Part shown: one piece after another, positions 1 to 64,000 of the stretch
Layout: each line of letters opens with the position of its first letter
How positions within the stretch are numbered: the stretch's first letter is position 1
NCBI GenBank assembly: GCA_023512255.1
Contig: JAILZY010000006.1
Coordinates: 13,585-77,584, forward strand
Source of the DNA: a bacterium
GTDB lineage: Bacteria; SZUA-182; DTGQ01
Direction: 5' to 3'
Length of the DNA: 64,000 bases
Program-made: the position numbers and the translations under genes
The notes under the pieces: model-generated
The model's input: the letters and a program-made list of their open reading frames with translations, nothing else
Told to the model about the DNA's origin: nothing
Databases searched by the model: none

Positions 1-1250
1 AGGATCAGGAATGTTCCTCAGGAAAAATTCTGAAGACGCGAAGGTATATTCCAGGCATTTATCTGCGGGAAGCGATAACTAACCAGTTGCTTCAGGGACG
101 ATCCAGTCTAAATCGCTGCTTTGATCAACTATTCTGCGACTCTCACCGCTGGGGAATGGAGATTGTCTTTCCTAATTGCTATCCCAATCTCAATGCCTAT
201 ACCTTTCCTATGCTCCTTCCAGCCACAGCCAAAAGCTGCCGATGGAAGCCTGGCTTCATTGAAGATAGCAGTGTAGATGAGCAGCACGGAGTCTTTGATA
301 CCCTGCTGAATCAGATCATATTTCAGCAGGTGCTGGCTTCCTCTATTAAAAGTGGCCGCCCCTCCAGAAGCCTTACCCTTATTCAGGATGCCTACCACAG
401 GCTCATCGAGCAAGGAACCCTCTATTGCAACATTTGCCATGAGGTCGCCAATGCCTACCAGGTTGAATATGCCAAACCTCACGGCAATTTCAGACAGATT
501 CCTATCCGAACCTACTGGCAGCAGCCAGAATCGGCCCTCTCGAGCAGTCGCATAACTGCCGCCGCCTCTTTCGCTCATCATCGAAAGCAGCAGCAGGGGC
601 GATGTATTGAATTTATCAGTGAGCGGACCTGGTTTCTTGGCTTTTCCTTTCTTCCCACTTCTCTGGTTGATCTGTATAAGGAGTCCCTTGAGAGTATCAC
701 CCATCTTGGGGAAGGGAGCGGACAGAGAATAGGGAGGGTTGAGATTACAGTGCGCGAAATTGAAGATCATGAGTTATCCTTACGGCAGAGGGCCTTAAAG
801 CTTAACCAGAAATACCACAGGATTCAGAAGGAATACTCGCTTGGCCGAACGGATGCGTTGATCACGGTTAACATCCAGTCTGAAACCATTCTAAGAGACC
901 AAAATGGCAGACCGCTCACCAAGCTAAGCTCATCTTTCCTGGCAGAAACCATACAGCGGATTTACCGCCAGATTGCAGGTGAGGATCTTTCTGCCGAGGA
1001 GGCAGCCTGTCAGGAGGTAGTCTCTTTTTCGCGGCCTGTGTACACAGGTGGATGGAAATCAAGCCGTGAGGCCACAATAGCCATAGCCAGAGGAAGCGTA
1101 TTTGTTTTTTCTTTCCCTAACTTGAGCCCAAAACTTTTCCTGGCTCTCGATCATCTTGAAAAACATGGCCTCGGTGAAAAACGGGGTGAGGGGTATGGCC
1201 AGATTCTAATTTGCGATCCCTTCCACCTAGAAGTAGGCGGCGTGGTGTAA
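1..1250 (+). CDS. csx10: CRISPR-associated RAMP protein, Csx10 family (type III-D); 5' end lies outside the window
   Basis: The frame is open from position 3 (DQECSSGKILKTRRYIPGIYLREAI), giving the RAMP N-terminal YIPG motif. It has an internal G-rich loop (GEGSGQRIGRVEI), a second RAMP unit (GGW...ARGSVFVF) and a C-terminal G-loop GLGEKRGEGYGQILICDPFH. This double-RAMP layout is typical of Csx10. Confidence 0.78.
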   Translation, partial: DQECSSGKILKTRRYIPGIYLREAITNQLLQGRSSLNRCFDQLFCDSHRWGMEIVFPNCYPNLNAYTFPMLLPATAKSCRWKPGFIEDSSVDEQHGVFDTLLNQIIFQQVLASSIKSGRPSRSLTLIQDAYHRLIEQGTLYCNICHEVANAYQVEYAKPHGNFRQIPIRTYWQQPESALSSSRITAAASFAHHRKQQQGRCIEFISERTWFLGFSFLPTSLVDLYKESLESITHLGEGSGQRIGRVEITVREIEDHELSLRQRALKLNQKYHRIQKEYSLGRTDALITVNIQSETILRDQNGRPLTKLSSSFLAETIQRIYRQIAGEDLSAEEAACQEVVSFSRPVYTGGWKSSREATIAIARGSVFVFSFPNLSPKLFLALDHLEKHGLGEKRGEGYGQILICDPFHLEVGGVV

Positions 1251-1257
1251 CCACTGA

Positions 1258-1483
1258 TGAGGTTTTTGGAGGCTTGCGGTGCCAGCTTTTCTCCTCCTAC
1301 CTTTTCTCCTCCACAAAAAGCAAGGCAGGCAAATCCAGCCACCTGCTTTAGACCTGCTTTACTTTCTTCTTGTTTCCTTGCTACTTCGTTTTGAGGTTTT
1401 TAGAGGCTTGTGGTGCCAGCTTTTCTCCTCCTACCTTTTCTCCTCCACAAAAAGCAAGGCAGGCAAATCCAGCCACCTGCTTT
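1258..1483. repeat. 92-bp direct repeat (1258-1349 and 1392-1483, 2 mismatches) duplicating the 3' end of the MEMO1-family gene
   Basis: Direct sequence comparison: tgaggttttt(g/a)gaggcttg(c/t)ggtgccagc...ccacctgcttt occurs twice, 134 bp apart. Confidence 0.95.
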
Positions 1484-2394
1484 CTCGCTCTGGTGGTGTA
1501 GCCTGAATTTTGGTACTCAATGAGCTGAGGAGACCATTGTTTCTGTCTAGCTATCTCCATAAGAGTGGCTATGGAAGCTCTGCCGCAGGCCTCTGATGAG
1601 GACAAGGTTTTGAAATCAAATGAGGTTATGGCTTTGATGGTTTTTTGATCCACAGAAGATGCCTGATCAAAAGGGTAGCCTTCGGATAGATCCGAGCTAG
1701 CGATAATTAGGCATTCTTCAGTCAGGTATGGCAAAATCTGCCTAGCTAAAGTTGTCGGCTCAACCTTTTGGCCAACCAGGATGGGAACAAGCTCAAAACT
1801 CTTTACGGTCTGCTGGAGAAACGGAAGTTGCATCTCAATGGAGCGATCGGTAGCCTCGCCCTTAGGAGGAGCAACAAACCCAGGCTGTTGGCTTAGTTTG
1901 GCAGCTATGGATGAGAGCGGTATTTCTCCGAGGGGAGTCCGGTATGACTTTATGGCTGGGATAAAGGCACCAGAGACCTTACCCTTTTGGTGGACCGGAC
2001 CGAGGATAAAAACCCTCTTAATCGGCAAAGTTAATTGCTTGTAGCCTGCCGCGGCCACGATACCAGAGGAGAGGTATCCGTGATGGGGACAGATGAGGCC
2101 AAAGATTCTTCCCCGAACCTTGGCTCCTGAGGCCGCGGACAAAAGTCGCTGGATTATGAGTCGAAGGGTAAGCGGATCAGGAGGATAAAAACGGCTAGAA
2201 GCTTCTGGGCTGGCTTTGGAAGTGGTGGTGGATTGAGCTACAGCAGCTTTTCCTACTGCTCCGCCTGCTGCTGCCCTAGACTCTTTGGCCGCAGCTTGCC
2301 TGTTGTTTAAGGCTAGCGGAGAGGTGAAATTTGCCGCCCTGAGAAGCAAAAATCCTGCTAATGATAAAATAATCACCTGCCATCGATGGATCAT
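1381..2394 (-). CDS. MEMO1-family protein (AmmeMemoRadiSam system protein B-like) with N-terminal hydrophobic segment
   Basis: Motifs PHHGY, ILGPVH, SIEMQLPFLQ, IIASSDLS and ACG match the MEMO1 family pattern. N-terminal signal/TM segment (VIILSLAGFLLL) is followed by an Ala/Ser/Thr-rich linker. Confidence 0.85.
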   Translation of the reverse strand: MIHRWQVIILSLAGFLLLRAANFTSPLALNNRQAAAKESRAAAGGAVGKAAVAQSTTTSKASPEASSRFYPPDPLTLRLIIQRLLSAASGAKVRGRIFGLICPHHGYLSSGIVAAAGYKQLTLPIKRVFILGPVHQKGKVSGAFIPAIKSYRTPLGEIPLSSIAAKLSQQPGFVAPPKGEATDRSIEMQLPFLQQTVKSFELVPILVGQKVEPTTLARQILPYLTEECLIIASSDLSEGYPFDQASSVDQKTIKAITSFDFKTLSSSEACGRASIATLMEIARQKQWSPQLIEYQNSGYTTRARKQVAGFACLAFCGGEKVGGEKLAPQASKNLKTK

Positions 2395-2620
2395 TTTCTT
2401 ACTCCTTCAAAAGCCACTATACTCGTTCAAGTTAGGTTTTGATTGGCATGAATATTGATAATCACGCCGAGAACATATTTTTTAGGTTTTAAAAAGCCAC
2501 TAGGTTTTATTAAATGGGAGGCTCTTTCTCTGGCTATGATAGGGGGATCATCCCTTATTTATTGCGCCGCGGCTTGGTAAGTCAGAGCTAGTTGTCGCCT
2601 GGCCTACTGCCGCGGGATTT

Positions 2621-3154
2621 TCACTTATTGCGCCGCGGCTTGAGTCTTTTCCGATAGACGTATAGCCCCATGATGAGAAGGGTGCATGAAAATAAGGACA
2701 TTGCCAGGTACAGCTTGGATATCATGACTGGATGAGGCCGCCTTGCTCCAGGCCGAATTATTTTTAATGCCTCAGCGTGAATATCCAGCTCTCCCCCATG
2801 TTGGGGACATGCCCGGTGGAAGGTGCCGATAATTTCAACCATGTCCCCGCTATATCTATAGTCTCCGACATATCGGATGGATTTGACGAGCTCGGTCGGG
2901 CAATAGACTCCAAGGGCCTGAGAGCCGTCATTGACATTGATCCAACAATGCGTGCCACGGAGCATGATATCTCCAATCACTTCTCCACGAAATCGAACAA
3001 GTTGCCGATCCCATTGTTTGCTCTGGCGAAGGAGAGTGTCGCTGGACAGAAGCCTTGCTGTTGCCTGAGCAGGGCAGGAGGAAAGGGTGATGATCGAAAG
3101 AGCGATCAGGGCTGTGATGAGAAAAAGAATCGGTTTGTGCCTACTCACATTCAT
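2621..3154 (-). CDS. Exported, membrane-anchored protein with probable OB-fold, translationally coupled to trkH
   Basis: Signal peptide or lipobox (LSSC / AQA), beta-rich core (VRFRGEVIGD...GDMVEIIGTF), C-terminal TM plus basic tail. ATGA overlap with the trkH stop. Confidence 0.65.
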   Translation of the reverse strand: MNVSRHKPILFLITALIALSIITLSSCPAQATARLLSSDTLLRQSKQWDRQLVRFRGEVIGDIMLRGTHCWINVNDGSQALGVYCPTELVKSIRYVGDYRYSGDMVEIIGTFHRACPQHGGELDIHAEALKIIRPGARRPHPVMISKLYLAMSLFSCTLLIMGLYVYRKRLKPRRNK

Positions 3155-4653
3155 CGCCCCTTTGCCTGAGCCCAGATAAAGCCTAGCAGAGCAAAAATCG
3201 ACATAAATTCAAGCCTTCCGGCCCACATCATGAAGATATAGACCATCTTCATCACTGAGGGCATGGCTGCGCAGGTCAAGCCGCAAGAGAGGCCGCTATT
3301 GCTGCCCGCAGAGATAGAATCAAAGAGTGAAGGCAAAAGGGGATATCCATAGAAGAGCCCAACTACAGCCCCAAGGAGATATATACCCATGTAAGAGATA
3401 GTGATCAGGCTTGCGGCCCGCACATGGCGGTCTTCTAGGACCACATCCCGAATGTGGTGGAATTTATGGATGATTATTGCCGAATCAGGGGAAAAGATTC
3501 GATGGATATCGTTGATTAAGGCCTTAAAGAGAATACCCACCCGCAGGCCCTTGATCCCGCCAGCCGTGGAGCAGGCGCTGCCGCCAATAGACATGGCGAT
3601 CATAATGCCTATAGCCGCCAGGAGGTTCCAATGATTGACAAATTGCACAGCATAGACAGTCATGTTGCCAGTCGTGGTGTGAGCTGAAACTATCTGATAT
3701 AAGCAGCGGCGAAGCAAAGCGAAAACATTAGGATAGGCGAAGGCTTGCATCAAGCCGAGAAAGCTGAGGATACAGGTGATGGTAACCGTAGTTGAAAAGG
3801 AAACCGTTTCGATGTTACGGCGCACCTCATGGTAATTCCCCTGCCAGATCGAATAATGGAGAGCGAAATTGTAGGAGCCAATAACAAAGATAATAATGGT
3901 GATAAATTCGACCAGAGGACTATGATAGTAGAGGAGATTTTGGGTTTGGGGAGCAAATCCTCCAGTGCTCCAAGAACCCATGAAGATCCACAGTCCATGC
4001 AGCAGGGATCTGATCGGCGACATTCCAGCCAGCATATTAGCCACAAACAGCATAGCTCCGCCCACAGCCAGATAGGTCAGGCTGATCATCCAGATAGCCC
4101 TGGCTGTTTGGATGACATTGGGCATAAGGCGCTCGTCTTTGCCCTCTCCCACATACAGACGGTAAGCCCCGGCTGTTCCCTTGAACAAAAAGGTAATGGC
4201 CACTACGATCATGCCCTGGCCACCAAGGTAGGTTAAGAGATGCCGCCACATGTTCAGACCATGAGAGACATGATCTAGGTCTTGAATCAAGACCAGCCCA
4301 GTAGTGGTGTAGCCACTCATAATATCAAAACAGGCATCTAGGTAGGAGAGAAAGTGCCCGCTCAGATAATGGGGAATAGCTCCCAGTAGGGTAGCCAATA
4401 CCCAGGAAAAGGCAGCAGTAACCATGCCGTGCATCCAGAGCAGATCACGGTCAGTCTCACAGAGCATTATCAAACCAAGGCCAGTGATAAAGCAAGCGCA
4501 GATGCCAATGACAAAGTCGAGGGCCGGACCCCATTCGGCAAACAGGAGTGAGGTCAGCAGGGGCACGACCATGACCAGTCCTACGCCAATGATGATCTTT
4601 CCCGTATAGTAGCCGATTATTTTATAATCGTTCTTGTGAGGTCGAAGTAGCAT
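3151..4653 (-). CDS. trkH: Trk potassium uptake membrane protein TrkH
   Basis: Multi-TM protein with four pore-loop motifs (SGYTTTG, GSWSTGG, SAHTTTG, SAGSNSG), GGSACSTAGGIK and C-terminal MWAGRLEF. Confidence 0.93.
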   Translation of the reverse strand: MLLRPHKNDYKIIGYYTGKIIIGVGLVMVVPLLTSLLFAEWGPALDFVIGICACFITGLGLIMLCETDRDLLWMHGMVTAAFSWVLATLLGAIPHYLSGHFLSYLDACFDIMSGYTTTGLVLIQDLDHVSHGLNMWRHLLTYLGGQGMIVVAITFLFKGTAGAYRLYVGEGKDERLMPNVIQTARAIWMISLTYLAVGGAMLFVANMLAGMSPIRSLLHGLWIFMGSWSTGGFAPQTQNLLYYHSPLVEFITIIIFVIGSYNFALHYSIWQGNYHEVRRNIETVSFSTTVTITCILSFLGLMQAFAYPNVFALLRRCLYQIVSAHTTTGNMTVYAVQFVNHWNLLAAIGIMIAMSIGGSACSTAGGIKGLRVGILFKALINDIHRIFSPDSAIIIHKFHHIRDVVLEDRHVRAASLITISYMGIYLLGAVVGLFYGYPLLPSLFDSISAGSNSGLSCGLTCAAMPSVMKMVYIFMMWAGRLEFMSIFALLGFIWAQAKGR

Positions 4654-4838
4654 CAGGGTTAAAAGCCTCTTGCTGGGATAAAGAGGTCTTTAGAAGAATA
4701 GAAGTTTTAAGGCTAAAGCAATGATTGATGATATCAATACCAAAGCCAGGGGAAGGGATGACTCGATGAGCATTCCCCATATCGACAGCATAATCTTTCG
4801 CCCTAAGGCTTGCGAATTAGTTTGGTCCATAAGCAATC

Positions 4839-5507
4839 TTAATCCTCCAGCTTTCCTACCAGGATACTAAAGGCCTCCCGTTCATTTTCAATTGTAGTCA
4901 AGGCCACTACTTCATCTCCTTCCATCAGCAGGGTATCACCACTTGGAATGAGCAGATCTTCGCCCCGCAGAATGGATACCAGCACACAGTCTTTGGGCAG
5001 CTTAATGTCTCGCAATTTCTTATTCGTAACCGGCGAGGTGGGTGGAAGATCAACCCTCACAATGGCTAACTTGCCTTTTTTAAAGGTAAATAAGGGCAGG
5101 ATATCCTCCAGGGTAGTTTCCTCCGCAATAATTTTGGCGATGATCGAGGTGCTGTTGACCGGAACATCAATTCCTAACTGGCTAAATGAAGACTCATTCA
5201 GGGGATCATTGACTCTGGCCACTGTCCTCCTGATAGCAAAAGACCTTTGAGCCACCTGGCAGGCGATGAGATTATCCTCATCACTGCCGGTTACCGCAGC
5301 CAGAACATCAGCCCGCTCAATTCCAGCCTCCCGAAGATATCTTTTTTCACAGCCATTGCCATTGATCACCAGAACATTAAGCCGCTCAGCGATATATTGA
5401 CAGCGGTCCTCATCCTTTTCAATAACCACTACCGTATGGTTATCCGCAGCTAGGGATTTGGCCAGATGATAGCCTACCTTTCCACCTCCTACCAGAATAA
5501 TATACAT
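4839..5507 (-). CDS. trkA: Trk potassium uptake NAD-binding subunit (short RCK_N+RCK_C TrkA)
   Basis: MYIILVGGGKVG Rossmann motif, AVTGSDEDNL, and a C-terminal RCK_C domain (LVSILRGEDLLIPSGDT). Confidence 0.9.
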   Translation of the reverse strand: MYIILVGGGKVGYHLAKSLAADNHTVVVIEKDEDRCQYIAERLNVLVINGNGCEKRYLREAGIERADVLAAVTGSDEDNLIACQVAQRSFAIRRTVARVNDPLNESSFSQLGIDVPVNSTSIIAKIIAEETTLEDILPLFTFKKGKLAIVRVDLPPTSPVTNKKLRDIKLPKDCVLVSILRGEDLLIPSGDTLLMEGDEVVALTTIENEREAFSILVGKLED

Positions 5508-5663
5508 TCGATCCAGTGCCTCTTAATACTAAGATTTTAATTTTTTAATATAATTTTCTAATTTGTTGAATTTATTTTCCATTCAGTTATAGATTATAGA
5601 TATAGAGCTTGCATAGAGCTTGCATATTGGTACATCATTCAAGGGGATCATGGCCATTGCAAA

Positions 5664-6332
5664 CTAAAGTTTCGGTTGATTAAAGGCAGGACCAAGGAGG
5701 TCAAGAACTTCATTCCGCTTAGCCTGATTCAAGAGGCACAAAAGCGTGTCCTCTTTTCGCACCACCATATCTGGAGTGGGCATGAGCAGGTTTGAGCCAT
5801 TTTTGCAAGTAATGATGGTAAACACGCCTGGAACATTTAAGTTGCCATATTTTTTGCCGATAATTTTCTCATGCGATGGAACTTCCACTAACTCAAGCCG
5901 CCCTTCATATCCCCGATAACAAACGCGCAGGGAATCCTCAATAAAGCGGTCCCTGACTAACTGTGAAATCAGCACTGTAGTACTGATAATATCGAACCCA
6001 AAGTCCCGCAGGGTATCAGCCAGCTCCGGATCGTAGATTTTAGCTATGACCCGCTTTACCTGGTAAATCTTTTTGGCTATTTGAGCCATCATGGCGTTGC
6101 TGGTATCCGAATTGGTCATCAGGGCAATCCCATGAGCCTTTTGAATTCCAGCCTCTTCAAGCAGATTGCGGTCAGTACCGTTGCCTTGATAAGTGAGCCC
6201 GTTGAACAGAGAACCAAGGCGCTGAAAGGCCTGTTTATCCTTATCAATAACTACGATATCATGTCCTTCTTCGGACAATTGGTTGGCTAGCCTTGATCCT
6301 GATCTGCCGCAGCCGACAATAATGATGTACAT
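5664..6332 (-). CDS. trkA: Second short TrkA-family NAD-binding subunit
   Basis: MYIIIVGCGRSG motif, MTNSDTSN, RVIAKIYDP. Start moved to 6332 because AAGGGGAG lies just upstream. Confidence 0.88.
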   Translation of the reverse strand: MYIIIVGCGRSGSRLANQLSEEGHDIVVIDKDKQAFQRLGSLFNGLTYQGNGTDRNLLEEAGIQKAHGIALMTNSDTSNAMMAQIAKKIYQVKRVIAKIYDPELADTLRDFGFDIISTTVLISQLVRDRFIEDSLRVCYRGYEGRLELVEVPSHEKIIGKKYGNLNVPGVFTIITCKNGSNLLMPTPDMVVRKEDTLLCLLNQAKRNEVLDLLGPAFNQPKL

Positions 6333-6600
6333 TGCAAGACTCCCCTTTTTGCTGCCCTCATCTTTCGGCATCTGGCATTTTCTGCCTTGCCTACGAGGGT
6401 AAAATAATAAAATGAATTATAAGCCTTGCAATTTAAAAAATCAATAGATGTTGTTTTCTGAAAGATGTCTTTTCTGTCTTGAACAGAGGGTCTTTTTGTT
6501 TTATTATTTATGACTATTATATTTTATCTTATGGTTGCTGGTTTTTCTCCTCGAATTGCGGACCAAAGATTCGGGGAAAGAGATGGTAAGGAGAATGATG

Positions 6601-8775
6601 ATGCCAAGAATTGGTGGAATTTTTGTTACCGGCACCGACACCGGAGTGGGGAAAACCATTGTCGCGGCTGGTCTAGCCTTGGGTATGAAACGCCGCGGGT
6701 GGCAGGTAGGGGTTATGAAGCCCATTCAGACCGGTGCTGCCGAGCGCGGCGGGGAAAGAGGAGAGCTGTATTCGCCCGATGCCGAATTTATCCAAGCAGC
6801 TTTGGCAGGTGGAGGTAAATTGAAAGATAGCCCTGGCGAGCCTGAAGCCGGCGTTGCCCACTCCCCATTCCCCTTCAATCCTCACACTCCCTATGTGTTG
6901 AGGGAGCCTCTGGCACCTCTTGTTTGCGCCCGACTGGAAGGGTTAGAAATAGAGCCTGAGCGAATCATCAAGGCCAGCCAGTGGATGGAAGAGCACTACT
7001 CTTACCTGGTGATTGAGGGAGCAGGAGGGGTGCTGGTGCCTATCTGCCGAAATTATTTTATGATTGACCTGATTAAAGAGCTTGGCTTCCCAGTGGTTGT
7101 AGTAGCCAGGGCCTCCCTTGGCACTATCAACCATACGCTCCTTACCCTTGAGGCCCTGCGTAGTCGACAAATTAAGGTCCTTGGAGTGGTTCTCAATCAG
7201 CCGACTCCATCCCAGTCAGGTATCTGTGAGCAGACTAATCCCGAGGTCATCCAATCCCTTGGGCAGGTCGATCTTCTGGGAGTTTTGCCCCACTCGCCAG
7301 CCATAAGTCTGGAGAAGGGAGAGGTCGGCAATCTGGAAGAGCTGGTCCAAAAGCACCTTGATCTTGAGCCTCTTATCAGAGCGCTGGAGAGACCTTCCTC
7401 TCCCCTACCCTATTTACAGCGTCGTCGCTCCGCTTTGCTCAAGGAACTTGACAGGCGATACCTTTGGCATCCTTTTACCCAGATGCAGGAGTGGACCAGG
7501 GGAGAAGATCTGCTGGTAATTGAGCGGGGGGATGGAGTATACCTAGAGGATTCTGACGGCAGGCGATATATTGATGGAGTGGCTAGCCTTTGGACTAACG
7601 TCCACGGCCATCGCAAGAGAGAAATCGATCAGGCCATCGAGGATCAGCTGACCCGAATTGGGCACTCTACTCTGCTTGGCCTAACCCATGCTCCGGCCAT
7701 AGAGCTAGCCGAGCGTCTTATCAAAATCGCGCCGGCAGGCTTGAGCCGGGTTTTCTACTCAGATAACGGGGCCACAGCCTGCGAAATCGCTCTGAAGATG
7801 GCCTTTCAGTACTGGCAGCAGCAGGGTGAGGTTGAAAGAGCTAGTTTTGTCTACTTTGAAAACAGCTATCATGGCGATACTCTCGGAGCGGTCAGTGTCG
7901 GCGGCATTGACCTATTCCATCGGCTGTATAAGCCACTGCTTTTTCAAGCCGTTCGCTCGCCTTCTCCCTACTGCTATCGCTGCCCCCACCAGCTTGATCC
8001 CTTATCGTGCGGGCTTCGCTGTCTGGATGATCTTGAGCGTATTTTTAAGAAGCAGGCCGATAGAATCTGCGCCCTGATCATCGAGCCCTGCGTGCAGGGT
8101 GCCGGCGGCATGTTGGTTGCCCCATCCGGTTTTTTACGCCGAGTGCGGGATCTGTGCGACCAATACCAAGTGCTGATGATCGCCGATGAAGTCGCGGTCG
8201 GCTTTGGCCGCACTGGCAAGATGTTTGCCTGCGAGCATGAAGATGTCCAGCCAGATATCTTGTGTCTAGCCAAGGGGATCACCGGCGGATACCTTCCCTT
8301 GGCTGCTACCCTGACCACAGAGAGAATCTATGCTGGCTTTTTGGGAGACTACAGCCAGAAGCGGACCTTTTTCCATGGCCATACCTATACAGGAAACCCA
8401 CTAGCCTGTCGGGCTGCCTTGGCCAATCTAGATATCTTTGACCGAGAGCGGGTGATCGAGCGGGTTCAGGAAAGATCAAGGCAGCTAGCCGAAGGGCTTG
8501 GCCGCTTGTGGGAACTTGAGCACGTCGGAGATATACGGCAAAAGGGCCTCTTGGCCGGCATTGAGCTAGTCAGAGACAAATCGAGCCGCGATGCTTATAA
8601 ATTTGAAGAGAAGATCGGCATCAGGGTCATTCAAAAGGCTCGCACCATGGGGGTGATTCTCCGTCCCTTGGGTGATGTGATTGTGCTCATGCCCCCCTTG
8701 TCCATCAGCGCCAGAGAACTCGATGAGCTTGTGTCAGTTACCTTCGAGGCTATCAGGCAGGTTACGGAAGGGTAA
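6601..8775 (+). CDS. bioD-bioA: Fused dethiobiotin synthase / adenosylmethionine-8-amino-7-oxononanoate aminotransferase
   Basis: N-terminal BioD (FVTGTDTGVGKT, IEGAGG, LGTINHTLLT) is in frame with BioA (LWHPFTQM, YHGDT, IADEVAVGFGRTG, LAKGITGGYLP). Start chosen from the AAGGAG RBS; ATGs at 6595 and 6598 are alternatives. Confidence 0.93.
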   Translation: MPRIGGIFVTGTDTGVGKTIVAAGLALGMKRRGWQVGVMKPIQTGAAERGGERGELYSPDAEFIQAALAGGGKLKDSPGEPEAGVAHSPFPFNPHTPYVLREPLAPLVCARLEGLEIEPERIIKASQWMEEHYSYLVIEGAGGVLVPICRNYFMIDLIKELGFPVVVVARASLGTINHTLLTLEALRSRQIKVLGVVLNQPTPSQSGICEQTNPEVIQSLGQVDLLGVLPHSPAISLEKGEVGNLEELVQKHLDLEPLIRALERPSSPLPYLQRRRSALLKELDRRYLWHPFTQMQEWTRGEDLLVIERGDGVYLEDSDGRRYIDGVASLWTNVHGHRKREIDQAIEDQLTRIGHSTLLGLTHAPAIELAERLIKIAPAGLSRVFYSDNGATACEIALKMAFQYWQQQGEVERASFVYFENSYHGDTLGAVSVGGIDLFHRLYKPLLFQAVRSPSPYCYRCPHQLDPLSCGLRCLDDLERIFKKQADRICALIIEPCVQGAGGMLVAPSGFLRRVRDLCDQYQVLMIADEVAVGFGRTGKMFACEHEDVQPDILCLAKGITGGYLPLAATLTTERIYAGFLGDYSQKRTFFHGHTYTGNPLACRAALANLDIFDRERVIERVQERSRQLAEGLGRLWELEHVGDIRQKGLLAGIELVRDKSSRDAYKFEEKIGIRVIQKARTMGVILRPLGDVIVLMPPLSISARELDELVSVTFEAIRQVTEG

Positions 8776-8963
8776 ATCAGGTTATGGAAGGATAAAATTA
8801 CGGGAGAATAAATAAAGCTTTTAATGCTTCCGATGGCCAGACCCTTATGAGGCGAAAAAATAAGTATAGTGCCTCAAAAACGGTAAGTGTCCTATTCATA
8901 AAGGCTTATAATTTGACAGAGCATTTTCCATCGAATTAGAAAAAGTTTGAGGAGGATAAGGGT

Positions 8964-9344
8964 ATGGCTGCCTTGAAGGTATTGATTGTTGATGACTCTC
9001 TGGTAATGAGAAAACTAATTGTTAAGAGTCTCAAAGAGGTTGGCTTTGAGGTAGATCCGATCGAGGCCTCTGATGGGAAAGATGCCTTGCGGAAACTTGA
9101 TCCCAAAACAGTCAATTTGATTATCAGTGATTGGAATATGCCCCAAATGGATGGCCTCTCCTTCGTCAAAAAGGTTAGAGAAAACAAGGATACCAAGCGC
9201 ATTCCAATTATCATGCTCACAACCGAAGGGAGTATGGCCAAATTTGAGGAGGCGCTAAACTCTGGAGTCGATGATTACATTACCAAGCCGTTTACTCCTG
9301 ACAAGCTGAAGAAGAAACTGGAAAAGGTGATGGGGAAGAGCTGA
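8964..9344 (+). CDS. cheY: Chemotaxis response regulator CheY
   Basis: Single receiver domain (IVDDS, SDWNMP, MLTTE, YITKPF) directly upstream of cheX. Confidence 0.85.
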   Translation: MAALKVLIVDDSLVMRKLIVKSLKEVGFEVDPIEASDGKDALRKLDPKTVNLIISDWNMPQMDGLSFVKKVRENKDTKRIPIIMLTTEGSMAKFEEALNSGVDDYITKPFTPDKLKKKLEKVMGKS

Positions 9345-9365
9345 TTTAGAATCTGGAATAAGGAG

Positions 9366-9860
9366 ATGAGGTTTATGAATGAGAGATTATTCCAAAATAT
9401 CATCCAGGCCCTAATTCATTCTGCTCATGATGTTTTCCAGACAATGATTTTTATGGATATCCAGCCTAAGGAGCCTTTTGACAGAAAGGGGCTCGATTGT
9501 CTATCGGATATTACCGGTGTCATCTCGCTGACGGGAAGCGTTGTCGGCTCTATCATTCTCAGCATGGATACCCAATTTGCTCGGAAAGCGGTCTCGAACA
9601 TGCTCGGCGATCAAATCGAGTCTGAGCAGGAAGTCGTTGATGGGGTAGGAGAAATCACCAACATGGTAGTCGGCATGGCTAAAACGGAGCTCGCTAACCT
9701 CTCCTGTGATTTTGAAATTTCCGTACCGGTCATGATTGTTGGCAAAGGGTCAACGATCAAACATCTCTCCCTTGAGGGGAGCTCGCTGACTACTATCCCC
9801 TTTATGGCTGATGGTCAAACCATTTTTCATCTGGAACTGTATGCCAAGGATGCTCCCTGA
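9366..9860 (+). CDS. cheX: Chemotaxis phosphatase CheX
   Basis: ITGVISLTG, GEITNMVVG (ExxN motif) and FEISVP match CheX. Confidence 0.87.
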   Translation: MRFMNERLFQNIIQALIHSAHDVFQTMIFMDIQPKEPFDRKGLDCLSDITGVISLTGSVVGSIILSMDTQFARKAVSNMLGDQIESEQEVVDGVGEITNMVVGMAKTELANLSCDFEISVPVMIVGKGSTIKHLSLEGSSLTTIPFMADGQTIFHLELYAKDAP

Positions 9861-9874
9861 AGAGGCTAATCTTT

Positions 9875-9981
9875 CGCTCTTATTTATTAGCTACCATTGA
9901 GAGACATAATAAGAGCTAAGCCCCTTCGAGGGTTTATGGTTGTTCTGATATAGGGTTTATGGTGTCTGATATATAAGAGCG
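9875..9981 (+). mobile_element. MITE copy 1 (107 bp), CGCTCTTAT terminal inverted repeats
   Basis: Near-identical to the copies at 14053, 49537 and 57520. Flanks taatcttt/aacccttt match at only 5 of 8 positions (eroded target duplication). Confidence 0.88.
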
Positions 9982-10087
9982 AACCCTTTTTAAGCCTAAC
10001 TTTCTTTTTCTTTTTTCTCTCCCTTAGGAGAGAATTTGATTGCTCAAAATAGAGTTAATAGAGTTAGAGAAAAAATAAAAAATCTTA

Positions 10088-10117
10088 TTGACTCATCAGC
10101 ACTCTTAATGCTACTAT
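10088..10117 (+). promoter_or_regulatory. Candidate sigma-70 promoter (TTGACT-N18-TACTAT, extended -10 TGn)
   Basis: Motif match by eye about 320 bp upstream of the PilZ gene; no experimental support. Confidence 0.35.
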
Positions 10118-10435
10118 TATAAAAATTACCTAACAAGGTATTTTCTCTTCGAAACGTCTATCTCTCAAAGCAATTCAAGGCGAATAGTAACTAACCATGG
10201 CTGTCTTGGGTATTTTACTCAAGGGGCGATGGTATTCTTCTGAAAGCAGAAAGTGTGGAAAGACAAGTGGTTTTGTGGTCTAATCTATATGGTTTTAATC
10301 TATAAGCAGTACCATGTATAAGCAGTACAATGAGGGAAAAGGGATAAGAGATAAGAGTTATCGCTACTGAGTTAGTCATTATGATTATCTGGGTAGTCAG
10401 GATGATTATTTCAACAGCATCTCGATAGTAAGGAG

Positions 10436-11122
10436 ATGAGATCTGAACTAATGGCGGAAAGCATCTCTGCTCAAATTAAGGAAAGAGAGACAATTCTGGA
10501 TGTTGGTCTGGTAATTTTTATTCAACCGAAAGGAAGCCCCAAAAACATTCGCTATAAAACCGCAGTGGTAGGCTGGAAGACCGATTATCTTGTTATTATT
10601 GATATGCCCATATTAAATGGAACATATGTCAACCTGGTTGAGGGATCAAGCTGCATTGTTCGCTACATTCGCTGCGGTGATGCTTATGGATTTGAAACCA
10701 AAGTGATAAAAAATATCAATGACGCCAGACTCCCATTGATTTATCTTAGCTACCCAAAATCCGTGGAAAAGATTTCCCTTCGACAACACCCCAGAATTCA
10801 AACCCGAATACCGGTACAGATTGAGGTAGCGGTTGAGGAGGAGAAAAGGCGGGAAGTGAGGGGGAATATCTTGGACTTGAGCGTCGGAGGCTGCCTTCTG
10901 GAGATTGAAGGCGCTGCTTCTCAAAAAGTTGACCTGGATATTAACCAGAGACTAAAGCTTGTTTTTACCCTCAAAAACAGTGCAGAGTGCGTTGTAGAGA
11001 TTTTCGCCATGATCAAAAGGGTTCAGAAAACGCCGAATAATATCATGGCTGGTGCGCAATTTGTTGATTTATCTCCAGATAATTTTGAAAAAATTCGCCA
11101 TTTCTGTGAATCACTGACTTAA
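10436..11122 (+). CDS. c-di-GMP-binding PilZ-domain flagellar brake protein (YcgR-like)
   Basis: N-terminal PilZNR-like beta domain. Both c-di-GMP motifs are intact: RQHPR (RxxxR) and DLSVGG (DxSxxG). Confidence 0.85.
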   Translation: MRSELMAESISAQIKERETILDVGLVIFIQPKGSPKNIRYKTAVVGWKTDYLVIIDMPILNGTYVNLVEGSSCIVRYIRCGDAYGFETKVIKNINDARLPLIYLSYPKSVEKISLRQHPRIQTRIPVQIEVAVEEEKRREVRGNILDLSVGGCLLEIEGAASQKVDLDINQRLKLVFTLKNSAECVVEIFAMIKRVQKTPNNIMAGAQFVDLSPDNFEKIRHFCESLT

Positions 11123-11380
11123 AAGTGATGATAAGAGCCTACAGATTAAATAGCCTATCCAAGCCTCTGTCCGGGAGGATAATTCTGCTCTCACTTTGGG
11201 GGAGGTAGGGATGGTCGTTTATAAACTTCGCGATTTATGATAAAAATTGTGCTTACTTAGCTTGCTGAAATATATTTAGAGCACATTAATTTTGTGTATT
11301 AATTACGTATTGAATTGATTATGGTGATGGTTGTCCACAGTGGCTAAAAACAGGCTTCTCAACCCCCAGCAGGAACTTGT

Positions 11381-12763
11381 ATGGCCAGAAAAAACGTAAA
11401 GAATGTTCTGTTAGTTGATGACGAAAAAAAGATTCACGAGGCTCTCGCTGAATATTTTGATAGCAAATCCTACCGACTAATCAGTGTCTTTGATGGATAT
11501 GAGGCTCTGAAGAAAGTCGAGGAGGAGAAGGTTGATATAGTTCTTCTCGATATCAACCTGCCCGGCATGAGCGGTCTTGAGACCCTGCGAGAGCTTAAAA
11601 AGATCGACTCTCAGCTCATTGTCATCATCATAACCGGATACGGAACAGCAGACACAGCTATCGATGCCATGAAGTGCGGCTGCTACGATTACGTTACCAA
11701 ACCCTTCCGACTGATGGAGATCAAAAATGTAATCGAAGCTGCCCTAATTGACCGAGCCTACCATAAAAAAAATAGGATTACTACCTCTCTCCTTCCCTCT
11801 CAGGCCGGTAGCATACCGATTATTGGGCGAAGCAAAAAGATGCAGGAGGTGTATCGGCTCATTGCCAGAGTAATCAATACCGACTCAACGGTCCTGATTC
11901 AGGGCGAGAGCGGCACTGGCAAGGATTTGGTAGCTCGAATTCTCCACTTTAATGGACCGCGGGCCAACAAACCATTTGTTACTGTCAACTGTGCGGCTAT
12001 TCCAGAAAATCTCCTCGAGAGCGAGCTCTTCGGACATGAAAAAGGGGTCTATACCGGCGCCCATATCGCCAGAAGAGGAAAATTCGAGCAGGCTGATGGA
12101 GGGACCATATTCCTAGATGAAATCGGCGATATGAGTCTAAATACTCAGGCTAAAATTCTGCGGGTCATGCAGAGTAAAACCTTTACCCGAATTGGAGGGG
12201 AGAAAAATATTTACGCCGATGTTCGGTTGATTGCCGCCACAAATAAAGAGCTACGAAAGGCTATGAAAGAGGGGCTCTTTCGTGAGGACCTCTTCTATCG
12301 GCTCGATGTCCTTCCACTGACCCTGCCCTCGCTGAGAGAGAGGAAGGAGGACATTCCTGATCTGATCAACTATTTTATCGCCCGCTACAATGAGAGTATT
12401 AACAAAAAGGTCTCCTTTGTATCACCTGAGGCTATGGATTTGCTTATGCGGCATGACTGGCCGGGAAATGTCCGAGAGCTGGAGCATGCTATCGAGCATG
12501 CTATTGTTCTGGCCAACGGATATGTGTTGCTGCCCGAACACCTGCCTGACAGCATTAAGGTTCAGGCTCAGAAAAACACCTCTATTTCTTTGGAACTTGG
12601 TCTTTCCCTTGAAGAAGTGGAAAAATTTTATATTCAAGAGACCCTGAAGATGGTGAGTGGAAATCAAACCAAGGCAGCTAATATCCTGCGTATTCATCGA
12701 AATACCCTGCATCGCCTGATGGAAAAGATGAACATCAAGCCTACGAAGGATGACTACGCCTAA
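11381..12763 (+). CDS. Sigma-54-dependent two-component response regulator (NtrC/FleR family)
   Basis: Receiver domain (LVDDE, LLDINLP, KPF), AAA+ domain (GESGTGKD, FLDEIGDM, DLFYRL, WPGNVREL) and Fis-type HTH. Confidence 0.92.
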   Translation: MARKNVKNVLLVDDEKKIHEALAEYFDSKSYRLISVFDGYEALKKVEEEKVDIVLLDINLPGMSGLETLRELKKIDSQLIVIIITGYGTADTAIDAMKCGCYDYVTKPFRLMEIKNVIEAALIDRAYHKKNRITTSLLPSQAGSIPIIGRSKKMQEVYRLIARVINTDSTVLIQGESGTGKDLVARILHFNGPRANKPFVTVNCAAIPENLLESELFGHEKGVYTGAHIARRGKFEQADGGTIFLDEIGDMSLNTQAKILRVMQSKTFTRIGGEKNIYADVRLIAATNKELRKAMKEGLFREDLFYRLDVLPLTLPSLRERKEDIPDLINYFIARYNESINKKVSFVSPEAMDLLMRHDWPGNVRELEHAIEHAIVLANGYVLLPEHLPDSIKVQAQKNTSISLELGLSLEEVEKFYIQETLKMVSGNQTKAANILRIHRNTLHRLMEKMNIKPTKDDYA

Positions 12764-12802
12764 TCTGCCTTTTCTTTCTCCTTATTTCCTCTGCCGCTGA
12801 AA

Positions 12803-12890
12803 AGACTTTCAGCCTCGAAGAGAAGTTCAAGAGGGTGTCATGATCAGACTTTCAGCCTCGAAGAGAAGTTCAAGAGGGTGTCATGATCAG
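12803..12890. repeat. Perfect 43-bp tandem duplication
   Basis: agactttcagcctcgaagagaagttcaagagggtgtcatgatc occurs at 12803-12845 and 12846-12888. Confidence 0.97.
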
Positions 12891-13074
12891 CCGCCCCCTA
12901 TTTCCCCAAAAAAACATTGCCTACCTACTACAGATAAGTGCCCGACCATAAAAGGTTTATAACTTGAGATAATGACGTAGCAGTGGACAAGTGAAATAAT
13001 TATCCTGGCCAGTAGGTTATAACTCATTATGGTTGGTCGCTTATGATTTTTATTTTCAGAAGCCTATCGAAAAC

Positions 13075-14034
13075 CTATCGAAGCCAGTAAGGTTTTTTTA
13101 TTTCTTCAAAAGCATGGATCGCAGCGATAATACCCTCGGCGCAGGCAGTGGCTATCAGCTTTATCTCTCCGGTAACATCCCCGGCTGCAAATACTCCCTC
13201 GATATTGGTCTGAAGGTTTTGATCAACCCTGATTGAACCATCCTCCCTGACGATAAATCCGTTATTTTCAAGAAATCGTCTGATCGGCTCAAACCCTATG
13301 GCTATGAAAAGCTCATCAGCCTTTATACTCTCTGTTTTGCCTGTTTCAAGATCTACCACCTGGACGCCCTGAAGCAGGCCGGAAGCTTTTTTGGAAATTT
13401 TCACTGGGCTAGTGTGGTATAGCACTTTTACGCCCATCTGCTGGGCAAGCTTGACGCTGCTTTCCTTTGCCTTGGCATAAGCCTCCCTAACCAGAACGGT
13501 GGTTTTGGCTGCAACCTCGCTCAACTGGATAGCGGTGTCAAAGGCGTGGTCTCCACCACCCACAATCACTACCTCTTTTCCCTTGAACCTGGATGGAACT
13601 TCCACTCGATAGTGGACATTGGGACCGGTATAATTCTTCAATATCTCAAGCTTTTTGGGAACATTATAGGATCCGGTGCAGAGGATAACCCTTTTGGCCT
13701 GATACTCTCCCAGGCTGGTTTTTACCACGAGGGGTGGCGTTTCATCCTCTCTGCTGCTGGCTGATCTTTCAATTCTTACAACCTCTTCATCGCAGCGGAT
13801 CTGCGCTCCGGCATTCTGAGCCTGAATGACCAGCATCCTGCTCAGCTCTTTGCCCAAGATACCCACCGGAAAACCAGGGTGATCCCTGATGATCTTGTCA
13901 GGATAGACAAGTGTAGGCAACCCACCCGGAAAGCTCTGCTTTTCGATTACCAGACTCTTTAACCCTCGGTGAGCCGTATTGGCCGCAGCCGTTAAACCAG
14001 CAGGCCCTGCACCCACTATAAGCACGTCATACAT
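13075..14034 (-). CDS. Ferredoxin-NADP+ reductase, thioredoxin-reductase-like type (YumC family)
   Basis: GAGPAG FAD motif, GGLPTLVYPDKIIRDHPGF, GGGDHA NADPH motif and FAAGDV. No redox CxxC. Confidence 0.75.
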   Translation of the reverse strand: MYDVLIVGAGPAGLTAAANTAHRGLKSLVIEKQSFPGGLPTLVYPDKIIRDHPGFPVGILGKELSRMLVIQAQNAGAQIRCDEEVVRIERSASSREDETPPLVVKTSLGEYQAKRVILCTGSYNVPKKLEILKNYTGPNVHYRVEVPSRFKGKEVVIVGGGDHAFDTAIQLSEVAAKTTVLVREAYAKAKESSVKLAQQMGVKVLYHTSPVKISKKASGLLQGVQVVDLETGKTESIKADELFIAIGFEPIRRFLENNGFIVREDGSIRVDQNLQTNIEGVFAAGDVTGEIKLIATACAEGIIAAIHAFEEIKKPYWLR

Positions 14035-14052
14035 ACTGTGGATAATCCATTA

Positions 14053-14131
14053 CGCTCTCATATATCAGACACCATAAACCCTCAAAGGAGCTTAGCTCTT
14101 ATTAGGGAATGGTAGCTAATAAATAAGAGCG
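14053..14131 (-). mobile_element. MITE copy 2 (79 bp, internally deleted), inverted orientation
   Basis: Ends cgctctcat...ataagagcg with an exact 8-bp target duplication atccatta (14045-14052, 14132-14139). Confidence 0.92.
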
Positions 14132-14280
14132 ATCCATTAATGTAATGGTTAACTTTATCTTAATGGTTAATTTTCAATAATTCCCATAATTTTCCCATAT
14201 TTCCGTAATTTTTCTGTTTCGCAATCCGTTTCAGCATAATCATAATCTATATATATTTCACCATAAATATATTTCACCAT

Positions 14281-14334
14281 AAGAAAAAGAAAGGCCGCGG
14301 CGAATGCTGTCTCGCACACGGCCTTCTTTTTCTT
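14281..14334 (-). terminator. Probable intrinsic terminator downstream of the giant repeat-protein gene
   Basis: Inverted repeat aagaaaaagaaaggccg...cggccttctttttctt with a T-rich tail on both strands, about 110 bp past the 14444 stop. Confidence 0.55.
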
Positions 14335-14443
14335 CGACAAAATTCAAAATTTCCCTGACTATCCCTACTGGCTATCCCTATCTTTCAGCTATCCTCATAT
14401 GGACAGCTATCCTTAATATGGGATAGTTTTATGTAGGATACTT

Positions 14444-17400
14444 TTATGGCGTATACTTTCCACAGTTATAATCCTCAAGCTCCTTGAGCCACTTTTTGAT
14501 CTGGGTCTTCTGGCCCTTGGTCAATCTTGGGTACCATTGCCGAGAGCTATAGACAGCCAGAAAAGAATCGATCTCGCTGAGTAGCTCTTCGAGACTAGCC
14601 GAGTCGTTTATTTGAACGCTAGCCTCTGCGCCGCTTGCCAGATTTAATTTGCAGGCAAGCACCTGAGCATAGAGATTAGCCAGGTTGCTCATCCTGCTAA
14701 TCTGCTTCGGGGCAAGAATATCATAGACTTGATCGCAGGTGCTGATCTTGATACTCTGCTGGCCGCCTGGAGTCCCAAGCCAGATAGGCAGCAGGGATTT
14801 GAGATAGTCGGAGTCAGCATAAGCATCATCTTTCCATGAGGATAGGCTCCGTGGCCGAGGAGAGGGAGCGGCGGTTGCGGTTTGCGGTGCGCTGCTGGCC
14901 GCGGCTGTCAGGGTAATGGGCAGCGGCGTAGTTATGGCTGAGCAGCGATCCCAAGGAAGTTGATCCCACTGGCCGACACTGCCAGCGCAGCTTATCTCCT
15001 CTCCATTGGTTAGCCGCACAGCTTCAACCTTGGCGCTCAGACCTTCATTGGTGGTAACCTTGGCGCTGCCAGTATTGGTATCTTGACCATTGTAGAAGAT
15101 CGTCTGCGGTGCGCTGGTCGGCTCAAGCTTTTCTGCGGGGTTAAACTCTGTCCCAACCTTGATCAACAGGGTTCGACTCTCCAGAGCTGGGATGCTGCCC
15201 ACCGTCCAGGTCAGCTTTTCCTTCTCAAATCCGCCGGGGCTTGGCGGAGGGGCAATGATTACATGGGTGGGGTCGCTGGTTTCAAAGGGATAGGCTTCAT
15301 TGTTGAAGGTGTCGGTAACCACTACGCCAGTTAGGGGAGTATCATTGCAGTTTTCCACTGTGATCTCAACCAAAAAGTAGAACACCGGGCTACCTTGAGC
15401 TATCTCCTCTTTGACCGCGACCGGAATGATCCGGTCAGTGAGAAACAGGTTGTCCGAGGTGCGATAGGGGCCATTGATGGTCTTGGTCAGCTTCAGGCAG
15501 GGCTTTGCTGGCGACACTCCGAAGTAGCAGCTTGGATCTTTGGCTGTGAGCTCATTGCCAAGCGGATCAAGAGCAGTAGCAGTGCCAGTATTCTTATACT
15601 GTCCGGCCTGGGCTGTGCCAGTGGCCGTGCAGGTCATGGATTCACCTTGATCTAGGGTAGTTTTTGGACAGGTGATGAGACCTAGCTTATCATCAGATAC
15701 AGTAATGCCGGTAAGTTTAGTATTGCCGGTATTTTTAACTTCATAGGTCCAAGTAATCTGATTACCCACCGGAATTTCAGGACATGGAGTGGTATTGGCA
15801 TCCTGCCCATTGGTGAGTTTCTTGAGGCTGAGGCCGCTGGCTACGCCAAAGTAGCAGCTTGGATCTTCAGCCGTGAGCTCATTGCCGGATGGATCAAGAG
15901 CAGTAGCTGTGCCGTTATTCTTATACTGTCCGGCCTGGGCTATGCCTGTGGCCGTGCAGATCATGGACTCACCCACCCCTAGGCTGTCATTCGGGCAGTC
16001 GATTTCGCCTAGCTTATCATCGACTACCTTAATGTCGGAGAGGGTAGTATTGCCAGTATTTTTAACTTCATAGGTCCAGGTAACCTGATCGCCAACTTGG
16101 ATCAGTGGACCAGGGGAAGTATTGGCATCCTGCCCATTGGTGAGTTTCTTGAAGCTGAGGCCGCTGGCTACACCGAAATAATAGCTGGTGTCGGTGAAGA
16201 TAAGCTTTTCCCCTCCTGGGCCTGTGGCTGTAGCGGTGCCGGTATTTTTATACTGTCCGGCCTGGGCTGTGCCTTCAGCTTCGCAGGTCATAGATTCGTT
16301 CGGCTCCAGGGTGGTTTTTGGGCAGGTAACCGTAGACCCCTCACTGTCCGTCACGGTTACATTCGATATGGTGACATTGCTGGTATTGGTAACCTCATAT
16401 TTCCAGTAAACCGGATTGCCAACCGGAATCGAGGGGCCGGGTGGTGAATCAACATGCTGGTCATTGGTAAACTTCTTGATAGTAATTCCACAGGTGCAGC
16501 CAAAGTAATGGCTGGGATCTGAGTCCATAAACTCTCTCCCAAGCGTATCCAAGGCCTTGACGATCCCTACATTTTTATACTGGCCAGCTGTGGCTGTACC
16601 AGTGGCTTCGCAGGTCATGTACTCACCCACCGCTAGGCTATTCTTCGGACAGGCGATGGGACCTAGTTTATCATCATATACAGTAATGCCAGAGAGCGGG
16701 GTATTACCAGTATTGGTAACTTTATAGCTCCAGGTAACCAGACCACCAACTGGTATTGAGGGGCCGGGCGGTGAGTTAGCATCCTCACCATTGGTGCTCT
16801 TCTTGATGCTGACCCCGGCACTGACTCCAAAGTAATGGCTAGGGTCAGTGTCGATAAGCTGATTGCCGGTTGAGTCTTTGGCGGTAACCGTAGCCAGGTT
16901 GGCATACTGGCCGAGCGCGGCTGTACCAGAGGCTTCGCAGGTCATGGACTGACCAGGACCTAGAGTATTCTTCGGGCAGGTGATTAGGCCTAGCTTATCA
17001 TCAGATACGGTAATGCCAGTGAGAGTATCATCACCAGTGTTAGTAACTACGTAGCGCCAAGTAACCAGCCCACCAACGGGTATTGAGGGGCCGGGTGGTG
17101 AGTCAGCATCCTGGCCATTGGTGCTTTTCTTGATGTTGATCCCACTGGTGTAGCCGAAATAGTGACTAGGATCTTCGGCCGTGAGCTGATTTCCGAGAAT
17201 ATCTGTGGCCGTAGCTGTAGCTATATTTTTATACTGGCCAGCCCGGGCTATACCGCTGGCTGTACAGGTCATGGACTGACCAGGATCTAGCATAGTAGCA
17301 GGGCAGGTGATGGCGCCTATCTGATTGTCGACTACTTTGATATTACTGATCGGGATATTGCCAGTATTAGTTATCCGATAGGTCCAAAAAACCTGACTAC

Positions 17401-20314
17401 CAGTGGGTATTCTGGGGCCGGGCGGTGAGTCGGCATCCTGGCCATTGGTGCTCTTCTCGATGCTGATCCCACTGGTGTAGCCAAAATAGTGGCTAGGATC
17501 ATTGAAGGTGAGCTGCTGTCCATCAGGAGCTGTGGCCGTGACTGTGCCGGAATTTGTGTACTGTCCAGCCTGAGCAGTGCCGCTGGCTGTGCAGGTCATG
17601 GACTGGCCAGCCTCCAGGGTATCCTGTGGGCAGCTAACAATAACTCCTTGATTATCAACTACTTTTACGTTTGATAAAAGAACATTGCTGAGGTTGCTAA
17701 CCTCGTATGTCCAGAGAACCTTAGAGCCAGGCAAAACAAAAGGGCCAGGAGGAGTATCGGCATCCTGACCGTTGGTGAATTTCTTAATTTTGATGCCGCA
17801 AGTGCAGCCAAAGTAATGGCTTGGGTCTTCAGCCATAAGCTGATTTCCCAAAGGATCCTTAGCCACAACTTTGCCGATGTTGCTATGCTGACCTGGTTGA
17901 GAGATCCCCTGGGCTGTGCAGGTCATGGACTGGCCCGCATCCAGGGTATCCTCGGGGCAGATGACCGCAACTGCCTGATCATCCGATACCCTGATTTCAG
18001 AGATAGGCACATCGCTGATGTTAGTAACCTCATAGCTCCAGTAAACAGGATCGCCGACACTTATGGAGGGGCCGGGAGGAGTATCGGCATCCTGACCGTT
18101 GGTGAATTTCTTAATTTTGATGCCACAGGTGCAGCCAAAGTAATAGCTGGAAGAGCTGGCTGTAATCTGTTTGCCATCTGGATCGGTGGCGATGACACTA
18201 CCAATGTTTTCGTGTTGGCCTACTTTGGCCAATCCGCTGGCAGCACAGGTCATGGACTGGCCTGCCTCCAGGGTATCCTTGGGGCAGATGACCGAAACTC
18301 CCTGATCATCCGTGACCTTGATATTACTTAAGATAACATTGCCGGTATTGGTTACCTTGTAGGTCCAGGTGATCGGATCGCCGACCGTCAGCTTGATGCC
18401 TGGTGGCTTGTCGGCAATTTGATCGTTGATAAATTTGGTCATGATAAGATTGCTGGCCGAACCAAAGTAATGACTAACATCGCTGGCCATGACTGTATTG
18501 CCAGCAGGATCGAAGGAGATAACAGTGCAGATATTCGTGTACTGACCAGGTTTGGCCTTACCGCTAGCTGTGCAGGTCATGATCTCACCTGGGGCTAGAT
18601 TATCCTTCGGGCAGCTAACAGTCACATCCTGATCATCAATTACGCTCACCTGGCTGAGAGGGACCTCGCCAGTATTGGTAACGATATATTTCCAGGTAAC
18701 TTCACTGTCTACAGGGATGAATGGGCCTGGTTTTTCTTTGGCCTCCTGGTCGTTGGTCAATTTCTGAATGGTTATGCTTCCACCAGCTACGCCAAAGTAG
18801 TTAGCCGGATCAGAATCATAGAGAATCTTTTTAACTTTCTTCAGGCACTTGGCGGTAACTTTGGCCGTATTTGTCTGCTGTCCGCTCTTGGCTGTAACAG
18901 GACCAATTATGCACTCAAATGATGCCCCACCTTTCAGAACTTCCGGCCCCTGGCAGGTTTCTGTGGAATATTGGGAATCGGTCAGCGACACTGAGTAAAG
19001 CTTAAAAAGGTTAGGATTGGTAACCACAATTTTAAAGTAGAGTTTACTTCCCTCCGCCACCCTGGGACCTGGCGGCGTATCAGCATCAATAAAGGTTTTT
19101 CCTTCATCTGTGGAGATATACTTTTTGACCGTGATCAGCGGCTGGCAGGGTTTGCAGCACAGGCAGCAGAGCATAAAGAGGCGGCCATCAAGGTATTGGA
19201 TTCCCTGCGGCCTGCTCCAGGTTAGATAATCGCAGATCACCCGCTCATCGCTGAGGCCATCATCCCTGCCAAGGACGATAGGCTCGCTTAGATCAATCCC
19301 TGATTCCAGCGGACAGACTGCTCGAAGCAGCTCCCCTGTGGTAAAGTCAACTATGGCAATTTCATCCTCAGAGTCAGAATAGGCCGTATCTCGACTGAGA
19401 TAGAGAACCTGCCTCATCTCCCCTTCCCAGGGGATGCAGGCATATGAGATGCCCGAATAGGTAGAGGGATAAAGTGACAGGGCAGAGCTTGCCTTATCAA
19501 TAGTTATCAGCCGACATGGTGAGTCTTGAAAATTACCCGCCTCATCGAGAGGGATTTTCCACACGGTGTTGTAGAGAAGATTGCTGGTGATAGCCAGCAG
19601 GAAGTTCTCTCCACTAGCAGGATCAGAGACATAGTCTAGGCCGCCGACAGGCTCGGGCAGAATCACAAATTTACCGCTCAATCCCTGTCGAACCATCCGA
19701 CCTTCTGAAAAATAAAACCTATCCTCTTTCTGCGCTAGGCCACTGATCCGGGTTTTTAGATTCAGGTGCCTGCTCAGTTTCCCGGTCTCAAGGTCAAGTT
19801 GAAAGATAGCATTATTGATTGAAAGATTGCCGCTATTGTTGAGAAGATAGATGAGGGGCTTATCAGATGTTCCCGTACCGCTTATCTCCCAGGTGTTAGC
19901 CCCACACTGCCAGGCACCACTTGGCTCAAGCAGCCAAAAATTTTGCGGACCCTTGAGCTGAAGGGTTAAGGGATCAAGCTCAACCAGAGCCTGGCCGATG
20001 ACCTCATGCTGAAGATCAGCAGCCCTTAACCATCGACCACTGTCCCTGAATGCAGTTGATTGGCTTGGGGGATTCGAGCCTCTGATTGATCTAGTGGAAG
20101 GGTTGACTGAGGTTGGGGGAGAATACATCAACTGTGGCTCTAGGTTAGTAGCTGTGGGCTCTAGGTTAATAGCTGTGGGACTTAGATTTTTCAGTTTCGA
20201 GGGAGGTGTTGATTCGGCAGCCAAAAAAGCTACCCTACCTGGAGAGGAGTTTAGGCCAATTAAAATGAGTGTAAGCATCATGACGAGCAATCTTTGACTT
20301 TGTCTCATGTTCAT
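14444..20314 (-). CDS. 1956-aa secreted surface protein with 11 tandem ~110-aa Ig-like repeats (DUF11/DUF7507-like)
   Basis: Sec-type N-terminus. Repeat consensus KKxTNGQDAxxPPGP...VTWxYxVTNTG...CPxxxL..GESMTC...xYFG occurs 11 times (nt ~15518-19135), followed by one divergent unit and a helical C-terminal domain. Confidence 0.85.
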   Translation of the reverse strand: MNMRQSQRLLVMMLTLILIGLNSSPGRVAFLAAESTPPSKLKNLSPTAINLEPTATNLEPQLMYSPPTSVNPSTRSIRGSNPPSQSTAFRDSGRWLRAADLQHEVIGQALVELDPLTLQLKGPQNFWLLEPSGAWQCGANTWEISGTGTSDKPLIYLLNNSGNLSINNAIFQLDLETGKLSRHLNLKTRISGLAQKEDRFYFSEGRMVRQGLSGKFVILPEPVGGLDYVSDPASGENFLLAITSNLLYNTVWKIPLDEAGNFQDSPCRLITIDKASSALSLYPSTYSGISYACIPWEGEMRQVLYLSRDTAYSDSEDEIAIVDFTTGELLRAVCPLESGIDLSEPIVLGRDDGLSDERVICDYLTWSRPQGIQYLDGRLFMLCCLCCKPCQPLITVKKYISTDEGKTFIDADTPPGPRVAEGSKLYFKIVVTNPNLFKLYSVSLTDSQYSTETCQGPEVLKGGASFECIIGPVTAKSGQQTNTAKVTAKCLKKVKKILYDSDPANYFGVAGGSITIQKLTNDQEAKEKPGPFIPVDSEVTWKYIVTNTGEVPLSQVSVIDDQDVTVSCPKDNLAPGEIMTCTASGKAKPGQYTNICTVISFDPAGNTVMASDVSHYFGSASNLIMTKFINDQIADKPPGIKLTVGDPITWTYKVTNTGNVILSNIKVTDDQGVSVICPKDTLEAGQSMTCAASGLAKVGQHENIGSVIATDPDGKQITASSSSYYFGCTCGIKIKKFTNGQDADTPPGPSISVGDPVYWSYEVTNISDVPISEIRVSDDQAVAVICPEDTLDAGQSMTCTAQGISQPGQHSNIGKVVAKDPLGNQLMAEDPSHYFGCTCGIKIKKFTNGQDADTPPGPFVLPGSKVLWTYEVSNLSNVLLSNVKVVDNQGVIVSCPQDTLEAGQSMTCTASGTAQAGQYTNSGTVTATAPDGQQLTFNDPSHYFGYTSGISIEKSTNGQDADSPPGPRIPTGSQVFWTYRITNTGNIPISNIKVVDNQIGAITCPATMLDPGQSMTCTASGIARAGQYKNIATATATDILGNQLTAEDPSHYFGYTSGINIKKSTNGQDADSPPGPSIPVGGLVTWRYVVTNTGDDTLTGITVSDDKLGLITCPKNTLGPGQSMTCEASGTAALGQYANLATVTAKDSTGNQLIDTDPSHYFGVSAGVSIKKSTNGEDANSPPGPSIPVGGLVTWSYKVTNTGNTPLSGITVYDDKLGPIACPKNSLAVGEYMTCEATGTATAGQYKNVGIVKALDTLGREFMDSDPSHYFGCTCGITIKKFTNDQHVDSPPGPSIPVGNPVYWKYEVTNTSNVTISNVTVTDSEGSTVTCPKTTLEPNESMTCEAEGTAQAGQYKNTGTATATGPGGEKLIFTDTSYYFGVASGLSFKKLTNGQDANTSPGPLIQVGDQVTWTYEVKNTGNTTLSDIKVVDDKLGEIDCPNDSLGVGESMICTATGIAQAGQYKNNGTATALDPSGNELTAEDPSCYFGVASGLSLKKLTNGQDANTTPCPEIPVGNQITWTYEVKNTGNTKLTGITVSDDKLGLITCPKTTLDQGESMTCTATGTAQAGQYKNTGTATALDPLGNELTAKDPSCYFGVSPAKPCLKLTKTINGPYRTSDNLFLTDRIIPVAVKEEIAQGSPVFYFLVEITVENCNDTPLTGVVVTDTFNNEAYPFETSDPTHVIIAPPPSPGGFEKEKLTWTVGSIPALESRTLLIKVGTEFNPAEKLEPTSAPQTIFYNGQDTNTGSAKVTTNEGLSAKVEAVRLTNGEEISCAGSVGQWDQLPWDRCSAITTPLPITLTAAASSAPQTATAAPSPRPRSLSSWKDDAYADSDYLKSLLPIWLGTPGGQQSIKISTCDQVYDILAPKQISRMSNLANLYAQVLACKLNLASGAEASVQINDSASLEELLSEIDSFLAVYSSRQWYPRLTKGQKTQIKKWLKELEDYNCGKYTP

Positions 20315-20769
20315 TGCGGCCTCCTTATAATGTGGTGGTGATTATCAATATATTCTATTATTAATGCGATAATACTAATATATCGATCAAAAACGAAAGG
20401 ATAACTACTCATCTCTGTTTAAAAATTTATGTTTAAAAAATGGATGAGCTTGAAGCATTGCTGAAGAATAAGGCAAAAAAAGGGATATCCTCCGCCCACT
20501 GATTTTCCAATATAACAGCAAAACAGCTTATCTTGCGATGGCTTCTCATGAGGAATAAAAATTGCTATCATTACTAGATAAGATAAAATCTCTCTGCTGG
20601 ATGCTATAAGCCCATTCTGCTGATGCTATAAGCCCATAATGGTGTGAAGAGCAAAGAAAGCTTTGATATTGCAGGCGACAGCAGGACGACGATGACTGTG
20701 ATGTGGTTAAAGTGGTGTGTGGTTTTTGAGCGAGTGCGCAAAGAGTAGTGATAGTGAGCCATCAGTTAA

Positions 20770-22866
20770 ATGCGGAAAAATCGGATGAGCAGAAAAAAAT
20801 CCAGCCCAACCCTAACTAATTCTCGGCCCCAAAAAGGCCTATCGCTTTGCCTCATCTTGCTCTTCTCTTGCCTTACCTTCCTTTTCTTTCCCCTGCACCA
20901 TGTCGCCGCACCCTTATCCTCATTTCTGATTCAATCTGAAGCAGCAAATTCCTCCCCTGCTCCATCGCCATCGCCCTCGTCCTCGTCCTCCTCATCGGCA
21001 TCTTCCTCATCGGCATCATCTTCATCGAAGACCTCGCAGATCTTTGAGCAGGCCGTCAGTGCCTGGCAGAGCAGCCACCTTAAGGCAGCTCAGAAAGGCT
21101 TTGAGGAATTGATTTTCCGCTACCCTGATGCTCCCCAGGTTGCGGACAGCCTCTTCTATCTTGGAGAAATTTACGAAAAGCAAAATCTCCTCTACGAGGC
21201 TCAGGCCTTATATCGTCAATTCGCTGAACGCTATCCCAATCATCAGTCAACTCCTGAGGCTTTGATCAGGCAGGGTGAAATCTCCTATCGCCTCGGAGAG
21301 GTGAAGAAGGCGCAAAAGATTTTCAAACAAATCCTCTTCCACTATCCTAATAGCAGTCTGGCTCCCAAAGTTGCCTTTCGCCTGGGAGACTGCCTCTATG
21401 AATCAGGGGATACAGCCTCCGCTAGGCTCTATTACGATGAGGGAATGAAGCGGCTTCCATCCTATCTGGATGAGCATCCGCAGACGGCTTTCAATATTGG
21501 CAGCCTCTACCTCCAGGATAAGCGGCTCGATCAGGCGCTCTCGGTTTTTCTAGCGCTCGGGAAAAATCACCCGAAATTCGAGGCCGCTGACAAGGTACTC
21601 ACCTTTTGTGGCGATATCTACGCCGAGCAGGGAAAGATTGCCGAAGCTGTCCTTGCCTACCAACGGGTAATCGAGAGCTATCCTGACTCTATCGGAGCCC
21701 AAGTCAGCCAGATCAGAATGGCTGACCTAGGAGTAGAATATCCACAGCTGAAAAATTCCTCTGCTCCTCCTGCCTTCCGTGACCCGATTGCGGCCTATCG
21801 GCAGATGATCCAAAGAAAGAACACCGATCCTGTGCTGGCTCAACTGGCCGAATATAAACTTGCTCTAGCTTTACAAAAAAAGGAAGAGCATAAGGAGGCT
21901 ATAGGTGTCTTGCGATCCCTATTGGCTAAAGCTCCTAAGGAGAGCATTCAGCAAGGTGGCCTTTTTGCTCTCAAGCAGGAGCTGGTCAATTACATCAACC
22001 AGTGTTTTCAGAGAAAGGATTATTTGGGAGTGATCAAATTGTACGAGGAGAATAAAAATCTGGTGGATTCCTTTCTGCAGCAACAAAAAACTCCCCTACC
22101 CTATTTCAGGATCGCTCAAAGTTACCAGAACCTCAGATTCTATCCTCCGGCAATTCAATTGTATCGGCAGGCTAAGACAATGATCGACGGCCAGGAAAAG
22201 GCTACAGACTCTCTCTCCCCTCAGATCAATTTCCAGCTAGGCTGGATTTTCTTTCAGACCGAAGAGTATCAGAAGGCTATCGACTCCCTAAAGCAGGCTG
22301 TCAGCCAAGAGGCCGCATCTTCCAATTCCACCCCCCCAAGGGTATCCTTTTTCGCCCTCTCCTTAATGGGAGATATCTGCCGAGAGAGGAAAGACTACCC
22401 AACAGCCATCAGCTACTATCAGGCCAGCCTGAAGCTCAGACCACCCCGCCAGGGGGTGGAACAGCTCCTGAAAATGGGGCAATGCTATCGGAGGCTGGGC
22501 AAGATCAGCGAAGCTATCGAATCCTTTTCAGAAGCTGTCAATCTTGCCCAGGGGGAAAAAGAACAACAGGTGCTGGCCCAAGGATATCTCTATTTGGCAG
22601 ACTGCCAATACCAGGCCGAGAGGTATTCCGAAGCCCTCGTAAACTACCGCAAGGCACAGGGCCTTTCCCTGCCCCCACAGGACCGCGACTGGGTGCTCTA
22701 TCAGATTGGTAATTGCCTGCTGAAAGAGGCAAAACCAAAAGCCGCTGGCGAAACCTTTGCTAAGATCAAGGCAGCTACTCAGGACCCTATCTGGCCGATT
22801 ATTGTTGATTTTAAGGAATCTGAGATTAATTGGGAATCATCTGACACAAGGAGAAAACCGCTATGA
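20770..22866 (+). CDS. Exported/membrane-anchored tetratricopeptide-repeat protein at the head of the flagellar cluster
   Basis: N-terminal hydrophobic segment, Ser-rich linker and many TPR-like units (ADSLFYLGEIY, ALIRQGEISY, YLYLADCQY). ATGA overlap with fliE. Confidence 0.82.
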   Translation: MRKNRMSRKKSSPTLTNSRPQKGLSLCLILLFSCLTFLFFPLHHVAAPLSSFLIQSEAANSSPAPSPSPSSSSSSSASSSSASSSSKTSQIFEQAVSAWQSSHLKAAQKGFEELIFRYPDAPQVADSLFYLGEIYEKQNLLYEAQALYRQFAERYPNHQSTPEALIRQGEISYRLGEVKKAQKIFKQILFHYPNSSLAPKVAFRLGDCLYESGDTASARLYYDEGMKRLPSYLDEHPQTAFNIGSLYLQDKRLDQALSVFLALGKNHPKFEAADKVLTFCGDIYAEQGKIAEAVLAYQRVIESYPDSIGAQVSQIRMADLGVEYPQLKNSSAPPAFRDPIAAYRQMIQRKNTDPVLAQLAEYKLALALQKKEEHKEAIGVLRSLLAKAPKESIQQGGLFALKQELVNYINQCFQRKDYLGVIKLYEENKNLVDSFLQQQKTPLPYFRIAQSYQNLRFYPPAIQLYRQAKTMIDGQEKATDSLSPQINFQLGWIFFQTEEYQKAIDSLKQAVSQEAASSNSTPPRVSFFALSLMGDICRERKDYPTAISYYQASLKLRPPRQGVEQLLKMGQCYRRLGKISEAIESFSEAVNLAQGEKEQQVLAQGYLYLADCQYQAERYSEALVNYRKAQGLSLPPQDRDWVLYQIGNCLLKEAKPKAAGETFAKIKAATQDPIWPIIVDFKESEINWESSDTRRKPL

Positions 22867-23171
22867 AACAAATCAGCCTAATTGACCTAAAGCCAGTGCT
22901 CGCAAACCAGCTCATTCTGCCGCCCTCTTCCTCCCCAAAAAAGGATGAAGTGCCTTCATTTGGTGAAGTTATCAGGGAAGCAATTCAGAGGGTTGACGAT
23001 CTGCAGGCGACGGCAGATCAAAACCTGCAGGATTTTATAACCAATAAAAGTAGAGACCTTCATGAAGTAATGATTTCCTGGGAGAAGGCGGATACATCCT
23101 TGAGGCTTCTGATGCAGGTTCGCTCTAAGATTTTGGAGGCTTACCAGGAAATTATGAGAATGCCTGTCTGA
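22863..23171 (+). CDS. fliE: Flagellar hook-basal body protein FliE
   Basis: SFGEVI...DLHEVMISWEKA...LLMQVRSKILEAYQEIMRMPV signature. Confidence 0.95.
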   Translation: MKQISLIDLKPVLANQLILPPSSSPKKDEVPSFGEVIREAIQRVDDLQATADQNLQDFITNKSRDLHEVMISWEKADTSLRLLMQVRSKILEAYQEIMRMPV

Positions 23172-23411
23172 TTGCCTGTTTTGATCTGTCTGAATAATAT
23201 TTATTCGAAGAATATGGAGGAAAGTTATACCTTACTAAAAAGGAGTCAATATTAAGTTAATATTGAGTAAAAATATTCACTTAATAGAAGTAAAATATTT
23301 ACAGAATTACCATCATCTGTAGAGATCACAATATCAGTTGTAGAGATCAATATCGGTCCGATGACTGAAAAGTCATCGCCATGAGGCCCACACCATACCA
23401 GGGAAAATCTC

Positions 23412-25052
23412 ATGCCAGCTTTTCTTGAGGCCATAAGAAAATTCGCTGACTCATTCCGCAGCCTTCCGCTGAACCGGAAGATTGCGCTCTCTCTAGTATT
23501 GGTTATCCTGGTCGGCGGAGTGGTGGCTCTGATGAGCTGGGCCAACAGAGCCAACTATCAGCCCCTTTACTCACGCCTTGATCCAGAGGATGCCGGAGCT
23601 ATTCTTACCAGGCTCAAGGAGAGCAAAATTCCCTACCGGTTGAAAAATGGAGGCACTACGATCCTGGTTCCAGAGGATAAGGTGTATGAGCTTCGACTAC
23701 AGATGGCCACTGATCGGGTGTTTCAGAAAGGGATTGTTGGCTTTGAGCTATTTGACCAGACAAACCTTGGAACCACTGAATTTGTTCAGACCGTAAATTA
23801 CCATCGGGCTCTGGAGGGTGAGCTTAGCCGCACCATCGGCAGTTTGGCTGAGGTCGAATGGGCTAGGGTTCATCTGGCCATTCCTCAAAAAAGTCTGTTT
23901 ATCGAGAAAGAGCAGCCACCGACCGCCTCAGTGGTTATTCGCTTACGTGAGGGGAGCAGCCTACGCAAGGCCCAGATCAACGGTATTGTCCATCTGGTCT
24001 CCTGTAGCGTGGAAGGGCTCATTCCGGAGAATGTCAAGGTTATTGACCATCAGGGAAGGATTCTGAGCGAAAATCCCAATGATTTTTCCAGCCAGCTTAT
24101 CCAAGCCAACAAGGTAGAATATCAGATGCAGGTGGAAGAGATTTTGGAGAAGAAGGTTACGGCCATGCTGGAGAAGGCCTTAGGCGAGGGCAAGGTAATT
24201 GCCAAGGTTTCGGTCAGCCTAAATCTGAAGCAGGTTGAGACGACCGAAGAAAAGTACGATCCCGACCGAACAGTAGTCAAGACCGAACAACGAACCCAGG
24301 AGGCAGCCCAGGGACAGACGCCAGTTACTCCAGCTGCCGGCAATAATTCCAATTATCAGAAATCGGATGAAATCATCAAATATGAACTGACCAAGGCAAC
24401 CAATCACATTATTGAATTGCCTGGGCAAATCAACCGCCTGTCGGTTGCGGTGTTGGTGGATGGAAGATATGAGAAGCAGGATAAGGGAGTAAAATATATC
24501 CCCAGGACACCTGAAGAGATAAAGAGTATTAGGACCATTGCCGAAAAGGCTGTCGGCTATGATCCGAGCCGTGGAGATCAGATTGAAGTGGTCAATATCC
24601 CCTTTTCCCTCGATTCAGCTCAAGGACACGGCCAGGCATCGCTTGACATTTTAAAAAATTGGCCGCTCTGGCTTAGCCTGGCTAAATATGGAAGCAAACT
24701 GCTGCTGATCTTGATTATCCTGCTCTTTATCTTCCGGCCATTGGTAAAATGGCTCTACCACTTCACCCCCCAACCTCTCCCTGAAAACATAACTCCTCCC
24801 CTGCCGCCGGAAGATGAGGCCCGAAAGATTGAAGAGGCGCTGACCGATGAGCAGGCCATGATCAGCGAGCTTCAGCAAAAACTGCCCAGTCGGCTTAGCC
24901 AGGTAGAGCAGGCCTTTCAAATGGCGAATAATGAAGAAAGCCGAGCGCTTGAAGATATGGTCAAGGTAATTCGGGAAATCGCCAAACAGGAGCCAAAGCG
25001 AATTTCTCAGTTGACCCACGAATGGTTACTTGAGGAGAGAAAGCAGTCATGA
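23412..25052 (+). CDS. fliF: Flagellar MS-ring protein FliF
   Basis: GFELFDQ, NYHRALEGELSRTI, ARVHLAIP, two TM segments. Confidence 0.97.
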   Translation: MPAFLEAIRKFADSFRSLPLNRKIALSLVLVILVGGVVALMSWANRANYQPLYSRLDPEDAGAILTRLKESKIPYRLKNGGTTILVPEDKVYELRLQMATDRVFQKGIVGFELFDQTNLGTTEFVQTVNYHRALEGELSRTIGSLAEVEWARVHLAIPQKSLFIEKEQPPTASVVIRLREGSSLRKAQINGIVHLVSCSVEGLIPENVKVIDHQGRILSENPNDFSSQLIQANKVEYQMQVEEILEKKVTAMLEKALGEGKVIAKVSVSLNLKQVETTEEKYDPDRTVVKTEQRTQEAAQGQTPVTPAAGNNSNYQKSDEIIKYELTKATNHIIELPGQINRLSVAVLVDGRYEKQDKGVKYIPRTPEEIKSIRTIAEKAVGYDPSRGDQIEVVNIPFSLDSAQGHGQASLDILKNWPLWLSLAKYGSKLLLILIILLFIFRPLVKWLYHFTPQPLPENITPPLPPEDEARKIEEALTDEQAMISELQQKLPSRLSQVEQAFQMANNEESRALEDMVKVIREIAKQEPKRISQLTHEWLLEERKQS

Positions 25053-26056
25053 GTAGGCAACTGACCAATTCGGAAAAAGCAGCTATTCTTTTTTTGGCTC
25101 TTGGAGAGGAAATCACTGCCGAGGTCTTTCGGGGGCTAGAAGAGTCAGAAATCCAGCTCATCACCCAGTACATTACCAATATGGAAACTCCCACCCTAGA
25201 TGATATCAAGGCTGTGCTTCAGGAAACCATGGAGCGAATTTCCTATCGGCACGTTTTGCCGCAGGAGGTAGCCGAGTATATCAATAATGTTCTCATCAAG
25301 GCCCTGGGGGAGAAAAAAGCGGCGGAAATCCTGCGTAAGCTCCAAGCACCGATGATTGGCAAGTCAGCTAATCTTAAGGTGGTCAAGGATCTTGATTCAG
25401 AGACCCTGGTCAATCTAATTCGAGGAGAGCATCCCCAGATCATGGCTTTGGTTCTGGCTCACTTGAATCCGGACAAGGCGGCCGAGGTACTTGCTTTTTT
25501 GCCTGAAGATATCAGGACTGATGTGGCCCTTCGGATCTGCAATCTGGAGCGGATCAGACCGGGAGTAATGCAAGAGATAAGCGAATTTTTTCGGAATAAG
25601 CTTATTAGCATGCAGGATTCGGAAAGCCAGACCGTAGGTGGGGTCAGCAAGCTTGCCGAGATCATGAACCATATTGATCGGACTTCAGAAGACAGCATTA
25701 TGTCGAATATTGAGAAAATAGATCCATCTTTGTCTGAAAATATTCGTATGCTTATGTTTACTTTTGAGGATCTGGCTGGGATCAGTAATCAGGAGATGCA
25801 GACCCTGCTTAAGGAAATTCCCAAGGATGAGCTGGTTTTGGCTCTCAAGACTGCCAGTGTCGAGTTGAAGGATCTGATCCTGCGGAATATGTCCGAGCGG
25901 GCAGCGCAGATGACCATTGAAGATATGGAATCTATGGGTGCGGTAAAGCTTCACGATGTGGAAAAGGCACAGCAGAATATTGTCAAAATCGCCAGACGTC
26001 TTGAAGAGGAAGGCAAGCTCGTTCTCAAGGGCGGCAAGGGCGATATCATGGTTTAA
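25049..26056 (+). CDS. fliG: Flagellar motor switch protein FliG
   Basis: EKAAIL, EHPQIMALVL, GGVSKLAEIMN, MFTFEDL, NMSERAA. Confidence 0.97.
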   Translation: MSRQLTNSEKAAILFLALGEEITAEVFRGLEESEIQLITQYITNMETPTLDDIKAVLQETMERISYRHVLPQEVAEYINNVLIKALGEKKAAEILRKLQAPMIGKSANLKVVKDLDSETLVNLIRGEHPQIMALVLAHLNPDKAAEVLAFLPEDIRTDVALRICNLERIRPGVMQEISEFFRNKLISMQDSESQTVGGVSKLAEIMNHIDRTSEDSIMSNIEKIDPSLSENIRMLMFTFEDLAGISNQEMQTLLKEIPKDELVLALKTASVELKDLILRNMSERAAQMTIEDMESMGAVKLHDVEKAQQNIVKIARRLEEEGKLVLKGGKGDIMV

Positions 26057-26101
26057 AATTAAATATAGTCTAAAATTATGATCTAAAATTATAGTCTAAA
26101 A

Positions 26102-26998
26102 ATGGATAAGCCGATATTTGAACGAGAAGATGTTCAGGGTGAATCTTTTCAGGCCCTGATGGAGCAAAAGCTCCCCTTTTTTCAGGCCTTTCAGCATAAT
26201 GGGAAGAAAGAGGCTAGCTTTCAGCCAGCACCTTTCCTTAAAAAGTGGAGGGGCTTTGAGGCCGGATCTCCTGATAAGGCTGCCCACTCAGCGAGCACTC
26301 AGAATGATGAGTCTGAGCAGAGGGCGGAGGAGGAAGAGGAGGAGAAGCAGAAGCAGGAGGCACTCTGCCGGCTCAGAGAGGAGATTATTGCCGCGGCCAC
26401 TCAGGAAGCTGCTAAGATCAAAGAGGATGCCTATCAACAGGGGCTGGCTCAAGGGCTGGCCCAGGGGAGAGAGAAAGGGAAGCGAGAGGCGGCGGAGGAA
26501 ATCAAAAGTCGACTCCTTCCTCTTGAAACTACCCTCAAGAATATGATTTGGCAGATTGAGCAGGTTCAGCAGACGATCTTGATCAGGCAAGAGCAGGAAA
26601 TTCTCCATTTATGCCTTGAGATGGCCAAAAAGGTTATCTGTACCGAAATCAGCCAAAGCCGAAGCGTCCTTTTGGCCAGCCTTCGTGAAGGGCTCAAATT
26701 TGTCGGCCATCATAAGGTTGTCGCCATAAGACTGAATCCTCACGACCTTGACCTCCTGAAGGAGGTCAAGCAAGAGATTGCTCATAACTTCCTCAACCTG
26801 GATGGAGTAAGTGTTGAAGCCGATCCTGCTGTTGTAGCTGGAGGATGTCTGATTCAGACCGATATGGGGTATGTGGATGCCACAATAGATCGCCGGGTGA
26901 GAGAGTTAGAAAAAATTTTTATGGCTAATGGCGGATCTTTGGCTGATCACGGGACAGGGGCTATGGGGGGTGATGATGAGGCCAGAAGCTTGTGCTGA
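26102..26998 (+). CDS. fliH: Flagellar assembly protein FliH
   Basis: AxxxG repeats ([17 protein letters not shown]), IRLNPHD, GGCLIQT; located between fliG and fliI. Confidence 0.92.
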
Positions 26999-28382
26999 CA
27001 GCCGCGGAAGAAAGCCGGTTAATCAGGAGCTTGATCTGGCTAAGTATTACACCGCCCTACAAACCATAAGTCCGGCTATCCTGTGCGGACGAGTAAAGAG
27101 GGTTATCGGCCTGGTGATCGAGGGCTTTGGTCCGGCTGTGCCGCTTGGAGGCATATGTGAAATAGAATCTCTTAGCCATCAGCCGATCAGGGCTGAGGTA
27201 GTGGGTTTTAGAGAGGATGGGGTTTTGATGATGCCCCTTGGAGAGCTTCAAGGAATAAAACCAGGGAGCGTCATTCGGGCAGTCAAGCTGAAGGATACGA
27301 TCAGGGTTGGGCCAAAACTTTTAGGTAGGGTGATCGATGCCTTGGGAAGACCGATCGACTGGCAGGGAGAGCTGAGTCTGCCCGAGGAGTATCCCTTCTA
27401 TGCCAGCCCCTTGCGGCCAATGGAGCGGGAGAGGATCTGTCAGCCGCTCGATGTCGGCATCCGGGCCATCAATAGCCTTCTTACCATTGGTCGGGGACAG
27501 AAAATCGGCATCTTTGCCGGAAGTGGCGTAGGAAAGAGTGTGCTGATGGGGCAAATAGCTAGAAACACTGAGGCGGATGTCAATGTCATTGCCCTGATCG
27601 GAGAGCGGGGCCGGGAGGTCAAGGAGTTCATTGACAAGGATCTTGGAGAAGAAGGGCTAAGAAGGTCAGTCCTGGTAGTGGTTACTTCGGATGAGCCCCC
27701 TCTTTTGCGAAGGCGGGGAGCCTTTGTGGCTACAGCCATAGCCGAATACTTTCGGGATCAGGGAAAGCAAGTCCTTTTGATGATGGATTCTCTGACCCGC
27801 TTTGCTATGGCCCAGCGGGAAATCGGCCTGGCTGTGGGAGAGCCGCCAACTAGCCGAGGCTATACCCCTTCGGTTTTTGCCCTCCTGCCCGCGCTCTTGG
27901 AGCGGGTCGGAGCCTCACGGAAAGGCGGAAGCATTACCGGCATCTACACCGTGCTGGTCGAGGGAGATGATCTGAGTGAGCCGGTGGCTGATTCGGCCCG
28001 ATCCATCCTGGATGGCCACATTGTCTTATCTCGTGACCTTGCTGCCCGAAACCATTACCCGGCCATTGACATTTTGTCCAGCATCAGCCGGGTTAGGGGT
28101 GATATCACCACTGGTGAGCAAAGGGAGGATGCTCACTATCTGGTTGAACTGCTGGCCACTTTTCGGCGAGTTGAAGACCTGGTGCAAATTGGTGCTTATA
28201 AGAAGGGGAGCAATCCCAAATCCGATCTTGCCCTGAGCATGATTGATTCAATCAACGAATTTCTCAGGCAAAAAATCAACGAAAGACAAGATTTGGCTAG
28301 TAGTTTCAAAGCCCTCCATGAGCTTTTGGCCCCAGTGAAGGACGCTCTCCATCGATCCGATAATAAAAACAGCAGTCATTAA
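26973..28382 (+). CDS. fliI: Flagellar export ATPase FliI (start codon uncertain)
   Basis: [11 protein letters not shown] Walker [35 protein letters not shown]. Confidence 0.97.
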
Positions 28383-28477
28383 ATCGCGGTCAAAAGGCTC
28401 TCAAAAATCTAGCACAATAAACCAACACAGCCACCAAGCCTCGCCTTTATGAGGCGAATTAGGGCTTTGAGACCATA

Positions 28478-28948
28478 GTGAAAACATTTCGCTTACAGTC
28501 TGTTCTCGAATATCGAAAGAGTCTTGAAGAGGAAATTCAGCGGGAATTTTCCGAGCTTCAGGCCAAGCTTTACCAAGAGAGAGAGCTTGGCCTGCGGATC
28601 AAAGAGCAGATTTGCGCTTGGCAGCAGAAATTCCATGATCGACAAAAACAGCCGCAAGGTATTTGCTCCGCTGAGATTGACCTCTACCATAAGTTTTTGC
28701 ATTTTTTGACCAATGAGGCCGCAAGGCAGGAAGAGAAAATCCGCTCCCTTGAGTTGGCTGTTGAGCAAAAGCGGCAGGTCCTGCTTGAGGCCAGAAGGGA
28801 AAAGAAGATTATGGAGAGGTTGAGAGAAAAAACCCTTATCCTCTGGAGGAAAGACATGCTGCGGAAAGAGCAAAAGCTCTTGGATGAGAGAGCTGCAAAC
28901 CGCCGCCGTAGGGGCAGCCAGGATATGGCACCAGGATATGGCAGATGA
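28478..28948 (+). CDS. fliJ: Flagellar export chaperone FliJ
   Basis: FRLQSVLEYRKSLEE N-terminus, coiled coil, EQKLLDE C-terminal motif; follows fliI. Confidence 0.9.
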   Translation: MKTFRLQSVLEYRKSLEEEIQREFSELQAKLYQERELGLRIKEQICAWQQKFHDRQKQPQGICSAEIDLYHKFLHFLTNEAARQEEKIRSLELAVEQKRQVLLEARREKKIMERLREKTLILWRKDMLRKEQKLLDERAANRRRRGSQDMAPGYGR

Positions 28949-29676
28949 AGAAGGATAGAGGCTTGAGCAAGGGATTGGGACTTCTGCCTGCACCGCAGCC
29001 TTCATTGAACAGGGAAGCAAAGATGATTAGAGCCACAGCCCGCAGTCTTCCTCGAACTCTTCTTGGATCAGCCATAGTGGCTGTGGCTGTTTACGCTGCT
29101 TTTCTCAAGGGCTTTTCGATCAGCCGCCCGCGCTTGGTCCGTGAAAGCCTGGCTGGCCAGTCAAAGGCATCCTCGGCTTCCGCGACCGCGGGTGGAAGCC
29201 CTACTTGGGAAAGCCTGGCTCAGGTTCAACAATCCCTGGCTGAGCGGGAAGCCAAGCTCAGGGAGAGGGAAAAGACACTCGATGAGCAAGAGCAGCGGCT
29301 TTCTGCTATCAAGCAGGAGATTATTCAGAGTCTTGAGCTTATGAAAGCGCTTCAGAGGGAAATTGAGGAAAAAGGCCGAAAGCTGGATGAGCAGCAGGAG
29401 AAGCGAATCAAAGAGCTGTCCAAGATCTTCGAAAGCGCTCCTCCGGAGAAGGCCGGCTCAATCATCGCTCAGACCGATCTTTTGACCGCAGCGGAAATCA
29501 TCATGCGGATTGATAAGAGAAAAGCAGGCCGGATCTGGGGATATGTAGACCCAAAATTAGCCGCGAAGATTACCCAACATATAGCCCAGCAAGATGCCTG
29601 GAAAAGAGGACTACCCTCCTCTTCTTCCCTGACTGATGAAGCTTCCGGTCAGGGTGAGGCAGAAAATAAGGAATAA
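28945..29676 (+). CDS. MotE/FlbB/YlxF-like protein (TM + coiled coil + MgtE_N-like domain)
   Basis: Single TM segment, long coiled coil, then LSKIFESAPPEKAG...RKAGRIW; conserved position after fliJ. Confidence 0.75.
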   Translation: MKKDRGLSKGLGLLPAPQPSLNREAKMIRATARSLPRTLLGSAIVAVAVYAAFLKGFSISRPRLVRESLAGQSKASSASATAGGSPTWESLAQVQQSLAEREAKLREREKTLDEQEQRLSAIKQEIIQSLELMKALQREIEEKGRKLDEQQEKRIKELSKIFESAPPEKAGSIIAQTDLLTAAEIIMRIDKRKAGRIWGYVDPKLAAKITQHIAQQDAWKRGLPSSSSLTDEASGQGEAENKE

Positions 29677-29825
29677 CATGCAGTAGAAAAAAATAATAAG
29701 TTATATTTACCTATTTTCACATTTTAACTTATAATGAAATTAATATAAAATTTTAATATTTTAAATACTTATAAAAAGCAAAAAAGTGTAGTAATAGTAG
29801 TAGTAATAAGAGGTGAATAAGGTTT

Positions 29826-30590
29826 ATGGATATTGCTACCGTATCTGGAATTGCGTCTGCCTTCGCCCTGGTGGTGATTGCCATATTCATGGGCGGAAGT
29901 CTGATGATTTTTGTCGATATTCCCTCGGTCATGATTACGGTCGGGGGAACGATCGGAGTTAGCCTCATTCACTATCCCCTGGGGGATATTCTGGGAGTGA
30001 TGAAGGTAGTGAAAAATACCTTCTTTTCAAAAACGCACAATCCTCAGGAGTTGATTAAGAAAATTATCGAAATGGCCAGCCTGGCCCGCAAAGAAGGGCT
30101 TCTGGCTTTACAAAATACAGCTAAAAGCCTAGAGGACCCCTTCATACGGGTAGGAATTCAGGGGCTGGTTGACGGCCTGGAGCCTGAAGCCATCAGACAG
30201 ATCCTGAATACTGATATCGAGCAGATGGAAGATCGCCACTCCCACGGAGCCGAGATCCTGACCAGTATGGCTGCCTATGCCCCAGCTATGGGGCTCATCG
30301 GCACCCTCATCGGACTGGTGCAGATGCTGCAAAACCTGAATGACCCCAGCAAGATCGGCCCTGGTATGGCTGTCGCTCTCCTCACCACCTTTTACGGAGC
30401 CATTATGGCCAACATGGTTTTCCTCCCTTTGAGCGGGAAATTGAAAACTCGAAGCTCCGAAGAGGCCCAATATCGGCAGATTGCCCTGGAAGGCATCATT
30501 TCTATCTCAACCGGCACCAATCCTCGCATTATTGAGCAAAAGCTCCACGCTTTTTTGCCGCCTAAGATGCGAATTTCAAGCTTCAATTAA
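29826..30590 (+). CDS. motA: Flagellar stator A subunit (MotA/PomA type)
   Basis: MDIAT...ARKEGLLAL, APAMGLIGTLIGLVQML, ALLTTFYG. Confidence 0.95.
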   Translation: MDIATVSGIASAFALVVIAIFMGGSLMIFVDIPSVMITVGGTIGVSLIHYPLGDILGVMKVVKNTFFSKTHNPQELIKKIIEMASLARKEGLLALQNTAKSLEDPFIRVGIQGLVDGLEPEAIRQILNTDIEQMEDRHSHGAEILTSMAAYAPAMGLIGTLIGLVQMLQNLNDPSKIGPGMAVALLTTFYGAIMANMVFLPLSGKLKTRSSEEAQYRQIALEGIISISTGTNPRIIEQKLHAFLPPKMRISSFN

Positions 30591-30821
30591 TTTCATACCC
30601 GCATTCATGCACCAATATAATGCGCATCCTGAGACAAGAGGTCTTCATGGCTTGGAGAATGGTTATTGAATATTGATAACTATTTGATTTAATGATTTAT
30701 TTTTTAGCTTTATTTTTCGTGTCTGTCGGCATTAATCTTGCTGGAATATAAATAATGAAAAGCTGCTAACCTCATATATTTCACTCTTAACCATTAGAGT
30801 GGGAAAATCTGATCATTATTT

Positions 30822-31661
30822 ATGAAAATCAACGCAAAAATTCATCCTATCTATAAGATTTTGCTTGGAGAGTTTTGGCTGTCTGAAGAGGGAGACTCAA
30901 CAGTCGTGCTCATGTGTGCCTTGGTTCTCCTGATGATGGCTTTTTTTGCAGTCTTAAATTCCATTTCGGTGAAGGATAAAAAAAGGGAGCGGGCGGCGCT
31001 GGGCTCAGTTACAGAAAGTTTTGGCGCTCTGCCGGGTGGGGTTCTGCCGAATGCAGGCAAACAGTTCCTGCTTGCCTCCCCGCCAATGGTTGATTCGCAG
31101 CATGAGCTGGCCAGCAAGGGAATCAGCCCTGAGACCCTTTATGAGCTGGTGCGGTTAAATTCAGATAAGAAGTGGTATCAGATTATAACCCTTAAAAAAT
31201 CGCTTGAGGGATTAAGTATTGCCCTTTCGGATCAGGGTTTTTTCACTCCCGGCAGAGCGGAATTAGCCGCGGAGAAACTGCCCATGCTAAATAAAATCAG
31301 TGCGCTTATTCAGGACTCATCCTGTGATGTGGTCATTAAAGGGTATACGGATAATACCCCTATTGCCTCAAGTAATTTTGGGTCAAACTGGGAGCTGTCT
31401 GCGGCGAGAGCCATGAATGTTATGAAATATTTCATCCAGCAGGGGATCTCCCCCTCCCGGCTGGAAGCAGCAGGCTATGGGGAGTATGATCCTCTCTTCC
31501 CCAATGATACCGAGGAGCATCGGGCCCTAAATCGAAGAGTGGAGATTCAATTGGTTCAAAAGGAAAAAAAAGAGCTTCCCTCAAGGGATGACTCAAATGA
31601 TAAGGATGGAATCATGGTTCATGGCTTTTGGTTTAAAATGCGAAGCCTCATGCAAAAATAA
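30822..31661 (+). CDS. motB: MotB-like protein 1: OmpA-type PG-binding domain intact, TM Asp absent
   Basis: GYTDNTP, SNWELSAARA, GYGEYDP, NRRVEI. TM segment VVLMCALVLLMMAFFAVL contains no Asp. Confidence 0.85.
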   Translation: MKINAKIHPIYKILLGEFWLSEEGDSTVVLMCALVLLMMAFFAVLNSISVKDKKRERAALGSVTESFGALPGGVLPNAGKQFLLASPPMVDSQHELASKGISPETLYELVRLNSDKKWYQIITLKKSLEGLSIALSDQGFFTPGRAELAAEKLPMLNKISALIQDSSCDVVIKGYTDNTPIASSNFGSNWELSAARAMNVMKYFIQQGISPSRLEAAGYGEYDPLFPNDTEEHRALNRRVEIQLVQKEKKELPSRDDSNDKDGIMVHGFWFKMRSLMQK

Positions 31662-31686
31662 AATCCAAAGATAAAATCAGGGTAAT

Positions 31687-32394
31687 ATGGCCAAGAAAAA
31701 AGAAAAGAAAGAAATGGATCCGCAAGCCTGGATGTTCAGCTTTTCAGATCTATTGACCAATATGCTGACCTTCTTTGTGCTGCTCTATTCCATGTCATCT
31801 ATGAACAACCTGGCCTTTGAACACTACCTTGCCCCTTCGCTTCGGGGCGCCTTGGGAGTGATTAACCGTGGGGAGCTGACCAGTATTGGAAAGCCCCGCT
31901 TTATGCCGGTTTCTCTACCGCCGACTGAGGAATTCTCTCTCATTGAGGATGCGTTCATCAAGGCCCTGTTGAGCGATGCCAAAGAGCAAGATGAGGCCGG
32001 GCCGGATTCTAAAAATTTGCAGACCATAGATATCTATGCCAATCAAAAATTTGCCCAGGTATTATTTCCAGCCAAGGTCCTGTTTGAAAAAAACAGTGCC
32101 GAGATTTCTCCTCAGATGGCCAAGCACCTTCGGGGAATTGCTGTGATTTTAAACAAATTCGCCCACCCTGTGCGGATCAATGGCTATAGCTACTCAGCAG
32201 GGGGGCAAGAGAGTGAGGTCTTGTCGCTTAAGAGGGCCTCGGCAGTGTTAAATTTTCTCATTACTGAGGGAGGGCTTGCCCCGGAGAGGTGCAGTTTGGC
32301 TGGTTATGGAGAGCTGCGGCCTGAGGGAAGAAGAGTAAAGAGTGAGGATTATGTAGAGATTTACATTATTAAAGCGATCAATTACACCACATAA
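31687..32394 (+). CDS. motB: MotB-like protein 2: canonical TM with Asp, degenerate PG-binding domain
   Basis: WMFSFSDLLTNMLTFFVLL. OmpA-like domain has GYSYS in place of GHTD and EDYVEI in place of NRRVEI. Confidence 0.88.
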   Translation: MAKKKEKKEMDPQAWMFSFSDLLTNMLTFFVLLYSMSSMNNLAFEHYLAPSLRGALGVINRGELTSIGKPRFMPVSLPPTEEFSLIEDAFIKALLSDAKEQDEAGPDSKNLQTIDIYANQKFAQVLFPAKVLFEKNSAEISPQMAKHLRGIAVILNKFAHPVRINGYSYSAGGQESEVLSLKRASAVLNFLITEGGLAPERCSLAGYGELRPEGRRVKSEDYVEIYIIKAINYTT

Positions 32395-32475
32395 AGACTA
32401 TTTTTCAACCTCAAAGACACCTTGAGAATCTCCATCCTGGTTGCTGTTGAAAGTCAAAAATAGTGCACAACTAGC

Positions 32476-32615
32476 TTAATGGTTTTCTCGCTAAGTGCGT
32501 AACACAAGTGGGCAGCGGATCAATTAGGCTATCAATTATAGGTTTATAGGTTACGTTATCAATTGTGGCGCGCGGACCTTGTGCCTGAACAGTTTGCTTA
32601 TTAGTGAGAAGGCCA
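32476..32615 (+). repeat. Degenerate interspersed repeat (family 2), most complete copy
   Basis: 32490-32520 matches the reverse complement of 59603-59633 at 28 of 31 positions. 32506-32615 aligns, with gaps, to the reverse complement of 59391-59473 and to 59869-59947. Confidence 0.7.
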
Positions 32616-32660
32616 CTTAATGCAGGTAGCTAATTTACAAATTTTTGAGGAGAGAAGTTT

Positions 32661-33161
32661 ATGGGTATTCGAAATGAACAAGGCTTTTTATCAACCAAGC
32701 TACTGATCATTATCAGCGCGGTGGTGCTCCTTTTAATCGGAGCAGGCATTTTCATCTACCTGAAATTTCTCTCGTCTCCCAAAAATGCTGCGGCTCAACC
32801 TCGCTCTGCCCCACCCCAGGAGGAGAGCTTGCCTCAGCAGCCTGCCGCGGCTGATATCCAAGGCCCTATTTTTGATTTAAATACCTTCATTGTCAACCTT
32901 ATGGGAGATTCGGGGAGGAGATATCTGAAGGTTACCATTAAGCTTGAGTTGAGCAGCGAGCTGCTGAAAGAGGAAATTAGTAAAAAAATGCCGGAGATTC
33001 AAGACAATATGCTGGTTTTGCTATCCAGCAAATCGTACGATGATATCGCCGATGTCTCAGGCAAGATACGGCTTCGGGCTGAAATCATGAATCGGATCAA
33101 TGCGGTATTGACCTCTGGTCAGGTTCGCAAGGTCTACTTTACCGAGTTTGTCATTCAGTAA
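32661..33161 (+). CDS. fliL: Flagellar basal body-associated protein FliL
   Basis: N-terminal TM, FIVNL, RRYLKV, VYFTEFVIQ. Confidence 0.95.
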   Translation: MGIRNEQGFLSTKLLIIISAVVLLLIGAGIFIYLKFLSSPKNAAAQPRSAPPQEESLPQQPAAADIQGPIFDLNTFIVNLMGDSGRRYLKVTIKLELSSELLKEEISKKMPEIQDNMLVLLSSKSYDDIADVSGKIRLRAEIMNRINAVLTSGQVRKVYFTEFVIQ

Positions 33162-33210
33162 ATTTTTGGGAATAAGTTTGTCATTTATTAGCTTTTTGGA
33201 AAGATGAACT

Positions 33211-34239
33211 ATGTCAACCGAGACCAATATTAACGATATTCTATCTCCTGATGAAATTAAGGCCCTGAGCGAAGCAGTCTTTGACGGAAAGATCGAAACC
33301 GAAGGCCAGACTCTCCCATCCCAGATGGTGACGGAGTTTGATCTGACTGACAAAAAGACGCTGCCCTCAAAAATGGTGGGGCTTGAGATCATCAACAACC
33401 GATTCATCCGCAAATTCAGAGCCACGCTGTCCACTATGCTGCGCAAGGTGGTGGAGGTGGAGATTATTTCCACCAATCACCTGAGCTTTGCTGATGTCTC
33501 AAAATCAATCCCTGTTCCCTCTTGGATCAACCTCCTGCACTTTGATCCTCTGCCTGGCTCTCCTTTTATCGCCTTTGATACCCATCTGGCCACGGTTATC
33601 ATCGACTATATGTGTGGAGGAAACGGCCAGATCAGCAAGAGTTTGAAAAAAGAGGAATTTGGGCCCATTGAGCAGCATCTGATGAGCAAGGTTACTCATG
33701 AAGTCATTGGCTGTCTTGAGGAAGTGTGGAAAATCATTTTACCCGTCAGCATAGATGCCGGAGATATAGAGTTTGACAGCCGCTACATTACCAGTGTTTC
33801 CCATGACGAAATGTTTGTGGTTACCTACTTTTCAACCAAGATCGAAGAATCAAGCGGCGTGCTTACCCTGGCCCTACCCTACACTACCCTTGAGCCAATC
33901 AAGCAGAAGCTGACCAGCACGGTCGGCCATGATGAGCAAAAGGCTAACTTTTCATGGATGAGCAGCCTGAAGGAGTACCTTCCTGATATTCGGGCCAATA
34001 TCACGGTTGAGCTGGGAAAGAAAAATGTCACTGTTCGGGACCTTTTATCCATGAGAGTTGGAGATGTTATTATTTTGGATCAATTTATCGGGGATGAGCT
34101 GATGGTCTATGTAGAGGGCGTGCCTAAATTTAAAGGCTATCCAGGCCACTATAAGGGCAACAATGCCCTCAATATCACCTCTGTTCTCTACCCGCTCAAA
34201 GGAGAAGTGCCTAATGTCGGGAAAAACATCACCAGTTGA
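33211..34239 (+). CDS. fliM: Flagellar motor switch protein FliM
   Basis: N-terminal LSxxEI peptide, CheC-like middle domain and C-terminal SpoA domain (VGDVIILDQ). Confidence 0.92.
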   Translation: MSTETNINDILSPDEIKALSEAVFDGKIETEGQTLPSQMVTEFDLTDKKTLPSKMVGLEIINNRFIRKFRATLSTMLRKVVEVEIISTNHLSFADVSKSIPVPSWINLLHFDPLPGSPFIAFDTHLATVIIDYMCGGNGQISKSLKKEEFGPIEQHLMSKVTHEVIGCLEEVWKIILPVSIDAGDIEFDSRYITSVSHDEMFVVTYFSTKIEESSGVLTLALPYTTLEPIKQKLTSTVGHDEQKANFSWMSSLKEYLPDIRANITVELGKKNVTVRDLLSMRVGDVIILDQFIGDELMVYVEGVPKFKGYPGHYKGNNALNITSVLYPLKGEVPNVGKNITS

Positions 34240-34660
34240 ATCTACCTCTATGAACGAAAAGGGCGATCAAGCAGCTATGTCTCAAGAGGGCTTCACTCCC
34301 TCATCTTTCCCGGAACCATCGCCGGAGCAGGAGCAATTCATCCCTCGTGGCTCCTTTCCCCAGGCAGGAGAGGTGCTATCGCAGGATCAGCACTCCTTTC
34401 CCCGCAACCTAGATTTTATCCTCGACATCCCCCTGGAAATCTCGGTTGAGCTAGGGAGGACCAAGGTCCGCATCGCCGATATCCTAAAACTTGGACAAGG
34501 ATCGATAATCGAGCTTACCAATCCAGCCGGAAGCGCCCTTGAGGTCTTGGTTAACCACAAACCTATTGCCAAGGGCGAAGTAGTCGTAGTCAACGAAAAA
34601 TATGGCATTAGACTTACCGAAATTCTCAGTGTCATGGAAAGGATTGAAAAACTCAGATGA
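34214..34660 (+). CDS. fliN: Flagellar motor switch protein FliN
   Basis: LDFILDIPLEISVELGRT, GEVVVVNEKYGIRLT. Start at 34214 follows an AAGGAG RBS. Confidence 0.95.
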   Translation: MSGKTSPVESTSMNEKGDQAAMSQEGFTPSSFPEPSPEQEQFIPRGSFPQAGEVLSQDQHSFPRNLDFILDIPLEISVELGRTKVRIADILKLGQGSIIELTNPAGSALEVLVNHKPIAKGEVVVVNEKYGIRLTEILSVMERIEKLR

Positions 34661-35613
34661 AGCCACTCTCTGCTTTCATTATCGACAGGAAAATGAAAAA
34701 TCTTGGGCTAACCTTGCGGGAAAAAAGAGGGATGCTTATGCTCTTTCTTCTTCTTGCGCTCTGTCTGTTAGTAAGCCTGATGCTGGTGGAGGCTGAATCA
34801 TCCTCATCTACTCTGGGGCTAGATTCTACCCGGCGTCGAATGCTCAGCAGAGAAGGGAAAAAAGGCCCTCAGGCTCAGCCTGGGCAAAAAGCAAGCCAAG
34901 AGTTTGAGCATCTGCATTTGAGCCAAGAGCCTGGGCAAACAAATCAGTCTGGGCAGGCAAGCCAACCTGAGCAAGCCAGCCAGCAGTCTGAGCAAGCAAG
35001 CCAGCAGCCTGGACAAGTAACCCAGCCTGAGCAAGCAAGCCAACCTGAGCAAGCCAGCCAGCAGCCCCCCGCGGCCGCTGATGAGGAGAGCACCACCTTG
35101 TCAGATGATTTTGATCTCCTGAAGGAGAGACTCAGCGAGAGGCTTCAGCCCAAGCAGCCCCCTTCTTCGTCTGCTATTGTCAATCTTGCCCCTCCCCTGC
35201 TGAAGGCCACCCTCTCCTTGGCCTTGGTTTTAGCGGTCATCTTCGGTTTGAGTTACCTGGTGAAAAAATATTATCTTAAGGGAAATCTGCCGGGCGGGAA
35301 ATACATACAGCTTCTCGATACCTGTCCCTTGGGACTTAAAAATTCCCTCATTCTGGTGAGGGTAGAAACCCAGACCCTGCTGCTTGGGCTGAGTGGTCAG
35401 CAGATCGTTCTCCTGACCCAGGTTAACTCTGCGGCGGGGAAATCAAAGTCTTCCGAGGAAGCTGCCAAAGGCAGACCGAAGGCTTCTGAAAGCTTTGCTG
35501 AGCAACTATCAATGAATACAATGAAATTGCAGCCGTCTTTACAGGTTTCGGAAAGTGCCACCAATATCGCCGATATCCTGGAGAGCCGACTAAAAGGGCT
35601 GAAAAAGGTATGA
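34657..35613 (+). CDS. fliO: Flagellar biogenesis protein FliO with long Gln-rich N-terminal extension
   Basis: Located between fliN and fliP. TM (LSLALVLAVIFGLSYLVKK) is followed by IQLLDTCPLGLKNSLILVRV...LLLG. Confidence 0.8.
   Translation: MKPLSAFIIDRKMKNLGLTLREKRGMLMLFLLLALCLLVSLMLVEAESSSSTLGLDSTRRRMLSREGKKGPQAQPGQKASQEFEHLHLSQEPGQTNQSGQASQPEQASQQSEQASQQPGQVTQPEQASQPEQASQQPPAAADEESTTLSDDFDLLKERLSERLQPKQPPSSSAIVNLAPPLLKATLSLALVLAVIFGLSYLVKKYYLKGNLPGGKYIQLLDTCPLGLKNSLILVRVETQTLLLGLSGQQIVLLTQVNSAAGKSKSSEEAAKGRPKASESFAEQLSMNTMKLQPSLQVSESATNIADILESRLKGLKKV
34955..35068. repeat. Coding tandem repeat (QPEQASQ-type units) within fliO
   Basis: Repeated (c)agcctgagcaagc(a/c)agc units. Confidence 0.85.
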
Positions 35614-36413
35614 TGAGAAAAAATATTCAAAGGTATATTTTAACCGCATCTGCTTTTCTCTTTTTGATTTCCGCTATCCTTCTGCTGCGGCCTAATCTGG
35701 CCGCGGCTCAGCCAGGGGCGCAGCAGCAGGGCGGGTTATCTATTCCCAAAATCAGTATTAGTATGGATGACTCGAGTCGGCCAAAGGACGTTGGCACTTC
35801 GCTCCAGATACTTTTCCTTTTGACCATTCTCTCCCTGGCTCCGGCTATTCTGATGATGGTTACCTCATTTACTAGGATCGTGGTAGTGCTCTCTTTCTTC
35901 CGCCAAGCCCTTGGAACCCAGCAGTTGCCAACTAATCAGATCATTATTGGTCTATCCTTATTTTTGACCTTTTTTGTTATGTCTCCTGTACTGAAAAAAA
36001 TCAATGCCGAGGCCCTTCAGCCCTATCTCAGCCAGCAGATCAGCCAGGCTGAGGCCTGGGAAAAAACCATTACTCCCTTGCGGGGATTTATGTTTCGTCA
36101 AACCAGAGAGAAGGATTTGGCCCTGTTTGTTGAGCTGGCTAAGCTAAAGAGGCCGCGAAAGCCGGACGATATTCCCACCTCAGTTCTCATTCCTTCCTTT
36201 ATTATCAGTGAGCTTAAGACCGCCTTCCAGATCGGCTTTTTAATATATCTTCCCTTTTTGGTAGTTGATATGGTGGTCTCTTCGGTCCTATTGTCTATGG
36301 GTATGATGATGCTGCCACCGATTATGATTTCCCTTCCCTTTAAGTTGATTTTCTTTGTCCTGATTGATGGCTGGAATCTGATGGTAGGTTCACTGGTGAA
36401 AAGTTTTGCTTAA
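35610..36413 (+). CDS. fliP: Flagellar export apparatus FliP
   Basis: MVTSFTRIVVVL, PSFIISELKTAFQIG, MMMLPP, DGWNL. Confidence 0.97.
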   Translation: MMRKNIQRYILTASAFLFLISAILLLRPNLAAAQPGAQQQGGLSIPKISISMDDSSRPKDVGTSLQILFLLTILSLAPAILMMVTSFTRIVVVLSFFRQALGTQQLPTNQIIIGLSLFLTFFVMSPVLKKINAEALQPYLSQQISQAEAWEKTITPLRGFMFRQTREKDLALFVELAKLKRPRKPDDIPTSVLIPSFIISELKTAFQIGFLIYLPFLVVDMVVSSVLLSMGMMMLPPIMISLPFKLIFFVLIDGWNLMVGSLVKSFA

Positions 36414-36428
36414 AGGAGTAAATAGGCT

Positions 36429-36698
36429 ATGACCACGGAATTAGTGATTCAATACGTCAATGAAACGCTAAAACTTGCCCTGCTCATCTCGGCTCCGATG
36501 CTGATTTTCGGGCTAATTGGCGGGATAGTGGTGGCTTTATTTCAGGCTGCCACCCAGATTCAGGAGATGACCCTAACCTTTATTCCCAAAATTTTGGCCG
36601 TAGCCATCTCCCTACTGCTGTTTTTCCCTTGGATGATTGCCATGCTAAAAGGGTTTGCCACTCGGATATTTATTAATATCCCTATGTACATCAGGTAA
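36429..36698 (+). CDS. fliQ: Flagellar export apparatus FliQ
   Basis: FQAATQIQEMTLTFIPK. Confidence 0.97.
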   Translation: MTTELVIQYVNETLKLALLISAPMLIFGLIGGIVVALFQAATQIQEMTLTFIPKILAVAISLLLFFPWMIAMLKGFATRIFINIPMYIR

Positions 36699-36708
36699 GA
36701 GCAAGTTT

Positions 36709-37494
36709 ATGGATATATTCTGGATTACTGAGACACAGCTTATACCCTTCCTTCTGATCTTTATCCGGGTCAGCGGAATCCTCTTTGCCGCTCCGATGTT
36801 CGGCGAGCGGGCAATACCGGTACAGGTTAGGATCTGTCTTGGGCTTCTGCTTGCCCTCATTCTTGTTCCTGTAGTTCAAAAGGACAGATGGCCGTCATTT
36901 TCTGAGACTCCACAGCCGATTGTTCTGGTCTCTCTGGCCTTGATCGAGCTTATGGTAGGGTTGATCCTCGGTTTTATCAGCCGGCTATTTTTTGATGCGG
37001 CTCAACTAGCCGGGCATCTTGCCGGCTATCAGATGGGATTGGCTATGGCCAATATAATTGATCCAATGAGCGCCGCGCACGTGTCCTTGCCGGGTCAGCT
37101 TCAGACTCTTGTGGCTGGCCTTATCTTTTTGAATCTCAATGCTCATCATCTGCTGATCAGGGCCCTGGTCAAAAGCTTTGGATTGATTCCTCCCACCAGG
37201 TTTCAGCTCCAGGGTGTGCTGGTGGAAAGGGTTATGGTTCTGGCTGGCAGGATGTTTATCCTGGCCATCCAGATCGCCGCGCCAGTGATTGCGGTCAGCT
37301 TGTTTGTCAATCTTTTCCTGGCGCTCATGGCCAGGACCATACCGCAAATAAATGTTTTTATTGTGGCCATGCCGCTAGGCATAGCTATCGGCCTGTTTAT
37401 CCTGGCTATGTCCATGCCCTTGGTGGTTCAGGTACTCGGCCAAGCTTTTCATGATTTAGATAAGACTTTGCTTTTTTTGATGAGGAGGATGTAG
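36709..37494 (+). CDS. fliR: Flagellar export apparatus FliR
   Basis: IRVSGILFAAPMF, AGYQMGLAMA, ARTIPQINVF. Confidence 0.95.
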   Translation: MDIFWITETQLIPFLLIFIRVSGILFAAPMFGERAIPVQVRICLGLLLALILVPVVQKDRWPSFSETPQPIVLVSLALIELMVGLILGFISRLFFDAAQLAGHLAGYQMGLAMANIIDPMSAAHVSLPGQLQTLVAGLIFLNLNAHHLLIRALVKSFGLIPPTRFQLQGVLVERVMVLAGRMFILAIQIAAPVIAVSLFVNLFLALMARTIPQINVFIVAMPLGIAIGLFILAMSMPLVVQVLGQAFHDLDKTLLFLMRRM

Positions 37495-37497
37495 CCT

Positions 37498-38571
37498 TTG
37501 CCTGATATCGACAGATCGAAAAGAACCGAGCAGCCGACTCCCAAGCGAAAGCATGAGGCTTGGGCCAAGGGACAGGTGGCCAAATCACGTGAGCTTGGCA
37601 CTGTCTCTATCCTTCTGGCCAGCCTGATCGCTTTCCACTTCTTCGGAGCCAGATTTATCCATCATCTGGCTGAACTTGTTCGGTGGTTGATTCGATCGAG
37701 TGGGGAGCTGCCCATCCAGGACAGCAACCTGGTTGGCCTTCTGTTTCAGATCGAGGTGAGGCTATTATACCTCCTTGGGCCAATTATTCTGCTGATGTCT
37801 GTCTTTGCTCTTGGGGCTAACTTTGGCCAGGTCGGCTTTCTGGTTACCACTCAACCCCTGAAGCCTGATTTTAGCAGGCTTGATCCGATCAGGGGATTTT
37901 CGGCTCTCTTTTCACTCAGATCGCTGGTAGAGCTGATAAAGTCTCTGCTCAAGCTGGGGGTTCTTGGCTACATCGCCTATGTTACCATGAGGCAGGAGTT
38001 GCCCACTGTCCTTCTGCTTACGACTATGCCTCTTGGCGGCATCTTCTCCTCTATCTGCTCTGTTTCATTCAGGATACTTCTTCGCTCGACCATTGCTCTT
38101 TTGATTATGGCGGCTTTGGATTACTTCTATCAGCGGTATGAATGGAACAAGAGCCTGATGATGACCAAAGAGGAAGTCAAGGAGGAGCTTCGCCAGGCTG
38201 AAGGTGATCCCAAGGTGCGGGCCCAGATCCGCAAGACTCAGCAGCGGATTGCCCGCCAGCGCATGATGGCCCGTGTCCCTCAGGCCGATGTGGTCATCAC
38301 TAACCCGCAGCATCTGGCTGTGGCCCTGCGCTATGAGGTTCAAGAGATGGCCGCCCCGACAGTCATTGCCAAGGGAGCGGGATTCATTGCTGAAAAAATC
38401 AAACAGATAGCCAGAGAGCACGATATTCCCCTAGTGGAGGACAAGCCCCTGGCTCAACTGCTGTATAAAACCGTGGACATTGGACAGACGATCCCACCGC
38501 ATCTTTACCAAGCAGTGGCTGAGATCCTAGCCTATGTCTATCGTCTGAAACCGGAAAAGTATAAGAAATAG
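37498..38571 (+). CDS. flhB: Flagellar export apparatus FlhB
   Basis: TEQPTPKRK, EGDPKV and the ITNPQH autocleavage motif. Confidence 0.97.
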   Translation: MPDIDRSKRTEQPTPKRKHEAWAKGQVAKSRELGTVSILLASLIAFHFFGARFIHHLAELVRWLIRSSGELPIQDSNLVGLLFQIEVRLLYLLGPIILLMSVFALGANFGQVGFLVTTQPLKPDFSRLDPIRGFSALFSLRSLVELIKSLLKLGVLGYIAYVTMRQELPTVLLLTTMPLGGIFSSICSVSFRILLRSTIALLIMAALDYFYQRYEWNKSLMMTKEEVKEELRQAEGDPKVRAQIRKTQQRIARQRMMARVPQADVVITNPQHLAVALRYEVQEMAAPTVIAKGAGFIAEKIKQIAREHDIPLVEDKPLAQLLYKTVDIGQTIPPHLYQAVAEILAYVYRLKPEKYKK

Positions 38572-38581
38572 GTAGTTACTG

Positions 38582-40675
38582 ATGGCCGAGCAATCTCAAC
38601 TTCAGGTTCCAATCAGAATCTTGAGTGCAAAGAGCGATCTTTTGATTGCCCTTGGGGTGATCGGCATCGTTGGGGTGATGATCATTCCGCTTCCTCCCCT
38701 GATGCTCGATTTTTTGTTGAGCTTTGATATTGCCCTCTCAGTGGTCATTCTACTCTCTGCTCTCTATACCCTTGATCCTCTTGAGTTCTCGGTTTTCCCC
38801 TCACTGCTTCTTTTGGCCACCCTCTTTCGGCTGTCGCTCAATGTGGCCTCCACCCGGCTTATCCTGTTGCATGGGGAAAATGGAGTGGAAGCTGCTGGTA
38901 AAGTGATCATGGCCTTTGGCAGCTTTGTCATCGGTGGCAACTATGTGGTTGGGCTACTGGTGTTCTTTATCCTGGTCCTGATCAATTTTATCGTAATCAC
39001 CAGGGGTGCGGAGCGCACCGCCGAGGTTTCAGCCCGCTTTACCTTGGATGCTATGCCGGGCAAGCAGATGAGCATTGACGCTGATCTCAATGCTGGCCTC
39101 ATCAATGAGGAGCAGGCCAGGCTGCGGCGGCTCAAAATCTCCCAAGAGGCTGAATTCTATGGTTCTATGGATGGTGCTAGCAAATTCGTCAAGGGAGATG
39201 CCATTGCTGGCATGGTTATTACTTTTATCAACATTGTTGGCGGGCTAGTGATCGGCGTGCTGCAAAAGGGAATGTCTGTGAGTGAGGCCGCAACTACCTA
39301 TATTATCCTGACCGTAGGAGATGGCCTAGTAAGTCAGATTCCAGCTCTGATCGTCTCCACTGCTTCAGGAATCATTGTTACCCGGGCGATCTCAGAAAGC
39401 AATATCGGCCAGGAAATGACTAAGCAGCTTCTGATTCACCCAAAGGCCATCGGCTTGACCTCAGCTATTCTGTTCTGCTTTGGGCTTGTGCCCGGCTTGC
39501 CGACCTTCTCTTTTCTCAGCCTATCAGCAGCCAGCGCCATCCTGGCTTATTCGGTCTATAAAGTGCAGATAGGTGAAACCAAAAAGGCCGCAGAAGAATT
39601 CACAGCTAAACCCGCCCCGTCCGAGGCTGAAAGTAAGCTTATCAGCCTGGTTGAGCCCCTGGGGCTTGAGGTTGGCCTTCGCCTTATTCCGCTCATTGAC
39701 TTGAATCAGCATGGGGAAATCCTAGATCGGATTACAGCCATCCGCAAGCAGTATGCTTCGGAGATGGGATTTGCCTTTCCGGCGGTCAGAATAAGGGATA
39801 ATCTGCGGCTTGATCCCAATTCCTACTCAATTCTAATCAAAGGGGTCTCTGTAGCGCAAGGAAGCCTAATGCCCGGCCACTGCCTGGCCATGAATACGGA
39901 TGAGCAGGCAGTGCCCATCGAAGGTATCCCGACCCGGGATCCGACTTTTGGACTTCCAGCCCTGTGGATTCCCGAAAAAGATACTAATAAGGCTAGAGCC
40001 CTTGGATACACTGTCGTGGACCTATCCACGGTCGTAGCCACTCACTTCAAAGAGATTGTCAGGATGCATTCTCATGAGATCTTGAGCCGGCAAGATGTCC
40101 AGACCATGCTCGATACTCTGGCTGAAAGCCATCCCAAGGTGGTAGAGGAGGTAACTCCTGCTTTGCTTCCGCTCGGCACTATTCAGAAAGTGCTGCAAAA
40201 CCTGCTGAAAGAGCAGATTCCAGTCCGCGACCTGGTAACTATTATCGAGACTTTGGGAGACTATGGTCGGTCGGTTAAGGATCCAGACCTTCTGACCGAA
40301 TATGTCCGGGGCAGGCTGGCCCGCACCATCTCAAGCCTTTATCAGGATGAGGCCGGGATAGTGTCTGCCTTTATTTTGGATCAGAAGATTGAGGATCTGA
40401 TCAGCCGCTCGGTTCAGCATACGGATCAGGGGAGCCATCTGGCTATGAATCCGGCGCTGGCGCAGCAGATTATTGCCCGGATCGGCGAGGTGGTCACTCA
40501 GAGTGAAGAAGGGGACAATTATCCCATTCTCCTCTGCTCTGGTACGGTCAGGCGGTATGTTAGGGGATTGACCGAGAGGTTCGTCCCTAAGTTAGTTGTC
40601 TTGGCTTACCATGAAATTGCGGATAACGTCAAACTTCAATCACGAGGTGTAGTGGAGTTAGGGGATGCAAATTAA
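38582..40675 (+). CDS. flhA: Flagellar export apparatus FlhA
   Basis: RFTLDAMPGKQMSIDADL, GSMDGASKFVKGDA, VRIRDN. Confidence 0.98.
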   Translation: MAEQSQLQVPIRILSAKSDLLIALGVIGIVGVMIIPLPPLMLDFLLSFDIALSVVILLSALYTLDPLEFSVFPSLLLLATLFRLSLNVASTRLILLHGENGVEAAGKVIMAFGSFVIGGNYVVGLLVFFILVLINFIVITRGAERTAEVSARFTLDAMPGKQMSIDADLNAGLINEEQARLRRLKISQEAEFYGSMDGASKFVKGDAIAGMVITFINIVGGLVIGVLQKGMSVSEAATTYIILTVGDGLVSQIPALIVSTASGIIVTRAISESNIGQEMTKQLLIHPKAIGLTSAILFCFGLVPGLPTFSFLSLSAASAILAYSVYKVQIGETKKAAEEFTAKPAPSEAESKLISLVEPLGLEVGLRLIPLIDLNQHGEILDRITAIRKQYASEMGFAFPAVRIRDNLRLDPNSYSILIKGVSVAQGSLMPGHCLAMNTDEQAVPIEGIPTRDPTFGLPALWIPEKDTNKARALGYTVVDLSTVVATHFKEIVRMHSHEILSRQDVQTMLDTLAESHPKVVEEVTPALLPLGTIQKVLQNLLKEQIPVRDLVTIIETLGDYGRSVKDPDLLTEYVRGRLARTISSLYQDEAGIVSAFILDQKIEDLISRSVQHTDQGSHLAMNPALAQQIIARIGEVVTQSEEGDNYPILLCSGTVRRYVRGLTERFVPKLVVLAYHEIADNVKLQSRGVVELGDAN

Positions 40676-41990
40676 AAAATATGTAGCCAGCACAATTCAG
40701 GAAGCTTTGCGGCAGGTAAAAAAGGAGCTTGGACCAGAGGCGCTAATATTGTCGGTAAACAATATCGGGGCTAAGGCTGGGCCGCTGGCTCTTTTGTCTC
40801 CAGCCCGAGTGGAAGTAACCGCCGCTATTGACGAGGATGCTCTCGCTGGCCATCCCCCAGCACGATATCCAGCCAGTGTGCTGCCTTCTTCTTCGGTAAA
40901 CCCATCATCTAATCTGGATCTTGGGCAGAGGGTTAAATCTTTCAGCCCGGCATCGGCCAAATCTGCTGATCTTGATTTCCCCTCCAATCAGCGGCACTCA
41001 TCATCCAGCAGGCACTTGGCCGACGATCTCCAGCGAATGACCCAAGGGGCAATGAAGATGGCCAAGAGCATGAGAGGGGCTCTGATCAGCACCCTGTGCG
41101 GAAGGCATTCTGGACCGCTGGCCCATGCAAACCAAAAGAGTGATTTGGGGCCGATTGCCTCTCTGTGCCAGATTCTCAAAAACATCGGTCTTCAGGAAGA
41201 TATTGTTGAGCATATATTTGATGTTCTGACTATGGAAATACCACAGCCTGAAACCTATACCAGCCTACACCTGGAAGAGCTGGCCAAGGGAATCCTGTCG
41301 CGGCTAGTCAAAACCTCAGGGCCAATTAAGCTAGGAGGGTCGCGAAAGCCAAAATATGTGGCCTTGGTCGGACCTACTGGGACCGGCAAAACTACCACTA
41401 TTGCCAAACTGTCCGCTGAACTCCTTCTCAAGAGAAAAAAGAAGGTCGGCCTGATCACTATTGATACCTATCGGATCGGAGCCGTGGAGCAGCTAAATAC
41501 CTATGCTAGCATCATGAATATTCCCGTAGTTGCAGCCTGCACCTTCGAGCAGATGCGAAAAGCCCTGCTCCAATACCAGGATCAGGATATAGTTCTTATT
41601 GACACTGCCGGCTTCAGCCATCATGACCAGGAGCACCTGCAGCTTCTTAGCGCCTTCATGTCCCAGCTTGCTGATCCTGAGATTCACCTTGTGCTGAGCA
41701 TAAATACTAATGAAAAGGAGTTGATCAATATAAGCCAAAAGTTCAGCCTACTGCGATATGAGCGTCTGCTGTTTACCAAACTTGATGAAAGCTCATATCC
41801 AGGCACGATCTTTAATCACATGGTTTATACCGGAAAACCCATCTCCTATATAACTACAGGCCAGAGGGTCCCTGAGGATATCGAGGTGGCTACACCAGGT
41901 GGCATCATTAATTTGTTGTTTCGCAAAAGCCACCCTCTGCCTTCAGTTGATCTTTTGGGGCCCAAGGCAAGTGAGCGCACCAGAGAATGA
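40665..41990 (+). CDS. flhF: SRP-type GTPase FlhF
   Basis: MQIKKY N-terminus, GPTGTGKTTT, DTYRIGA, DTAG, TKLDE, GQRVPEDI. Confidence 0.95.
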   Translation: MQIKKYVASTIQEALRQVKKELGPEALILSVNNIGAKAGPLALLSPARVEVTAAIDEDALAGHPPARYPASVLPSSSVNPSSNLDLGQRVKSFSPASAKSADLDFPSNQRHSSSSRHLADDLQRMTQGAMKMAKSMRGALISTLCGRHSGPLAHANQKSDLGPIASLCQILKNIGLQEDIVEHIFDVLTMEIPQPETYTSLHLEELAKGILSRLVKTSGPIKLGGSRKPKYVALVGPTGTGKTTTIAKLSAELLLKRKKKVGLITIDTYRIGAVEQLNTYASIMNIPVVAACTFEQMRKALLQYQDQDIVLIDTAGFSHHDQEHLQLLSAFMSQLADPEIHLVLSINTNEKELINISQKFSLLRYERLLFTKLDESSYPGTIFNHMVYTGKPISYITTGQRVPEDIEVATPGGIINLLFRKSHPLPSVDLLGPKASERTRE

Positions 41991-42002
41991 GGGAAAAAGC
42001 AG

Positions 42003-42896
42003 ATGTTTGACCAGGCAGACAATCTTCGCCAAATAGTAGCCGAAGCCGCTGTCCAACCTGATAAGACAGACTCCCTTCGGCTCATTCGCCGGGCCAGAAT
42101 ATTTTCTATTACCAGCGGTAAAGGAGGCGTGGGAAAAACTAACATTGCCGTAAATCTGGCCTATGCCCTGCAGCAGTTCAACAAAAGGGTGCTGATCGTC
42201 GATGCTGATCTTGGGCTGGCCAATGTCAACATTCTGCTGGGAATCTCGTCTCAATGGACGCTCCAGCATGTTATCCGGCAGGAAAAAAGCATCTTTGAGG
42301 TGATTGCCGAAAGCCCTGATGGACTTTCGATCTTGCCGGCACCCTCAGGTATTGAAGAGATGACCAATTTAAGTGCAGCTCAAAAGCTTGCCCTGAAATC
42401 CCAACTAGATCTGCTGGATCAGCACTACGATTTCATCTTGATCGACACCGCGGCCGGCATTTCTTCTAACGTCATGGCTTTTAACCAAATGGCACAGGAG
42501 GTGATTGTCATTCTCTCGCCAGACCCAACCTCTTTGGCCGATGCCTATGCCACCATCAAGGTTTTGGCCACAAGGTACGGAGTCAGCGGGTTTCATGTTA
42601 TTGCTAACCATACCCATAATGCCCTCCATGGGAGGGAGCTTTTTCAGAAATTGGAGAAAATCTGCCAGCGCTTTCTCAAAGTTCCTATCCGACACCTGGG
42701 GACTCTGTCGGCTGATCCCAAACTGACTCAGGCCTCAAGGAACCAGCAGATCGTGGTCAAGCAGTATCCGAAAGCCAAGATCAGCCAGGAGATCCTAAGG
42801 ATAGCAGAGTCTGTTGGCGGTATCCCCTATGACCCGTGGTCTAACAGAAGTATTTATTTTTTCTTGAGTAATGTCCTTAATCTAGGACAGGAGTGA
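42003..42896 (+). CDS. flhG: MinD-like ATPase FlhG/FleN
   Basis: DQADNLR, TSGKGGVGKT, DADLGLAN, DAYATIK. Confidence 0.95.
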   Translation: MFDQADNLRQIVAEAAVQPDKTDSLRLIRRARIFSITSGKGGVGKTNIAVNLAYALQQFNKRVLIVDADLGLANVNILLGISSQWTLQHVIRQEKSIFEVIAESPDGLSILPAPSGIEEMTNLSAAQKLALKSQLDLLDQHYDFILIDTAAGISSNVMAFNQMAQEVIVILSPDPTSLADAYATIKVLATRYGVSGFHVIANHTHNALHGRELFQKLEKICQRFLKVPIRHLGTLSADPKLTQASRNQQIVVKQYPKAKISQEILRIAESVGGIPYDPWSNRSIYFFLSNVLNLGQE

Positions 42897-42906
42897 GAGG
42901 TACCCG

Positions 42907-43671
42907 ATGAAAAATATTCCAAAACCCGAAAAACAGTACGAGACATCCTGGATTGAAACCGAAGAGGAGCGCAATCAGCTTATCCTAGAGCATCTGCCGA
43001 TGATTAAATTCATCGCTACCCGCATTGCCAACCGTCTGCCTCCCAATGTCCAGACCGAAGACCTGATTGAAGCAGGCATCATTGGCCTGCTTGATGCGAT
43101 TGAAAAATTTGACGCCTCCAAGGATGTCAAATTCAAAACCTATGCCGAATTCCGAATCCGTGGGGCCATTCTCGATGAGCTGCGGGCCCAGGACTGGACC
43201 CCCCGCTCCATCCACCAGAAGATCAAGAAGGTGGAAAAAGCCTACATCGACGTAGAGCAAAGGACAGGCCGAGCTGCTACGGACGAGGAAATCGCCGCCG
43301 AAATGAATATCTCCTTGGAGAAATATCACAAGCTGATCAATCAGGTGCGCAACGTATCCATTATCAGTCTTGAAGATTTAACTAAACTTTTGCCTCTTGA
43401 TGAGAAGGATAACATTCTCGAATGCCTGAAGAGCTCGCAGGATGAAACCATCTATGAAAAGGTCAATCTGAAGCAGATTAAAGACCTTCTGGCCAAGGCC
43501 ATCAATGAGTTGAATGTCAAGGACCAGATGATTCTCTCACTCTACTACTGGGATGAGTTGACCATGAAAGAGATCGGCAATATCCTGGGGTTGGCCGAAT
43601 CAACCATTTCCGAGCGGCATACCAAGGCCATGCTTTTGCTGAAGCAGAAGCTGCGGGAGGTTATTCTGTGA
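42907..43671 (+). CDS. fliA: Flagellar sigma factor sigma-28
   Basis: FKTYAEFRIRGAILDELR, YYWDELTMKEIG. Confidence 0.95.
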   Translation: MKNIPKPEKQYETSWIETEEERNQLILEHLPMIKFIATRIANRLPPNVQTEDLIEAGIIGLLDAIEKFDASKDVKFKTYAEFRIRGAILDELRAQDWTPRSIHQKIKKVEKAYIDVEQRTGRAATDEEIAAEMNISLEKYHKLINQVRNVSIISLEDLTKLLPLDEKDNILECLKSSQDETIYEKVNLKQIKDLLAKAINELNVKDQMILSLYYWDELTMKEIGNILGLAESTISERHTKAMLLLKQKLREVIL

Positions 43672-43738
43672 GCGCAAAGCCGCGCTTTGATCATCAGGAA
43701 TGATAATGATATGGTGGGGGATAAAGAAAGGGGGAGAT

Positions 43739-43978
43739 ATGATCAATCCAATCAGCATACAGCCGCCAGTGGCTGGTTCTCCGGCTGTGGGCAAGAAAAA
43801 TCAGGAGAGGCAAAAGAGCGGACGCACTCCGCTCAAGGAGTTGGCTCAAGCGGGAGTGAAGAAAAGACCCAAAGAGGCGCCCTCACCACAGGAGCAGCCA
43901 AAGCAGGCGCCCCCAAGGGATGATGTTCCTAGGATTTCACCAAGTGATGATATTCCTAGGATTGATGTATTGATATGA
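43739..43978 (+). CDS. Small Pro/Lys/Gln-rich hypothetical protein (79 aa)
   Basis: Strong RBS (GGGGGAG) before ATG 43739; co-oriented between fliA and flgB. No recognisable family. Confidence 0.5.
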   Translation: MINPISIQPPVAGSPAVGKKNQERQKSGRTPLKELAQAGVKKRPKEAPSPQEQPKQAPPRDDVPRISPSDDIPRIDVLI

Positions 43979-44131
43979 ATTTATTAGTATATAAATTTAT
44001 TAGTATAAATTTTAGTATAAATTTATGAATTTATGTTATGAGGTAATTATTTTCATGGGTAATTGTTTTGCGGATAATTGTATTTTGCAGGGAGAATTAT
44101 AAAAGTGCCAATTAGAATAGATAATATGCCT

Positions 44132-44500
44132 ATGAAAGTCGAAACTGAGTCAAGCAGAGAAGCTGGCCAGATTATCCAGAGAAAATTGTTTGATCAACCC
44201 TTTCCTGCTCTTGAGAAGGGGGTGGACTATCGCGTCAGGCGCAATAGCCTGATCTCATCAAATATCGCTAACCTGAATACTCCTAACTACCGGGCATTTG
44301 ATCTGATTATGAATGAAAAACTGCAAGAGCCTAAACTGGTGCCAACTTCCACGCCGGTCAAGAATGATGGAAATTCTGTGGATCTGGATCTAGAAATGAG
44401 CAAACTGACTGAAAACCAGCTCATGTTCACTACTCTGACCCTAATGCTCTCGAAACGGTTCGAGCAACTGCGAACAGTAATCGCCGAAGGGAGAAAATAG
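44132..44500 (+). CDS. flgB: Flagellar proximal rod protein FlgB (start uncertain)
   Basis: SSNIANLNTPNY, DGNSVDLDLEM; directly upstream of flgC. Confidence 0.9.
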   Translation: MKVETESSREAGQIIQRKLFDQPFPALEKGVDYRVRRNSLISSNIANLNTPNYRAFDLIMNEKLQEPKLVPTSTPVKNDGNSVDLDLEMSKLTENQLMFTTLTLMLSKRFEQLRTVIAEGRK

Positions 44501-44503
44501 GCC

Positions 44504-44941
44504 ATGAATCTTTTTACCTCACTTGATATCAGCTCCTCCGGACTGATGGCCCAGCGCTATCGGATGAATCTTATTTCCAGCAATATTGCCAATGCTACCA
44601 CCACCAGGACTGCTGATGGCGGCGGCCCCTATCGCCGTCAGGACGCCATCTTGGCTCCAGTGGCAGTTCAGCAACCACCCTTTGATGAGCTACTGAGATC
44701 ATTTGGAGCCAGGCCAGTGAATAAAGTCGAAGTGATTGGCACCTTTACCGATCCCAGACAGCCAAATCTGGTCTACGATCCTTCGCATCCAGATGCAGAT
44801 GCCGACGGGATTGTGGCCATGCCCAATATTAATCCCATCGAGGAGATGGCTAACTTGCTCACTACGGTCCGAGCCTATGAAGCAAATCTGGTGGCGGTGA
44901 GTGCGACTAAGGATATGATCAAAAATACTCTCAAGATCTAG
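44504..44941 (+). CDS. flgC: Flagellar proximal rod protein FlgC
   Basis: SNIANATTTR, GPYRR, YDPSHPDA, RAYEAN. Confidence 0.97.
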   Translation: MNLFTSLDISSSGLMAQRYRMNLISSNIANATTTRTADGGGPYRRQDAILAPVAVQQPPFDELLRSFGARPVNKVEVIGTFTDPRQPNLVYDPSHPDADADGIVAMPNINPIEEMANLLTTVRAYEANLVAVSATKDMIKNTLKI

Positions 44942-44992
44942 ACCTTCACGTTTTATAAGAATAAATAAGGAAAAAAATTTAATAAAAACCGC

Positions 44993-46660
44993 TTGAGGAC
45001 AAAAAGAATGATTGTGGCCAACGATATGCAACCATCAGCAGGAGTGGCTATCTGCCGCCCTTATCAGGGTGAAAAAATCAGAGCAGGCAGGCAGCCTAAG
45101 GCAAGCTCCCCACAAGAGAGCAAATTCCAAGCAGCTAACCTTATCTTTGGCCACCTCTTCTTTCAACTCCTGAGCCACTCTCCAGGCTCCTTTGGCCAGA
45201 CTCAAGCAGAGGATGATAGGCGGCAGGCTCCTCATAAGGGGGCAGGAGTAAAAGGCCTTCTGCTCTGCTCAGATCGAGTAAAAGCGCCTCCCTTGTCCCA
45301 TCCCCCATCCCCTGCTGAGAGCGAAGTTTCCCGTCTCAGGGGTGAGGAAAAGAGCAAGGAGGTCTTTCCCGGCAAGGGGGGTGAGGGACGGCAGGCCGCT
45401 GCCAGAAAATCCAGTGAGTCAAAAGCTACTCACTACATTCCAGGTGAGACTGCGAGCAAAGAGTTTGGGGAAGGAGCGGCTCTCAAAAGGAGCGGTCTTA
45501 TCCCCATAAAGATTGGCCACTCTAACCTCCTCATCCCGCCTCGGCATCTTACCCTAGAGAGGAGATTTTCAGCCAAAGCGGAGAAGAATGAGGCTAGCAG
45601 CAGCCTACTCGAAAAGGAGGTCAGCAGCCTACTAAAGGAGAGAAAAAATCCGATCTTACAACCTTCGGCAGGAGGAGAAAAACTATCGGCAGAAGGACGA
45701 GCGGGCGGAGGCAGGCCTTTATCCAAGGAAATTGACTGGCAGAGCATGAGGCTCTCTGGTGAGTTTAATCCTTTCGAGAGCAAGTCTAGCCAGTCAGCCC
45801 CCACCAGGCATGGTCAGCAGCAGGATAAGCCCAACCCGATGGCATCTTCCCCGCTGGGTGAGAAGAGCAGCCTAAAGCCGCATGGCGGGCAGGAAGAGCG
45901 GCAGCCGCAGCAGCAGCAAGGCCAATCATTTTCTTCCCCGCTTCGGTCTGCATCTTTAGACACTGATTTTTCAGCCATTTTTCGAACCACGGGAGAAGAA
46001 AAGCAAGCTTTCTACTCTCATGAGCAGCCAAAAGCCAACCCTTCTGGTCCCCATGAGGAGAAAGCCCAAAAAGTGGCAGCAGCAGCGGCAGTGGCAGCTT
46101 ATGGAAAATATGCCGCCAAGCCATATCCTGCAGAGGGTGTCTCTCTGCCAGCCTCGTGGGCAGCCCACACAGCTTCATCTTCCCCGCTAGAGGAGATCTG
46201 GCAGCAGATTGCACCTCGGCTTAATGCCCGAATTTGGGACCACGGCCATAGTCTGACCGTTGATCTCCATCCAGATCACCTTGGCAGGCTGCACATTAGC
46301 CTTGAGCTGAAGGGAGATATGTTCAGAGCTCATCTTGCCGCCGAAAGCCCCAAGACGCAGAAAATCCTTGAGGAAAATCTAGCCTCCCTCAAGCTCTCAC
46401 TGGCCAGACACCTGGCTGATTGGGGAATCGAGGTAAAGCAATTTTCTGTCTCCATCGGGGGAGGAGGCGGCGCTGGCGGTGAAGGCAGTGGGGTTAATGG
46501 CGAGGGGGGGGGATTTTCTGGATATCCAAAAGGAGGAGAATATCCGCCAAGGAGAGAGCAGAGCATCATCTGGGACAGCTTCTCCGATGAGCTCTTTGTC
46601 TCACCCTCTGATCAGATGGGAAAGCAGTCTGGAGAGGATGGAATAAATTATTTAGCTTGA
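44993..46660 (+). CDS. fliK: Flagellar hook-length control protein FliK
   Basis: Long low-complexity N-terminus and C-terminal T3S4 domain (LHPDHLGRLHISL); precedes flgD. Confidence 0.85.
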   Translation: MRTKRMIVANDMQPSAGVAICRPYQGEKIRAGRQPKASSPQESKFQAANLIFGHLFFQLLSHSPGSFGQTQAEDDRRQAPHKGAGVKGLLLCSDRVKAPPLSHPPSPAESEVSRLRGEEKSKEVFPGKGGEGRQAAARKSSESKATHYIPGETASKEFGEGAALKRSGLIPIKIGHSNLLIPPRHLTLERRFSAKAEKNEASSSLLEKEVSSLLKERKNPILQPSAGGEKLSAEGRAGGGRPLSKEIDWQSMRLSGEFNPFESKSSQSAPTRHGQQQDKPNPMASSPLGEKSSLKPHGGQEERQPQQQQGQSFSSPLRSASLDTDFSAIFRTTGEEKQAFYSHEQPKANPSGPHEEKAQKVAAAAAVAAYGKYAAKPYPAEGVSLPASWAAHTASSSPLEEIWQQIAPRLNARIWDHGHSLTVDLHPDHLGRLHISLELKGDMFRAHLAAESPKTQKILEENLASLKLSLARHLADWGIEVKQFSVSIGGGGGAGGEGSGVNGEGGGFSGYPKGGEYPPRREQSIIWDSFSDELFVSPSDQMGKQSGEDGINYLA

Positions 46661-46726
46661 GGTTTTTTGAGATTTACCTTTTTGAGTACCATAATTACCA
46701 TCTGAATTTACAAGGAGATAAGAAAC

Positions 46727-47392
46727 ATGCAAGCATCCAGATTAGTTGAGTCAGCGATTTCTCCGCCGGTCAAGGAAATGGTCTCAAAACCAGACAGCCT
46801 AAACAAAGACGACTTTTTAAAGCTTCTCCTGGCTCAGATCCAGCACCAGGACCCTTTAAATCCTCTGAATAATACGGATTTTCTTGCTCAGTTGTCCCAG
46901 TTCAGCCAGCTTGAGCAAATCTACAACCTCAATCAGAGTTTTCAGACCCTAGCTGCGACTCAAAATTCCATTCGCGATTCCCTCCTGGCCAATCTTCTTG
47001 GGAAAACAGCCAGGGTGGAGGCATCAGAAATTTACCTCGACCATCAAAATAGCATCAACCTCAGCTATGAACTGATTGATTGGGCTGATAAGGTAACAAT
47101 TAATATCTACGATCCAGATGGTCATCTGGTTAGAACTATCGAAACTTCTAATCAGGATAGCGGAATGCAAAAGATTGTATGGGATGGTACTGATAATAAG
47201 GGGGTGAGACTGCCGGTAGGGAAATATACGGTTGAGATAACCGCCTATAGCCAAGGCGAATCAAGCTGGCTAACTCCCTATCTGATTGATCAGGTCAAGG
47301 AGGTTATCTTCTCTCAAGGGGGTGATCCTCTACTGCTGGTGGCGGATCAGGCTGTGCCTATCTCAAGTCTTGTGCAAATCAGCGGACAGTGA
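46727..47392 (+). CDS. flgD: Flagellar hook capping protein FlgD
   Basis: DFLKLLLAQIQHQDPLNP, AQLSQFSQLEQ, WDGTD. Confidence 0.95.
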   Translation: MQASRLVESAISPPVKEMVSKPDSLNKDDFLKLLLAQIQHQDPLNPLNNTDFLAQLSQFSQLEQIYNLNQSFQTLAATQNSIRDSLLANLLGKTARVEASEIYLDHQNSINLSYELIDWADKVTINIYDPDGHLVRTIETSNQDSGMQKIVWDGTDNKGVRLPVGKYTVEITAYSQGESSWLTPYLIDQVKEVIFSQGGDPLLLVADQAVPISSLVQISGQ

Positions 47393-47479
47393 TCTTAGAG
47401 ACAGTGATCTTACAAGCAATTAAGCAAGCGGTTAAGCTCAAAGTGACCCTTCGTTAAGAAGCTTTAAGGAGGAAGTGAT

Positions 47480-48676
47480 ATGCTCGGTTGCCTATCAACA
47501 GGAGTCAGCGGTTTAAGCGCCAGTAACAGCGATATGTCCATCATCGCCAACAACATCGCCAATGTCAATACCCCTGGCTATAAAGCCAGGCGGGCGGAAT
47601 TTGCCGATCTTCTCTCTCAACAGACCGGAAATATGGAAATTGGAACCGGAGTAGCGATCAGCAATGTCTCTTCGGTCTTAAGTCAGGGGCCACTGACCGC
47701 CACCAGCAATATATACGATCTGGCTATCGACGGGGCCGGCTTCTTCGTGGTGAAGGACGATCGCGGCCTATTTTATACTAGGGCCGGCCAATTCCATAAG
47801 GATAAAGAGGGCAAACTAGTTACTCCCAAAGGCCAGGTAGTTCAGGGCTGGATGCTCCAAGAAGGAGGAGGAGGTATGGTCGGCTCTCCCTCGGATATTG
47901 TCATTTCCAATGTCTCGATTCCCCCAAAGGCTACCGAAAATGTTACTATGAGCGTAAATCTTGATTCCAACACGCCGCTTTCGGCTGGAGCAGCTTTTGA
48001 TCCGCAAGATCCTTCAAGCACTTCCAGCTACTCCACCTCTTTGTCATTTTTTGATTCTCTCGGCAACAGGCATGATCTCACCTTCTACTTCCGCAAGCAG
48101 GCTGAAAATCAATGGGAATGGCATGCCTTCGAAGGCGGAACTTCGCTTGAGCAAAGCGGCACTTTGAGCTTTACTGCTGAGGGAGTTTTGGATAGTACCA
48201 CGCCAGGCACCGGCAAGGTTACTTTCGGCAGGCAGGTGATTAATGTCGATTTTAGGGGATCGACCCAATTTGCCGCTGACTCCTCCACCACTGCTCTTTC
48301 CCAGGATGGCTATGAGGCAGGCTCTTTAAGCCGGATCTCGATCACTAGGGAGGGGATCATTCAAGGGACCTTCACCAATGGCTACTCCAAGGACATAGCC
48401 CGCATCGCTCTGGCCGATTTTAATAATCCCGATGGTCTGGTGCATATGGGGAATAACCTCTATCAGGCTAGTGCTGAGTCAGGCCAGCCAATCATTAATC
48501 CACCAGGGACAGGAGGGATGGGAAACATTGCCGCCTATAGTCTGGAAAATTCGAATGTTGACCTTGCGGCTGAATTCGTGAAGATGATTGTTACCCAGCG
48601 AGCCTTCCAGGCCAATGCCCGAACTATCACTACGGCTGATCAACTGCTGGCCGAGCTGGTGAGCCTGAAACGGTAG
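47480..48676 (+). CDS. flgE: Flagellar hook protein FlgE
   Basis: IANNIANVNTPGYK, DLAIDGAGFF, YTRAGQF, LENSNVDLA. Confidence 0.95.
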   Translation: MLGCLSTGVSGLSASNSDMSIIANNIANVNTPGYKARRAEFADLLSQQTGNMEIGTGVAISNVSSVLSQGPLTATSNIYDLAIDGAGFFVVKDDRGLFYTRAGQFHKDKEGKLVTPKGQVVQGWMLQEGGGGMVGSPSDIVISNVSIPPKATENVTMSVNLDSNTPLSAGAAFDPQDPSSTSSYSTSLSFFDSLGNRHDLTFYFRKQAENQWEWHAFEGGTSLEQSGTLSFTAEGVLDSTTPGTGKVTFGRQVINVDFRGSTQFAADSSTTALSQDGYEAGSLSRISITREGIIQGTFTNGYSKDIARIALADFNNPDGLVHMGNNLYQASAESGQPIINPPGTGGMGNIAAYSLENSNVDLAAEFVKMIVTQRAFQANARTITTADQLLAELVSLKR

Positions 48677-48754
48677 CCGCTATTCACCCTACTTATCCGC
48701 AAAGAGCCAAGCCCATGAATAATCAGGCATTAACAATCAGGAGAGAGCAAGCTT

Positions 48755-49447
48755 ATGAATATCGGGATGTATCGGGCCGTAGCTGGCTGCATTGTTCAAC
48801 AAGAGCGACTTGATGCCGCTAGCATGAACATGGCCAATAGCAGCACTATCGGCTACAAAGCCATTCGCCTTAGCGTGGGATTCAACAACGATGTCGTCCA
48901 GGTGGATAGAAAAAGCATCGACTTTACCGAGGGGGGAAGGCAGGATACCAGGAATAAGTTAGATCTTGCCCTCGACGGCGATGGTTTTTTCGTTGTCCAG
49001 ACCAGCCGAGGGCCTGCCTACACTAGAAAAGGGAATTTTTCCCTAAATGCCCAAGGTGAGCTGGTTACTCAGGAAGGAATGCCGGTTCTCGGACAAAATG
49101 GACCGGTGAAGATCACAGGCCATGATATCCACATCAGCGCTGACGGAACGATTCGGGCTGATGGCCGCAGGGTGGATAAATTGCGTTTGGCTACTTTTCG
49201 CAGGCCCTATCCCTTTGATACTAGAAGCGGGAGCCTGTTCTTTCCAGATCCGGCGACAGGAGCACAGGAAGAGCCAGCCAAGGGAGCAGTGGTCCAGCAG
49301 GGCCAAATTGAGCTCTCTAATGTCAACCTGATGAAGGAGATGGTTCGGCTGATCGAGATCTCGACCAGTTATGAGTCATGCCAGAAGGTTATTCAGACTG
49401 TGGATGAGATGGACCAAAAGATAATCAATGAAACCAATAAGATGTAA
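48755..49447 (+). CDS. flgF: Flagellar rod protein FlgF
   Basis: NMANSSTIGYK, DLALDGDGFF, YTRKGNF, LSNVN; precedes flgG. Confidence 0.88.
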   Translation: MNIGMYRAVAGCIVQQERLDAASMNMANSSTIGYKAIRLSVGFNNDVVQVDRKSIDFTEGGRQDTRNKLDLALDGDGFFVVQTSRGPAYTRKGNFSLNAQGELVTQEGMPVLGQNGPVKITGHDIHISADGTIRADGRRVDKLRLATFRRPYPFDTRSGSLFFPDPATGAQEEPAKGAVVQQGQIELSNVNLMKEMVRLIEISTSYESCQKVIQTVDEMDQKIINETNKM

Positions 49448-49536
49448 TCATAAGATGAGCTCTATCAGAGCTTGAGGTGAAGGGCAAAAAAAATATTATG
49501 ACTGACTGAAAAACTGGCAGATTTCGAATAAATAGT

Positions 49537-49649
49537 CGCTCTTATTTATTAGCTACCATTAAAGAGACATAACCCTAATAAGAGCTAAGCCCCTTTCTAG
49601 GGTTTATGGTTGTTCTAATATAGGGTTTATGGTGTCTGATATAAGAGCG
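49537..49649 (+). mobile_element. MITE copy 3 (113 bp) between flgF and flgG
   Basis: cgctcttat...ataagagcg with an exact 8-bp target duplication taaatagt (49529-49536, 49650-49657). Confidence 0.93.
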
Positions 49650-49677
49650 TAAATAGTACAAGGAAGGAGCATAAGAT

Positions 49678-50466
49678 ATGATTCGCTCTCTATGGATCTC
49701 AGCTTCCGGCATGGAAGCCCAAACACTCAATATTGATGTCATTTCCAATAATCTAGCTAATGTCAACACTACGGGTTTTAAGCGTAGCCGAGCTGATTTT
49801 CAAGATCTTCTCTATCAAACTCTTCGACCTGCCGGAGCCTCTTCTTCTTTGGGTACCCAGGTCCCTACCGGCATCGAGCTAGGGCAGGGAGCCCGAGCAG
49901 TGGCTGTTCAAAAGCTCTTCCTTCAAGGGGATTACCAGAAAACAGAGAATGAGCTTGATTTGGCTATCGAAGGAGATGGCTTTTTCCAGGTCATCAAACC
50001 AAACGGCGAGATGGCCTATACCCGCTCAGGCGCCTTGAAATTGGACAGCCAGGGCAGGCTGGTAACCTCTGACGGATTCCCAATCGCCCCTGAGATCACC
50101 ATTCCTGCTGATACGGAGAAAATCAACATCGGCTCAGATGGTCTGGTTTCAGTTAAACTGGCTGGCCAGGAGAGCTTTACTGAGCTTGGGAGCATCGAGC
50201 TGGTGAATTTTCCAAACCCATCCGGCCTGAGCAGTATTGGCCGCAATCTCTATGAGAGAACAGGTGCCTCGGGCGATCCGGTTGCCGGCACCCCTGGCCA
50301 GGATGGCTTAGGGACCATTGCTCAAGGGTATCTTGAGATGTCGAACGTCAGCATCATGGAGGAGATGGTCAATATGATCATTGCCCAGAGGGCCTATGAG
50401 GTCAATTCCAAGGCCATGCAGACCGCAGATGAAATGATGCGCCTGGCTAGCAATGTGAAGAGATGA
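49678..50466 (+). CDS. flgG: Flagellar distal rod protein FlgG
   Basis: [30 protein letters not shown]. Confidence 0.97.
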
Positions 50467-51548
50467 TGAAGACCGGTAGGGCAAAAAAAATCAATAGCGG
50501 ATCAGGCAAGAGGCTGGCCGCGGCCAGCAGCCTGTTTTTGCTGATTCTGCTGCTTGCGCTTTGGCCAGAATATGGTCGAGCAGTGCAGGCAGATGAGCCG
50601 CCTGCGGACAAAAGCCGCGTTGCAGATAAAAATTGGGCTACAGCCGTAATCCTCAAGGATCGGTGGGCCGCAGAGCGTGATGATGAGGTTCTGCTTGGCG
50701 ATATCGCCCGGCTTCAGGGGAGTGATGCAGCCCTGATCGAGGAGTTAAGCCGCATTCCGGTGGGAAGACCACCCCGGGCGGGCACCGCGGCCACTGTCGT
50801 TACCCTTCAGGGGATCAGGCACCTGCTCAGGAGATCTCTTCCGACAGATATTTTTGTCAAAATTGCTTTTTCCGGCTCTGATCGCTGTCTGATTGAGCGA
50901 GCCTATCGGGAGATTGAGGCCGCCGAGATAGAGCGGCTTTTCAGGGAGTGGTTTTCGGAGCGCTTTTCCAGGCAGGAATTTGAACTTGAGCGGGTCAGGG
51001 TTTTTCTCACTCAGCCGGTGAAAGTGCCAGATGGAGGAGAGATCAACTATGAGGTTCATAACCCTGAGCCTCCAAGCAGACAGGAGGAAACTTTCCTCTT
51101 CAGGATCTCCCATAGGGAAGATCTGATCAGACAAATCAGGATTCTGGCCACAATCGGCTATCGGGCCACCATGCTGGTAGCTGCAAAAGATCTGGCCAAA
51201 GGCGAGGTGATCAGCCCGGCTAAGGTGATCGAAAAAGCCGTAATCCTCCGCAATCGTCCCGATCCTGAGCAAGCGGTTGATCCTAGCCGAATCATAGGCC
51301 TGGTTTGCCGCCAGCCAATCCGAGCGGGAAGTGAACTAACCCTCAAGATGCTCGATCAGCCCATTTTGATCAGAAAGGGAGCGATCATCAAAATGGTGCT
51401 CGAGAGCAATAACCTTCGAATTATCGGCCTTGGGAGGGCCAGGGCTGACGGGCGGCAGGGGGAGATCATCCGGGCTGAAAACCTGAGTTCGCAGGGGGAT
51501 GTGTATGGAAAAGTCGTTAGTGAAAATCAGATTTTGGTTAGTTTTTAA
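50463..51548 (+). CDS. flgA: Flagellar P-ring formation chaperone FlgA
   Basis: Signal peptide, SAF-like region ([12 protein letters not shown]), [20 protein letters not shown]. Confidence 0.88.
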
Positions 51549-52287
51549 GGCTATCTGCGGCCTGTGGCTAGCTTGCATCCTAGGGATGTCTGCCGGGGGA
51601 TGTAGCGGAATCATCAAAAAGTCAGGCCAGGGGCTGGAGAATGGTGCAGCCTTGGATTTGTCCCAGCAGGAGGATGATTCGGCAGCTTCTAAAAAGTGCA
51701 CCCCCTCGGCAACATCGGCAAGCAGCAATGGCTCCCTCTGGAGCGATTCATCGTCCGCAGGGTATCTATTTGTCGATCCAAGGGCTCGGGCCGTAGGAGA
51801 TATCGTTACCGTAAACATTGTAGAGCGGGCCAGTGCCAGCGGCAACGCCAGCACCAAAGCAGGAAGAAAATCATCAGTGTCGGCAGATGTTACCTCGCTC
51901 CTTGGACTTGAAAAATCCGCAGCCAGCCGAAACCCCAATCTTGACCCAACTAACCTGCTGAGCGCATCAGCCAGCAACAGCTTTGATGGCTCAGGAGAAA
52001 TTAGCCGAAGCGGCAGGGTCAGCGCTACCCTCAGCGCACGGGTCATTCGGGTTCTGCCTAACCGTAATTTGCTCATCCGAGGCACCAGACAAGTAACTAT
52101 CAATAACGAGCAGCAGCTTATTGTCATCCAAGGCATTATCCGACCCGAAGATATCGCCCCGGATAATACCGTATCCTCAACCTCTATCGCCGATGCCCAA
52201 ATAGCCTATACAGGCAGGGGCGTGATGAGCGAAAAACAGCATCCAGGCTGGCTGAGTAGGATCATTGATCTGGTTTGGCCGTTTTAA
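51499..52287 (+). CDS. flgH: Flagellar L-ring lipoprotein FlgH (start uncertain)
   Basis: Lipobox AGGC, RARAVGDIVTV, GIIRPEDI, GWLSRIIDLVWPF. Confidence 0.95.
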   Translation: MCMEKSLVKIRFWLVFKAICGLWLACILGMSAGGCSGIIKKSGQGLENGAALDLSQQEDDSAASKKCTPSATSASSNGSLWSDSSSAGYLFVDPRARAVGDIVTVNIVERASASGNASTKAGRKSSVSADVTSLLGLEKSAASRNPNLDPTNLLSASASNSFDGSGEISRSGRVSATLSARVIRVLPNRNLLIRGTRQVTINNEQQLIVIQGIIRPEDIAPDNTVSSTSIADAQIAYTGRGVMSEKQHPGWLSRIIDLVWPF

Positions 52288-52363
52288 AAACCCATCCTCC
52301 CAAAACTTTAATATCTTAAATATTAAAATTTTGGGAAAAGGGTTACAAATAAGGAGCATGACC

Positions 52364-53482
52364 ATGAGAATTGGCACAATCGCATCAACTCTCCTGTGCC
52401 CACTCATCATGAGCCTGGCCGGAGTCTGGCTCCCTGAATGTTGCCAGGCAAGTCGGATCAAAGACTTGGTCCATATCCAGGGCGTCAGGGAAAACCAGTT
52501 GATCGGCTATGGTCTGATCGTCGGTCTAAAGGGAACCGGAGACAAAGGGGGAGGCAAGTTCACCATCAATTCGCTGGCCAATATGCTGAGAAAGCTCGGA
52601 GTATCGGTTGATCCTGCTGAACTCAAGGTTAAAAATGTAGCCGCAGTCATTGTTACCGCTACCCTGCCTCCCTTTGCCAGACGGGGAGAGCGGATCGATG
52701 TAACTATCTCATCCCTAGGGGATGCTAGTAGTCTTCAGGGCGGCACACTGCTTTTGACCCCGCTTAAGGGAGCAGATGATCAGGTCTATGCCGTAGCTCA
52801 AGGACCTCTGTCAGTGGGTGGATTTGCCGCCGAAGGTGGAGCCGCAGGAGTGCAGAAAAATCACCCCACTGTAGCCAGAATCCCACAGGGAGCCTTGATC
52901 GAGCGGGAGGTCCCTTTTAGCCTCAATCCCCAAAGCCCCTTGATAATGACTCTTGATAGAGCAGATTTTGTAACCGCGGCCAGAATTGCTAAGAAAATTA
53001 ATGACACCCTAAATATGGACCTTGCCCATGCTCAGGATCCCCGAAGCATCAGCCTGACTATTCCCTCTCAGTTTCAAAAAAATCTGGTGGAACTTGTGGC
53101 CACTATTCAGGAGATTGAGGTCGAGCCAGATACCCAGGCTCGGGTAGTGATCAATGAGCGCACCGGCACCGTAGTGGTCGGCGAGAATGTCCGAATTTCC
53201 AGCGTGGCCATATCACACGGCAATCTGAGCATTGAAATTAAGGAAACTCAGCAGGTCTCTCAGCCCCCTCCCCTCTCGCCAGGAGAAACCCAAAAGGTTC
53301 CTCAAACAGATATCACTATCCATGAGGAGCGGGGAAATTTGATCCCTCTGCCAGCCAACACTACGGTTGGCGAGCTGGTCAGGGCACTGAATGCCATTGG
53401 GGTAAGCCCAAGAGACCTGATTGCCATCCTGCAATCCATCAGGGCCGCTGGAGCACTCCATGCAGAGTTGGAAATCATATAA
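52364..53482 (+). CDS. flgI: Flagellar P-ring protein FlgI
   Basis: SRIKDL, NQLIGYGLIVGL, SLQGGTLL, AGALHAEL. Confidence 0.97.
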   Translation: MRIGTIASTLLCPLIMSLAGVWLPECCQASRIKDLVHIQGVRENQLIGYGLIVGLKGTGDKGGGKFTINSLANMLRKLGVSVDPAELKVKNVAAVIVTATLPPFARRGERIDVTISSLGDASSLQGGTLLLTPLKGADDQVYAVAQGPLSVGGFAAEGGAAGVQKNHPTVARIPQGALIEREVPFSLNPQSPLIMTLDRADFVTAARIAKKINDTLNMDLAHAQDPRSISLTIPSQFQKNLVELVATIQEIEVEPDTQARVVINERTGTVVVGENVRISSVAISHGNLSIEIKETQQVSQPPPLSPGETQKVPQTDITIHEERGNLIPLPANTTVGELVRALNAIGVSPRDLIAILQSIRAAGALHAELEII

Positions 53483-53526
53483 CCCAAGATTGGAGATAAC
53501 TAACCCAAGATTGGAGATGACAAGCT

Positions 53527-53871
53527 ATGAACCCGATCGAAAACTTTAGCCTAACAAGATTCTGGCCGCCGCAGACACCCACCTGCTCGCTCGCCGCCGC
53601 AAGCCCCAGCGAGACCAAAGTGCGGCATTCGCAGCCGACACGATTTGAACTTGAGCAGGTTTGCACTGAATTTGCCTCCATCCTTTTTCAGACCCTCCTA
53701 AAAAGCATGTATTCCACCATCCCCAAAACATCGCTCTGCCCACAACTTGAGGCTAAGAATCTGGTTAACTCCTTCCTTGATCAGGGACTTGTCCGATTCA
53801 TGGCCCTGCAAAATGCAGCCGGCTTGAAAGACCTACTTATGGCTCAGATTACCAAGGCAGCCAAACCTTAA
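53527..53871 (+). CDS. flgJ: Short, single-domain FlgJ (rod-binding, no muramidase domain)
   Basis: LEQVCTEFASILFQTLLKSM resembles the FlgJ N-terminal domain; follows flgI. Confidence 0.7.
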   Translation: MNPIENFSLTRFWPPQTPTCSLAAASPSETKVRHSQPTRFELEQVCTEFASILFQTLLKSMYSTIPKTSLCPQLEAKNLVNSFLDQGLVRFMALQNAAGLKDLLMAQITKAAKP

Positions 53872-54016
53872 CTCTTTCTTCATTTAGCAAGATAGCCGCA
53901 AGATCTTATCCTTCCAAAATACAATATCTTCCGATCTATTAAATCATTTTGAAATTTAATAAATAATTAAAATAATATTAATTTAATAATTACCAAAATT
54001 TAATAACTATATTTAC

Positions 54017-54046
54017 TTGACTTTTTAAGACTAAATAAATTAAAAT
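54017..54046 (+). promoter_or_regulatory. Candidate sigma-70 promoter (TTGACT-N18-TAAAAT)
   Basis: Motif lies in a very AT-rich tract upstream of the lipoprotein gene; a chance match is possible. Confidence 0.3.
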
Positions 54047-54160
54047 AATATTAAGATAAAATTAGATCAATTTACTTAAATAAAAAATTATATTAACATA
54101 TTGATATATATTTTTATTGATGAATTTTTATTCATGAATATTGACAAAGGAGTATATATC

Positions 54161-55534
54161 GTGGTGCGAAAGACTAAAACTACTGTATTGATAAGGACCG
54201 CTGTATTGATCATACTATGTGTAGGCTTATGGTTTCTTCATGGATGCAAGAGCGAAGAGGATCAAGATGTAAGCAAAAAAAGTGATTATCATGATATTGG
54301 CACAGGCGATAATACAGGCAATAATAATAGCTTGTCTCAAGCCAATAATGTCCCGCCCGCGGTCCATATAGATCGGCCTCTTCAGGGCAGCACCTTCACA
54401 GAAGGCGATTCTGCTGCCCTCATAACCGGGATTGGTAAAGACCAAGAAGATGGGCCCCTGGCCGACAATTCACTTCAGTGGTGGGTATCAAAATGGTGGA
54501 GCTCAAATCAATGGTCGGGATCAGATGTAGATGACGATGGCAGAAACCCTCTGGCTTGGGGCCCATCCTTTTCTCCAGGCAATCTATCATCTGGTCAATA
54601 CATCATTACCCTGATAGCAGCGGATAGTGCTGGGTTAAGCTCAAGTGATTCGATCAATATCAGGATCTGCTCAAAATGCGATGCTGACTCCCAGCAGCCC
54701 CAAGGCCAAAACCAAAAAGCCAATGTTGTGGTGCACGGGATAATAAACCGGCTCATGGATGATCAAGGCTACCTTGTGCTCCTTGGTGAGCTGAAAAACA
54801 TTGGCTGCCGGGATGCGACCTTTTGCAAAATAACCTTTACCCTGCTGGATAGCTCGCTTCAACCTATTGGAGACCCTGTATTCGCCTATGTACATGGTAC
54901 AAACAAAACCATAACCCAACAGGATGTTGAAAATAATGCTATTCTTGAGCCAGGGGTTTGCGGTGGGTTTTACCTGTCTACGAATGTGCCCGATGAAAGT
55001 GTTTCATTATATGAGTATAAGATTAGCTATCGAGGAGATGAGACCTCTTCTCCTGGTGCCGATTTGGTGGTCGATTACCCGATAGAGCCTGGTGCCAATG
55101 AGACAGATGGTTTTCTGAAGCTGTCAGGTAGAGTAAGGAACAGGGGAAGCAAAACAGCCCTGTTTAGCCAGATAACTTTTATCTTAAAGGATCGCAATGA
55201 TATGGTTATTGACGTAATCAGTGCGGATATTCAAGGCTCATTTGTTTATTTGCCGGATATTTATGCTTATACCGATACAGCCGTGCTGGCTGGAAAAACA
55301 GGAGTCTTTACCGCCCAGTCAATAAGGCTCTATCCCAATGAAGTGGACTTTGATCGAAGCTACTACACCCTAGCCTGGCGAGACTGCCAAAAAACAATAT
55401 CTTCTAGAGCCTCACGGCAGCGAGGAGGTGGCTTGAGCGCTTTTGCCAAAACTTCCACCGCCCTCTGCCACGATCCTGGCCAAGCATGTCGAGAGCGAGA
55501 CAAAAAAATTGATGAGTTGGCAGAAAAAATGTGA
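54161..55534 (+). CDS. Lipoprotein with an Ig/PKD-like domain and two FxLYD-like domains
   Basis: GTG start after AAAGGAG; lipobox LHGC. Two units of the type GELKNIG...ITFTLLD and GRVRNRG...ITFILKD. Confidence 0.7.
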   Translation: MVRKTKTTVLIRTAVLIILCVGLWFLHGCKSEEDQDVSKKSDYHDIGTGDNTGNNNSLSQANNVPPAVHIDRPLQGSTFTEGDSAALITGIGKDQEDGPLADNSLQWWVSKWWSSNQWSGSDVDDDGRNPLAWGPSFSPGNLSSGQYIITLIAADSAGLSSSDSINIRICSKCDADSQQPQGQNQKANVVVHGIINRLMDDQGYLVLLGELKNIGCRDATFCKITFTLLDSSLQPIGDPVFAYVHGTNKTITQQDVENNAILEPGVCGGFYLSTNVPDESVSLYEYKISYRGDETSSPGADLVVDYPIEPGANETDGFLKLSGRVRNRGSKTALFSQITFILKDRNDMVIDVISADIQGSFVYLPDIYAYTDTAVLAGKTGVFTAQSIRLYPNEVDFDRSYYTLAWRDCQKTISSRASRQRGGGLSAFAKTSTALCHDPGQACRERDKKIDELAEKM

Positions 55535-55608
55535 AAATTGAGCCAAAAGCACTAAAAAGCACTAAGGCTAGACCGTCTGCCCTGGCTAGGGAAGCAAGCC
55601 CTAAAGGC

Positions 55609-56478
55609 TTAAGCAGCCGCTCTCGCGTAAATCTTGCCGCCAATCAGGATCAGGCTGGCCGTCGCGGTCAAGAGGATGGCAAAATCGGCTCCCAGCCTTG
55701 AGGGTGAGGCAGGCATTTTTCCAGCCAGCATCAGGATGCGAAGCGCATCCACCTCGTAGGTCAGTGGATTGATTTTGGCTATTGCCCTAAGCCAGCGGGG
55801 CATCATCGAAATTGGATAGATGGCGTTACTGGCAAAAAAAAGCGGCATGGTCAGAATCTGGCCTATGCCCATAAAGCGCTCACGGGTTTTAACTAGACAG
55901 GCAATAATCAGGGAGAAGGTTGAGAAAAAGGCTGCGCCGAGGATGACGATGATCACGACACCCAAGAGGGCCAGCGGTGTCCAGTTTATTTTCACCCCCA
56001 GGATGAAAGCCAGAAGATAAATGATCACCGCCTGGGCCAGGCTGCGCACACCGGCAGCTAGCGCTTTTCCCAGCACCAGGGCCGGCCGTGGGGTAGGAGA
56101 GGCCAAAAATTTGTGAATGATCCCTAAATCTCTCTCCCAGATAATGGCGATGCCGTAGAAAATAGAGATAAAAAGGACGCTTTGAGCCAGAATACCAGGG
56201 GTCATGAAGTCAAGATAGCACAAGCCTGGCGTAGGGATAACCCGACTATGGGTGAATACCTGTCCGAATACCAAAAGCCACAATAGCGGCTGAACAGCTC
56301 GCATGATAAGCTCGGTTGGATCATGGAGGATTTTCCTGACCTCAAAGCCAGCTATGGTGAATGTCTTGCTCAGAAACCGAATGATCGGCATGATGAGTGG
56401 TCCGGTCCAAGAAAGCCCTGGCCCCAAGAAATTACTAGCCAAGTCGCTTGGCAGTGCGCCGTGTTCTTGAGGTTTCAC
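55609..56478 (-). CDS. ABC-2 type exporter permease (DrrB-like)
   Basis: AVQPLLWLLVFG, WERDLG, PLFFASNAIYP, NPLTY. GTG start at 56478 follows GGAGG. Confidence 0.9.
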   Translation of the reverse strand: MKPQEHGALPSDLASNFLGPGLSWTGPLIMPIIRFLSKTFTIAGFEVRKILHDPTELIMRAVQPLLWLLVFGQVFTHSRVIPTPGLCYLDFMTPGILAQSVLFISIFYGIAIIWERDLGIIHKFLASPTPRPALVLGKALAAGVRSLAQAVIIYLLAFILGVKINWTPLALLGVVIIVILGAAFFSTFSLIIACLVKTRERFMGIGQILTMPLFFASNAIYPISMMPRWLRAIAKINPLTYEVDALRILMLAGKMPASPSRLGADFAILLTATASLILIGGKIYARAAA

Positions 56479-57235
56479 GGTAGCCGCCTCCTCCTGATTC
56501 CAATGCCTGACCCGTATAGTGGGCAAAGACATCATTTAGGGTGGCTCCATCCGAGCCGATTGAGGCCTTAAGTTTAGCCGGACTGCCAAGAGCAACCATC
56601 CGGCCAAGGTGCATTACAGCCACTCGATTGCACAGAGCATCGGCCTCTTCCAGATAGTGAGTGGTCAGGAAAATTGTTGTGCCATAGGTAACCCGAAGCT
56701 TTTCAATGTGCTTCCAGACCGCGGTCCGGGCAAGAGGATCAAGCCCTACGGTCGGCTCATCCAGAAAGAGCAACCGAGGCCGGTGCAGCAAAGACTGGGC
56801 AATCTCAAGCCGTCTGATCATTCCTCCTGAGTAAGTGCGCACTAACTTGTTAGCCGCATCGGATAAGCCCATGAACGAGAGAGCCTCATCCACCCTGCTC
56901 TTTTGCTCTGAGCGGGGCAGATCATAGAGCTTGGCAAAAATGAGTAGATTCTCATAGCCGGTCAGGGAACCATCAGCAGATAAAACCTGCGGTACATAGC
57001 CGATCAGCCGCCGCACCTCAGAAGATTTGCGTATAAGGTCAAAGCCAGCTACTGTGGCTGTGCCCGATGTTGGTGAAAGCAGGGTGGTCAGCATCTTGAT
57101 GGCCGTACTCTTGCCCGCCCCATTTGGGCCAAGCAGCCCAAATACCTCACCAGCCTTTACGCAGATATTAAGACCATCTACCGCTATCATAGGGCCGAAG
57201 CGGCGAGTGAGTTTTTTTGTCTCCAGAATGATCAT
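56435..57235 (-). CDS. ABC exporter ATP-binding protein (DrrA/NodI-like)
   Basis: GPNGAGKST, YSGGMIRRL, LFLDEPT, TTHYLEEA. Confidence 0.95.
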   Translation of the reverse strand: MIILETKKLTRRFGPMIAVDGLNICVKAGEVFGLLGPNGAGKSTAIKMLTTLLSPTSGTATVAGFDLIRKSSEVRRLIGYVPQVLSADGSLTGYENLLIFAKLYDLPRSEQKSRVDEALSFMGLSDAANKLVRTYSGGMIRRLEIAQSLLHRPRLLFLDEPTVGLDPLARTAVWKHIEKLRVTYGTTIFLTTHYLEEADALCNRVAVMHLGRMVALGSPAKLKASIGSDGATLNDVFAHYTGQALESGGGGYRETSRTRRTAKRLG

Positions 57236-57249
57236 GATTTTTCCCCAGG

Positions 57250-57392
57250 GAAATGTCCGCGCCTTGTGTGAATTATCCCTATGCCGTGTCCATCTAACCC
57301 ACAGAATTACAGAAATGTCCGCTCTTTGGGTGGATTATCCCCTTAGGTTGATTATCCCATTTGAAATATCCGCACCTTGTGCTGATTGTCCA
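57250..57392. repeat. Three degenerate 30-bp direct repeats with 32- and 21-bp spacers
   Basis: GAAATGTCCGCGCCTTGTGTGAATTATCCC (57250), GAAATGTCCGCTCTTTGGGTGGATTATCCC (57312), GAAATATCCGCACCTTGTGCTGATTGTCCA (57363). Confidence 0.8.
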
Positions 57393-57519
57393 GTTTGTAT
57401 TGCCGAGGCTGGCGCCCGTGTTCTAAGCCATTATTGGCACATGGGGTTAAGTTTATAACAGAATGTCTTTTCGGTCAATTTTTGAGATTATCTTTACCAC
57501 CTCTTATTGAAAAGATATT

Positions 57520-57632
57520 CGCTCTTATTTATTAGCTACCATTGAGAGACATAACCCTAATAAGAGCTAAGCTCCTTCGAGGGTTTATAGTTGTTCTGAT
57601 ATAGGGTTTATGGTGTCTGATATATAAGAGCG
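57520..57632 (+). mobile_element. MITE copy 4 (113 bp)
   Basis: cgctcttat...ataagagcg with an exact 8-bp target duplication aagatatt (57512-57519, 57633-57640); the right junction is itself tandemly duplicated. Confidence 0.93.
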
Positions 57633-57654
57633 AAGATATTAAGAGCGAAAGATA

Positions 57655-59106
57655 TTAAGGGATTAGTCCTCCGCCGCCACCGATTCCACCCCCACCGCCG
57701 ATTCCGCCGCCGCCGCCACCCCCACCCCCGCCGCCAGGTCCTCCGGTAACAGCCACGGTTGGAGTAACCACAGGGGTAAGAGCTACAGCCGGCAAAGGAG
57801 ATGTTATCGGAAGCGCCGTACTTACCGGATTAACCGGAGGCTCAATGATAATAGAAGCAGTAGAAACCGGTGTTGCCCCGCTAAACAGATAGTCAAACAG
57901 TTTGGTATAGAAGGAGTCGCCGACACTGGTTCCTAAAAGGGGACTCAGAATTCCAGAAAGCCCCATCAGGCCCAGGCCGCCCCCTGAAAGGCCAAGCCCT
58001 CCCAGGCCGCCAAGCCCTCCATAAAGCCCCAGTCCAAGCCCCAAGCCACCAAGCCCTCCCAAGGGAGGACCAAATGTGCCCATAGCCAGCAGGGGCGCAC
58101 CAAAAAGGCCATATCCCAGACCAAACGGCCCGCCAAATAGCCCTAAGCCAAAGGGAAAAGCAGGGATATACGGCATATAGGGCATAAAAAAGGGATAGAA
58201 TCCCAGCGGATCATACCAGACCGAGGAGGAGTAGCGCCAGGCGTCAGATAATAGACCAGAGTACCAATCAGTATCATTGCCGAATCCTAGATCATTGCTA
58301 AATCCATTGCTAAATCCTGAATCCCATCCTGCTCGATTGAAAATAGGATTTATATTCAGCGCCGAAGGATAAGAGGAAGAAATATTAGAGGAAGAGGAGG
58401 ATGAGGAATGGGAAGCGGCTGTGCCTGGCGAAAGATCGCTCTTTACCTGAAGATAAGAAAAAGGGCCAGCCGCGCTATCCTGCGCCTGGACAATCTGAAA
58501 GCAATTTCGGCTATTGTTGGAAGTCCAGCCAAGATGGAAGATCGACTTGCCTTCTTCTGTCCGGGGGAAATCGATCAAAAGCTCGTCGCTGTCTGAAAAG
58601 AACCTAATCTTGCGGATATCGAATCGGCTTCCCCTAAGACTTATCCTTTTGATCGAGGAGAAGACCTGATGGGCCAATTGAAGGTCATCGGCTATGTCCC
58701 TCTGTATGGTTAACCAAGAGGTAGAGTTTGTCTTGCCGAGAGGAATCCTGAGCACTCCCCCTTGAGTAATGGTACTTTCGCCCTCTCCGGCAAAGTAATA
58801 GATCCAGACCGTTGGCTGAAGCCCGCTTTGCGTTTCTACCTCAATTGAGAAAACAAAATCATTCTCACCTCGGAGGACTATCTCAAGCTTCGGCAGACCT
58901 TTAAGTCGCTCACGGTAGGCAGCCATATCCTTGCTGACATATATTGGCTCCTGCTGTTTTGCCCGGCACACCCTGGTCAGGGGAAAAACCATCATGGTGA
59001 AGAAAAACAAAAAGATACCTAACAGTTTGAATTGAAAAAGCAGTATCCTGATAGCCGCAGCCTTAAAAAACACACGCTGTTGATTCTTGTTCATATTTAT
59101 CCTCAC
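57655..59106 (-). CDS. Secreted hypothetical protein with aromatic/Gly-rich low-complexity C-terminal half
   Basis: Hydrophobic N-terminus ending VCRA, a beta-rich domain, Ser linker, G/F/Y/L-rich tract, Pro/Thr/Val tract and poly-Gly tail; open for 483 aa. Confidence 0.7.
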   Translation of the reverse strand: MRINMNKNQQRVFFKAAAIRILLFQFKLLGIFLFFFTMMVFPLTRVCRAKQQEPIYVSKDMAAYRERLKGLPKLEIVLRGENDFVFSIEVETQSGLQPTVWIYYFAGEGESTITQGGVLRIPLGKTNSTSWLTIQRDIADDLQLAHQVFSSIKRISLRGSRFDIRKIRFFSDSDELLIDFPRTEEGKSIFHLGWTSNNSRNCFQIVQAQDSAAGPFSYLQVKSDLSPGTAASHSSSSSSSNISSSYPSALNINPIFNRAGWDSGFSNGFSNDLGFGNDTDWYSGLLSDAWRYSSSVWYDPLGFYPFFMPYMPYIPAFPFGLGLFGGPFGLGYGLFGAPLLAMGTFGPPLGGLGGLGLGLGLYGGLGGLGGLGLSGGGLGLMGLSGILSPLLGTSVGDSFYTKLFDYLFSGATPVSTASIIIEPPVNPVSTALPITSPLPAVALTPVVTPTVAVTGGPGGGGGGGGGGGIGGGGGIGGGGGLIP

Positions 59107-59374
59107 TGTTCTGCTTTAATACCTTCCTCAGAAACTGGTAGCAGGGTGATTTATGGAAATTTTCTTTTCTGACCCATCATGGAAAAGTTTGGGGAAAATA
59201 ATTTAGCGCCGGGGAAATCAGTTAGAAAACAGTTAGTTAATTAATTTTTAAAAAGTTTTTCAAAGCCCTTGAGCTAGAGGATCAACCAGAGATAGTCATA
59301 TAAATCCTTGAGCCAGAGTATCAACCCGAGATAGGTCATATGGAAAAGCCGTGTTCTCAAATCCTTATCAGTTA

Positions 59375-59383
59375 TTATCCACA
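59375..59383 (+). promoter_or_regulatory. Perfect DnaA box TTATCCACA
   Basis: Exact consensus match; function here unproven. Confidence 0.35.
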
Positions 59384-59390
59384 CCGAAAA

Positions 59391-59947
59391 TGGTCTTTTC
59401 GCTAATAAAGTGCGCAAGCTGGGCAAAGGTCCAGCACCTACAATTTATAGCGTAATTGATCCGCTGTGCACTTATAAGTATCCAACCATAATAAATTAAA
59501 CCTTTCAGTAGGATAAGCGCCTCGCTGATCAGACCCAGGCGAGACGCTTGCGCTGCCAGAGTAAGTTACAGATCTTTATGGTCGGGCACTTAGCGGATAT
59601 TTATCTGCTGCGCACTTGTGTTATGCACTTAGCTAAAGAACCACTAAATCAGCCAGAGAGATATCGTGCTTGGAAAGCGCGTGATGGAAAAGCGCTGTGT
59701 TTTGGTTTAAATTTTCGCAGGGACAGCTGGTATAAGATAGTGAAGTTTAACCTGGATATAGTGAGTTATTATATTTTTCAGCCATAACCTTTGTCAAGAA
59801 ATTTTATACTCAAATTTTCTTAATATTATCAATCTATTAACCTTGCCGGTTCTATCACCACGAGCGAGAGCAGATCAAATTAAACAGTCAACTGTAGGTG
59901 CGGCCCTTAGGTCTGCCCAAATCGCGCACTTTGTTAGCGAAAATACC
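59391..59947. repeat. Family-2 repeat segments: inverted pair 59391-59473 / 59869-59947 plus segment 59603-59647
   Basis: Shared cores gc(g/a)gatcaa(a)tta, tgtaggtgc and gcgcacttt(a/g)ttagcgaaaa; also homologous to 32476-32615. Confidence 0.7.
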
Positions 59948-60276
59948 CCTTAGATCGAAGTTTTCTCTATTACTTTCTCATTTTTCAGACAGCTTCTAAA
60001 AAATAGGATCGGAGAGAGAGATTTTCCCTTACGATCAAAAATGGGGCTGAGGGATAAACCTCTTGGTATTTTCTGTTTGGTATTCTTTGTAATTACTTAT
60101 TTTTATCTCTATTTTCATTTTTATTCCTATCTCATCCTGTGAAGTGCTATTTATATTTATTTTTTCAATATTTAATAGAATTAATCACTAACTTATCGAC
60201 ATCTTTTCCACAACTATTGTGGAAATAGCCTCTAACTTATTATCTTTTTAAAATATAATGCGGGCTTTGGCTCTAA

Positions 60277-61206
60277 TCACTCTCCTTTTTCTCCCTCCAT
60301 CAGGATAACCTGATAGGTGGCCGAAATTCCCCACTCATGGCCGAACTGCTCCTGATAGTAATTCTCCATTTCCCTAAGAATTCTTCTTCCCCCCAAGCCC
60401 GCAGATCGACTCAAGGTAGCGTTCGATGCGCCTGTAGTCTTGAGCTCCATGAGCAGGGAGCGGACAGTGGGATAGGTCCTGAGCATGGTATATTCTTTGA
60501 GTTTAAGGTTAGAAAAACCACAATTTCGCAGCATGGCCCTAAGCTCTCCTGAGCTGAGAAAGGCCTGACCATGTGATTGCCCAGCTTCCTCGCTGCTCCC
60601 CACTCGCTGGTAGGCTTGTCTGAAGGCGGCGTGCAGCTCGCTAAGGGTTCCCTGGCCGAAGGTGGAAAAGAGGAATTTTCCCCCCCATTTTAAAACCCGC
60701 CAGACCTCCCCAAAGGCCAGGTCATGATCGCTTACCCACTGATAGGTCAGATTGGAGAGCACAAGGTCAAAAACGCTCGAGCGATAGGGCAGGTTTTCCG
60801 CATCGGCCTGGAGGAGAAACAGACGGCGATTCGCTCTGGTAGAGGGTGGTGCATTTGCTTCAGCAGAGGGTGGTGCAGGGGAAAATTGGCCAGGTGAGGT
60901 CGTCGGGGAGGCGGCAGGGTAAGCAGTTGTGTAGTTGAGTTTTCGCTGAGCCTGCCTGAGCATATCGTAGGCAAGGTCGAGGCCGTGCAATTGGCTATCG
61001 GGAAAAGATGCAGCAAGGTCCAGGAGGGTGAGGCCAGTGCCTGTTCCGATATCGAGAATCCGCAACGGAACCTGGCGGGATGACAGGTGCGGCAGCAGGC
61101 AGGAGAGCAGCATCTGGCTGACCTCCCGCTGTAGGCAGGAGATATGGTCATAGATGGCGGCCGCGGCTGAAAAATTCTTCTGTACCTTCTTCTTATTGAT
61201 CCGCAT
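60277..61206 (-). CDS. bioC: Malonyl-ACP O-methyltransferase BioC
   Basis: NFSAAAAIYD, ILDIGTGTG, SNLTYQW, FSTFGQGTLSEL, SATYQV; biotin operon context. Confidence 0.92.
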   Translation of the reverse strand: MRINKKKVQKNFSAAAAIYDHISCLQREVSQMLLSCLLPHLSSRQVPLRILDIGTGTGLTLLDLAASFPDSQLHGLDLAYDMLRQAQRKLNYTTAYPAASPTTSPGQFSPAPPSAEANAPPSTRANRRLFLLQADAENLPYRSSVFDLVLSNLTYQWVSDHDLAFGEVWRVLKWGGKFLFSTFGQGTLSELHAAFRQAYQRVGSSEEAGQSHGQAFLSSGELRAMLRNCGFSNLKLKEYTMLRTYPTVRSLLMELKTTGASNATLSRSAGLGGRRILREMENYYQEQFGHEWGISATYQVILMEGEKGE

Positions 61207-62035
61207 TATTGATCCGCAGAGAATCCTTTAGCCCCAGAGAGGCTTTAGCCTCAAGATATTGAAGAAACTCTTCCAGGATTTGATTAAACTCTTCTTCCCT
61301 GGTGAGAAAAGGGATGTGTCCGCAATCTGGAAGTATTCTAAGTTGAGAGCACGGTATCTGCTGATGCAGATAATGGGCTGCGGCCACAGGGCAGAGGCGA
61401 TCTTTCTGGCCATGAATAATGAGTGCTGGCGACTTGATATAAGGTAGATGTGGCCGAAGGTCTTCATCTTCCAGGATATTCAGCCCTTCAACAAGTGCCT
61501 GATCACTGATCGGCTGATCTGTTTTGAGCAGATCCCTGATTTTTAGCACCAGGGGCTCGCTAAGCTCCTGATCGGCGAACAGGAGCTGATGAAATGAGCT
61601 GAAAGCAAAAAGCCGATCACGAAGCAGCCTGCTGCGAAGCAGACGAAGCTCTCCTCGACCGATTCCATCTGGGAAGCTGTCATCAGCTACAAACTTAGGA
61701 GTTGTGGCCACCAGAGTAATGGAATTGACAAGATCGGGAAAGCGAAAAGCAAATTTTAGGGCGATCATACCACCTAACGACCAGCCAATGAGATGCACTG
61801 CCGCAAGTGAGCGGCGGCGGCAGAGGGCAAATAATTCATCAGTCAGGTTGTTCAGGGTCAAGGGAGTTATAAAAAATGATGGCCCGCGGCAGGTTTGAAG
61901 CAGGTAGTCAGGAACCAGTACAGGCCGCCGAGTTGCAGTAAAGTAGGTAGCCTGCCTTTGCCAGATCTTAGCGGTCGATCCCCATCCGTGGAGAAAGATC
62001 AGCGGTGCAGAGCGAAAATATTTCCCTTGACTCAC
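61193..62035 (-). CDS. bioH: Pimeloyl-ACP methyl ester carboxylesterase BioH-like hydrolase
   Basis: FLHGWG, GWSLGG nucleophile elbow, IIHGQKD, GHIPF; located between bioF and bioC. GTG start follows GGGAG. Confidence 0.85.
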   Translation of the reverse strand: MSQGKYFRSAPLIFLHGWGSTAKIWQRQATYFTATRRPVLVPDYLLQTCRGPSFFITPLTLNNLTDELFALCRRRSLAAVHLIGWSLGGMIALKFAFRFPDLVNSITLVATTPKFVADDSFPDGIGRGELRLLRSRLLRDRLFAFSSFHQLLFADQELSEPLVLKIRDLLKTDQPISDQALVEGLNILEDEDLRPHLPYIKSPALIIHGQKDRLCPVAAAHYLHQQIPCSQLRILPDCGHIPFLTREEEFNQILEEFLQYLEAKASLGLKDSLRINNADQ

Positions 62036-62247
62036 ATTATCTCCCGATCGTTCACATCTGCCCACTCGCTAATGTTGGCCTCCATATCCTTCCCGCCTCA
62101 CTCACGACGTCTTTTCATCCGCACTCACGCTGGCTATTGCTATTAGACTTAAATTTTTATAATTTATTGTTATTTATAGGTTTTCATTTAAAATAAAAAA
62201 GGTAGAGTTAGGTTTACCCCCTACGTCTTTCTAACTTGCCCTGCTCC

Positions 62248-63435
62248 CTAAATCAGCCGAAGCTCCTGGCCAATCCGCTGAATCTTATCGGCGGCCTCTT
62301 CCAGATCAGCCAGGGTGTGGGTGGCTATCAGGGAAATCCGCAATCTAGCACCTCCCCTAGGGACAGCGGGAGGGCGGATAGCTGGGGCATAAATTCCAGC
62401 CTCAAGGAGCTTTTGGCTAAAGCTGAGGGCCCTTTCATTATCTCCTACCAGGATGGGGATGATATGAGTCTGGCTGTTTAGGGTATTAAAGCCTGATTCT
62501 TGGAGTTTTTGGCGAAACCAGGCCGCCTGCCTCAGTAGGGTGTCTCGAAGATCAGGGCGGTTATCGACAATATCCAGGGCCATTGAGGCCGCAGCTACGG
62601 CCGGCGGCGGCAGAGCAGTGGTAAAGATAAATGGTCGAGCCCGATTGATTAAAAAGTCAATCAGGAGGGAATCTCCAGCTACATAGGCTCCAAACGCTCC
62701 CAGAGCCTTACTGAGGGTACCCATCTGGATGTCGATCTCACCCTCAAGACCAAAAAGCTCTACGGCTCCACGGCCATGTTCTCCCAGCACTCCGGTAGCA
62801 TGGGCTTCATCCACCATGACCGAGGCCTCGAATTCTGCGGCCAGATCAACAATTTCCCGCAGCGGCGCAAGATCACCATCCATGCTAAACAGCGAATCGG
62901 TAACAATGAGCCGCTTTCCGCGGCCGCCCGAGTGGCGAGCCAGCAGGCGGCGAAGATCTTCCATATCCCGGTGATTATAGCGCACCAGCTTAGCCCGGCT
63001 CAACAGAACACCATCGACAATGCTGGCATGATTGAGGCGGTCGGAAAAAACCAGATCCTCCCGCTGACAAAGAGCACTTATAAGCCCACAGTTGGCCATA
63101 TAGCCGCAGTTGAAGACCAGGGCTGATTCGGTTTTTTTAAAATTAGCCAGTTTTTTTTCAAGTTCCTCGTGAGGAGGAAAATTCCCACCCACTAGCCGCG
63201 AGGCCCCAGCTCCTATGCCGAAACCGCTGAGCGCCTGAGCTGCCGCCTGCTTCAAAAAGCCTGATGAGGCCAGCCCCAGGTAGTTATTGGAAGAAAAATT
63301 GATCACCTCTCTCCCTTGCAGAAACACTCTAGCCCCTGCGGCACTATCAACCAGTTTCATCTGGCGGTAGCACCCTGCCTCCTTCAGATCGACGATTTGC
63401 CGGTGAAGAAATTTTCTCAAGGGTTCCCGGAGCAT
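62248..63435 (-). CDS. bioF: 8-amino-7-oxononanoate synthase
   Basis: FSSNNYLGL, GAGASRL, DRLNHASIVDG, FSMDGD, VDEAHA, GTLSKA. Confidence 0.96.
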   Translation of the reverse strand: MLREPLRKFLHRQIVDLKEAGCYRQMKLVDSAAGARVFLQGREVINFSSNNYLGLASSGFLKQAAAQALSGFGIGAGASRLVGGNFPPHEELEKKLANFKKTESALVFNCGYMANCGLISALCQREDLVFSDRLNHASIVDGVLLSRAKLVRYNHRDMEDLRRLLARHSGGRGKRLIVTDSLFSMDGDLAPLREIVDLAAEFEASVMVDEAHATGVLGEHGRGAVELFGLEGEIDIQMGTLSKALGAFGAYVAGDSLLIDFLINRARPFIFTTALPPPAVAAASMALDIVDNRPDLRDTLLRQAAWFRQKLQESGFNTLNSQTHIIPILVGDNERALSFSQKLLEAGIYAPAIRPPAVPRGGARLRISLIATHTLADLEEAADKIQRIGQELRLI

Positions 63436-63448
63436 GGCTAAGATTTCA

Positions 63449-64000
63449 TTATTCTTGAGAAGGGTAGCTGTCTAGGTCGATCTTGCTTGAGAAGGTAAAC
63501 CCAAGATCCTGAATCATTCTCTGATCATCTTCCCACCGGCCGCCTTTAGTGGTCAGGAAATTACCCACCATCAGCCCGCTGGCGCCGGCCAAAAAGATCC
63601 ACGATTGTAGACTGCGCAAGGTAACTTGACGGCCGCCGCAAACCTGAATACTCACCTTGGGCATGATCAGCCGAAAAAAAGCCACCGACCTCAAAGCTTC
63701 AAGAGGAGACATAAGCGCTCGGTCCTGATAGCGGGTTCCAGCAATTGGATGGAGAAAATTCACCGGCACCGAGTCAACAGCCAAATCTCGCAGGCAGAAG
63801 GCTAGCTCAAGCCTCTGGCGCCTGCTCTCCCCTAAGCCGATAATTCCTCCGCTACAGACCGAAAGGCCAACTGCCTTAGCGGCCTCGATCGTCTGCTTCC
63901 GCTCCTCGAAGGTATGGGTGGTGCAAACCTGGGGAAAGAAACTTTCGGCTGTCTCAAGGTTGTGGTGATAGCGCTTCAATCCAGCAGCTTTGAGACTGGA
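63449..64000 (-). CDS. bioB: Biotin synthase BioB, C-terminal part (5' end lies outside the window)
   Basis: Frame is open to the window edge; RYHHNLET, VCSGGIIGLGE, SVPVNFL, GNFLTT. Confidence 0.95.
   Translation of the reverse strand, partial: SSLKAAGLKRYHHNLETAESFFPQVCTTHTFEERKQTIEAAKAVGLSVCSGGIIGLGESRRQRLELAFCLRDLAVDSVPVNFLHPIAGTRYQDRALMSPLEALRSVAFFRLIMPKVSIQVCGGRQVTLRSLQSWIFLAGASGLMVGNFLTTKGGRWEDDQRMIQDLGFTFSSKIDLDSYPSQE

What the first reader, a model, noticed from the sequence alone, without database searches (positions are those of the whole stretch)
2621..4653. Extracytoplasmic OB-fold protein translationally coupled to TrkH: candidate extra Trk subunit
Seen: an ATGA overlap with trkH, a signal peptide or lipobox, an OB-like core containing a Cys-Pro-Gln-His motif (HRACPQHGGELDIH) and a C-terminal TM plus basic tail. 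Known: characterised Trk systems consist of TrkH and cytoplasmic TrkA, with no established outside-facing subunit. Inference: this could be an uncharacterised extracellular sensor or accessory component of K+ uptake.
Basis: inference. Interest (0 to 1): 0.55.

Follow-up and report, generated by a model that had tools for sequence, protein, structure and literature searches.

The report
Outside-facing OB-fold partner of TrkH
The small gene overlapping the end of trkH encodes a membrane-anchored barrel (OB-fold) protein facing outside the cell; it accompanies one whole branch of TrkH potassium channels in many bacterial phyla and is sometimes fused to them, so it is very probably an undescribed external subunit of this transporter.

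Summary
ORF 2621-3154 (-) starts in an ATGA overlap with the trkH stop. It encodes a signal peptide, an OB barrel carrying HRACPQHGGELDIH, a C-terminal membrane helix and a basic tail (AF2 pLDDT 93.5).

- The protein belongs to a large family with no Pfam or NCBIfam model (1185 clusters at 50% identity).
- In every locus I could check, trkH lay directly upstream on the same strand. This covers 151 distinct trkH-OB gene pairs from Omnitrophota, Margulisiibacteriota, Planctomycetota, Spirochaetota, Bacillota, Actinomycetota and the window's own small phylum.
- 107 of the 151 pairs have the same 4-nt start/stop overlap.
- The linked TrkH proteins form one clade (support 100) separate from canonical TrkH/KtrB, which never has the partner.
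- In one actinobacterial order, at least 10 species encode TrkH and the OB protein as a single conserved polypeptide.

Four residues (Cys116, His119, Asp124, His126) are replaced together in one subclade, so they form one site, possibly for a metal. A conserved 46-aa membrane peptide (4690-4830) lies between trkA and trkH.

The closest analogy is KdpC/KdpF on KdpA. Earlier notes of this scan report the same module on other DNA. My paper searches found no description of it. Its function is untested.

The parts
6416..6444 (-). Sigma-70-like promoter candidate upstream of the first trkA-like gene (TTGATT-17-TATAAT).
   Evidence: 10 of 12 consensus matches. This is a consensus match only, not evidence of function.
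5664..6371 (-). Half-size TrkA-like RCK protein 1 (235 aa).
   Evidence: TrkA_N 1.5e-29; TrkA_C 4.4e-4, below cut-off; partial matches to TrkA models.
4839..5507 (-). Half-size TrkA-like RCK protein 2 (222 aa; RCK_N plus RCK_C).
   Evidence: TrkA_N 8.9e-31, TrkA_C 1.6e-15.
4690..4830 (-). Conserved 46-aa single-helix membrane peptide between trkA and trkH, with a W-G-x-L-I-E motif. The ORF tool lists it from a TTG at 4836; the conserved start is the ATG at 4830.
   Evidence: One search lists the ORF; 63% identical to the 46-aa ORF called at the same position in L001; a TM mini-ORF lies upstream of trkH in 80 of 89 loci, against 2 of 148 in a same-strand control region; a G-x3-E motif is present in 60. 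No Pfam hit.
3151..4653 (-). TrkH-family channel subunit (500 aa), a member of the OB-linked clade.
   Evidence: PF02386, 126 bits. TIGR00933, 197 bits, below its 331 cut-off; 8e-31 to V. parahaemolyticus TrkH (3PJZ), aligned over residues 18-496; filter glycines G119, G232, G329 and G454 and the D3 gating-loop residues are conserved; single clade, support 100.
2621..3154 (-). The OB-fold partner gene (177 aa plus stop). Its start overlaps the trkH stop (ATGA).
3062..3154 (-). Signal peptide (residues 1-31). Cleavage after AQA is predicted from the sequence pattern.
   Evidence: family-wide basic N-terminus plus hydrophobic segment, with AxA-type sites in the sequences read. The cleavage itself is inferred.
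2738..3052 (-). Extracytoplasmic OB barrel (residues 35-139).
   Evidence: pLDDT 93-98 across the domain; OB fold, Z up to 12.7. Residues conserved across the family are G57, E58, W71, D76, G97, G103, G110 and G121.
2777..2809 (-).
   Evidence: CHDH in 129 of 151 members, replaced en bloc (mostly by D-D-T-R) in 22 members from high-GC Actinomycetota.
2624..2713 (-). C-terminal membrane anchor (L148-Y167) and basic cytoplasmic tail (R168-K177).
   Evidence: helix 145-171; C-terminal TM in 137 of 151 members, K/R-rich tails.

Best explanation
ORF177 is a dedicated extracytoplasmic accessory subunit of a distinct clade of TrkH-type K+ channels.

How it is made (partly shown, partly inferred). It is translated by coupling to trkH. 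It is exported by a signal peptide that is probably cleaved after AQA. It stays in the membrane as a type I single-pass protein. The OB barrel is held about 10 residues above the outer membrane face by a C-terminal helix, and the basic tail stays inside the cell.

What it joins (inferred). There it associates with the TrkH dimer, a conserved 46-aa membrane peptide and a cytoplasmic ring built from two half-size TrkA proteins.

What is shown:
- the topology signals and the fold;
- strict gene linkage;
- restriction to one TrkH clade;
- the conserved overlap;
- natural fusions.

What is inferred: the barrel sits on the periplasmic face of TrkH, near the D0 loop and the clade-specific insertion after the D3 filter. 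There it would modulate access to, or stability or gating of, the pore. This would be analogous to KdpC at the mouth of KdpA, with the mini-peptide in the role of KdpF.

The family-wide residues E58, R66, W71, D76 and D104 are the likely contact or ion-binding face. The Cys-His-Asp-His cluster is one coupled site, probably binding a metal. It is dispensable in one subclade.
For: Linkage:
- trkH lies directly upstream on the same strand in 79 of 80 genome loci.
- The same holds in all Bacillota and Actinomycetota loci and in all five metagenome contexts first examined.
- 151 unique pairs were collected. 107 have a 4-nt overlap (87 ATGA, 18 GTGA, 2 TTGA) and 11 a 1-nt overlap.

Specificity:
- In the window's phylum, the OB gene sits only beside low-scoring TrkH (49-128 bits on PF02386). 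TrkH copies scoring 183-217 bits never have it.
- In Bacillota, 286 of 301 genomes have a TrkH-family gene but only 17 have the OB gene. Those 17 include the genomes whose only TrkH scores low.
- In the tree, the 60 OB-linked TrkH sequences form one clade (SH-aLRT 100, stem length 1.11), with phyla intermixed. The pair therefore moves between phyla as a unit.

Fusion:
- L252 4511-6793 (-) encodes, in one open frame, TrkH, a basic linker, a TM helix, the OB barrel and a second TM helix.
- The junction is read without stops in open frames of 739-941 aa in 10 genomes, down to 34% identity.

Topology and fold.

Channel intact: the four filter glycines and the gating loop are conserved.

Periplasmic features of the clade:
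- D127, H128 and H244 are clade-specific, and there is a 4-residue insertion after the D3 filter.
- D46, Y334 and Q337 change in the same genomes in which the OB CHDH site changes.

Precedent: in KdpFABC, KdpC is a single-TM subunit with a periplasmic domain at the entrance of the KdpA selectivity filter, and KdpF is a single helix (10.1101/2021.01.09.426067, read).
Against: - There is no direct evidence of physical contact or of any effect on K+ transport.
- The only structural attempt was inconclusive. It was a read-through pseudo-fusion of a relative (P0181, alignment A4), which gave pLDDT 80.9 and pTM 0.71. The tool gives no inter-domain error map.
- The co-switching of TrkH and OB residues occurs within one actinobacterial lineage, so it is confounded by descent.
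- The C-terminal helix is poorly conserved in sequence. That argues against a tight helix-helix interface and leaves the ectodomain as the only candidate contact.
- The paper read cites complementation work in which the Thermotoga two-subunit TrkA plus TrkH were required for growth at low K+. So Trk systems with a split TrkA need not have such a partner. I did not test whether that TrkH belongs to this clade.
Confidence: 0.72

Rival explanations
1. Assembly or stability factor. The OB protein is needed only for membrane insertion, folding or protection of this TrkH clade. It would act as a dedicated chaperone or protease shield and would not take part in ion entry or gating.
For: The evidence is the same as for a subunit: linkage, overlap and fusion. 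All of it is equally compatible with this reading. KdpF and KdpC are themselves described as stabilising accessory subunits.
Against: A pure chaperone would not need a family-wide surface of E58, R66, W71, D76 and D104 plus a coupled Cys-His-Asp-His site. Permanent fusion to TrkH implies a 1:1 lifelong association rather than transient action.
Confidence: 0.15
2. Independent envelope protein that merely shares the operon. It would be an extracytoplasmic stress or cation-binding OB protein of the YgiW/BOF kind, co-regulated with K+ uptake but acting on its own.
For: The fold resembles periplasmic OB proteins: YgiW at Z 10.8 and CcmE at Z 9.7.
Against: Co-regulation alone does not explain several results:
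- I saw no unlinked copy among some 200 loci across at least six phyla.
- The partner is restricted to one TrkH clade.
- The 4-nt overlap is kept.
- In-frame fusions are conserved.

In addition, there is no Pfam BOF match. The family occurs in both phyla classed as diderm and phyla classed as monoderm (classification from general knowledge), so it does not depend on an outer membrane or on a particular wall.
Confidence: 0.08
3. Nucleic-acid-binding protein, as some database names say ('DNA-binding protein', 'nucleic acid binding OB-fold tRNA/helicase-type').
For: The names come from sources. Some members give weak, sub-threshold matches to tRNA_anti-codon (11 of 84) and to the ComEC N-terminal DUF4131 (16 of 84). 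The best structural matches are tRNA-synthetase, RPA and MCM OB domains.
Against: The domain is exported and membrane-tethered. The gene context is always K+ transport. The matches reflect the generic fold only: the E-value against LysRS is 0.7.
Confidence: 0.03

Closest known systems
Trk K+ uptake system: TrkH-TrkA of Vibrio parahaemolyticus (PDB 3PJZ, 4J9U), and the two-subunit TrkA ring TM1088A/B with TrkH TM1089 of Thermotoga maritima (PMC4380455)
   Same: The window has a TrkH-family pore subunit with four P-loops, conserved filter glycines and the D3 gating loop. Two half-size RCK proteins are encoded upstream, as in the Thermotoga system.
   Different: The described systems consist of TrkH plus cytoplasmic RCK proteins only. 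Here a distinct TrkH clade always carries an exported OB-fold single-pass protein and usually a roughly 30-50-aa membrane peptide. This clade scores only 49-128 bits on PF02386 and falls below the TIGR00933 cut-off.
KdpC and KdpF, accessory subunits of KdpFABC
   Same: KdpA belongs to the same superfamily of K+ transporters as TrkH. KdpC is a single-TM protein with a periplasmic domain at the entrance of the selectivity filter, and KdpF is a single stabilising helix. The three membrane parts here have the same composition: channel, bitopic protein with an ectodomain, and mini-peptide.
   Different: There is no sequence relationship: searches give no KdpC or KdpF family match. KdpC's ectodomain is described as unique; that it is not an OB barrel is my recollection and was not tested here. 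KdpC is anchored by one TM helix, which I recall to be N-terminal. This protein has a signal peptide plus a C-terminal anchor. Kdp is an ATP-driven pump, which this system is not.
Periplasmic or membrane-anchored bacterial OB proteins: YgiW/YdeI (BOF family, PDB 1NNX), CcmE (1SR3), and the ComEC N-terminal OB (DUF4131)
   Same: These are OB barrels, and all are known (from the literature, not tested here) to lie outside the cytoplasm. Structural similarity is Z 10.8 to YgiW and 9.7 to CcmE. Some members give sub-threshold DUF4131 matches.
   Different: No family membership is reached by sequence. None of these is linked to a transporter of the Trk type. The conserved E58, W71, D76 and CHDH signature is specific to this family.
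Class IIb aminoacyl-tRNA synthetase anticodon-binding OB domain (Pfam tRNA_anti-codon, PF01336)
   Same: This is the best structural match (1N9W, Z 12.7, rmsd 2.6 over 90 residues). The skeleton GD...G...GEL.IH is also shared with LysU.
   Different: E-value is 0.7 against LysRS. The window protein has no Pfam hit. The protein is exported, so it cannot meet tRNA.

Membership tests
TrkH/KtrB family (Pfam PF02386) | Profile match above the gathering score across the four MPM repeats. | tested here: met
   126 bits against a cut-off of 27; protein residues 47-487 match profile positions 5-487.
TrkH/KtrB family (Pfam PF02386) | One conserved glycine in each of the four selectivity-filter loops, and the D3M2 intramembrane gating loop. 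| tested here: met
   Alignment to 3PJZ. G119, G232, G329 and G454 and the GG..S.AGG.K..R loop are at least 90% conserved in both the OB-linked and the canonical sets (true numbering is listed position plus 13).
NCBIfam TIGR00933 (TrkH family potassium uptake protein, subfamily model) | Score above the curated cut-off of 331 bits. | tested here: not met
   197 bits. The window's TrkH is a divergent clade.
TrkA / RCK regulatory proteins | TrkA_N (Rossmann) plus TrkA_C domains. | tested here: met
   both domains are above cut-off in 4839-5507. In 5664-6371, TrkA_N is above cut-off and TrkA_C is below it.
OB fold | Five-stranded closed beta-barrel with a helix between strands 3 and 4. | tested here: met
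   One search gives the strand order and the helix at 87-90. Searches give Z 10-12.7 to many OB domains.
Pfam tRNA_anti-codon (PF01336) | Profile match above the gathering score. | tested here: not met
   no hit for the window protein; only 11 of 84 members match, the best at E 3.7e-4.
BOF / YgiW-YdeI stress OB proteins | Sequence-profile match to the family. | tested here: not met
   The family does not appear. The structural Z of 10.8 is no better than that of unrelated OB domains.
KdpC (accessory subunit of KdpFABC) | Sequence-profile match to KdpC. | tested here: not met
   No such match. The resemblance is functional and topological only.
Bacterial lipoproteins | Lipobox L-[AS]-[GA]-C at the end of the signal peptide, conserved in relatives. 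| tested here: inconclusive
   The window has LSSC followed by PAQA. Only 11 of 151 relatives have a lipobox-like string, and the Cys is absent in close relatives P0006, P0007 and P0010.
KdpF-like mini-subunit (for the 46-aa peptide) | Sequence-profile match to KdpF. | tested here: not met
   no Pfam family at E up to 1.

The most novel reading that the evidence does not exclude
A whole branch of bacterial TrkH K+ channels is a four-part machine: the pore, a split RCK ring, a mini-peptide and an external OB 'beta-subunit'. The Cys-His-Asp-His site on the ectodomain would bind a metal or respond to redox state at the outer mouth of the pore. K+ uptake would then respond to the external medium. 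That would make this an externally gated prokaryotic K+ transporter of a kind I know of no example of.
Probability: 0.25. Interest if true: 0.8.

Novelty: new variant of a known kind. Interest (0 to 1): 0.66.

Why it matters
Trk/Ktr systems are the main K+ uptake routes of most bacteria. They are described as a membrane pore plus a cytoplasmic nucleotide-binding ring.

The result here changes that picture for one branch. A conserved, phylum-spanning branch always carries an outside-facing OB-fold protein and usually a mini-peptide. The OB protein is sometimes fused to the pore. This would add external subunits to the architecture, parallel to KdpC and KdpF on KdpA. It would also open the question of whether K+ entry is tuned from outside the cell.

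The family has at least 1185 sequence clusters and no Pfam or NCBIfam model. Some records call it 'DNA-binding protein', so a correct name would also fix annotation. It occurs in Bacillota and Actinomycetota. Earlier scan notes place it in gut Coriobacteriia, which I did not check; if that holds, experiments would be practicable.

Tried and rejected
- Fused forms by protein search. Two searches for longer homologues found none. Long 'open frames' of 400-1232 aa around the OB matches in high-GC Actinomycetota turned out to be an alternative frame staying open across trkH, not fusions. Real fusions were found only after fetching further loci.
- Docking by AF2. No multimer tool was available. I used a relative in which trkH and the OB gene are in the same frame (L004, two TGA read as W; P0181). 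Four such in-frame rows were combined with unpaired TrkH and OB rows. The first alignment (A3) misplaced the OB rows and was discarded after a check. A4 gave pLDDT 80.9 and pTM 0.71 with no error map, which is inconclusive.
- Sequence-family assignment. Pfam and NCBIfam gave nothing. A PDB profile search gave only LysRS at E 0.7. The ESM Atlas returned unnamed clusters and a weak lead to PF26045 OB_2TM_halo (score 0.83), which I did not follow.
- Lipoprotein reading. Not a family trait.
- Riboswitch or other RNA upstream. No Rfam match in 2300-6900.
- Terminator after the OB gene. No convincing site on the minus strand.
- Literature. No paper holds both TrkH and OB-fold. Other searches returned nothing on an external Trk subunit.
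- The first related-loci run, with A2, failed for lack of a conserved stretch. A1 worked.
Full report
**1. What is in the window**

On the minus strand the region reads, in order:
- a promoter-like site (6444-6416);
- two half-size TrkA/RCK genes (5664-6371 and 4839-5507);
- a small ORF (4690-4836 as listed);
- trkH (3151-4653);
- a 177-aa ORF (2621-3154).

The ATG of the last gene overlaps the TGA of trkH as ATGA. Its product has no Pfam or NCBIfam match. The genome holds one TrkH-family gene and one copy of this ORF.

**2. The protein**

With an 84-sequence alignment (A2), AF2 gives a confident model (pLDDT 93.5, pTM 0.78). It has an N-terminal helix at 8-25, a five-stranded barrel at 51-134 with the short helix typical of OB folds, a 10-residue tether, and a helix at 145-171.

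Foldseek and an independent all-against-all structural search both identify an OB fold. The best hits are the anticodon-binding domains of Asp/Asn/Lys-tRNA synthetases (Z 12.7). RPA, MCM, YgiW (Z 10.8) and CcmE (Z 9.7) fall in the same range. This establishes the fold but not a function. At sequence level, only sub-threshold matches to tRNA_anti-codon and to the ComEC N-terminal DUF4131 appear in some members. That probably explains the names 'DNA-binding protein' given by some sources.

The topology follows from the sequence. A basic N-terminus and a hydrophobic segment are present in 146-147 of 151 members. An AxA-type site lies just before the conserved start of the mature domain. A C-terminal hydrophobic helix is followed by a K/R-rich tail. 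The lipobox-like LSSC of the window is not conserved (11 of 151). I therefore read the protein as a signal-peptidase I substrate that ends up as a type I membrane protein with its barrel outside the cell. Cleavage is inferred.

**3. The family and its neighbourhood**

An exhaustive HMMER search found 1185 clusters (at 50% identity) with E up to 1e-3, and 779 with E up to 1e-10. The neighbourhood surveys gave the following.

| Sample | Loci with trkH directly upstream on the same strand |
|---|---|
| Metagenome/MAG contexts at 41-64% identity | all 5 |
| Species-representative genome loci (Omnitrophota, Margulisiibacteriota/WOR-1, Planctomycetota, Treponema, Bacillota, Actinomycetota and others) | 79 of 80; the exception starts 86 bases from a contig end |
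| Bacillota: 17 true hits among 301 genomes | 17 of 17 |
| Actinomycetota: 68 of 301 genomes hit (tally includes the unpublished genome G592; none of its sequence was used) | 30 of 30 fetched |
| Actinomycetota, more divergent two-piece matches | 21 of 21 |
| One actinobacterial class | 30 of 30 |

Pooling gave 151 non-identical pairs. The OB start overlaps the trkH stop by 4 nt in 107 of them (87 ATGA, 18 GTGA, 2 TTGA) and by 1 nt in 11. My start-codon choice favoured the codon nearest the stop. Even so, a start codon at that exact position in 71% of pairs is far above the roughly 5% expected by chance.

**4. The partner TrkH is a clade of its own**

The window's phylum has 20 species genomes, and 13 have the OB gene. 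In every testable case it lies beside a TrkH that scores only 49-128 bits on PF02386. The TrkH copies scoring 183-217 bits never have it, whether in the same genomes or in sister genomes.

Bacillota repeat the pattern. Of 301 genomes, 286 have a TrkH-family gene but only 17 have the OB gene.

A maximum-likelihood tree of 60 OB-linked and 32 canonical TrkH/KtrB sequences places all linked ones on one side of a branch (SH-aLRT 100, length 1.11). Inside that clade the phyla are intermixed, so the pair has moved between phyla as a unit. This was a quick search with midpoint rooting and some long branches; 58 further linked sequences were left out at random.

The clade keeps the K+ channel hallmarks, namely the four filter glycines and the D3 gating loop. 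It also has its own conserved periplasmic features: D127 and H128 after the D1 filter, H244 after the D2 filter, and a 4-residue insertion after the D3 filter (positions are listed number plus 13).

**5. Natural fusions**

Earlier notes of this scan reported fused copies, and I tested that here. Protein searches for longer forms found none. The long open frames in high-GC genomes were alternative-frame artefacts.

Locus L252 is different. It carries a 760-aa ORF (4511-6793, minus strand) that contains, in one frame, the following parts:
- a full TrkH;
- a basic linker;
- a hydrophobic helix ending in an AxA string;
- the OB barrel, with its GE, W.NV, GD and AC.DH.GELEVH signatures;
- a final helix with a basic tail.

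An ordinary split pair follows it. The junction region is matched end to end, without stops, in open frames of 739-941 aa in 10 genomes of that order. Identity runs from 99% down to 34%. The fusion is therefore a conserved gene and not an assembly error. The order of parts is exactly what the topology of the split proteins predicts.

**6. A coupled site and possible contact points**

Over all 151 sequences, G57, E58, W71, D76, G97, G103, G110 and G121 are at least 95% conserved. R66 and D104 are above 90%.

C116, H119, D124 and H126 occur together in 129 sequences. In 22 sequences from high-GC Actinomycetota they are replaced together, mostly by D, D, T and R. Concerted replacement indicates one structural or functional site. 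A Cys/His/Asp/His set suggests a metal, but this is inference. H126 and the GEL.IH skeleton are also shared with LysRS, so part of the motif may be purely structural.

In the same genomes, TrkH changes at D46 (D0 periplasmic loop), at Y334 and Q337 (the clade-specific loop after the D3 filter), and at S191, N262 and H400. This is compatible with contact between the barrel and those loops. It rests on one lineage, so it is suggestive only.

**7. A third membrane component**

The small ORF between trkA and trkH is conserved. It is 63% identical to a 46-aa ORF called at the same place in L001. The conserved start is the ATG at 4830.

A single-helix mini-ORF lies in the 260 nt before trkH in 80 of 89 loci. 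In a same-strand control region after the OB gene the count is 2 of 148. A G-x3-E motif is present in 60 of them. It has no Pfam family.

**8. Mechanism**

Shown:
- an exported, membrane-tethered OB barrel;
- obligate, translationally coupled and occasionally covalent association of its gene with one TrkH clade;
- an intact K+ filter in that clade.

Inferred:
- The barrel sits on the outer face of TrkH and modulates ion access, affinity, gating or stability.
- The mini-peptide stabilises the membrane assembly.

The closest precedent is KdpFABC. There, KdpC's periplasmic domain lies at the entrance of the KdpA filter and was proposed to act as a filter or gate, and KdpF is a stabilising helix (10.1101/2021.01.09.426067).

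My one structural test of docking was inconclusive (pTM 0.71, no error map). The rival readings are a pure assembly factor, an independent envelope protein, and a nucleic-acid binder. They are weighed in their own sections. The last two fit the linkage, clade restriction and fusions poorly.

**9. Novelty**

Papers on Trk describe TrkH plus cytoplasmic TrkA (PMC6987127 abstract; PMC4380455). No paper in the searchable library combines TrkH with an OB fold. Other searches found no external Trk subunit.

This scan has noted the same module before on other genomes (e1-2435642, e1-2402116, e1-2401428, e1-1391416, e1-1548846 and others). I rate it a new variant of a known kind of system. It is well supported by comparative genomics, and its function is untested.

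Noticed in passing
window 4690-4830 (-): A conserved 46-aa single-helix peptide gene lies between trkA and trkH. It is present in 80 of 89 related loci and has no family name.
   Followed up: yes
L252 2138-6793 (-); also L179, L184, L189, L191: Several Actinomycetota carry two TrkH-OB modules a few kb apart or in tandem. In L252 the first module is fused and the second is split.
   Followed up: partly
window 1381-2394 (-): An AmmeMemoRadiSam system protein B / MEMO-like protein (TIGR04336, 1.5e-47) with an N-terminal hydrophobic segment lies just downstream of the Trk cassette. A Memo gene also lies near the cassette in L003.
   Followed up: no
window 3-1250 (+): An open-ended ORF gives only a faint Cas_Cmr3 match (E 0.038). 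Another note of the scan reads it as a Csx10-like type III CRISPR gene.
   Followed up: no
window 6535-8775 (+): A single 746-aa ORF reads by eye as dethiobiotin synthase followed by a class III aminotransferase, that is, a BioD-BioA fusion. No family scan was run on it.
   Followed up: no
L005 735-4761 (+): In one relative, the trkH-OB pair follows a histidine kinase (DUF4118/HisKA) and an OmpR-type response regulator instead of trkA genes.
   Followed up: no
P0065: One family member is named by its source as coming from a Candidatus Altiarchaeota archaeon MAG, so the family may reach Archaea. Its context was not examined.
   Followed up: no
window 2559-2576 and 2625-2642: The last codons of the OB gene (aagccgcggcgcaataa) recur about 65 nt downstream (seen). 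Another note of the scan also reports this.
   Followed up: no

Follow-up and report, generated by a model that had tools for sequence, protein, structure and literature searches.

The window, by which is meant the whole 64-kb stretch of DNA analysed, carries four copies of a recently mobile MITE, a new member of a kind of system already known. The host is an uncultured, flagellated, diderm bacterium of Yellowstone hot springs with a genome of ~3.6 Mb, and assembly depth combined with insertion density points to roughly 200 copies per genome. The element is probably moved in trans by an IS1595-family transposase with zinc-ribbon and DDE_Tnp_IS1595 domains from the ISH4-like clade, which is favoured because all of its readable ends are CGCTC(T/A)T and its intact sites bear 8-bp duplications. 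The four copies reported in the earlier note were recovered at the same coordinates and on the same strands, with the following features.

9875..9981, + strand: MITE copy 1, 107 bp, 6 nt of the consensus missing, 100% identical to the consensus over the aligned columns
14053..14131, - strand: MITE copy 2, 79-bp short form, exact duplication ATCCATTA at 14045-14052 and 14132-14139
49537..49649, + strand: MITE copy 3, 113 bp, exact duplication TAAATAGT at 49529-49536 and 49650-49657
57520..57632, + strand: MITE copy 4, 113 bp, sharing 98% identity with the consensus, exact duplication AAGATATT at 57512-57519 and 57633-57640
57520-57542 and 57610-57632: left and right inverted repeats of copy 4
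57558-57567: internal TIR-like TAATAAGAGC of copy 4
57580-57602 (23 nt) and 57603-57623 (21 nt): tandem sub-repeats of copy 4
57640..57655, + strand: relic adjoining copy 4, consisting of TAAGAGCG (the final 8 nt of a MITE terminus) followed by AAAGATAT

The family consensus is 113 bp long and non-coding; copies in the window range from 79 to 113 bp with no ORF, and across 77 sites the size classes were 113/114 bp and about 90 bp. The end repeats read CGCTCTTATTTATTAG..., and both termini are CGCTCTTAT. The shared ends noticed earlier are real, but the inverted repeat extends over ~23 nt rather than just 9 nt, being imperfect (19/23 matching) with a perfect outer 9 nt (CGCTCTTATTTATTAGCTACCAT versus CGCTCTTATATATCAGACACCAT). 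The right arm includes a tandemly duplicated sub-terminal unit, and the sub-terminal motif ACCATAAACCCT is reiterated. Copy 2 has, as claimed, a single mismatch at one terminus (CGCTCTCAT) and has lost one 23-nt sub-repeat, together with ~11 nt from the left arm. The left 24-mer and a right-hand 21-mer each occur exactly four times in the window, where shuffled sequence predicts 0.00, while CGCTCTTAT occurs seven times against an expected 0.6.

Exact and different 8-bp duplications flank copies 2, 3 and 4, the three for which they had been described, while the 8-mers flanking copy 1, TAATCTTT (9867-9874) and AACCCTTT (9982-9989), match at just 5/8 positions; judging from this decayed duplication, copy 1 looks like an old insertion. 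Its neighbours are cheX (9366-9860) on one side and a PilZ/YcgR-like gene (10436-11122) on the other; copy 2 is situated between a thioredoxin-reductase-like gene and a gene for a 1956-aa DUF11/DUF7507 repeat protein, and copy 3 within a flagellar operon, in the gap between flgF (48755-49447) and flgG (49678-50466).

The description of a four-copy family holds for the window, which is only a local sample of a far larger population. In assembly X4 (3.59 Mb) contig word-depth rose to 3,000-4,000 over the element against 16-17 on its flanks, and both the window and loci selected without regard to the MITE contained ~1 copy per 16-20 kb. Scanning of JGI metagenome contigs returned at least 120 MITE matches, and nhmmer returned 155, of which 101 were full-length, yielding 77 unique insertion sites from related metagenome contigs with a median identity of 97% to the 113-bp consensus. 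A perfect 8-bp duplication was present at 38 of the 77 sites, and at 26 of the 47 where the ends were intact, in keeping with the proposal of a non-autonomous element with inverted-repeat ends and 8-bp duplications; no other duplication length fitted the 77 sites. The target consensus is palindromic and AT-rich, W|AAnnnnTT|W: the duplicated 8-mer begins with A in 33 of 38 sites and ends with T in 34 of 38, and the A+T content of the duplications is 78% against a background of 53%. Every insertion was intergenic, none of the 77 lying inside an ORF of at least 100 aa. The element is thus shorter than 300 bp, devoid of coding capacity, bounded by terminal inverted repeats, flanked by duplications of fixed length and varying sequence, and associated with precise empty sites, the features by which a MITE is recognised.

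The intergenic location of all copies might also be expected of a structured small-RNA gene or a REP/terminator-like hairpin spread by recombination, as might the stable hairpin predicted for copy 4 in RNA or ssDNA (-40.1 kcal/mol, z = -4.7) and the internal stem followed by a T-rich run, a pattern typical of terminators. However, such a hairpin is an automatic consequence of the inverted repeats alone, the copies are flanked by differing 8-bp duplications and have precise empty counterparts, and no Rfam match at the gathering threshold was obtained anywhere in the window. Orientation relative to flanking genes was also unbiased (24 sense, 17 antisense, p = 0.35), and this non-transposon reading is effectively refuted by the duplications and the empty sites. 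An orientation bias relative to transcription, which would have pointed to an RNA-level function, was rejected, the difference not being significant.

The MITE is recently mobile, as the earlier note had proposed: empty sites were looked for, and were found at copies 2 and 3 in close strains that are about 97% identical. At copy 2, contigs from runs X2, X3 and X4 skip from 14040 to 14143 with ATAATCCAT between, retaining a single ATCCATTA. The precise empty site corresponding to copy 3, GATTTCGAG-TAAATAGT-ACAAGG, is present in L204, L206, L207 and L208 and in an X4 contig, and L205 exhibits an identical 9-nt alignment overlap; filled versions of the site occur in the window, L210 and L209, the last of which begins with 30 nt of MITE sequence. 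Contigs flanking copy 1 in runs X2-X4 extend into an unaligned stretch of MITE length, from which it appears that this copy is also present there. An extra copy is present in L162 at a position vacant in the window.

Site 4 has a more complex history. L204, L206 and L207 each carry a MITE in the opposite orientation, 1 bp away and with AAAGATAT as its duplication. Taking away copy 4 plus one copy of its own duplication leaves AAAGATAT-TAAGAGCG-AAAGATAT. This is the right-hand junction of the inverted copy that other strains have at this site, with both copies of its duplication kept. Inversion in situ was rejected as the source of the opposite orientation on the basis of the 1-bp shift, the different 8-mer and the relic of the other copy. 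A similar duplication of a terminus plus its target-site duplication is polymorphic between L113 and L108.

In line with the statement that the window holds no transposase, neither Pfam scanning of about 45 ORFs nor a search with an ISH4 profile found one. The earlier note had recommended seeking an IS1595-family transposase bounded by matching ends. No transposase with such ends turned up in the two assemblies or in ~1.1 Mb of contigs from the host lineage, the sampling covering at most about a third of the genome; in these contigs TIR pairing, all-against-all BLAST, a zinc-ribbon regex and a profile HMM of ISH4 likewise disclosed no longer element with MITE ends. In the JGI loci, pairing ends that lay no more than 6 kb apart yielded nothing but MITEs, nested MITEs and half-sites; comparison of about 1 Mb with itself by all-against-all BLAST gave no multi-copy IS-sized element; and the regex and profile HMM, applied to about 21,000 six-frame ORFs of all loci examined, recovered ISH4 itself only. 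Loose ends detected in X1 and X4 contigs with 48-nt end probes were all MITE variants or flanks, none sharing about 35-48 nt of MITE end and then continuing into a non-MITE interior. Among GTDB species representatives no partner was found: the exact end pattern gave no matches, and the single match to the degenerate pattern was a further copy of the MITE, located next to an rRNA operon in a contig assigned to Paenibacillus by binning. The host FlhA protein reaches only 57% identity with its closest counterpart in GTDB. The degenerate pattern in IMG/VR gave one lone end, which is at chance level, and BLASTN of plasmids with the MITE gave no match.

Several leads were discarded. A variant left arm (ATGCTCACC...), followed as a possible transposase start, led nowhere; a candidate transposase on a 16,503-bp contig came from a different metagenome to the 16,503-bp contig that bears a MITE; and ranking of candidate transposases by thermophile amino-acid composition was uninformative because the host's own ratio is just 1.8.

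Failure to detect a partner in two assemblies plus metagenome contigs raises the question of whether the family has been orphaned, its transposase lost or external (plasmid, virus or neighbour), such that the polymorphisms would reflect past bursts sorted by recombination and occasional deletions instead of ongoing transposition. Relics and truncated copies do occur, and other abundant bacterial MITE families are likewise listed with no identified partner (PMC3184786). Against this, identity of the copies to the consensus stands at 97%, occupancy of two of the four window sites varies among strains sharing about 97% identity with one another, and site 4 has received two separate insertions. 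Moreover, the empty sites comprise exactly one 8-mer, an outcome that simple deletion rarely restores unless the duplication copies recombine, and orphanhood is judged an unlikely explanation.

The preferred assignment to an ISH4-like transposase draws on comparison of the MITE with known members of that clade. ISH4 of Halobacterium salinarum is a 1004-bp element with CGCTCTT ends (CGCTCTTGGG...) and an 8-bp duplication (ACTATCTA), and four further haloarchaeal members of about 1 kb have CGCTC(T/A)T ends, with an exact 8-bp duplication in Natribaculum (AATCCTCA), a 7/8 match in Natronococcus and none in the other two. By comparison, IS1595 proper has CCTGATT ends. Exhaustive and profile searches for non-halophile members extended the clade to Bathyarchaeota and metagenomic sequences, adding five further elements or partial ends, all of them CGCTC(T/A)T. 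The ends read were CGCTCATATATATAA (P0294), CGCTCATATC (P0295), CGCTCTTACC / CGCTCATAAA (P0307), CGCTCTTATTAGG / CGCTCTTATTAAG with the 8-bp duplication GACAACCT (P0436), and CGCTCATATAAAG with the 8-bp duplication AAGGAAAA (P0429), together with a partial left end in P0423 (CGCTCTTGTCACG), a partial right end in P0411 (CGCTCATACCC), and partial right (CGCTCTTGTTAAGG) and left (CGCTCTTGTTACG) ends in the Bathyarchaeota MAG loci L236 and L237 respectively. The rule that CGCTCTT ends with 8-bp repeats mark the ISH4 group was therefore borne out on ISH4, its four haloarchaeal relatives and the non-halophile members.

The best terminal match to the MITE, of 10 nt (CGCTCTTATT), was with the P0436 element, and one ~983-bp clade member, ending in CGCTCTTATTA, matched over 10 nt on the left and 9 nt on the right. 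Inward of these 9-10 nt no similarity was found, positions 11-23 being unrelated in every member examined. With the 8-bp duplications at intact ISH4-clade insertion sites also resembling those of the MITE, the IS1595/ISH4 assignment is supported, not proven, the family link being drawn from the terminal 9-10 nt and the duplication length. The resemblance to the ISH4 group encompasses CGCTC(T/A)T termini and 8-bp duplications that are often AT-rich; by way of difference, ISH4-group elements are about 1 kb in length and encode a zinc-ribbon/DDE transposase of 290-350 aa, whereas the MITE is 113 bp and non-coding, and past position 10 the two sets of inverted repeats show no relationship. The inner part of such repeats is the usual transposase binding region, and it is this part that is unrelated between the MITE and ISH4-clade ends.

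Mobilisation by the transposase of another family, with ISL3 as the leading candidate or else an undescribed family, bears consideration, since a search of ~1.1 Mb of DNA from the host lineage yielded no IS1595-type gene. The ends of ISL3 elements read GGCTCTT, and their duplications are 8 bp long; ISArsp7, with inverted repeats GGCTCTTCGCGG... and the 8-bp direct repeat CCTTTGCC, has six of its seven terminal bases in common with the MITE (PMC6305408). The duplication length and the ...GCTCTT terminus are thus shared, but the first base of ISL3 is G and not C, and the sequences differ after position 7. All window copies and the consensus begin with CG, as do all ISH4-clade ends examined, whereas ISL3 begins with GG (PMC6305408), and it is with an ISH4-clade element that the first 9-10 nt of the MITE are identical. 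All-against-all BLAST of the sampled host DNA also revealed no ISL3-like or other multi-copy IS-sized element. A partner from another family is considered improbable.

A point against the ISH4-like assignment is that archaea (Halobacteria, Bathyarchaeota, Methanothrix, MSBL1) predominate among the named hosts of the closest members of the clade, whereas the host of the MITE is bacterial. That the transposase driving the family might come from a clade known otherwise almost exclusively from archaea, including a Bathyarchaeota hot-spring bin, is a doubtful and speculative extension of the ISH4-like assignment.

Comparison was also made with the classical bacterial MITEs Correia (Neisseria), RUP (S. 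pneumoniae), Nezha (Anabaena/Nostoc) and Chunjie (Geobacter). Correia and RUP duplicate a TA dinucleotide, whereas the duplication described here is 8 bp at AAnnnnTT, and the tandemly duplicated sub-terminal unit of the right arm further distinguishes the present element. Classical bacterial MITEs are non-coding elements of about 100-200 bp with terminal inverted repeats, flanking direct repeats, many intergenic copies, a stable hairpin, and filled and empty sites between close relatives (PMC3184786). The present MITE shares those features while differing in sequence, ends and inferred partner family.

In the mechanism proposed, a DDE transposase supplied in trans would recognise both ends of the MITE, its putative binding sites being the 23-nt repeats together with the sub-terminal motif ACCATAAACCCT, which is reiterated. 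It would then cut the AT-rich palindromic target W|AAnnnnTT|W with an 8-bp stagger and insert the element, repair of the stagger generating the 8-bp duplication. Both the identity of the transposase and its action in trans in this host are inferred.

The host is a deep-branching thermophile, still uncultured, and this one small transposon accounts for about 0.6% of its genome; the family also explains the fragmentation of the organism's short-read assemblies into thousands of contigs. Intergenic regions are still being reshaped by it, one insertion lying within a flagellar operon, and since insertions are polymorphic between co-existing strains they provide ready-made strain markers for Yellowstone population genomics. 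For transposon biology, the family supplies a clear-cut target consensus (AAnnnnTT), a possible example of a MITE lacking a resident partner, and evidence that conservation of the CGCTCWT terminus extends well beyond the first-described halophile elements, across a far broader ISH4-like clade. Were an archaeal-clade transposase indeed responsible, this would imply either inter-domain transfer of an element/transposase pair within hot-spring communities or extrachromosomal supply from a plasmid, virus or neighbouring cell, the latter of which would explain ~200 young copies with no detectable partner.

Alignment over their whole length confirmed four copies of the MITE in the window, as the earlier note had described them, all of them intergenic:

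9875-9981 (+): copy 1; cheX to the left, a PilZ/YcgR-like gene to the right
14053-14131 (-): copy 2; a thioredoxin-reductase-like gene to the left, a 1956-aa DUF11/DUF7507 repeat protein to the right
49537-49649 (+): copy 3; flgF to the left, flgG to the right
57520-57632 (+): copy 4; an ABC-transporter ATPase to the left, a 483-aa glycine-rich protein to the right

The repeat protein beside copy 2 (14444-20314, reverse strand) is of surface type with at least 10 DUF7507/DUF11 repeats of 327 nt each, while the glycine-rich protein beside copy 4 (57655-59106, reverse strand) has no Pfam match, and the low-complexity 3' part of its gene breaks short-read assemblies.

The left 24-mer and the right-hand 21-mer of the element each occurred four times against 0.00 expected from the shuffled window, and the terminus CGCTCTTAT occurred seven times against 0.6. 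The inverted-repeat ends proved to be longer than first claimed, extending to 23 nt with 19 matches (left arm CGCTCTTATTTATTAGCTACCAT; right arm read inward CGCTCTTATATATCAGACACCAT). The right arm carries the expected tandem sub-repeat of the ACCATAAACCCT type, AGGGTTTATRGTTGTTCTGATAT followed by AGGGTTTATGGTGTCTGATAT, one unit of which is gone from copy 2 together with around 11 nt of the left side. Folding gave a hairpin of -40 kcal/mol (z = -4.7) containing a weak terminator-like stem, and an Rfam search of the window returned no match. Exact and differing 8-bp duplications flank copy 2 (ATCCATTA), copy 3 (TAAATAGT) and copy 4 (AAGATATT), as previously read, and the flanks of copy 1 match at only 5/8 positions (TAATCTTT / AACCCTTT).

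The gene content of the window, which includes Trk potassium uptake, biotin synthesis, chemotaxis proteins, a sigma-54 activator and a nearly complete flagellar cluster with FlgH and FlgI, indicated a diderm host. Since the best GTDB relative of its FlhA, from a Thermodesulfobacteriota MAG, was only 57% identical, the lineage is deep-branching and absent from GTDB. The sequence is present in hot-spring metagenome runs, with syntenic contigs in JGI metagenomes 3300005573, 3300009503 and 3300027863, two ENA assemblies and three Logan runs, one of which (SRR15214128, from Yellowstone) supplied a contig 99.99% identical to the window across its 7.9 kb. The strains compared diverge from the window by about 1-6% over aligned segments, and by about 3% beside insertions.

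The empty sites sought in these strains were found, precise and with a single 8-mer each, for copies 2 and 3. Direct alignment of four contigs (ENA L204, JGI L206 and L207, Logan L208) gave the uninterrupted copy 3 site GATTTCGAG-TAAATAGT-ACAAGG, and a second ENA contig (L205) exhibited the same 9-nt alignment overlap at that position; the filled form, TAAATAGT-MITE-TAAATAGT, was present in the window and in JGI contig L210. At the copy 2 site, contigs from three assemblies of related strains (X2, X3 and X4) jump from 14040 to 14143 with a single ATCCATTA left. The sites of copies 1 and 4 were filled in every run, as judged by contigs continuing into sequence of MITE length.

Site 4 has been used twice by the element. 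The strains represented by L204-L207 carry it there in the opposite orientation with the duplication AAAGATAT, and the window has a forward copy 1 bp away with the duplication AAGATATT, followed by TAAGAGCG-AAAGATAT. Subtraction of the present copy leaves AAAGATAT-TAAGAGCG-AAAGATAT, in which the last 8 nt of the old copy lie between both copies of its duplication. It looks as if the earlier copy was lost by imprecise excision or deletion and a new one then inserted, the alternative being that the relic arose by slippage duplication of the junction. The same architecture was recorded on comparing L113:8030-8090 with L108:7440-7470, which differ by a tandem duplication comprising a MITE terminus and its target duplication (...TAAGAGCG-AAGCCTAA-AATAAATAAATAAGAGCG-AAGCCTAA), so that the cause of such relics appears to recur. 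A further copy in a related strain (L162:1650-1800), corresponding to an unoccupied 2482-2501 in the window, has lost its AAGAGCG terminus, and the duplication on either side of it (AATATCGAAATAAACT) measures 16 bp instead of 8; this insertion is aberrant or rearranged. That the element is a MITE, and one that moved recently, is nearly certain. A purely RNA-based or regulatory origin was excluded by the duplications and the empty sites; side-effects on neighbouring transcripts, for example between flgF and flgG, are possible.

A profile search of sampled contigs yielded 155 matches, 101 of them full-length, which resolved into 77 unique insertion sites. Median identity to the 113-bp consensus was 97%, and the size classes comprised a main class of 113/114 bp, one of about 90 bp in which a sub-repeat is lost, and rarer variants. 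A mini-derivative of about 58 bp, consisting of little beyond two occurrences of the right-arm motif bounded by CGCTCTTAT and TAAGAGCG ends, was seen at L159:3878-3935 and in one contig of a further assembly, X1. No insertion among the 77 lay within an ORF of at least 100 aa, and no bias was detected in orientation relative to co-directional neighbours (24:17, p = 0.35). A perfect 8-bp duplication flanked 38 of the 77, and 26 among the 47 whose ends are intact; no other length fitted. The duplicated 8-mer began with A in 33 and ended with T in 34 of the 38, with A favoured at position 2 and T at position 7; with a single exception the bases directly outside were A or T, and the A+T content of the duplications was 78% against a background of 53%. 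The element thus favours a palindromic target, W|AAnnnnTT|W, as would be expected of a symmetric transposase dimer making cuts staggered by 8 bp.

In the X4 assembly (3.59 Mb) the summed contig word-depth over the element was ~3,000-4,000 at its lowest points and 16-17 in the flanks; because overlapping unitigs inflate the peaks, this was read as about 200 copies (plausibly 150-400). The window, with 4 copies in 64 kb, and loci picked via FlgG, with one every 20 kb, gave an independent figure of about 180-225 copies per genome, and an end-pattern scan of JGI contigs returned at least 120 matches. The sole copy found in GTDB (L001:4258-4370, contig JAILZT010000041.1, in a MAG with the label Paenibacillus sp. 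HOT.CON.154) is located immediately upstream of a 16S-tRNA-tRNA-23S rRNA operon. The other half of that contig is GC-rich, its 16S was not found in the window's runs, and it is probably a mis-binned or chimeric contig derived from a relative of that lineage.

The earlier note had assigned the element to the ISH4 group of the IS1595 family. A probe for the zinc-ribbon region of that family, used as a lead only, retrieved annotated IS1595-family genes from plasmids, and the signature given in the note was borne out by ISH4 itself (Halobacterium plasmid PHS4; 1004 bp; ends CGCTCTTGGGTAGAGG...; 8-bp duplication ACTATCTA). Four more haloarchaeal relatives of about 1,000 bp have CGCTC(T/A)T termini, with an exact 8-bp duplication in Natribaculum, 7/8 in Natronococcus and none in the other two. 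The ends of IS1595 proper read CCTGATT, and those of three further bacterial members are different again. A phmmer search, run exhaustively with an ISH4 transposase, returned 9,627 relatives (E ≤ 0.001), of which the full-length ones outside halophiles were 29-41% identical, and two profile searches delimited a subclade with Methanothrix, Bathyarchaeota, MSBL1 and Poribacteria as named hosts.

Ends of transposase-encoding ISH4-clade elements outside halophiles
P0294: termini CGCTCATATATATAA
P0295: termini CGCTCATATC
P0307: termini CGCTCTTACC / CGCTCATAAA; no duplication evident
P0429: termini CGCTCATATAAAG; duplication AAGGAAAA
P0436 (~983 bp, on 14 contigs): termini CGCTCTTATTAGG / CGCTCTTATTAAG; duplication GACAACCT
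P0423: left end only, CGCTCTTGTCACG
P0411: right end only, CGCTCATACCC
Bathyarchaeota MAG loci: L236, right end CGCTCTTGTTAAGG; L237, left end CGCTCTTGTTACG

These ends indicated that a CGCTCWT terminus is clade-wide, with 8-bp duplications at intact sites. The first 9-10 nt of the MITE are identical to those of one member, and as no match extends past position 10, none of the elements examined is its cognate. The main alternative family is ISL3, whose elements have GGCTCTT ends and likewise make 8-bp duplications (ISArsp7; PMC6305408), but its terminus shares 6/7 positions with the MITE whereas the ISH4 clade fits at 9-10/10. Terminus and duplication length hence agree with the original assignment, and mobilisation by an IS1595/ISH4-clade transposase is likely, although no partner with matching ends was found. 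The gene scan confirmed that the window has no transposase, and neither a longer element with MITE ends nor an IS1595-type ORF was present in it or in host-lineage contigs totalling about 1.1 Mb, a sample of at most about a third of the genome that does not extend to short IS-sized contigs; nor did any X1 or X4 contig share either end and then run into an unrelated interior. A transposase that is orphaned or externally supplied would be compatible with all the data, and overlaps with mobilisation by the ISH4 clade.

Other repeats were recorded alongside the family. A second MITE family (about 115 bp; ends CTAYRCTTTTGCA...TGCAAAAGCATAG), absent from the window, occurs at JGI loci L093 (10110-10230, reverse strand), L118, L123, L153, L179, L192, L198 and L200; it is nested in either orientation in the right-arm ATATAT stretch of the CGCTCTTAT element, a position that points to TA/ATAT as its target. 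Another MITE-like repeat, the third, spans about 110 bp in the window (12935-13045; inverted ends GCCCGACCATAAAAGGTTTATAAC / GTTATAACTCATTATGGTTGGTCGC); it had a contig depth about 10-20 times that of its flanks in all four runs, and in some contigs is joined directly to the CGCTCTTAT element elsewhere in the genome. Downstream of the gene for the sigma-54 activator, a tandem duplication of 43 nt (12798-12883) is polymorphic, X2-X4 contigs omitting 62 nt and having 18 other letters instead. The short dispersed repeat CATGAATATTGATAATCACGnCnAnnAACATATTTTT was located at 2447-2483, in L162 and at L115:6680-6720, where it is directly fused to a solo 23-nt MITE end. Direct repeats of 92 nt (1258-1349 and 1392-1483; 98% identical, 134 nt apart) span the end of the 87-1250 ORF, a short gap and the 3' end of a Memo-like gene (1381-2394).

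In structure and function the element resembles the textbook bacterial MITEs Correia, RUP, Nezha and Chunjie (PMC3184786), from which it differs in its sequence, its 8-bp AAnnnnTT target and its ISH4-like-clade IS1595 ends. It is mildly unusual in its missing partner, in its affiliation to an otherwise mostly archaeal clade, and in its abundance in a deep-branching thermophile.

Follow-up and report, generated by a model that had tools for sequence, protein, structure and literature searches.

A single motA followed by two unlike motB genes: a possible heteromeric flagellar stator in an old two-MotB family

The stretch of bacterial DNA analysed here (64,000 nucleotides, hereafter the window) contains a flagellar operon in which one motA gene is followed by two different motB genes. 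The product of the upstream gene (MotB-1 or B1) has Ala at the place of the ion-binding Asp of the transmembrane helix and an intact peptidoglycan-binding domain; the product of the downstream gene (MotB-2 or B2) has the Asp and a degenerate anchor. On the comparative evidence, motA, motB-1 and motB-2 may well encode one heteromeric stator, MotA5:B1:B2. It is also possible, if somewhat doubtful, that an obligately asymmetric MotA5:B1:B2 complex is widespread, and that it turns on a single Asp, with the second chain serving permanently as a neutral partner that anchors the unit to the cell wall. The features of the locus are as follows.

29826-30590, + strand: motA, PomA/MotP-like, the sole stator A subunit of the window
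30608-30623, + strand: conserved island TGCACCAATATAATGC, immediately past the motA stop, nearly invariant in five orthologous spacers
30727-30742, + strand: sigma-54-type -24/-12 promoter-like element CGGCATTAATCTTGCT, 5' of motB-1
30822-31661, + strand: motB-1, encoding a 279-aa MotB paralogue with canonical OmpA-like domain and aromatic C-terminal tail
30891-31022, + strand: B1 transmembrane helix (residues ~24-48) and plug-like helix (~53-67), from a low-confidence AF2 model and alignment to 6YSF
30918-30920, + strand: B1 Ala33 codon, on the column of the ion-binding Asp
31239-31535, + strand: B1 OmpA-like domain (Pfam OmpA, 2.4e-19, residues 140-238)
31617-31658, + strand: B1 C-terminal tail, ...VHGFWFKMRSLMQK, with GFxFK invariant in the clade
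31687-32394, + strand: motB-2, encoding 235 aa with canonical MotB helix and plug and altered OmpA-like domain
31747-31749, + strand: B2 Asp21 codon, the sole ion-binding Asp of the pair, invariant in 18 orthologues
32080-32367, + strand: degenerate OmpA-like domain of B2 (GYSYS, 32182-32196; EDYVEI, 32344-32361; LSLKRA)
32661-33161, + strand: fliL (Pfam FliL, 1.7e-27), a stator-associated gene after the motB pair

Both motB genes are part of an operon whose order, as assigned with Pfam, is fliG-fliH-fliI-fliJ-flbB-like-motA-motB1-motB2-fliL-fliM-fliN-fliO-fliP-fliQ-fliR, and a 25-nt spacer separates the motB-1 stop from motB-2. The 254-aa MotA (Pfam MotA_ExbB, 2.2e-34; NCBIfam PomA, 298 bits) had C. 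sporogenes MotA and Vibrio PomA as its top PDB matches and retains the threonines of GTLIGL and LLTTFYGA; its nearest named homologues are from Desulfobacterota (57-62% identity). Since MotA is PomA-like, the coupling ion is probably Na+. No second MotA homologue was found within the 64-kb window, in agreement with the original prediction, which had counted only one motA. The flbB-like collar gene and a TPR gene share the cluster with the motB pair, and a YcgR-like brake gene is also present in the window. An Rfam scan of the window gave no matches.

The FF pair of B1 occupies residues 41-42, with Ala33 located 8 residues before it. The profile of B1 orthologues could be aligned without gaps to C. 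sporogenes MotB (6YSF), with 'kGDstvvlmcAlslllvaFF' standing against 'RGDEWLATFSDTITLLLTFF'; Ala33 then occupies the Asp column and Thr27 the Trp column (position -6). The transmembrane Asp and Trp of MotB/PomB are both absent from B1, and the Asp column of its orthologues holds A or G without exception. The peptidoglycan-binding motifs are complete, namely GYTD (residues 174-177), LSAARA (192-197, within SNWELSAARA) and NRRVEI (237-242); GYTD, SNWELSAARA and NRRVEI are invariant among the orthologues, and the Pfam OmpA match reaches 69.9 bits. Alignment, motifs and Pfam thus confirmed the earlier description of B1 as a protein with Ala33 at the Asp position and a canonical OmpA-like domain. 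The match of B1 to Pfam MotB_plug (residues 34-67) covers profile positions 25-58 only and scores 21.7 bits, the cut-off being 24 bits, and the best NCBIfam matches are to the MotD, MotB and MotS families. Tail residues G268, F269, F271 and K272 are invariant among the orthologues, and similar aromatic tails were found in distant B1 proteins (loci L164, L165, L243, L230 and L206).

The original prediction had allowed that Asp25 might stand in for the missing Asp. An 8-residue insertion between Asp25 and FF, which would make D25 the true ion site, was ruled out by the gap-free profile-to-PDB alignment. In this alignment Asp25 shares a column with the Asp of 'RGDEW' in C. sporogenes MotB and with D11 of B2. 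Because C. sporogenes MotB has the RGDEW Asp besides its ion-binding Asp, D25 is not a displaced ion site; by this comparison it is an ordinary juxtamembrane residue and no substitute for the missing Asp.

B2 carries W15 and D21 within WMFSFSDLLTNMLTFF, that is, the Asp together with a Trp at -6, both of them invariant among its orthologues. It matches MotB_plug with 52.3 bits (cut-off 24 bits) and aligns to the B chains of 6YSF, 6YSL and 8BRI. In its OmpA-like domain GYSYS (residues 166-170) replaces GHTD and EDYVEI (220-225) replaces NRRVEI, with loss of the GHTD Asp and of NRR. The fold is present: the OmpA match (43.2 bits) ends at profile position 84 of 98, and the beta-alpha-beta topology of OmpA-like domains is retained in the AF2 model, where residues 130-210 have a pLDDT of 75-90. 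D21 and the two altered motifs were as originally described; additionally, the LSxxR arginine was found to be kept (LSLKRA, R183). The GHTD Asp and the LSxxR Arg have roles in DAP binding (PMC5974059). Since this arginine is retained, the B2 anchor is, on its residues, degenerate rather than demonstrably dead. Confidence of the AF2 monomer models of B1 and B2 was poor (pLDDT 57.6 and 61.3, respectively) because of the shallow alignments, and the models are uninformative for the B1 tail and for the linker.

The Asp-less/anchor pattern was found in 17/17 B1 orthologues and the Asp/degenerate-anchor pattern in 18/18 B2 orthologues, at identities down to ~53%. The locus occurs at 98% identity in at least three independent metagenomes, and motA-B1-B2-fliL synteny is kept in all members of the clade to which the window belongs. 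The dN/dS values were 0.15-0.22 for motB1 and 0.08-0.15 for motB2, and therefore both genes are under purifying selection and are not pseudogenes. Sequencing error or pseudogene formation was ruled out by the orthologue conservation, the independent metagenomes and dN/dS taken together. The original argument that a sequencing error does not explain B1 was upheld, and the relaxed selection on motB-1 that it had named as a possible counter-argument is contradicted by the dN/dS of this gene.

In the window's clade motA and motB-1 are ~130-240 nt apart, and this gap holds a conserved sigma-54-like promoter; the A and B subunits are thus not strictly co-translated. The string GGCATT.AT.TTGCT is invariant in 5/5 orthologous spacers (loci L085 and L086 have an exact TGGCAT-N5-TTGCT), and its weight comes only from this conservation, a match to the sigma-54 pattern in the single window being not above chance. 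Around the TGCACCAATATAATGC island the five spacers are otherwise poorly conserved. A sigma-70-like match overlaps the island, which could be a candidate regulator site or -10-like element. A sigma-54 activator gene is located at 11381-12763 of the window.

Considerably more than a hundred bacterial species share the motA-motB-motB layout. Desulfobacterota, Myxococcota and Nitrospirota, among other groups, contributed to a survey set of 96 non-redundant motB-motB tandem loci. Scans with the MotB-2 alignment and with the N-terminal Asp-less motif retrieved such loci; scanning with the full-length MotB-1 alignment returned generic MotBs only, because the pattern used was the common SNWELSAxR motif. 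An Asp-less upstream copy was followed by an Asp-bearing downstream copy in 87 of the 96 loci; 89 loci have motA before the pair and 80 have fliL after it. Where the contig continued, no Asp-less copy was seen without an Asp-bearing copy after it. The B1 stop and the B2 start overlap or are at most 15 nt apart in 60/81 pairs; B1 and B2 are thus co-expressed. Cultured carriers of an Asp-less B1 with a canonical B2 include Desulfocarbo indianensis SCBM (L243), Desulfatibacillum and Desulfosudis oleivorans. Both copies keep the Asp in Aquificota and Desulfonauticus (D. submarinus, L168); the Aquificota loci (L054, L059, L136 and L146) have one motA and then two tandem motB genes. Annotation pipelines currently call the Asp-less copy 'OmpA family protein' or 'MotB'.

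For 83 pairs the peptidoglycan-binding triad could be scored. It was canonical in both chains of 25 pairs, in B1 only in 27, in B2 only in 29 and in neither chain in two. At least one full triad was present in 81/83 pairs (Fisher p = 1.4e-5, uncorrected for phylogeny), as a shared anchor would predict. The Asp-bearing copy is a fully canonical MotB in 54/83 pairs (about two thirds), thus B1 is not generally required for anchoring. In Myxococcota-type loci the OmpA-like domain of B2 has no binding residue at all. Of the paired degeneration for which a survey of motA-motB-motB loci had been proposed, the loss of the upstream Asp is frequent (87/96), but the family as a whole is not marked by complementary defects: these are fixed in the window's clade and lie at one end of a continuum that includes canonical B2 proteins and the Aquificota pairs.

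In the 83 Asp-less/Asp pairs, W(-6) and D(0) of B2 were conserved at 100%. In the B1 partners positions -10 to 0, the cytoplasmic half of the helix, were unconserved, and the Asp column of the upstream copies varies across the family (S/A/T/G). Strong conservation was seen in B1 throughout the periplasmic half (+1 to +13) and, within the plug, at A+26, S+29 (100%) and F+34; for +5 to +13 this is partly so by construction in loci L171-L250, which were retrieved with the N-terminal motif, but conservation of the half-helix and plug also holds in loci found independently of the N-terminal motif. The plug pattern D..K...ALGS..G.FG is conserved among the upstream copies of the family.

In an NJ tree of periplasmic domains, the deep nodes of which are weakly supported, the two copies of one genome never cluster. 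The periplasmic domain of the window's B1 had its best matches among upstream copies in 11/12 lineages, and that of B2 among downstream copies in 10/12. By these comparisons the two MotB paralogues are old, and a single ancient duplication is likely. The window's clade would stand at the fully subfunctionalised extreme of this two-MotB family. A literature search on Asp-less MotB, MotB heterodimers and second MotB proteins retrieved only Aquifex MotB1/B2 and general reviews; we found no description of a large two-MotB family with an Asp-less upstream copy.

In the proposed stator the axle inside the MotA pentamer would consist of a single B1 and a single B2 chain. The sole ion-binding Asp (D21) would come from B2, together with the Trp touching the Pro/Tyr ring of MotA, by which ion flow would be coupled to rotation, and B1, with its competent OmpA domain, would keep the axle still. 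The periplasmic half-helix and the plug-like helix of B1 would pack on B2 and on the loops of MotA in the manner of an ordinary MotB dimer. With a single Asp, the motor might alternate one powered and one passive 36-degree step, or advance 72 degrees per ion. According to the Deme et al. preprint, MotB cannot function without W26, which touches the P173/Y217 ring of MotA, and binds the ion critically at D32; since B1 lacks the equivalents of both residues, it should be unable to form a working stator alone. Beside the observed residue states, selection and synteny, we infer that B1 and B2 share one pentamer and that one Asp suffices. The division of labour put forward originally, with one chain conducting and the other anchoring, is favoured by four observations: the two genes invariably accompany one another after a single motA, loss of Asp and Trp is confined to the upstream copy, B1 keeps its periplasmic half-helix and the plug pattern, and nearly every pair has at least one full triad. 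However, an accessory anchor fits much of the same evidence, and where B2 is a complete canonical MotB (54/83, see above) it could act as a homodimer. E. coli MotB D32 mutants are reportedly non-functional and dominant-negative, thus a one-Asp dimer may not turn. The mainstream rotation model likewise requires two alternating Asp residues (Deme et al. preprint). A further counter-argument is that motA and motB-1 of the window's clade, with ~130-240 nt between them, are not strictly co-translated.

It is unlikely, but deserves weighing, that B1 is not part of the axle and acts as an accessory anchor, a MotB derivative tethered in the membrane and bound to peptidoglycan, beside or around the stator, A5:B2:B2 being the conducting unit. 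B1 would then hold B2 homodimers through contacts of the OmpA-like domains or through its C-terminal aromatic tail, similarly to MotY/T-ring with PomB, or to TolA/TonB docking outside the pentamer. The loss from B1 of both MotA-contacting essentials and the unconstrained cytoplasmic half-helix are consistent with such a role, as are the family-specific tail, the many lineages with fully canonical B2 and the dimerisation of MotB OmpA-like domains in PDB entries. The pattern of one anchor per pair fits a periplasmic B1-B2 contact too, and the collar and TPR genes hint at extra periplasmic scaffolding. What would be unexpected for a plain anchor is that the MotB-specific LLAFFxxLN half-helix and the plug pattern are kept across phyla, with conservation equal to or higher than that of B2; moreover, the plug half of MotB_plug still gives a Pfam match in B1, if below the cut-off, and B1 has no MotY_N-type or TolA/TonB-type features.

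The same pentamer-entry parts (plug and periplasmic half-helix), present in a protein without Asp and Trp, would also suit non-conducting A5:B1:B1 or A5:B1:B2 units which, as brake, load-dependent spacer or MotA-titrating pool, compete with A5:B2:B2 for rotor sites. Asp-less MotB mutants are said to be dominant-negative in E. coli, the sigma-54-like promoter before motB-1 could allow separate control in the window's clade, and the YcgR-like gene points to elaborate motor regulation. Regulators or placeholders of this kind are nevertheless improbable: they would leave unexplained why the B2 anchor decayed only where the B1 anchor is intact, they do not account for B2 anchoring in the window's clade or in Myxococcota-type loci, and the fixed order and usual translational closeness of B1 and B2 suggest a fixed stoichiometry. 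Two alternative homodimeric stators sharing one MotA, as usually assumed for Aquifex, would need a B1 that conducts via a non-canonical residue such as Asp25 or Cys32. Aquifex MotA with MotB1-TM or MotB2-TM chimeras in each case supported motility in E. coli (PMC4525482), both copies have the Asp in Aquificota and Desulfonauticus, and D25 is invariant within the window's clade. Yet D25 aligns with the juxtamembrane Asp of canonical MotBs, a variable Asp column (S/A/T/G) next to an unconserved cytoplasmic half is not what a relocated ion site would leave behind, B1 is also without the essential Trp, and B2 homodimers of the window's clade would be without a competent anchor. We regard this arrangement as very improbable.

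The current rotation model for all 5:2 ion-driven motors (MotAB, PomAB, ExbBD, TolQR and ZorAB) assumes a pair of identical axle chains with Asp residues that alternate in ion binding. A natural MotA5:B1:B2 stator, with one axle chain devoid of Asp and Trp, would be a ready-made test of this model and would bear on the ion stoichiometry per revolution. If the proposal is true, rotation would proceed without two alternating Asp residues, and the ion-to-torque ratio would be changed in many Desulfobacterota, Myxococcota, Nitrospirota and related lineages. Such a stator would also illustrate clearly how a homodimer can become subfunctionalised, with conduction assigned to one paralogue and anchoring to the other; the comparative series leads from two complete copies (Aquificota, Desulfonauticus) via an Asp-less B1 with complete B2 (most Desulfobacterales) to full complementarity (the window's clade and the Myxococcota-type loci). 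Where the B subunit is identified in surveys simply as the gene after motA (PMC12505986), lineages with an Asp-less B1 would be represented by that copy.

Compared with canonical MotA5MotB2 and PomA5PomB2 stators (6YSF, 6YSL, 6YKM and 8BRI), the locus shares the PomA-like MotA, the W...D...TFF helix and plug of B2, the OmpA-like C-terminal domain on both B proteins and the operon position adjoining fliL. It differs in that those stators have a homodimeric axle with two alternating Asp residues, whereas here two unlike B genes are present with Asp and Trp on one. Aquifex aeolicus, the nearest known parallel, also has one motA followed by two tandem motB genes with strongly different periplasmic regions and canonical OmpA motifs in the upstream copy, and in Aquificota the GHTD Asp is likewise missing from the downstream copy (Aquifex QGYSYP and KNARVEL versus NGYSYS and EDYVEI in the window). 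The transmembrane regions of the two Aquifex proteins are, however, 97% identical and both have the Asp, and each was tested as a stator of its own (Takekawa et al. 2015, PMC4525482); no heterodimer was proposed for that pair. In the window the two helices differ, B1 being without Asp and Trp and only half MotB-like in its helix.

One MotA/TolQ-like gene with two different MotB/TolR-like genes is also found in Myxococcus AglR/AglQ/AglS and in the TPH-vWA pairs by TolQ-like genes, for which the possibility of a heteromeric axle has been raised (PMC9389320; PMC12204202). In these non-flagellar systems, unlike here, both partners keep the Asp. A division of labour in anchoring has its precedent in the MotY/T-ring of Vibrio and Pseudomonas, where a separate OmpA-like peptidoglycan-binding protein assists the anchoring of PomB or MotD stators. 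MotY itself, which is secreted into the periplasm, has a distinct domain at its N-terminus and neither a helix nor a plug of the MotB type. B1 does not conform to this type: Pfam finds only OmpA and a partial MotB_plug, the AF2 model has an N-terminal transmembrane helix, and B1, in contrast to MotY, is homologous to MotB over its full length, its gene lying between motA and motB-2.

The flagellar supercluster fills 23-53 kb of the window on the + strand. From the 5' end the gene order is fliF, fliG, fliH, fliI, fliJ, an flbB/MgtE_N-like gene, motA, motB-1, motB-2 and fliL; 3' of fliL lie fliM, fliN, fliO, fliP, fliQ, fliR, flhB, flhA, flhF, flhG and fliA, and the flhB-fliA stretch is continued by rod, hook and P-ring genes. 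A regulatory block (8964-12763) is located upstream of the cluster.

Features of the regulatory block and of the motA-motB region
8964-9344, CheY-like receiver
9366-9860, CheX
10436-11122, YcgR-like PilZNR+PilZ protein
11381-12763, sigma-54 activator with receiver, AAA+ and HTH_8 domains
25049-26056, +, fliG
28945-29676, +, flbB/MgtE_N-like gene
29826-30590, +, motA (254 aa, PomA/MotP-like A subunit)
30608-30623, conserved island TGCACnAATATAATGC in the motA/motB-1 spacer
30727-30742, conserved sigma-54 -24/-12-like element GGCATTAATCTTGCT in the same spacer
30822-31661, +, motB-1
31687-32394, +, motB-2
32661-33161, +, fliL

The flbB-like gene, directly 5' of motA, weakly matches the spirochaete collar protein FlbB and MgtE_N. 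A 698-aa TPR protein is encoded directly 5' of fliE/fliF (20770-22866), and its counterpart in the comparison locus L081 has a response-regulator domain in addition. These two genes are a hint of additional motor scaffolding in the periplasm or cytoplasm. At the fliO position, a long ORF (34657-35613; 318 aa) includes a tandem stretch rich in Gln, Pro and Ser (QASQPEQASQQ...); its orthologues in L081 and L082 match Pfam FliO. Elsewhere in the window, a giant protein of 1956 aa (14444-20314, - strand) with about ten DUF7507 repeats and DUF11, DUF7617 and Ig-like domains is probably of surface or adhesin type, and a 746-aa protein (6535-8775), in which a dethiobiotin-synthase-like AAA_26 domain is joined to a class-III aminotransferase, is an apparent BioD-BioA fusion.

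One MotA homologue and no second one was found within the 64-kb window, in agreement with the single motA of the original prediction. It keeps the threonines of GTLIGL and LLTTFYGA, which line the ion path in PomA. In its closest cultured relatives, Desulfosoma caldarium (L169) and Desulfacinum hydrothermale (L170), fliL directly follows motA without an intervening motB (positions 5001-6300); their B subunit(s) must be encoded elsewhere.

All residues named in the original prediction were confirmed at their positions in both MotB proteins. MotB-1 has Ala33 eight residues N-terminal to the FF pair (41-42), and the OmpA motifs GYTD (174-177), LSAARA (192-197) and NRRVEI (237-242). It matches Pfam MotB_plug from residue 34 onward only (21.7 bits, below the 24-bit threshold) and OmpA strongly. 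MotB-2, with the helix WMFSFSD21LLTNMLTFF, matches MotB_plug in full (52 bits), and its OmpA match ends short of NRRVE; GYSYS (166-170) occupies the GHTD site and EDYVEI (220-225) the NRRVEI site. In OmpA-like domains, diaminopimelate is bound by two residues, the GHTD Asp and the LSxxR Arg (PMC5974059). The anchor defects attributed to MotB-2 are real but incomplete: the GHTD Asp, one of these two residues, and the NRR motif are lost, whereas the LSxxR Arg is still present (LSLKRA).

A profile of 17 MotB-1 orthologues was aligned with a MotB chain of known structure, that of C. sporogenes (6YSF/8UCS). The profile (kGDstvvlmcAlslllvaFFavlnslsvkD) and the solved chain (RGDEWLATFSDTITLLLTFFILLYSFSSVD) align gap-free through the helix, which places Ala33 on the column of the ion-binding Asp (position 0), Thr27 on the Trp column (position -6) and Asp25 on the Asp of 'RGDEW', a juxtamembrane residue that canonical MotBs possess in addition to the ion-binding Asp. 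The MotB-2 counterpart of Asp25 is D11 in 'DPQAW'. This alignment rules out Asp25 as a compensating ion site and removes the caveat that it might substitute for the missing Asp.

Each MotB protein has about 17 orthologues in metagenomes and MAGs, with identities down to ~53%, many of them on common contigs. Ala or Gly occupies the Asp column of every MotB-1 orthologue, and the OmpA motifs do not vary. The MotB-2 orthologues all have W15 and D21, lack the GHTD Asp and carry (E/G/S/A)(D/S)YVE in place of NRRVE. The motA-motB1-motB2-fliL synteny is identical on every contig of sufficient length, and a locus of 98% identity is present in three or more independent metagenomes. Pairwise dN/dS values, which are rough because dS is near saturation, were 0.15-0.22 (motB-1), 0.08-0.15 (motB-2) and 0.04-0.08 (motA). 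All three genes are clearly under purifying selection; neither a sequencing error nor a pseudogene accounts for the pattern.

Only in this clade is motA separated from motB-1 by 130-240 nt (30591-30821 in the window); in other lineages motA and the upstream motB abut or overlap. As the spacer carries the conserved sigma-54-like element, motB1-motB2-fliL may have its own sigma-54 promoter there.

The two-MotB arrangement is broader than originally known. In a survey of one genome per GTDB species and of metagenome contigs, two motB-like genes stand in tandem at 96 non-redundant loci; motA immediately precedes them in 89 and fliL immediately follows in 80. The upstream copy (B1) lacks the Asp and the downstream copy (B2) has it in 87 loci; both copies have it in six (Aquificota, Desulfonauticus submarinus), and the order is reversed in three. 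The residue in the Asp column of the 87 Asp-less upstream copies is Ser (~46), Ala (~25), Thr (~9), Glu (2) or Gly (1). Wherever the contig of a survey locus continued, no Asp-less copy was seen without an Asp-bearing copy next 3'. The Asp-less signature is KKK..(D/G)SF(T/V)V(L/M)(F/M)T(S/A)LS.ILLAFFILLNS.A..D..K.R.ALGSL.GSFGILPGG, often with an aromatic tail (GFxFK, FxFKxFxF) at the C-terminal end, and the N-terminal motif alone gave at least 147 confirmed stretches. Carriers among the listed matches to that motif include many Desulfobacterales and Desulfarculales (the cultured Desulfocarbo indianensis is one), together with Desulfatibacillum, Desulfosudis oleivorans, Myxococcota MAGs, Nitrospirota, Nitrospinota, Sumerlaeota, Tectomicrobia, Acidobacteriota and Zetaproteobacteria (Glu at the Asp column). 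A consistent result came from 1.84 billion cluster representatives, searched exhaustively with a profile: 42 of the 131 top matches shorter than 400 aa lack the Asp and keep GHTD, Arg and NRR.

Some loci deviate from the common form. In L052, L166 and L167 (Zetaproteobacteria and related) the upstream MotB has Glu at the ion-binding column (ALFLELMMQMLAFF); the carboxylate is kept and the Trp lost, which may represent an intermediate state. The order is reversed in L238 (Verrucomicrobia MAG) and L244 (Lentisphaeria MAG), where the Asp-less MotB (Ser or Gly) follows the Asp-bearing one and both copies have degenerate OmpA motifs. L165 has a gene of the MamF/MmsF family (magnetosome membrane protein; 2534-2992) ~750 nt upstream of motA-B1-B2-fliL on the opposite strand, and its carrier may be a magnetotactic bacterium.

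In solved structures the periplasmic half-helix and the plug pack with the partner B chain and the periplasmic loops of MotA. Comparison of 83 pairs shows that B1 has kept this part: positions +1 to +13 (L, I, L, L, A, F, F, I, L, N) and plug residues A+26, S+29 (100%) and F+34 are at least as conserved as in B2. Conservation of the half-helix is partly by construction, since L171-L250 were retrieved with LL[AS]FFI[LV]LN; the same half-helix is found in loci detected through the OmpA motif or B2 and in profile-search matches, and the plug positions lie outside the pattern. Positions -10 to 0 of B1 are essentially unconstrained, while W(-6), T(-3), F(-2) and D(0) of B2 are 92-100% kept. MotB W26 is completely conserved, touches the MotA P173/Y217 ring and abolishes motility when changed to Ala, and D32 is the critical ion site (Deme et al.); thus what is missing from B1 is precisely the ion-coupling part of MotB.

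The peptidoglycan-binding triad (GHTD Asp, LSxxR Arg, NRR) is canonical in both chains in 25 of the 83 pairs, only in B1 in 27, only in B2 in 29 and in neither in two (Fisher p = 1.4e-5, uncorrected for phylogeny). Across the family the anchors are thus complementary, with one competent anchor to a pair, as predicted for a shared B1-B2 assembly. The most extreme complementary pair was seen in Myxococcota/'Deltaproteobacteria' MAGs (L173, L178, L180, L193, L226, L240, L242): B2 has lost every peptidoglycan-binding residue (AMWPW for GHTD, RKIRFVL for NRRVEI), and B1 combines Thr at the Asp column with a canonical OmpA domain.

The B1 stop and the start of the B2 frame overlap or are at most 15 nt apart in 60 of 81 pairs. 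In a tree of the periplasmic domains the copies of one genome never cluster together; in 11 of 12 lineages the upstream copy is the best match to the window's B1 domain, and in 10 of 12 the downstream copy is the best match to the window's B2 domain. To judge from these relationships, B1 and B2 are old genes in tight linkage.

The residue states observed, fixed as they are in the orthologues, are best read, together with the linkage and the conservation patterns, as a heteromeric stator MotA5:B1:B2, to which we give about an even chance; co-assembly and single-Asp function are what we infer. B2, with the single ion-binding Asp and the Trp, would drive MotA rotation, B1 would be a permanently neutral axle partner and, in the window's clade, the only competent peptidoglycan anchor. 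A series could be drawn from two complete MotBs (Aquificota, Desulfonauticus) through pairs in which B1 is Asp-less and B2 complete (most Desulfobacterales) to the window's clade and some Myxococcota-type lineages as the fully subfunctionalised end. The division of labour originally proposed is partly supported: it gains from the selective decay of B1, the complementary anchors and the linkage, and the Asp-less/Asp order recurs in most of the survey loci; paired degeneration does not, however, because roughly two in three pairs have a complete MotB as B2, which could work alone there.

The accepted stator model, with two alternating Asp residues, counts against a single Asp. E. coli MotB D32 mutants are reportedly dominant-negative, which speaks against MotA5:B1:B2, as does the spacer with its sigma-54-like element between motA and motB-1 in the window's clade. 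AF2 monomers of B1 and B2 were poor. B1 might instead sit outside the pentamer and serve B2 homodimer units as an accessory anchor, an explanation we find unlikely although worth serious thought, and its presence in non-conducting regulatory or placeholder units appears more doubtful still. Two alternative homodimeric stators, with a non-canonical ion site in B1, are highly improbable given the variable Asp-column residue, the unconstrained flank and the missing Trp.

The tandem-motB family is apparently undescribed: full-text searches, which reach only part of the subscription literature, showed neither an Asp-less MotB nor a heterodimer of MotBs to have been reported. The possibility of a heteromeric axle has been raised for AglR/AglQ/AglS and for paired TPH-vWA proteins, where, unlike in B1/B2, both partners have the Asp. 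The closest known case is motA/motB1/motB2 of Aquifex aeolicus, in which the transmembrane regions of MotB1 and MotB2 are 97% identical and both function with MotA in chimeras (PMC4525482); its downstream copy has GYSYP and KNARVEL, resembling GYSYS and EDYVEI of the window.
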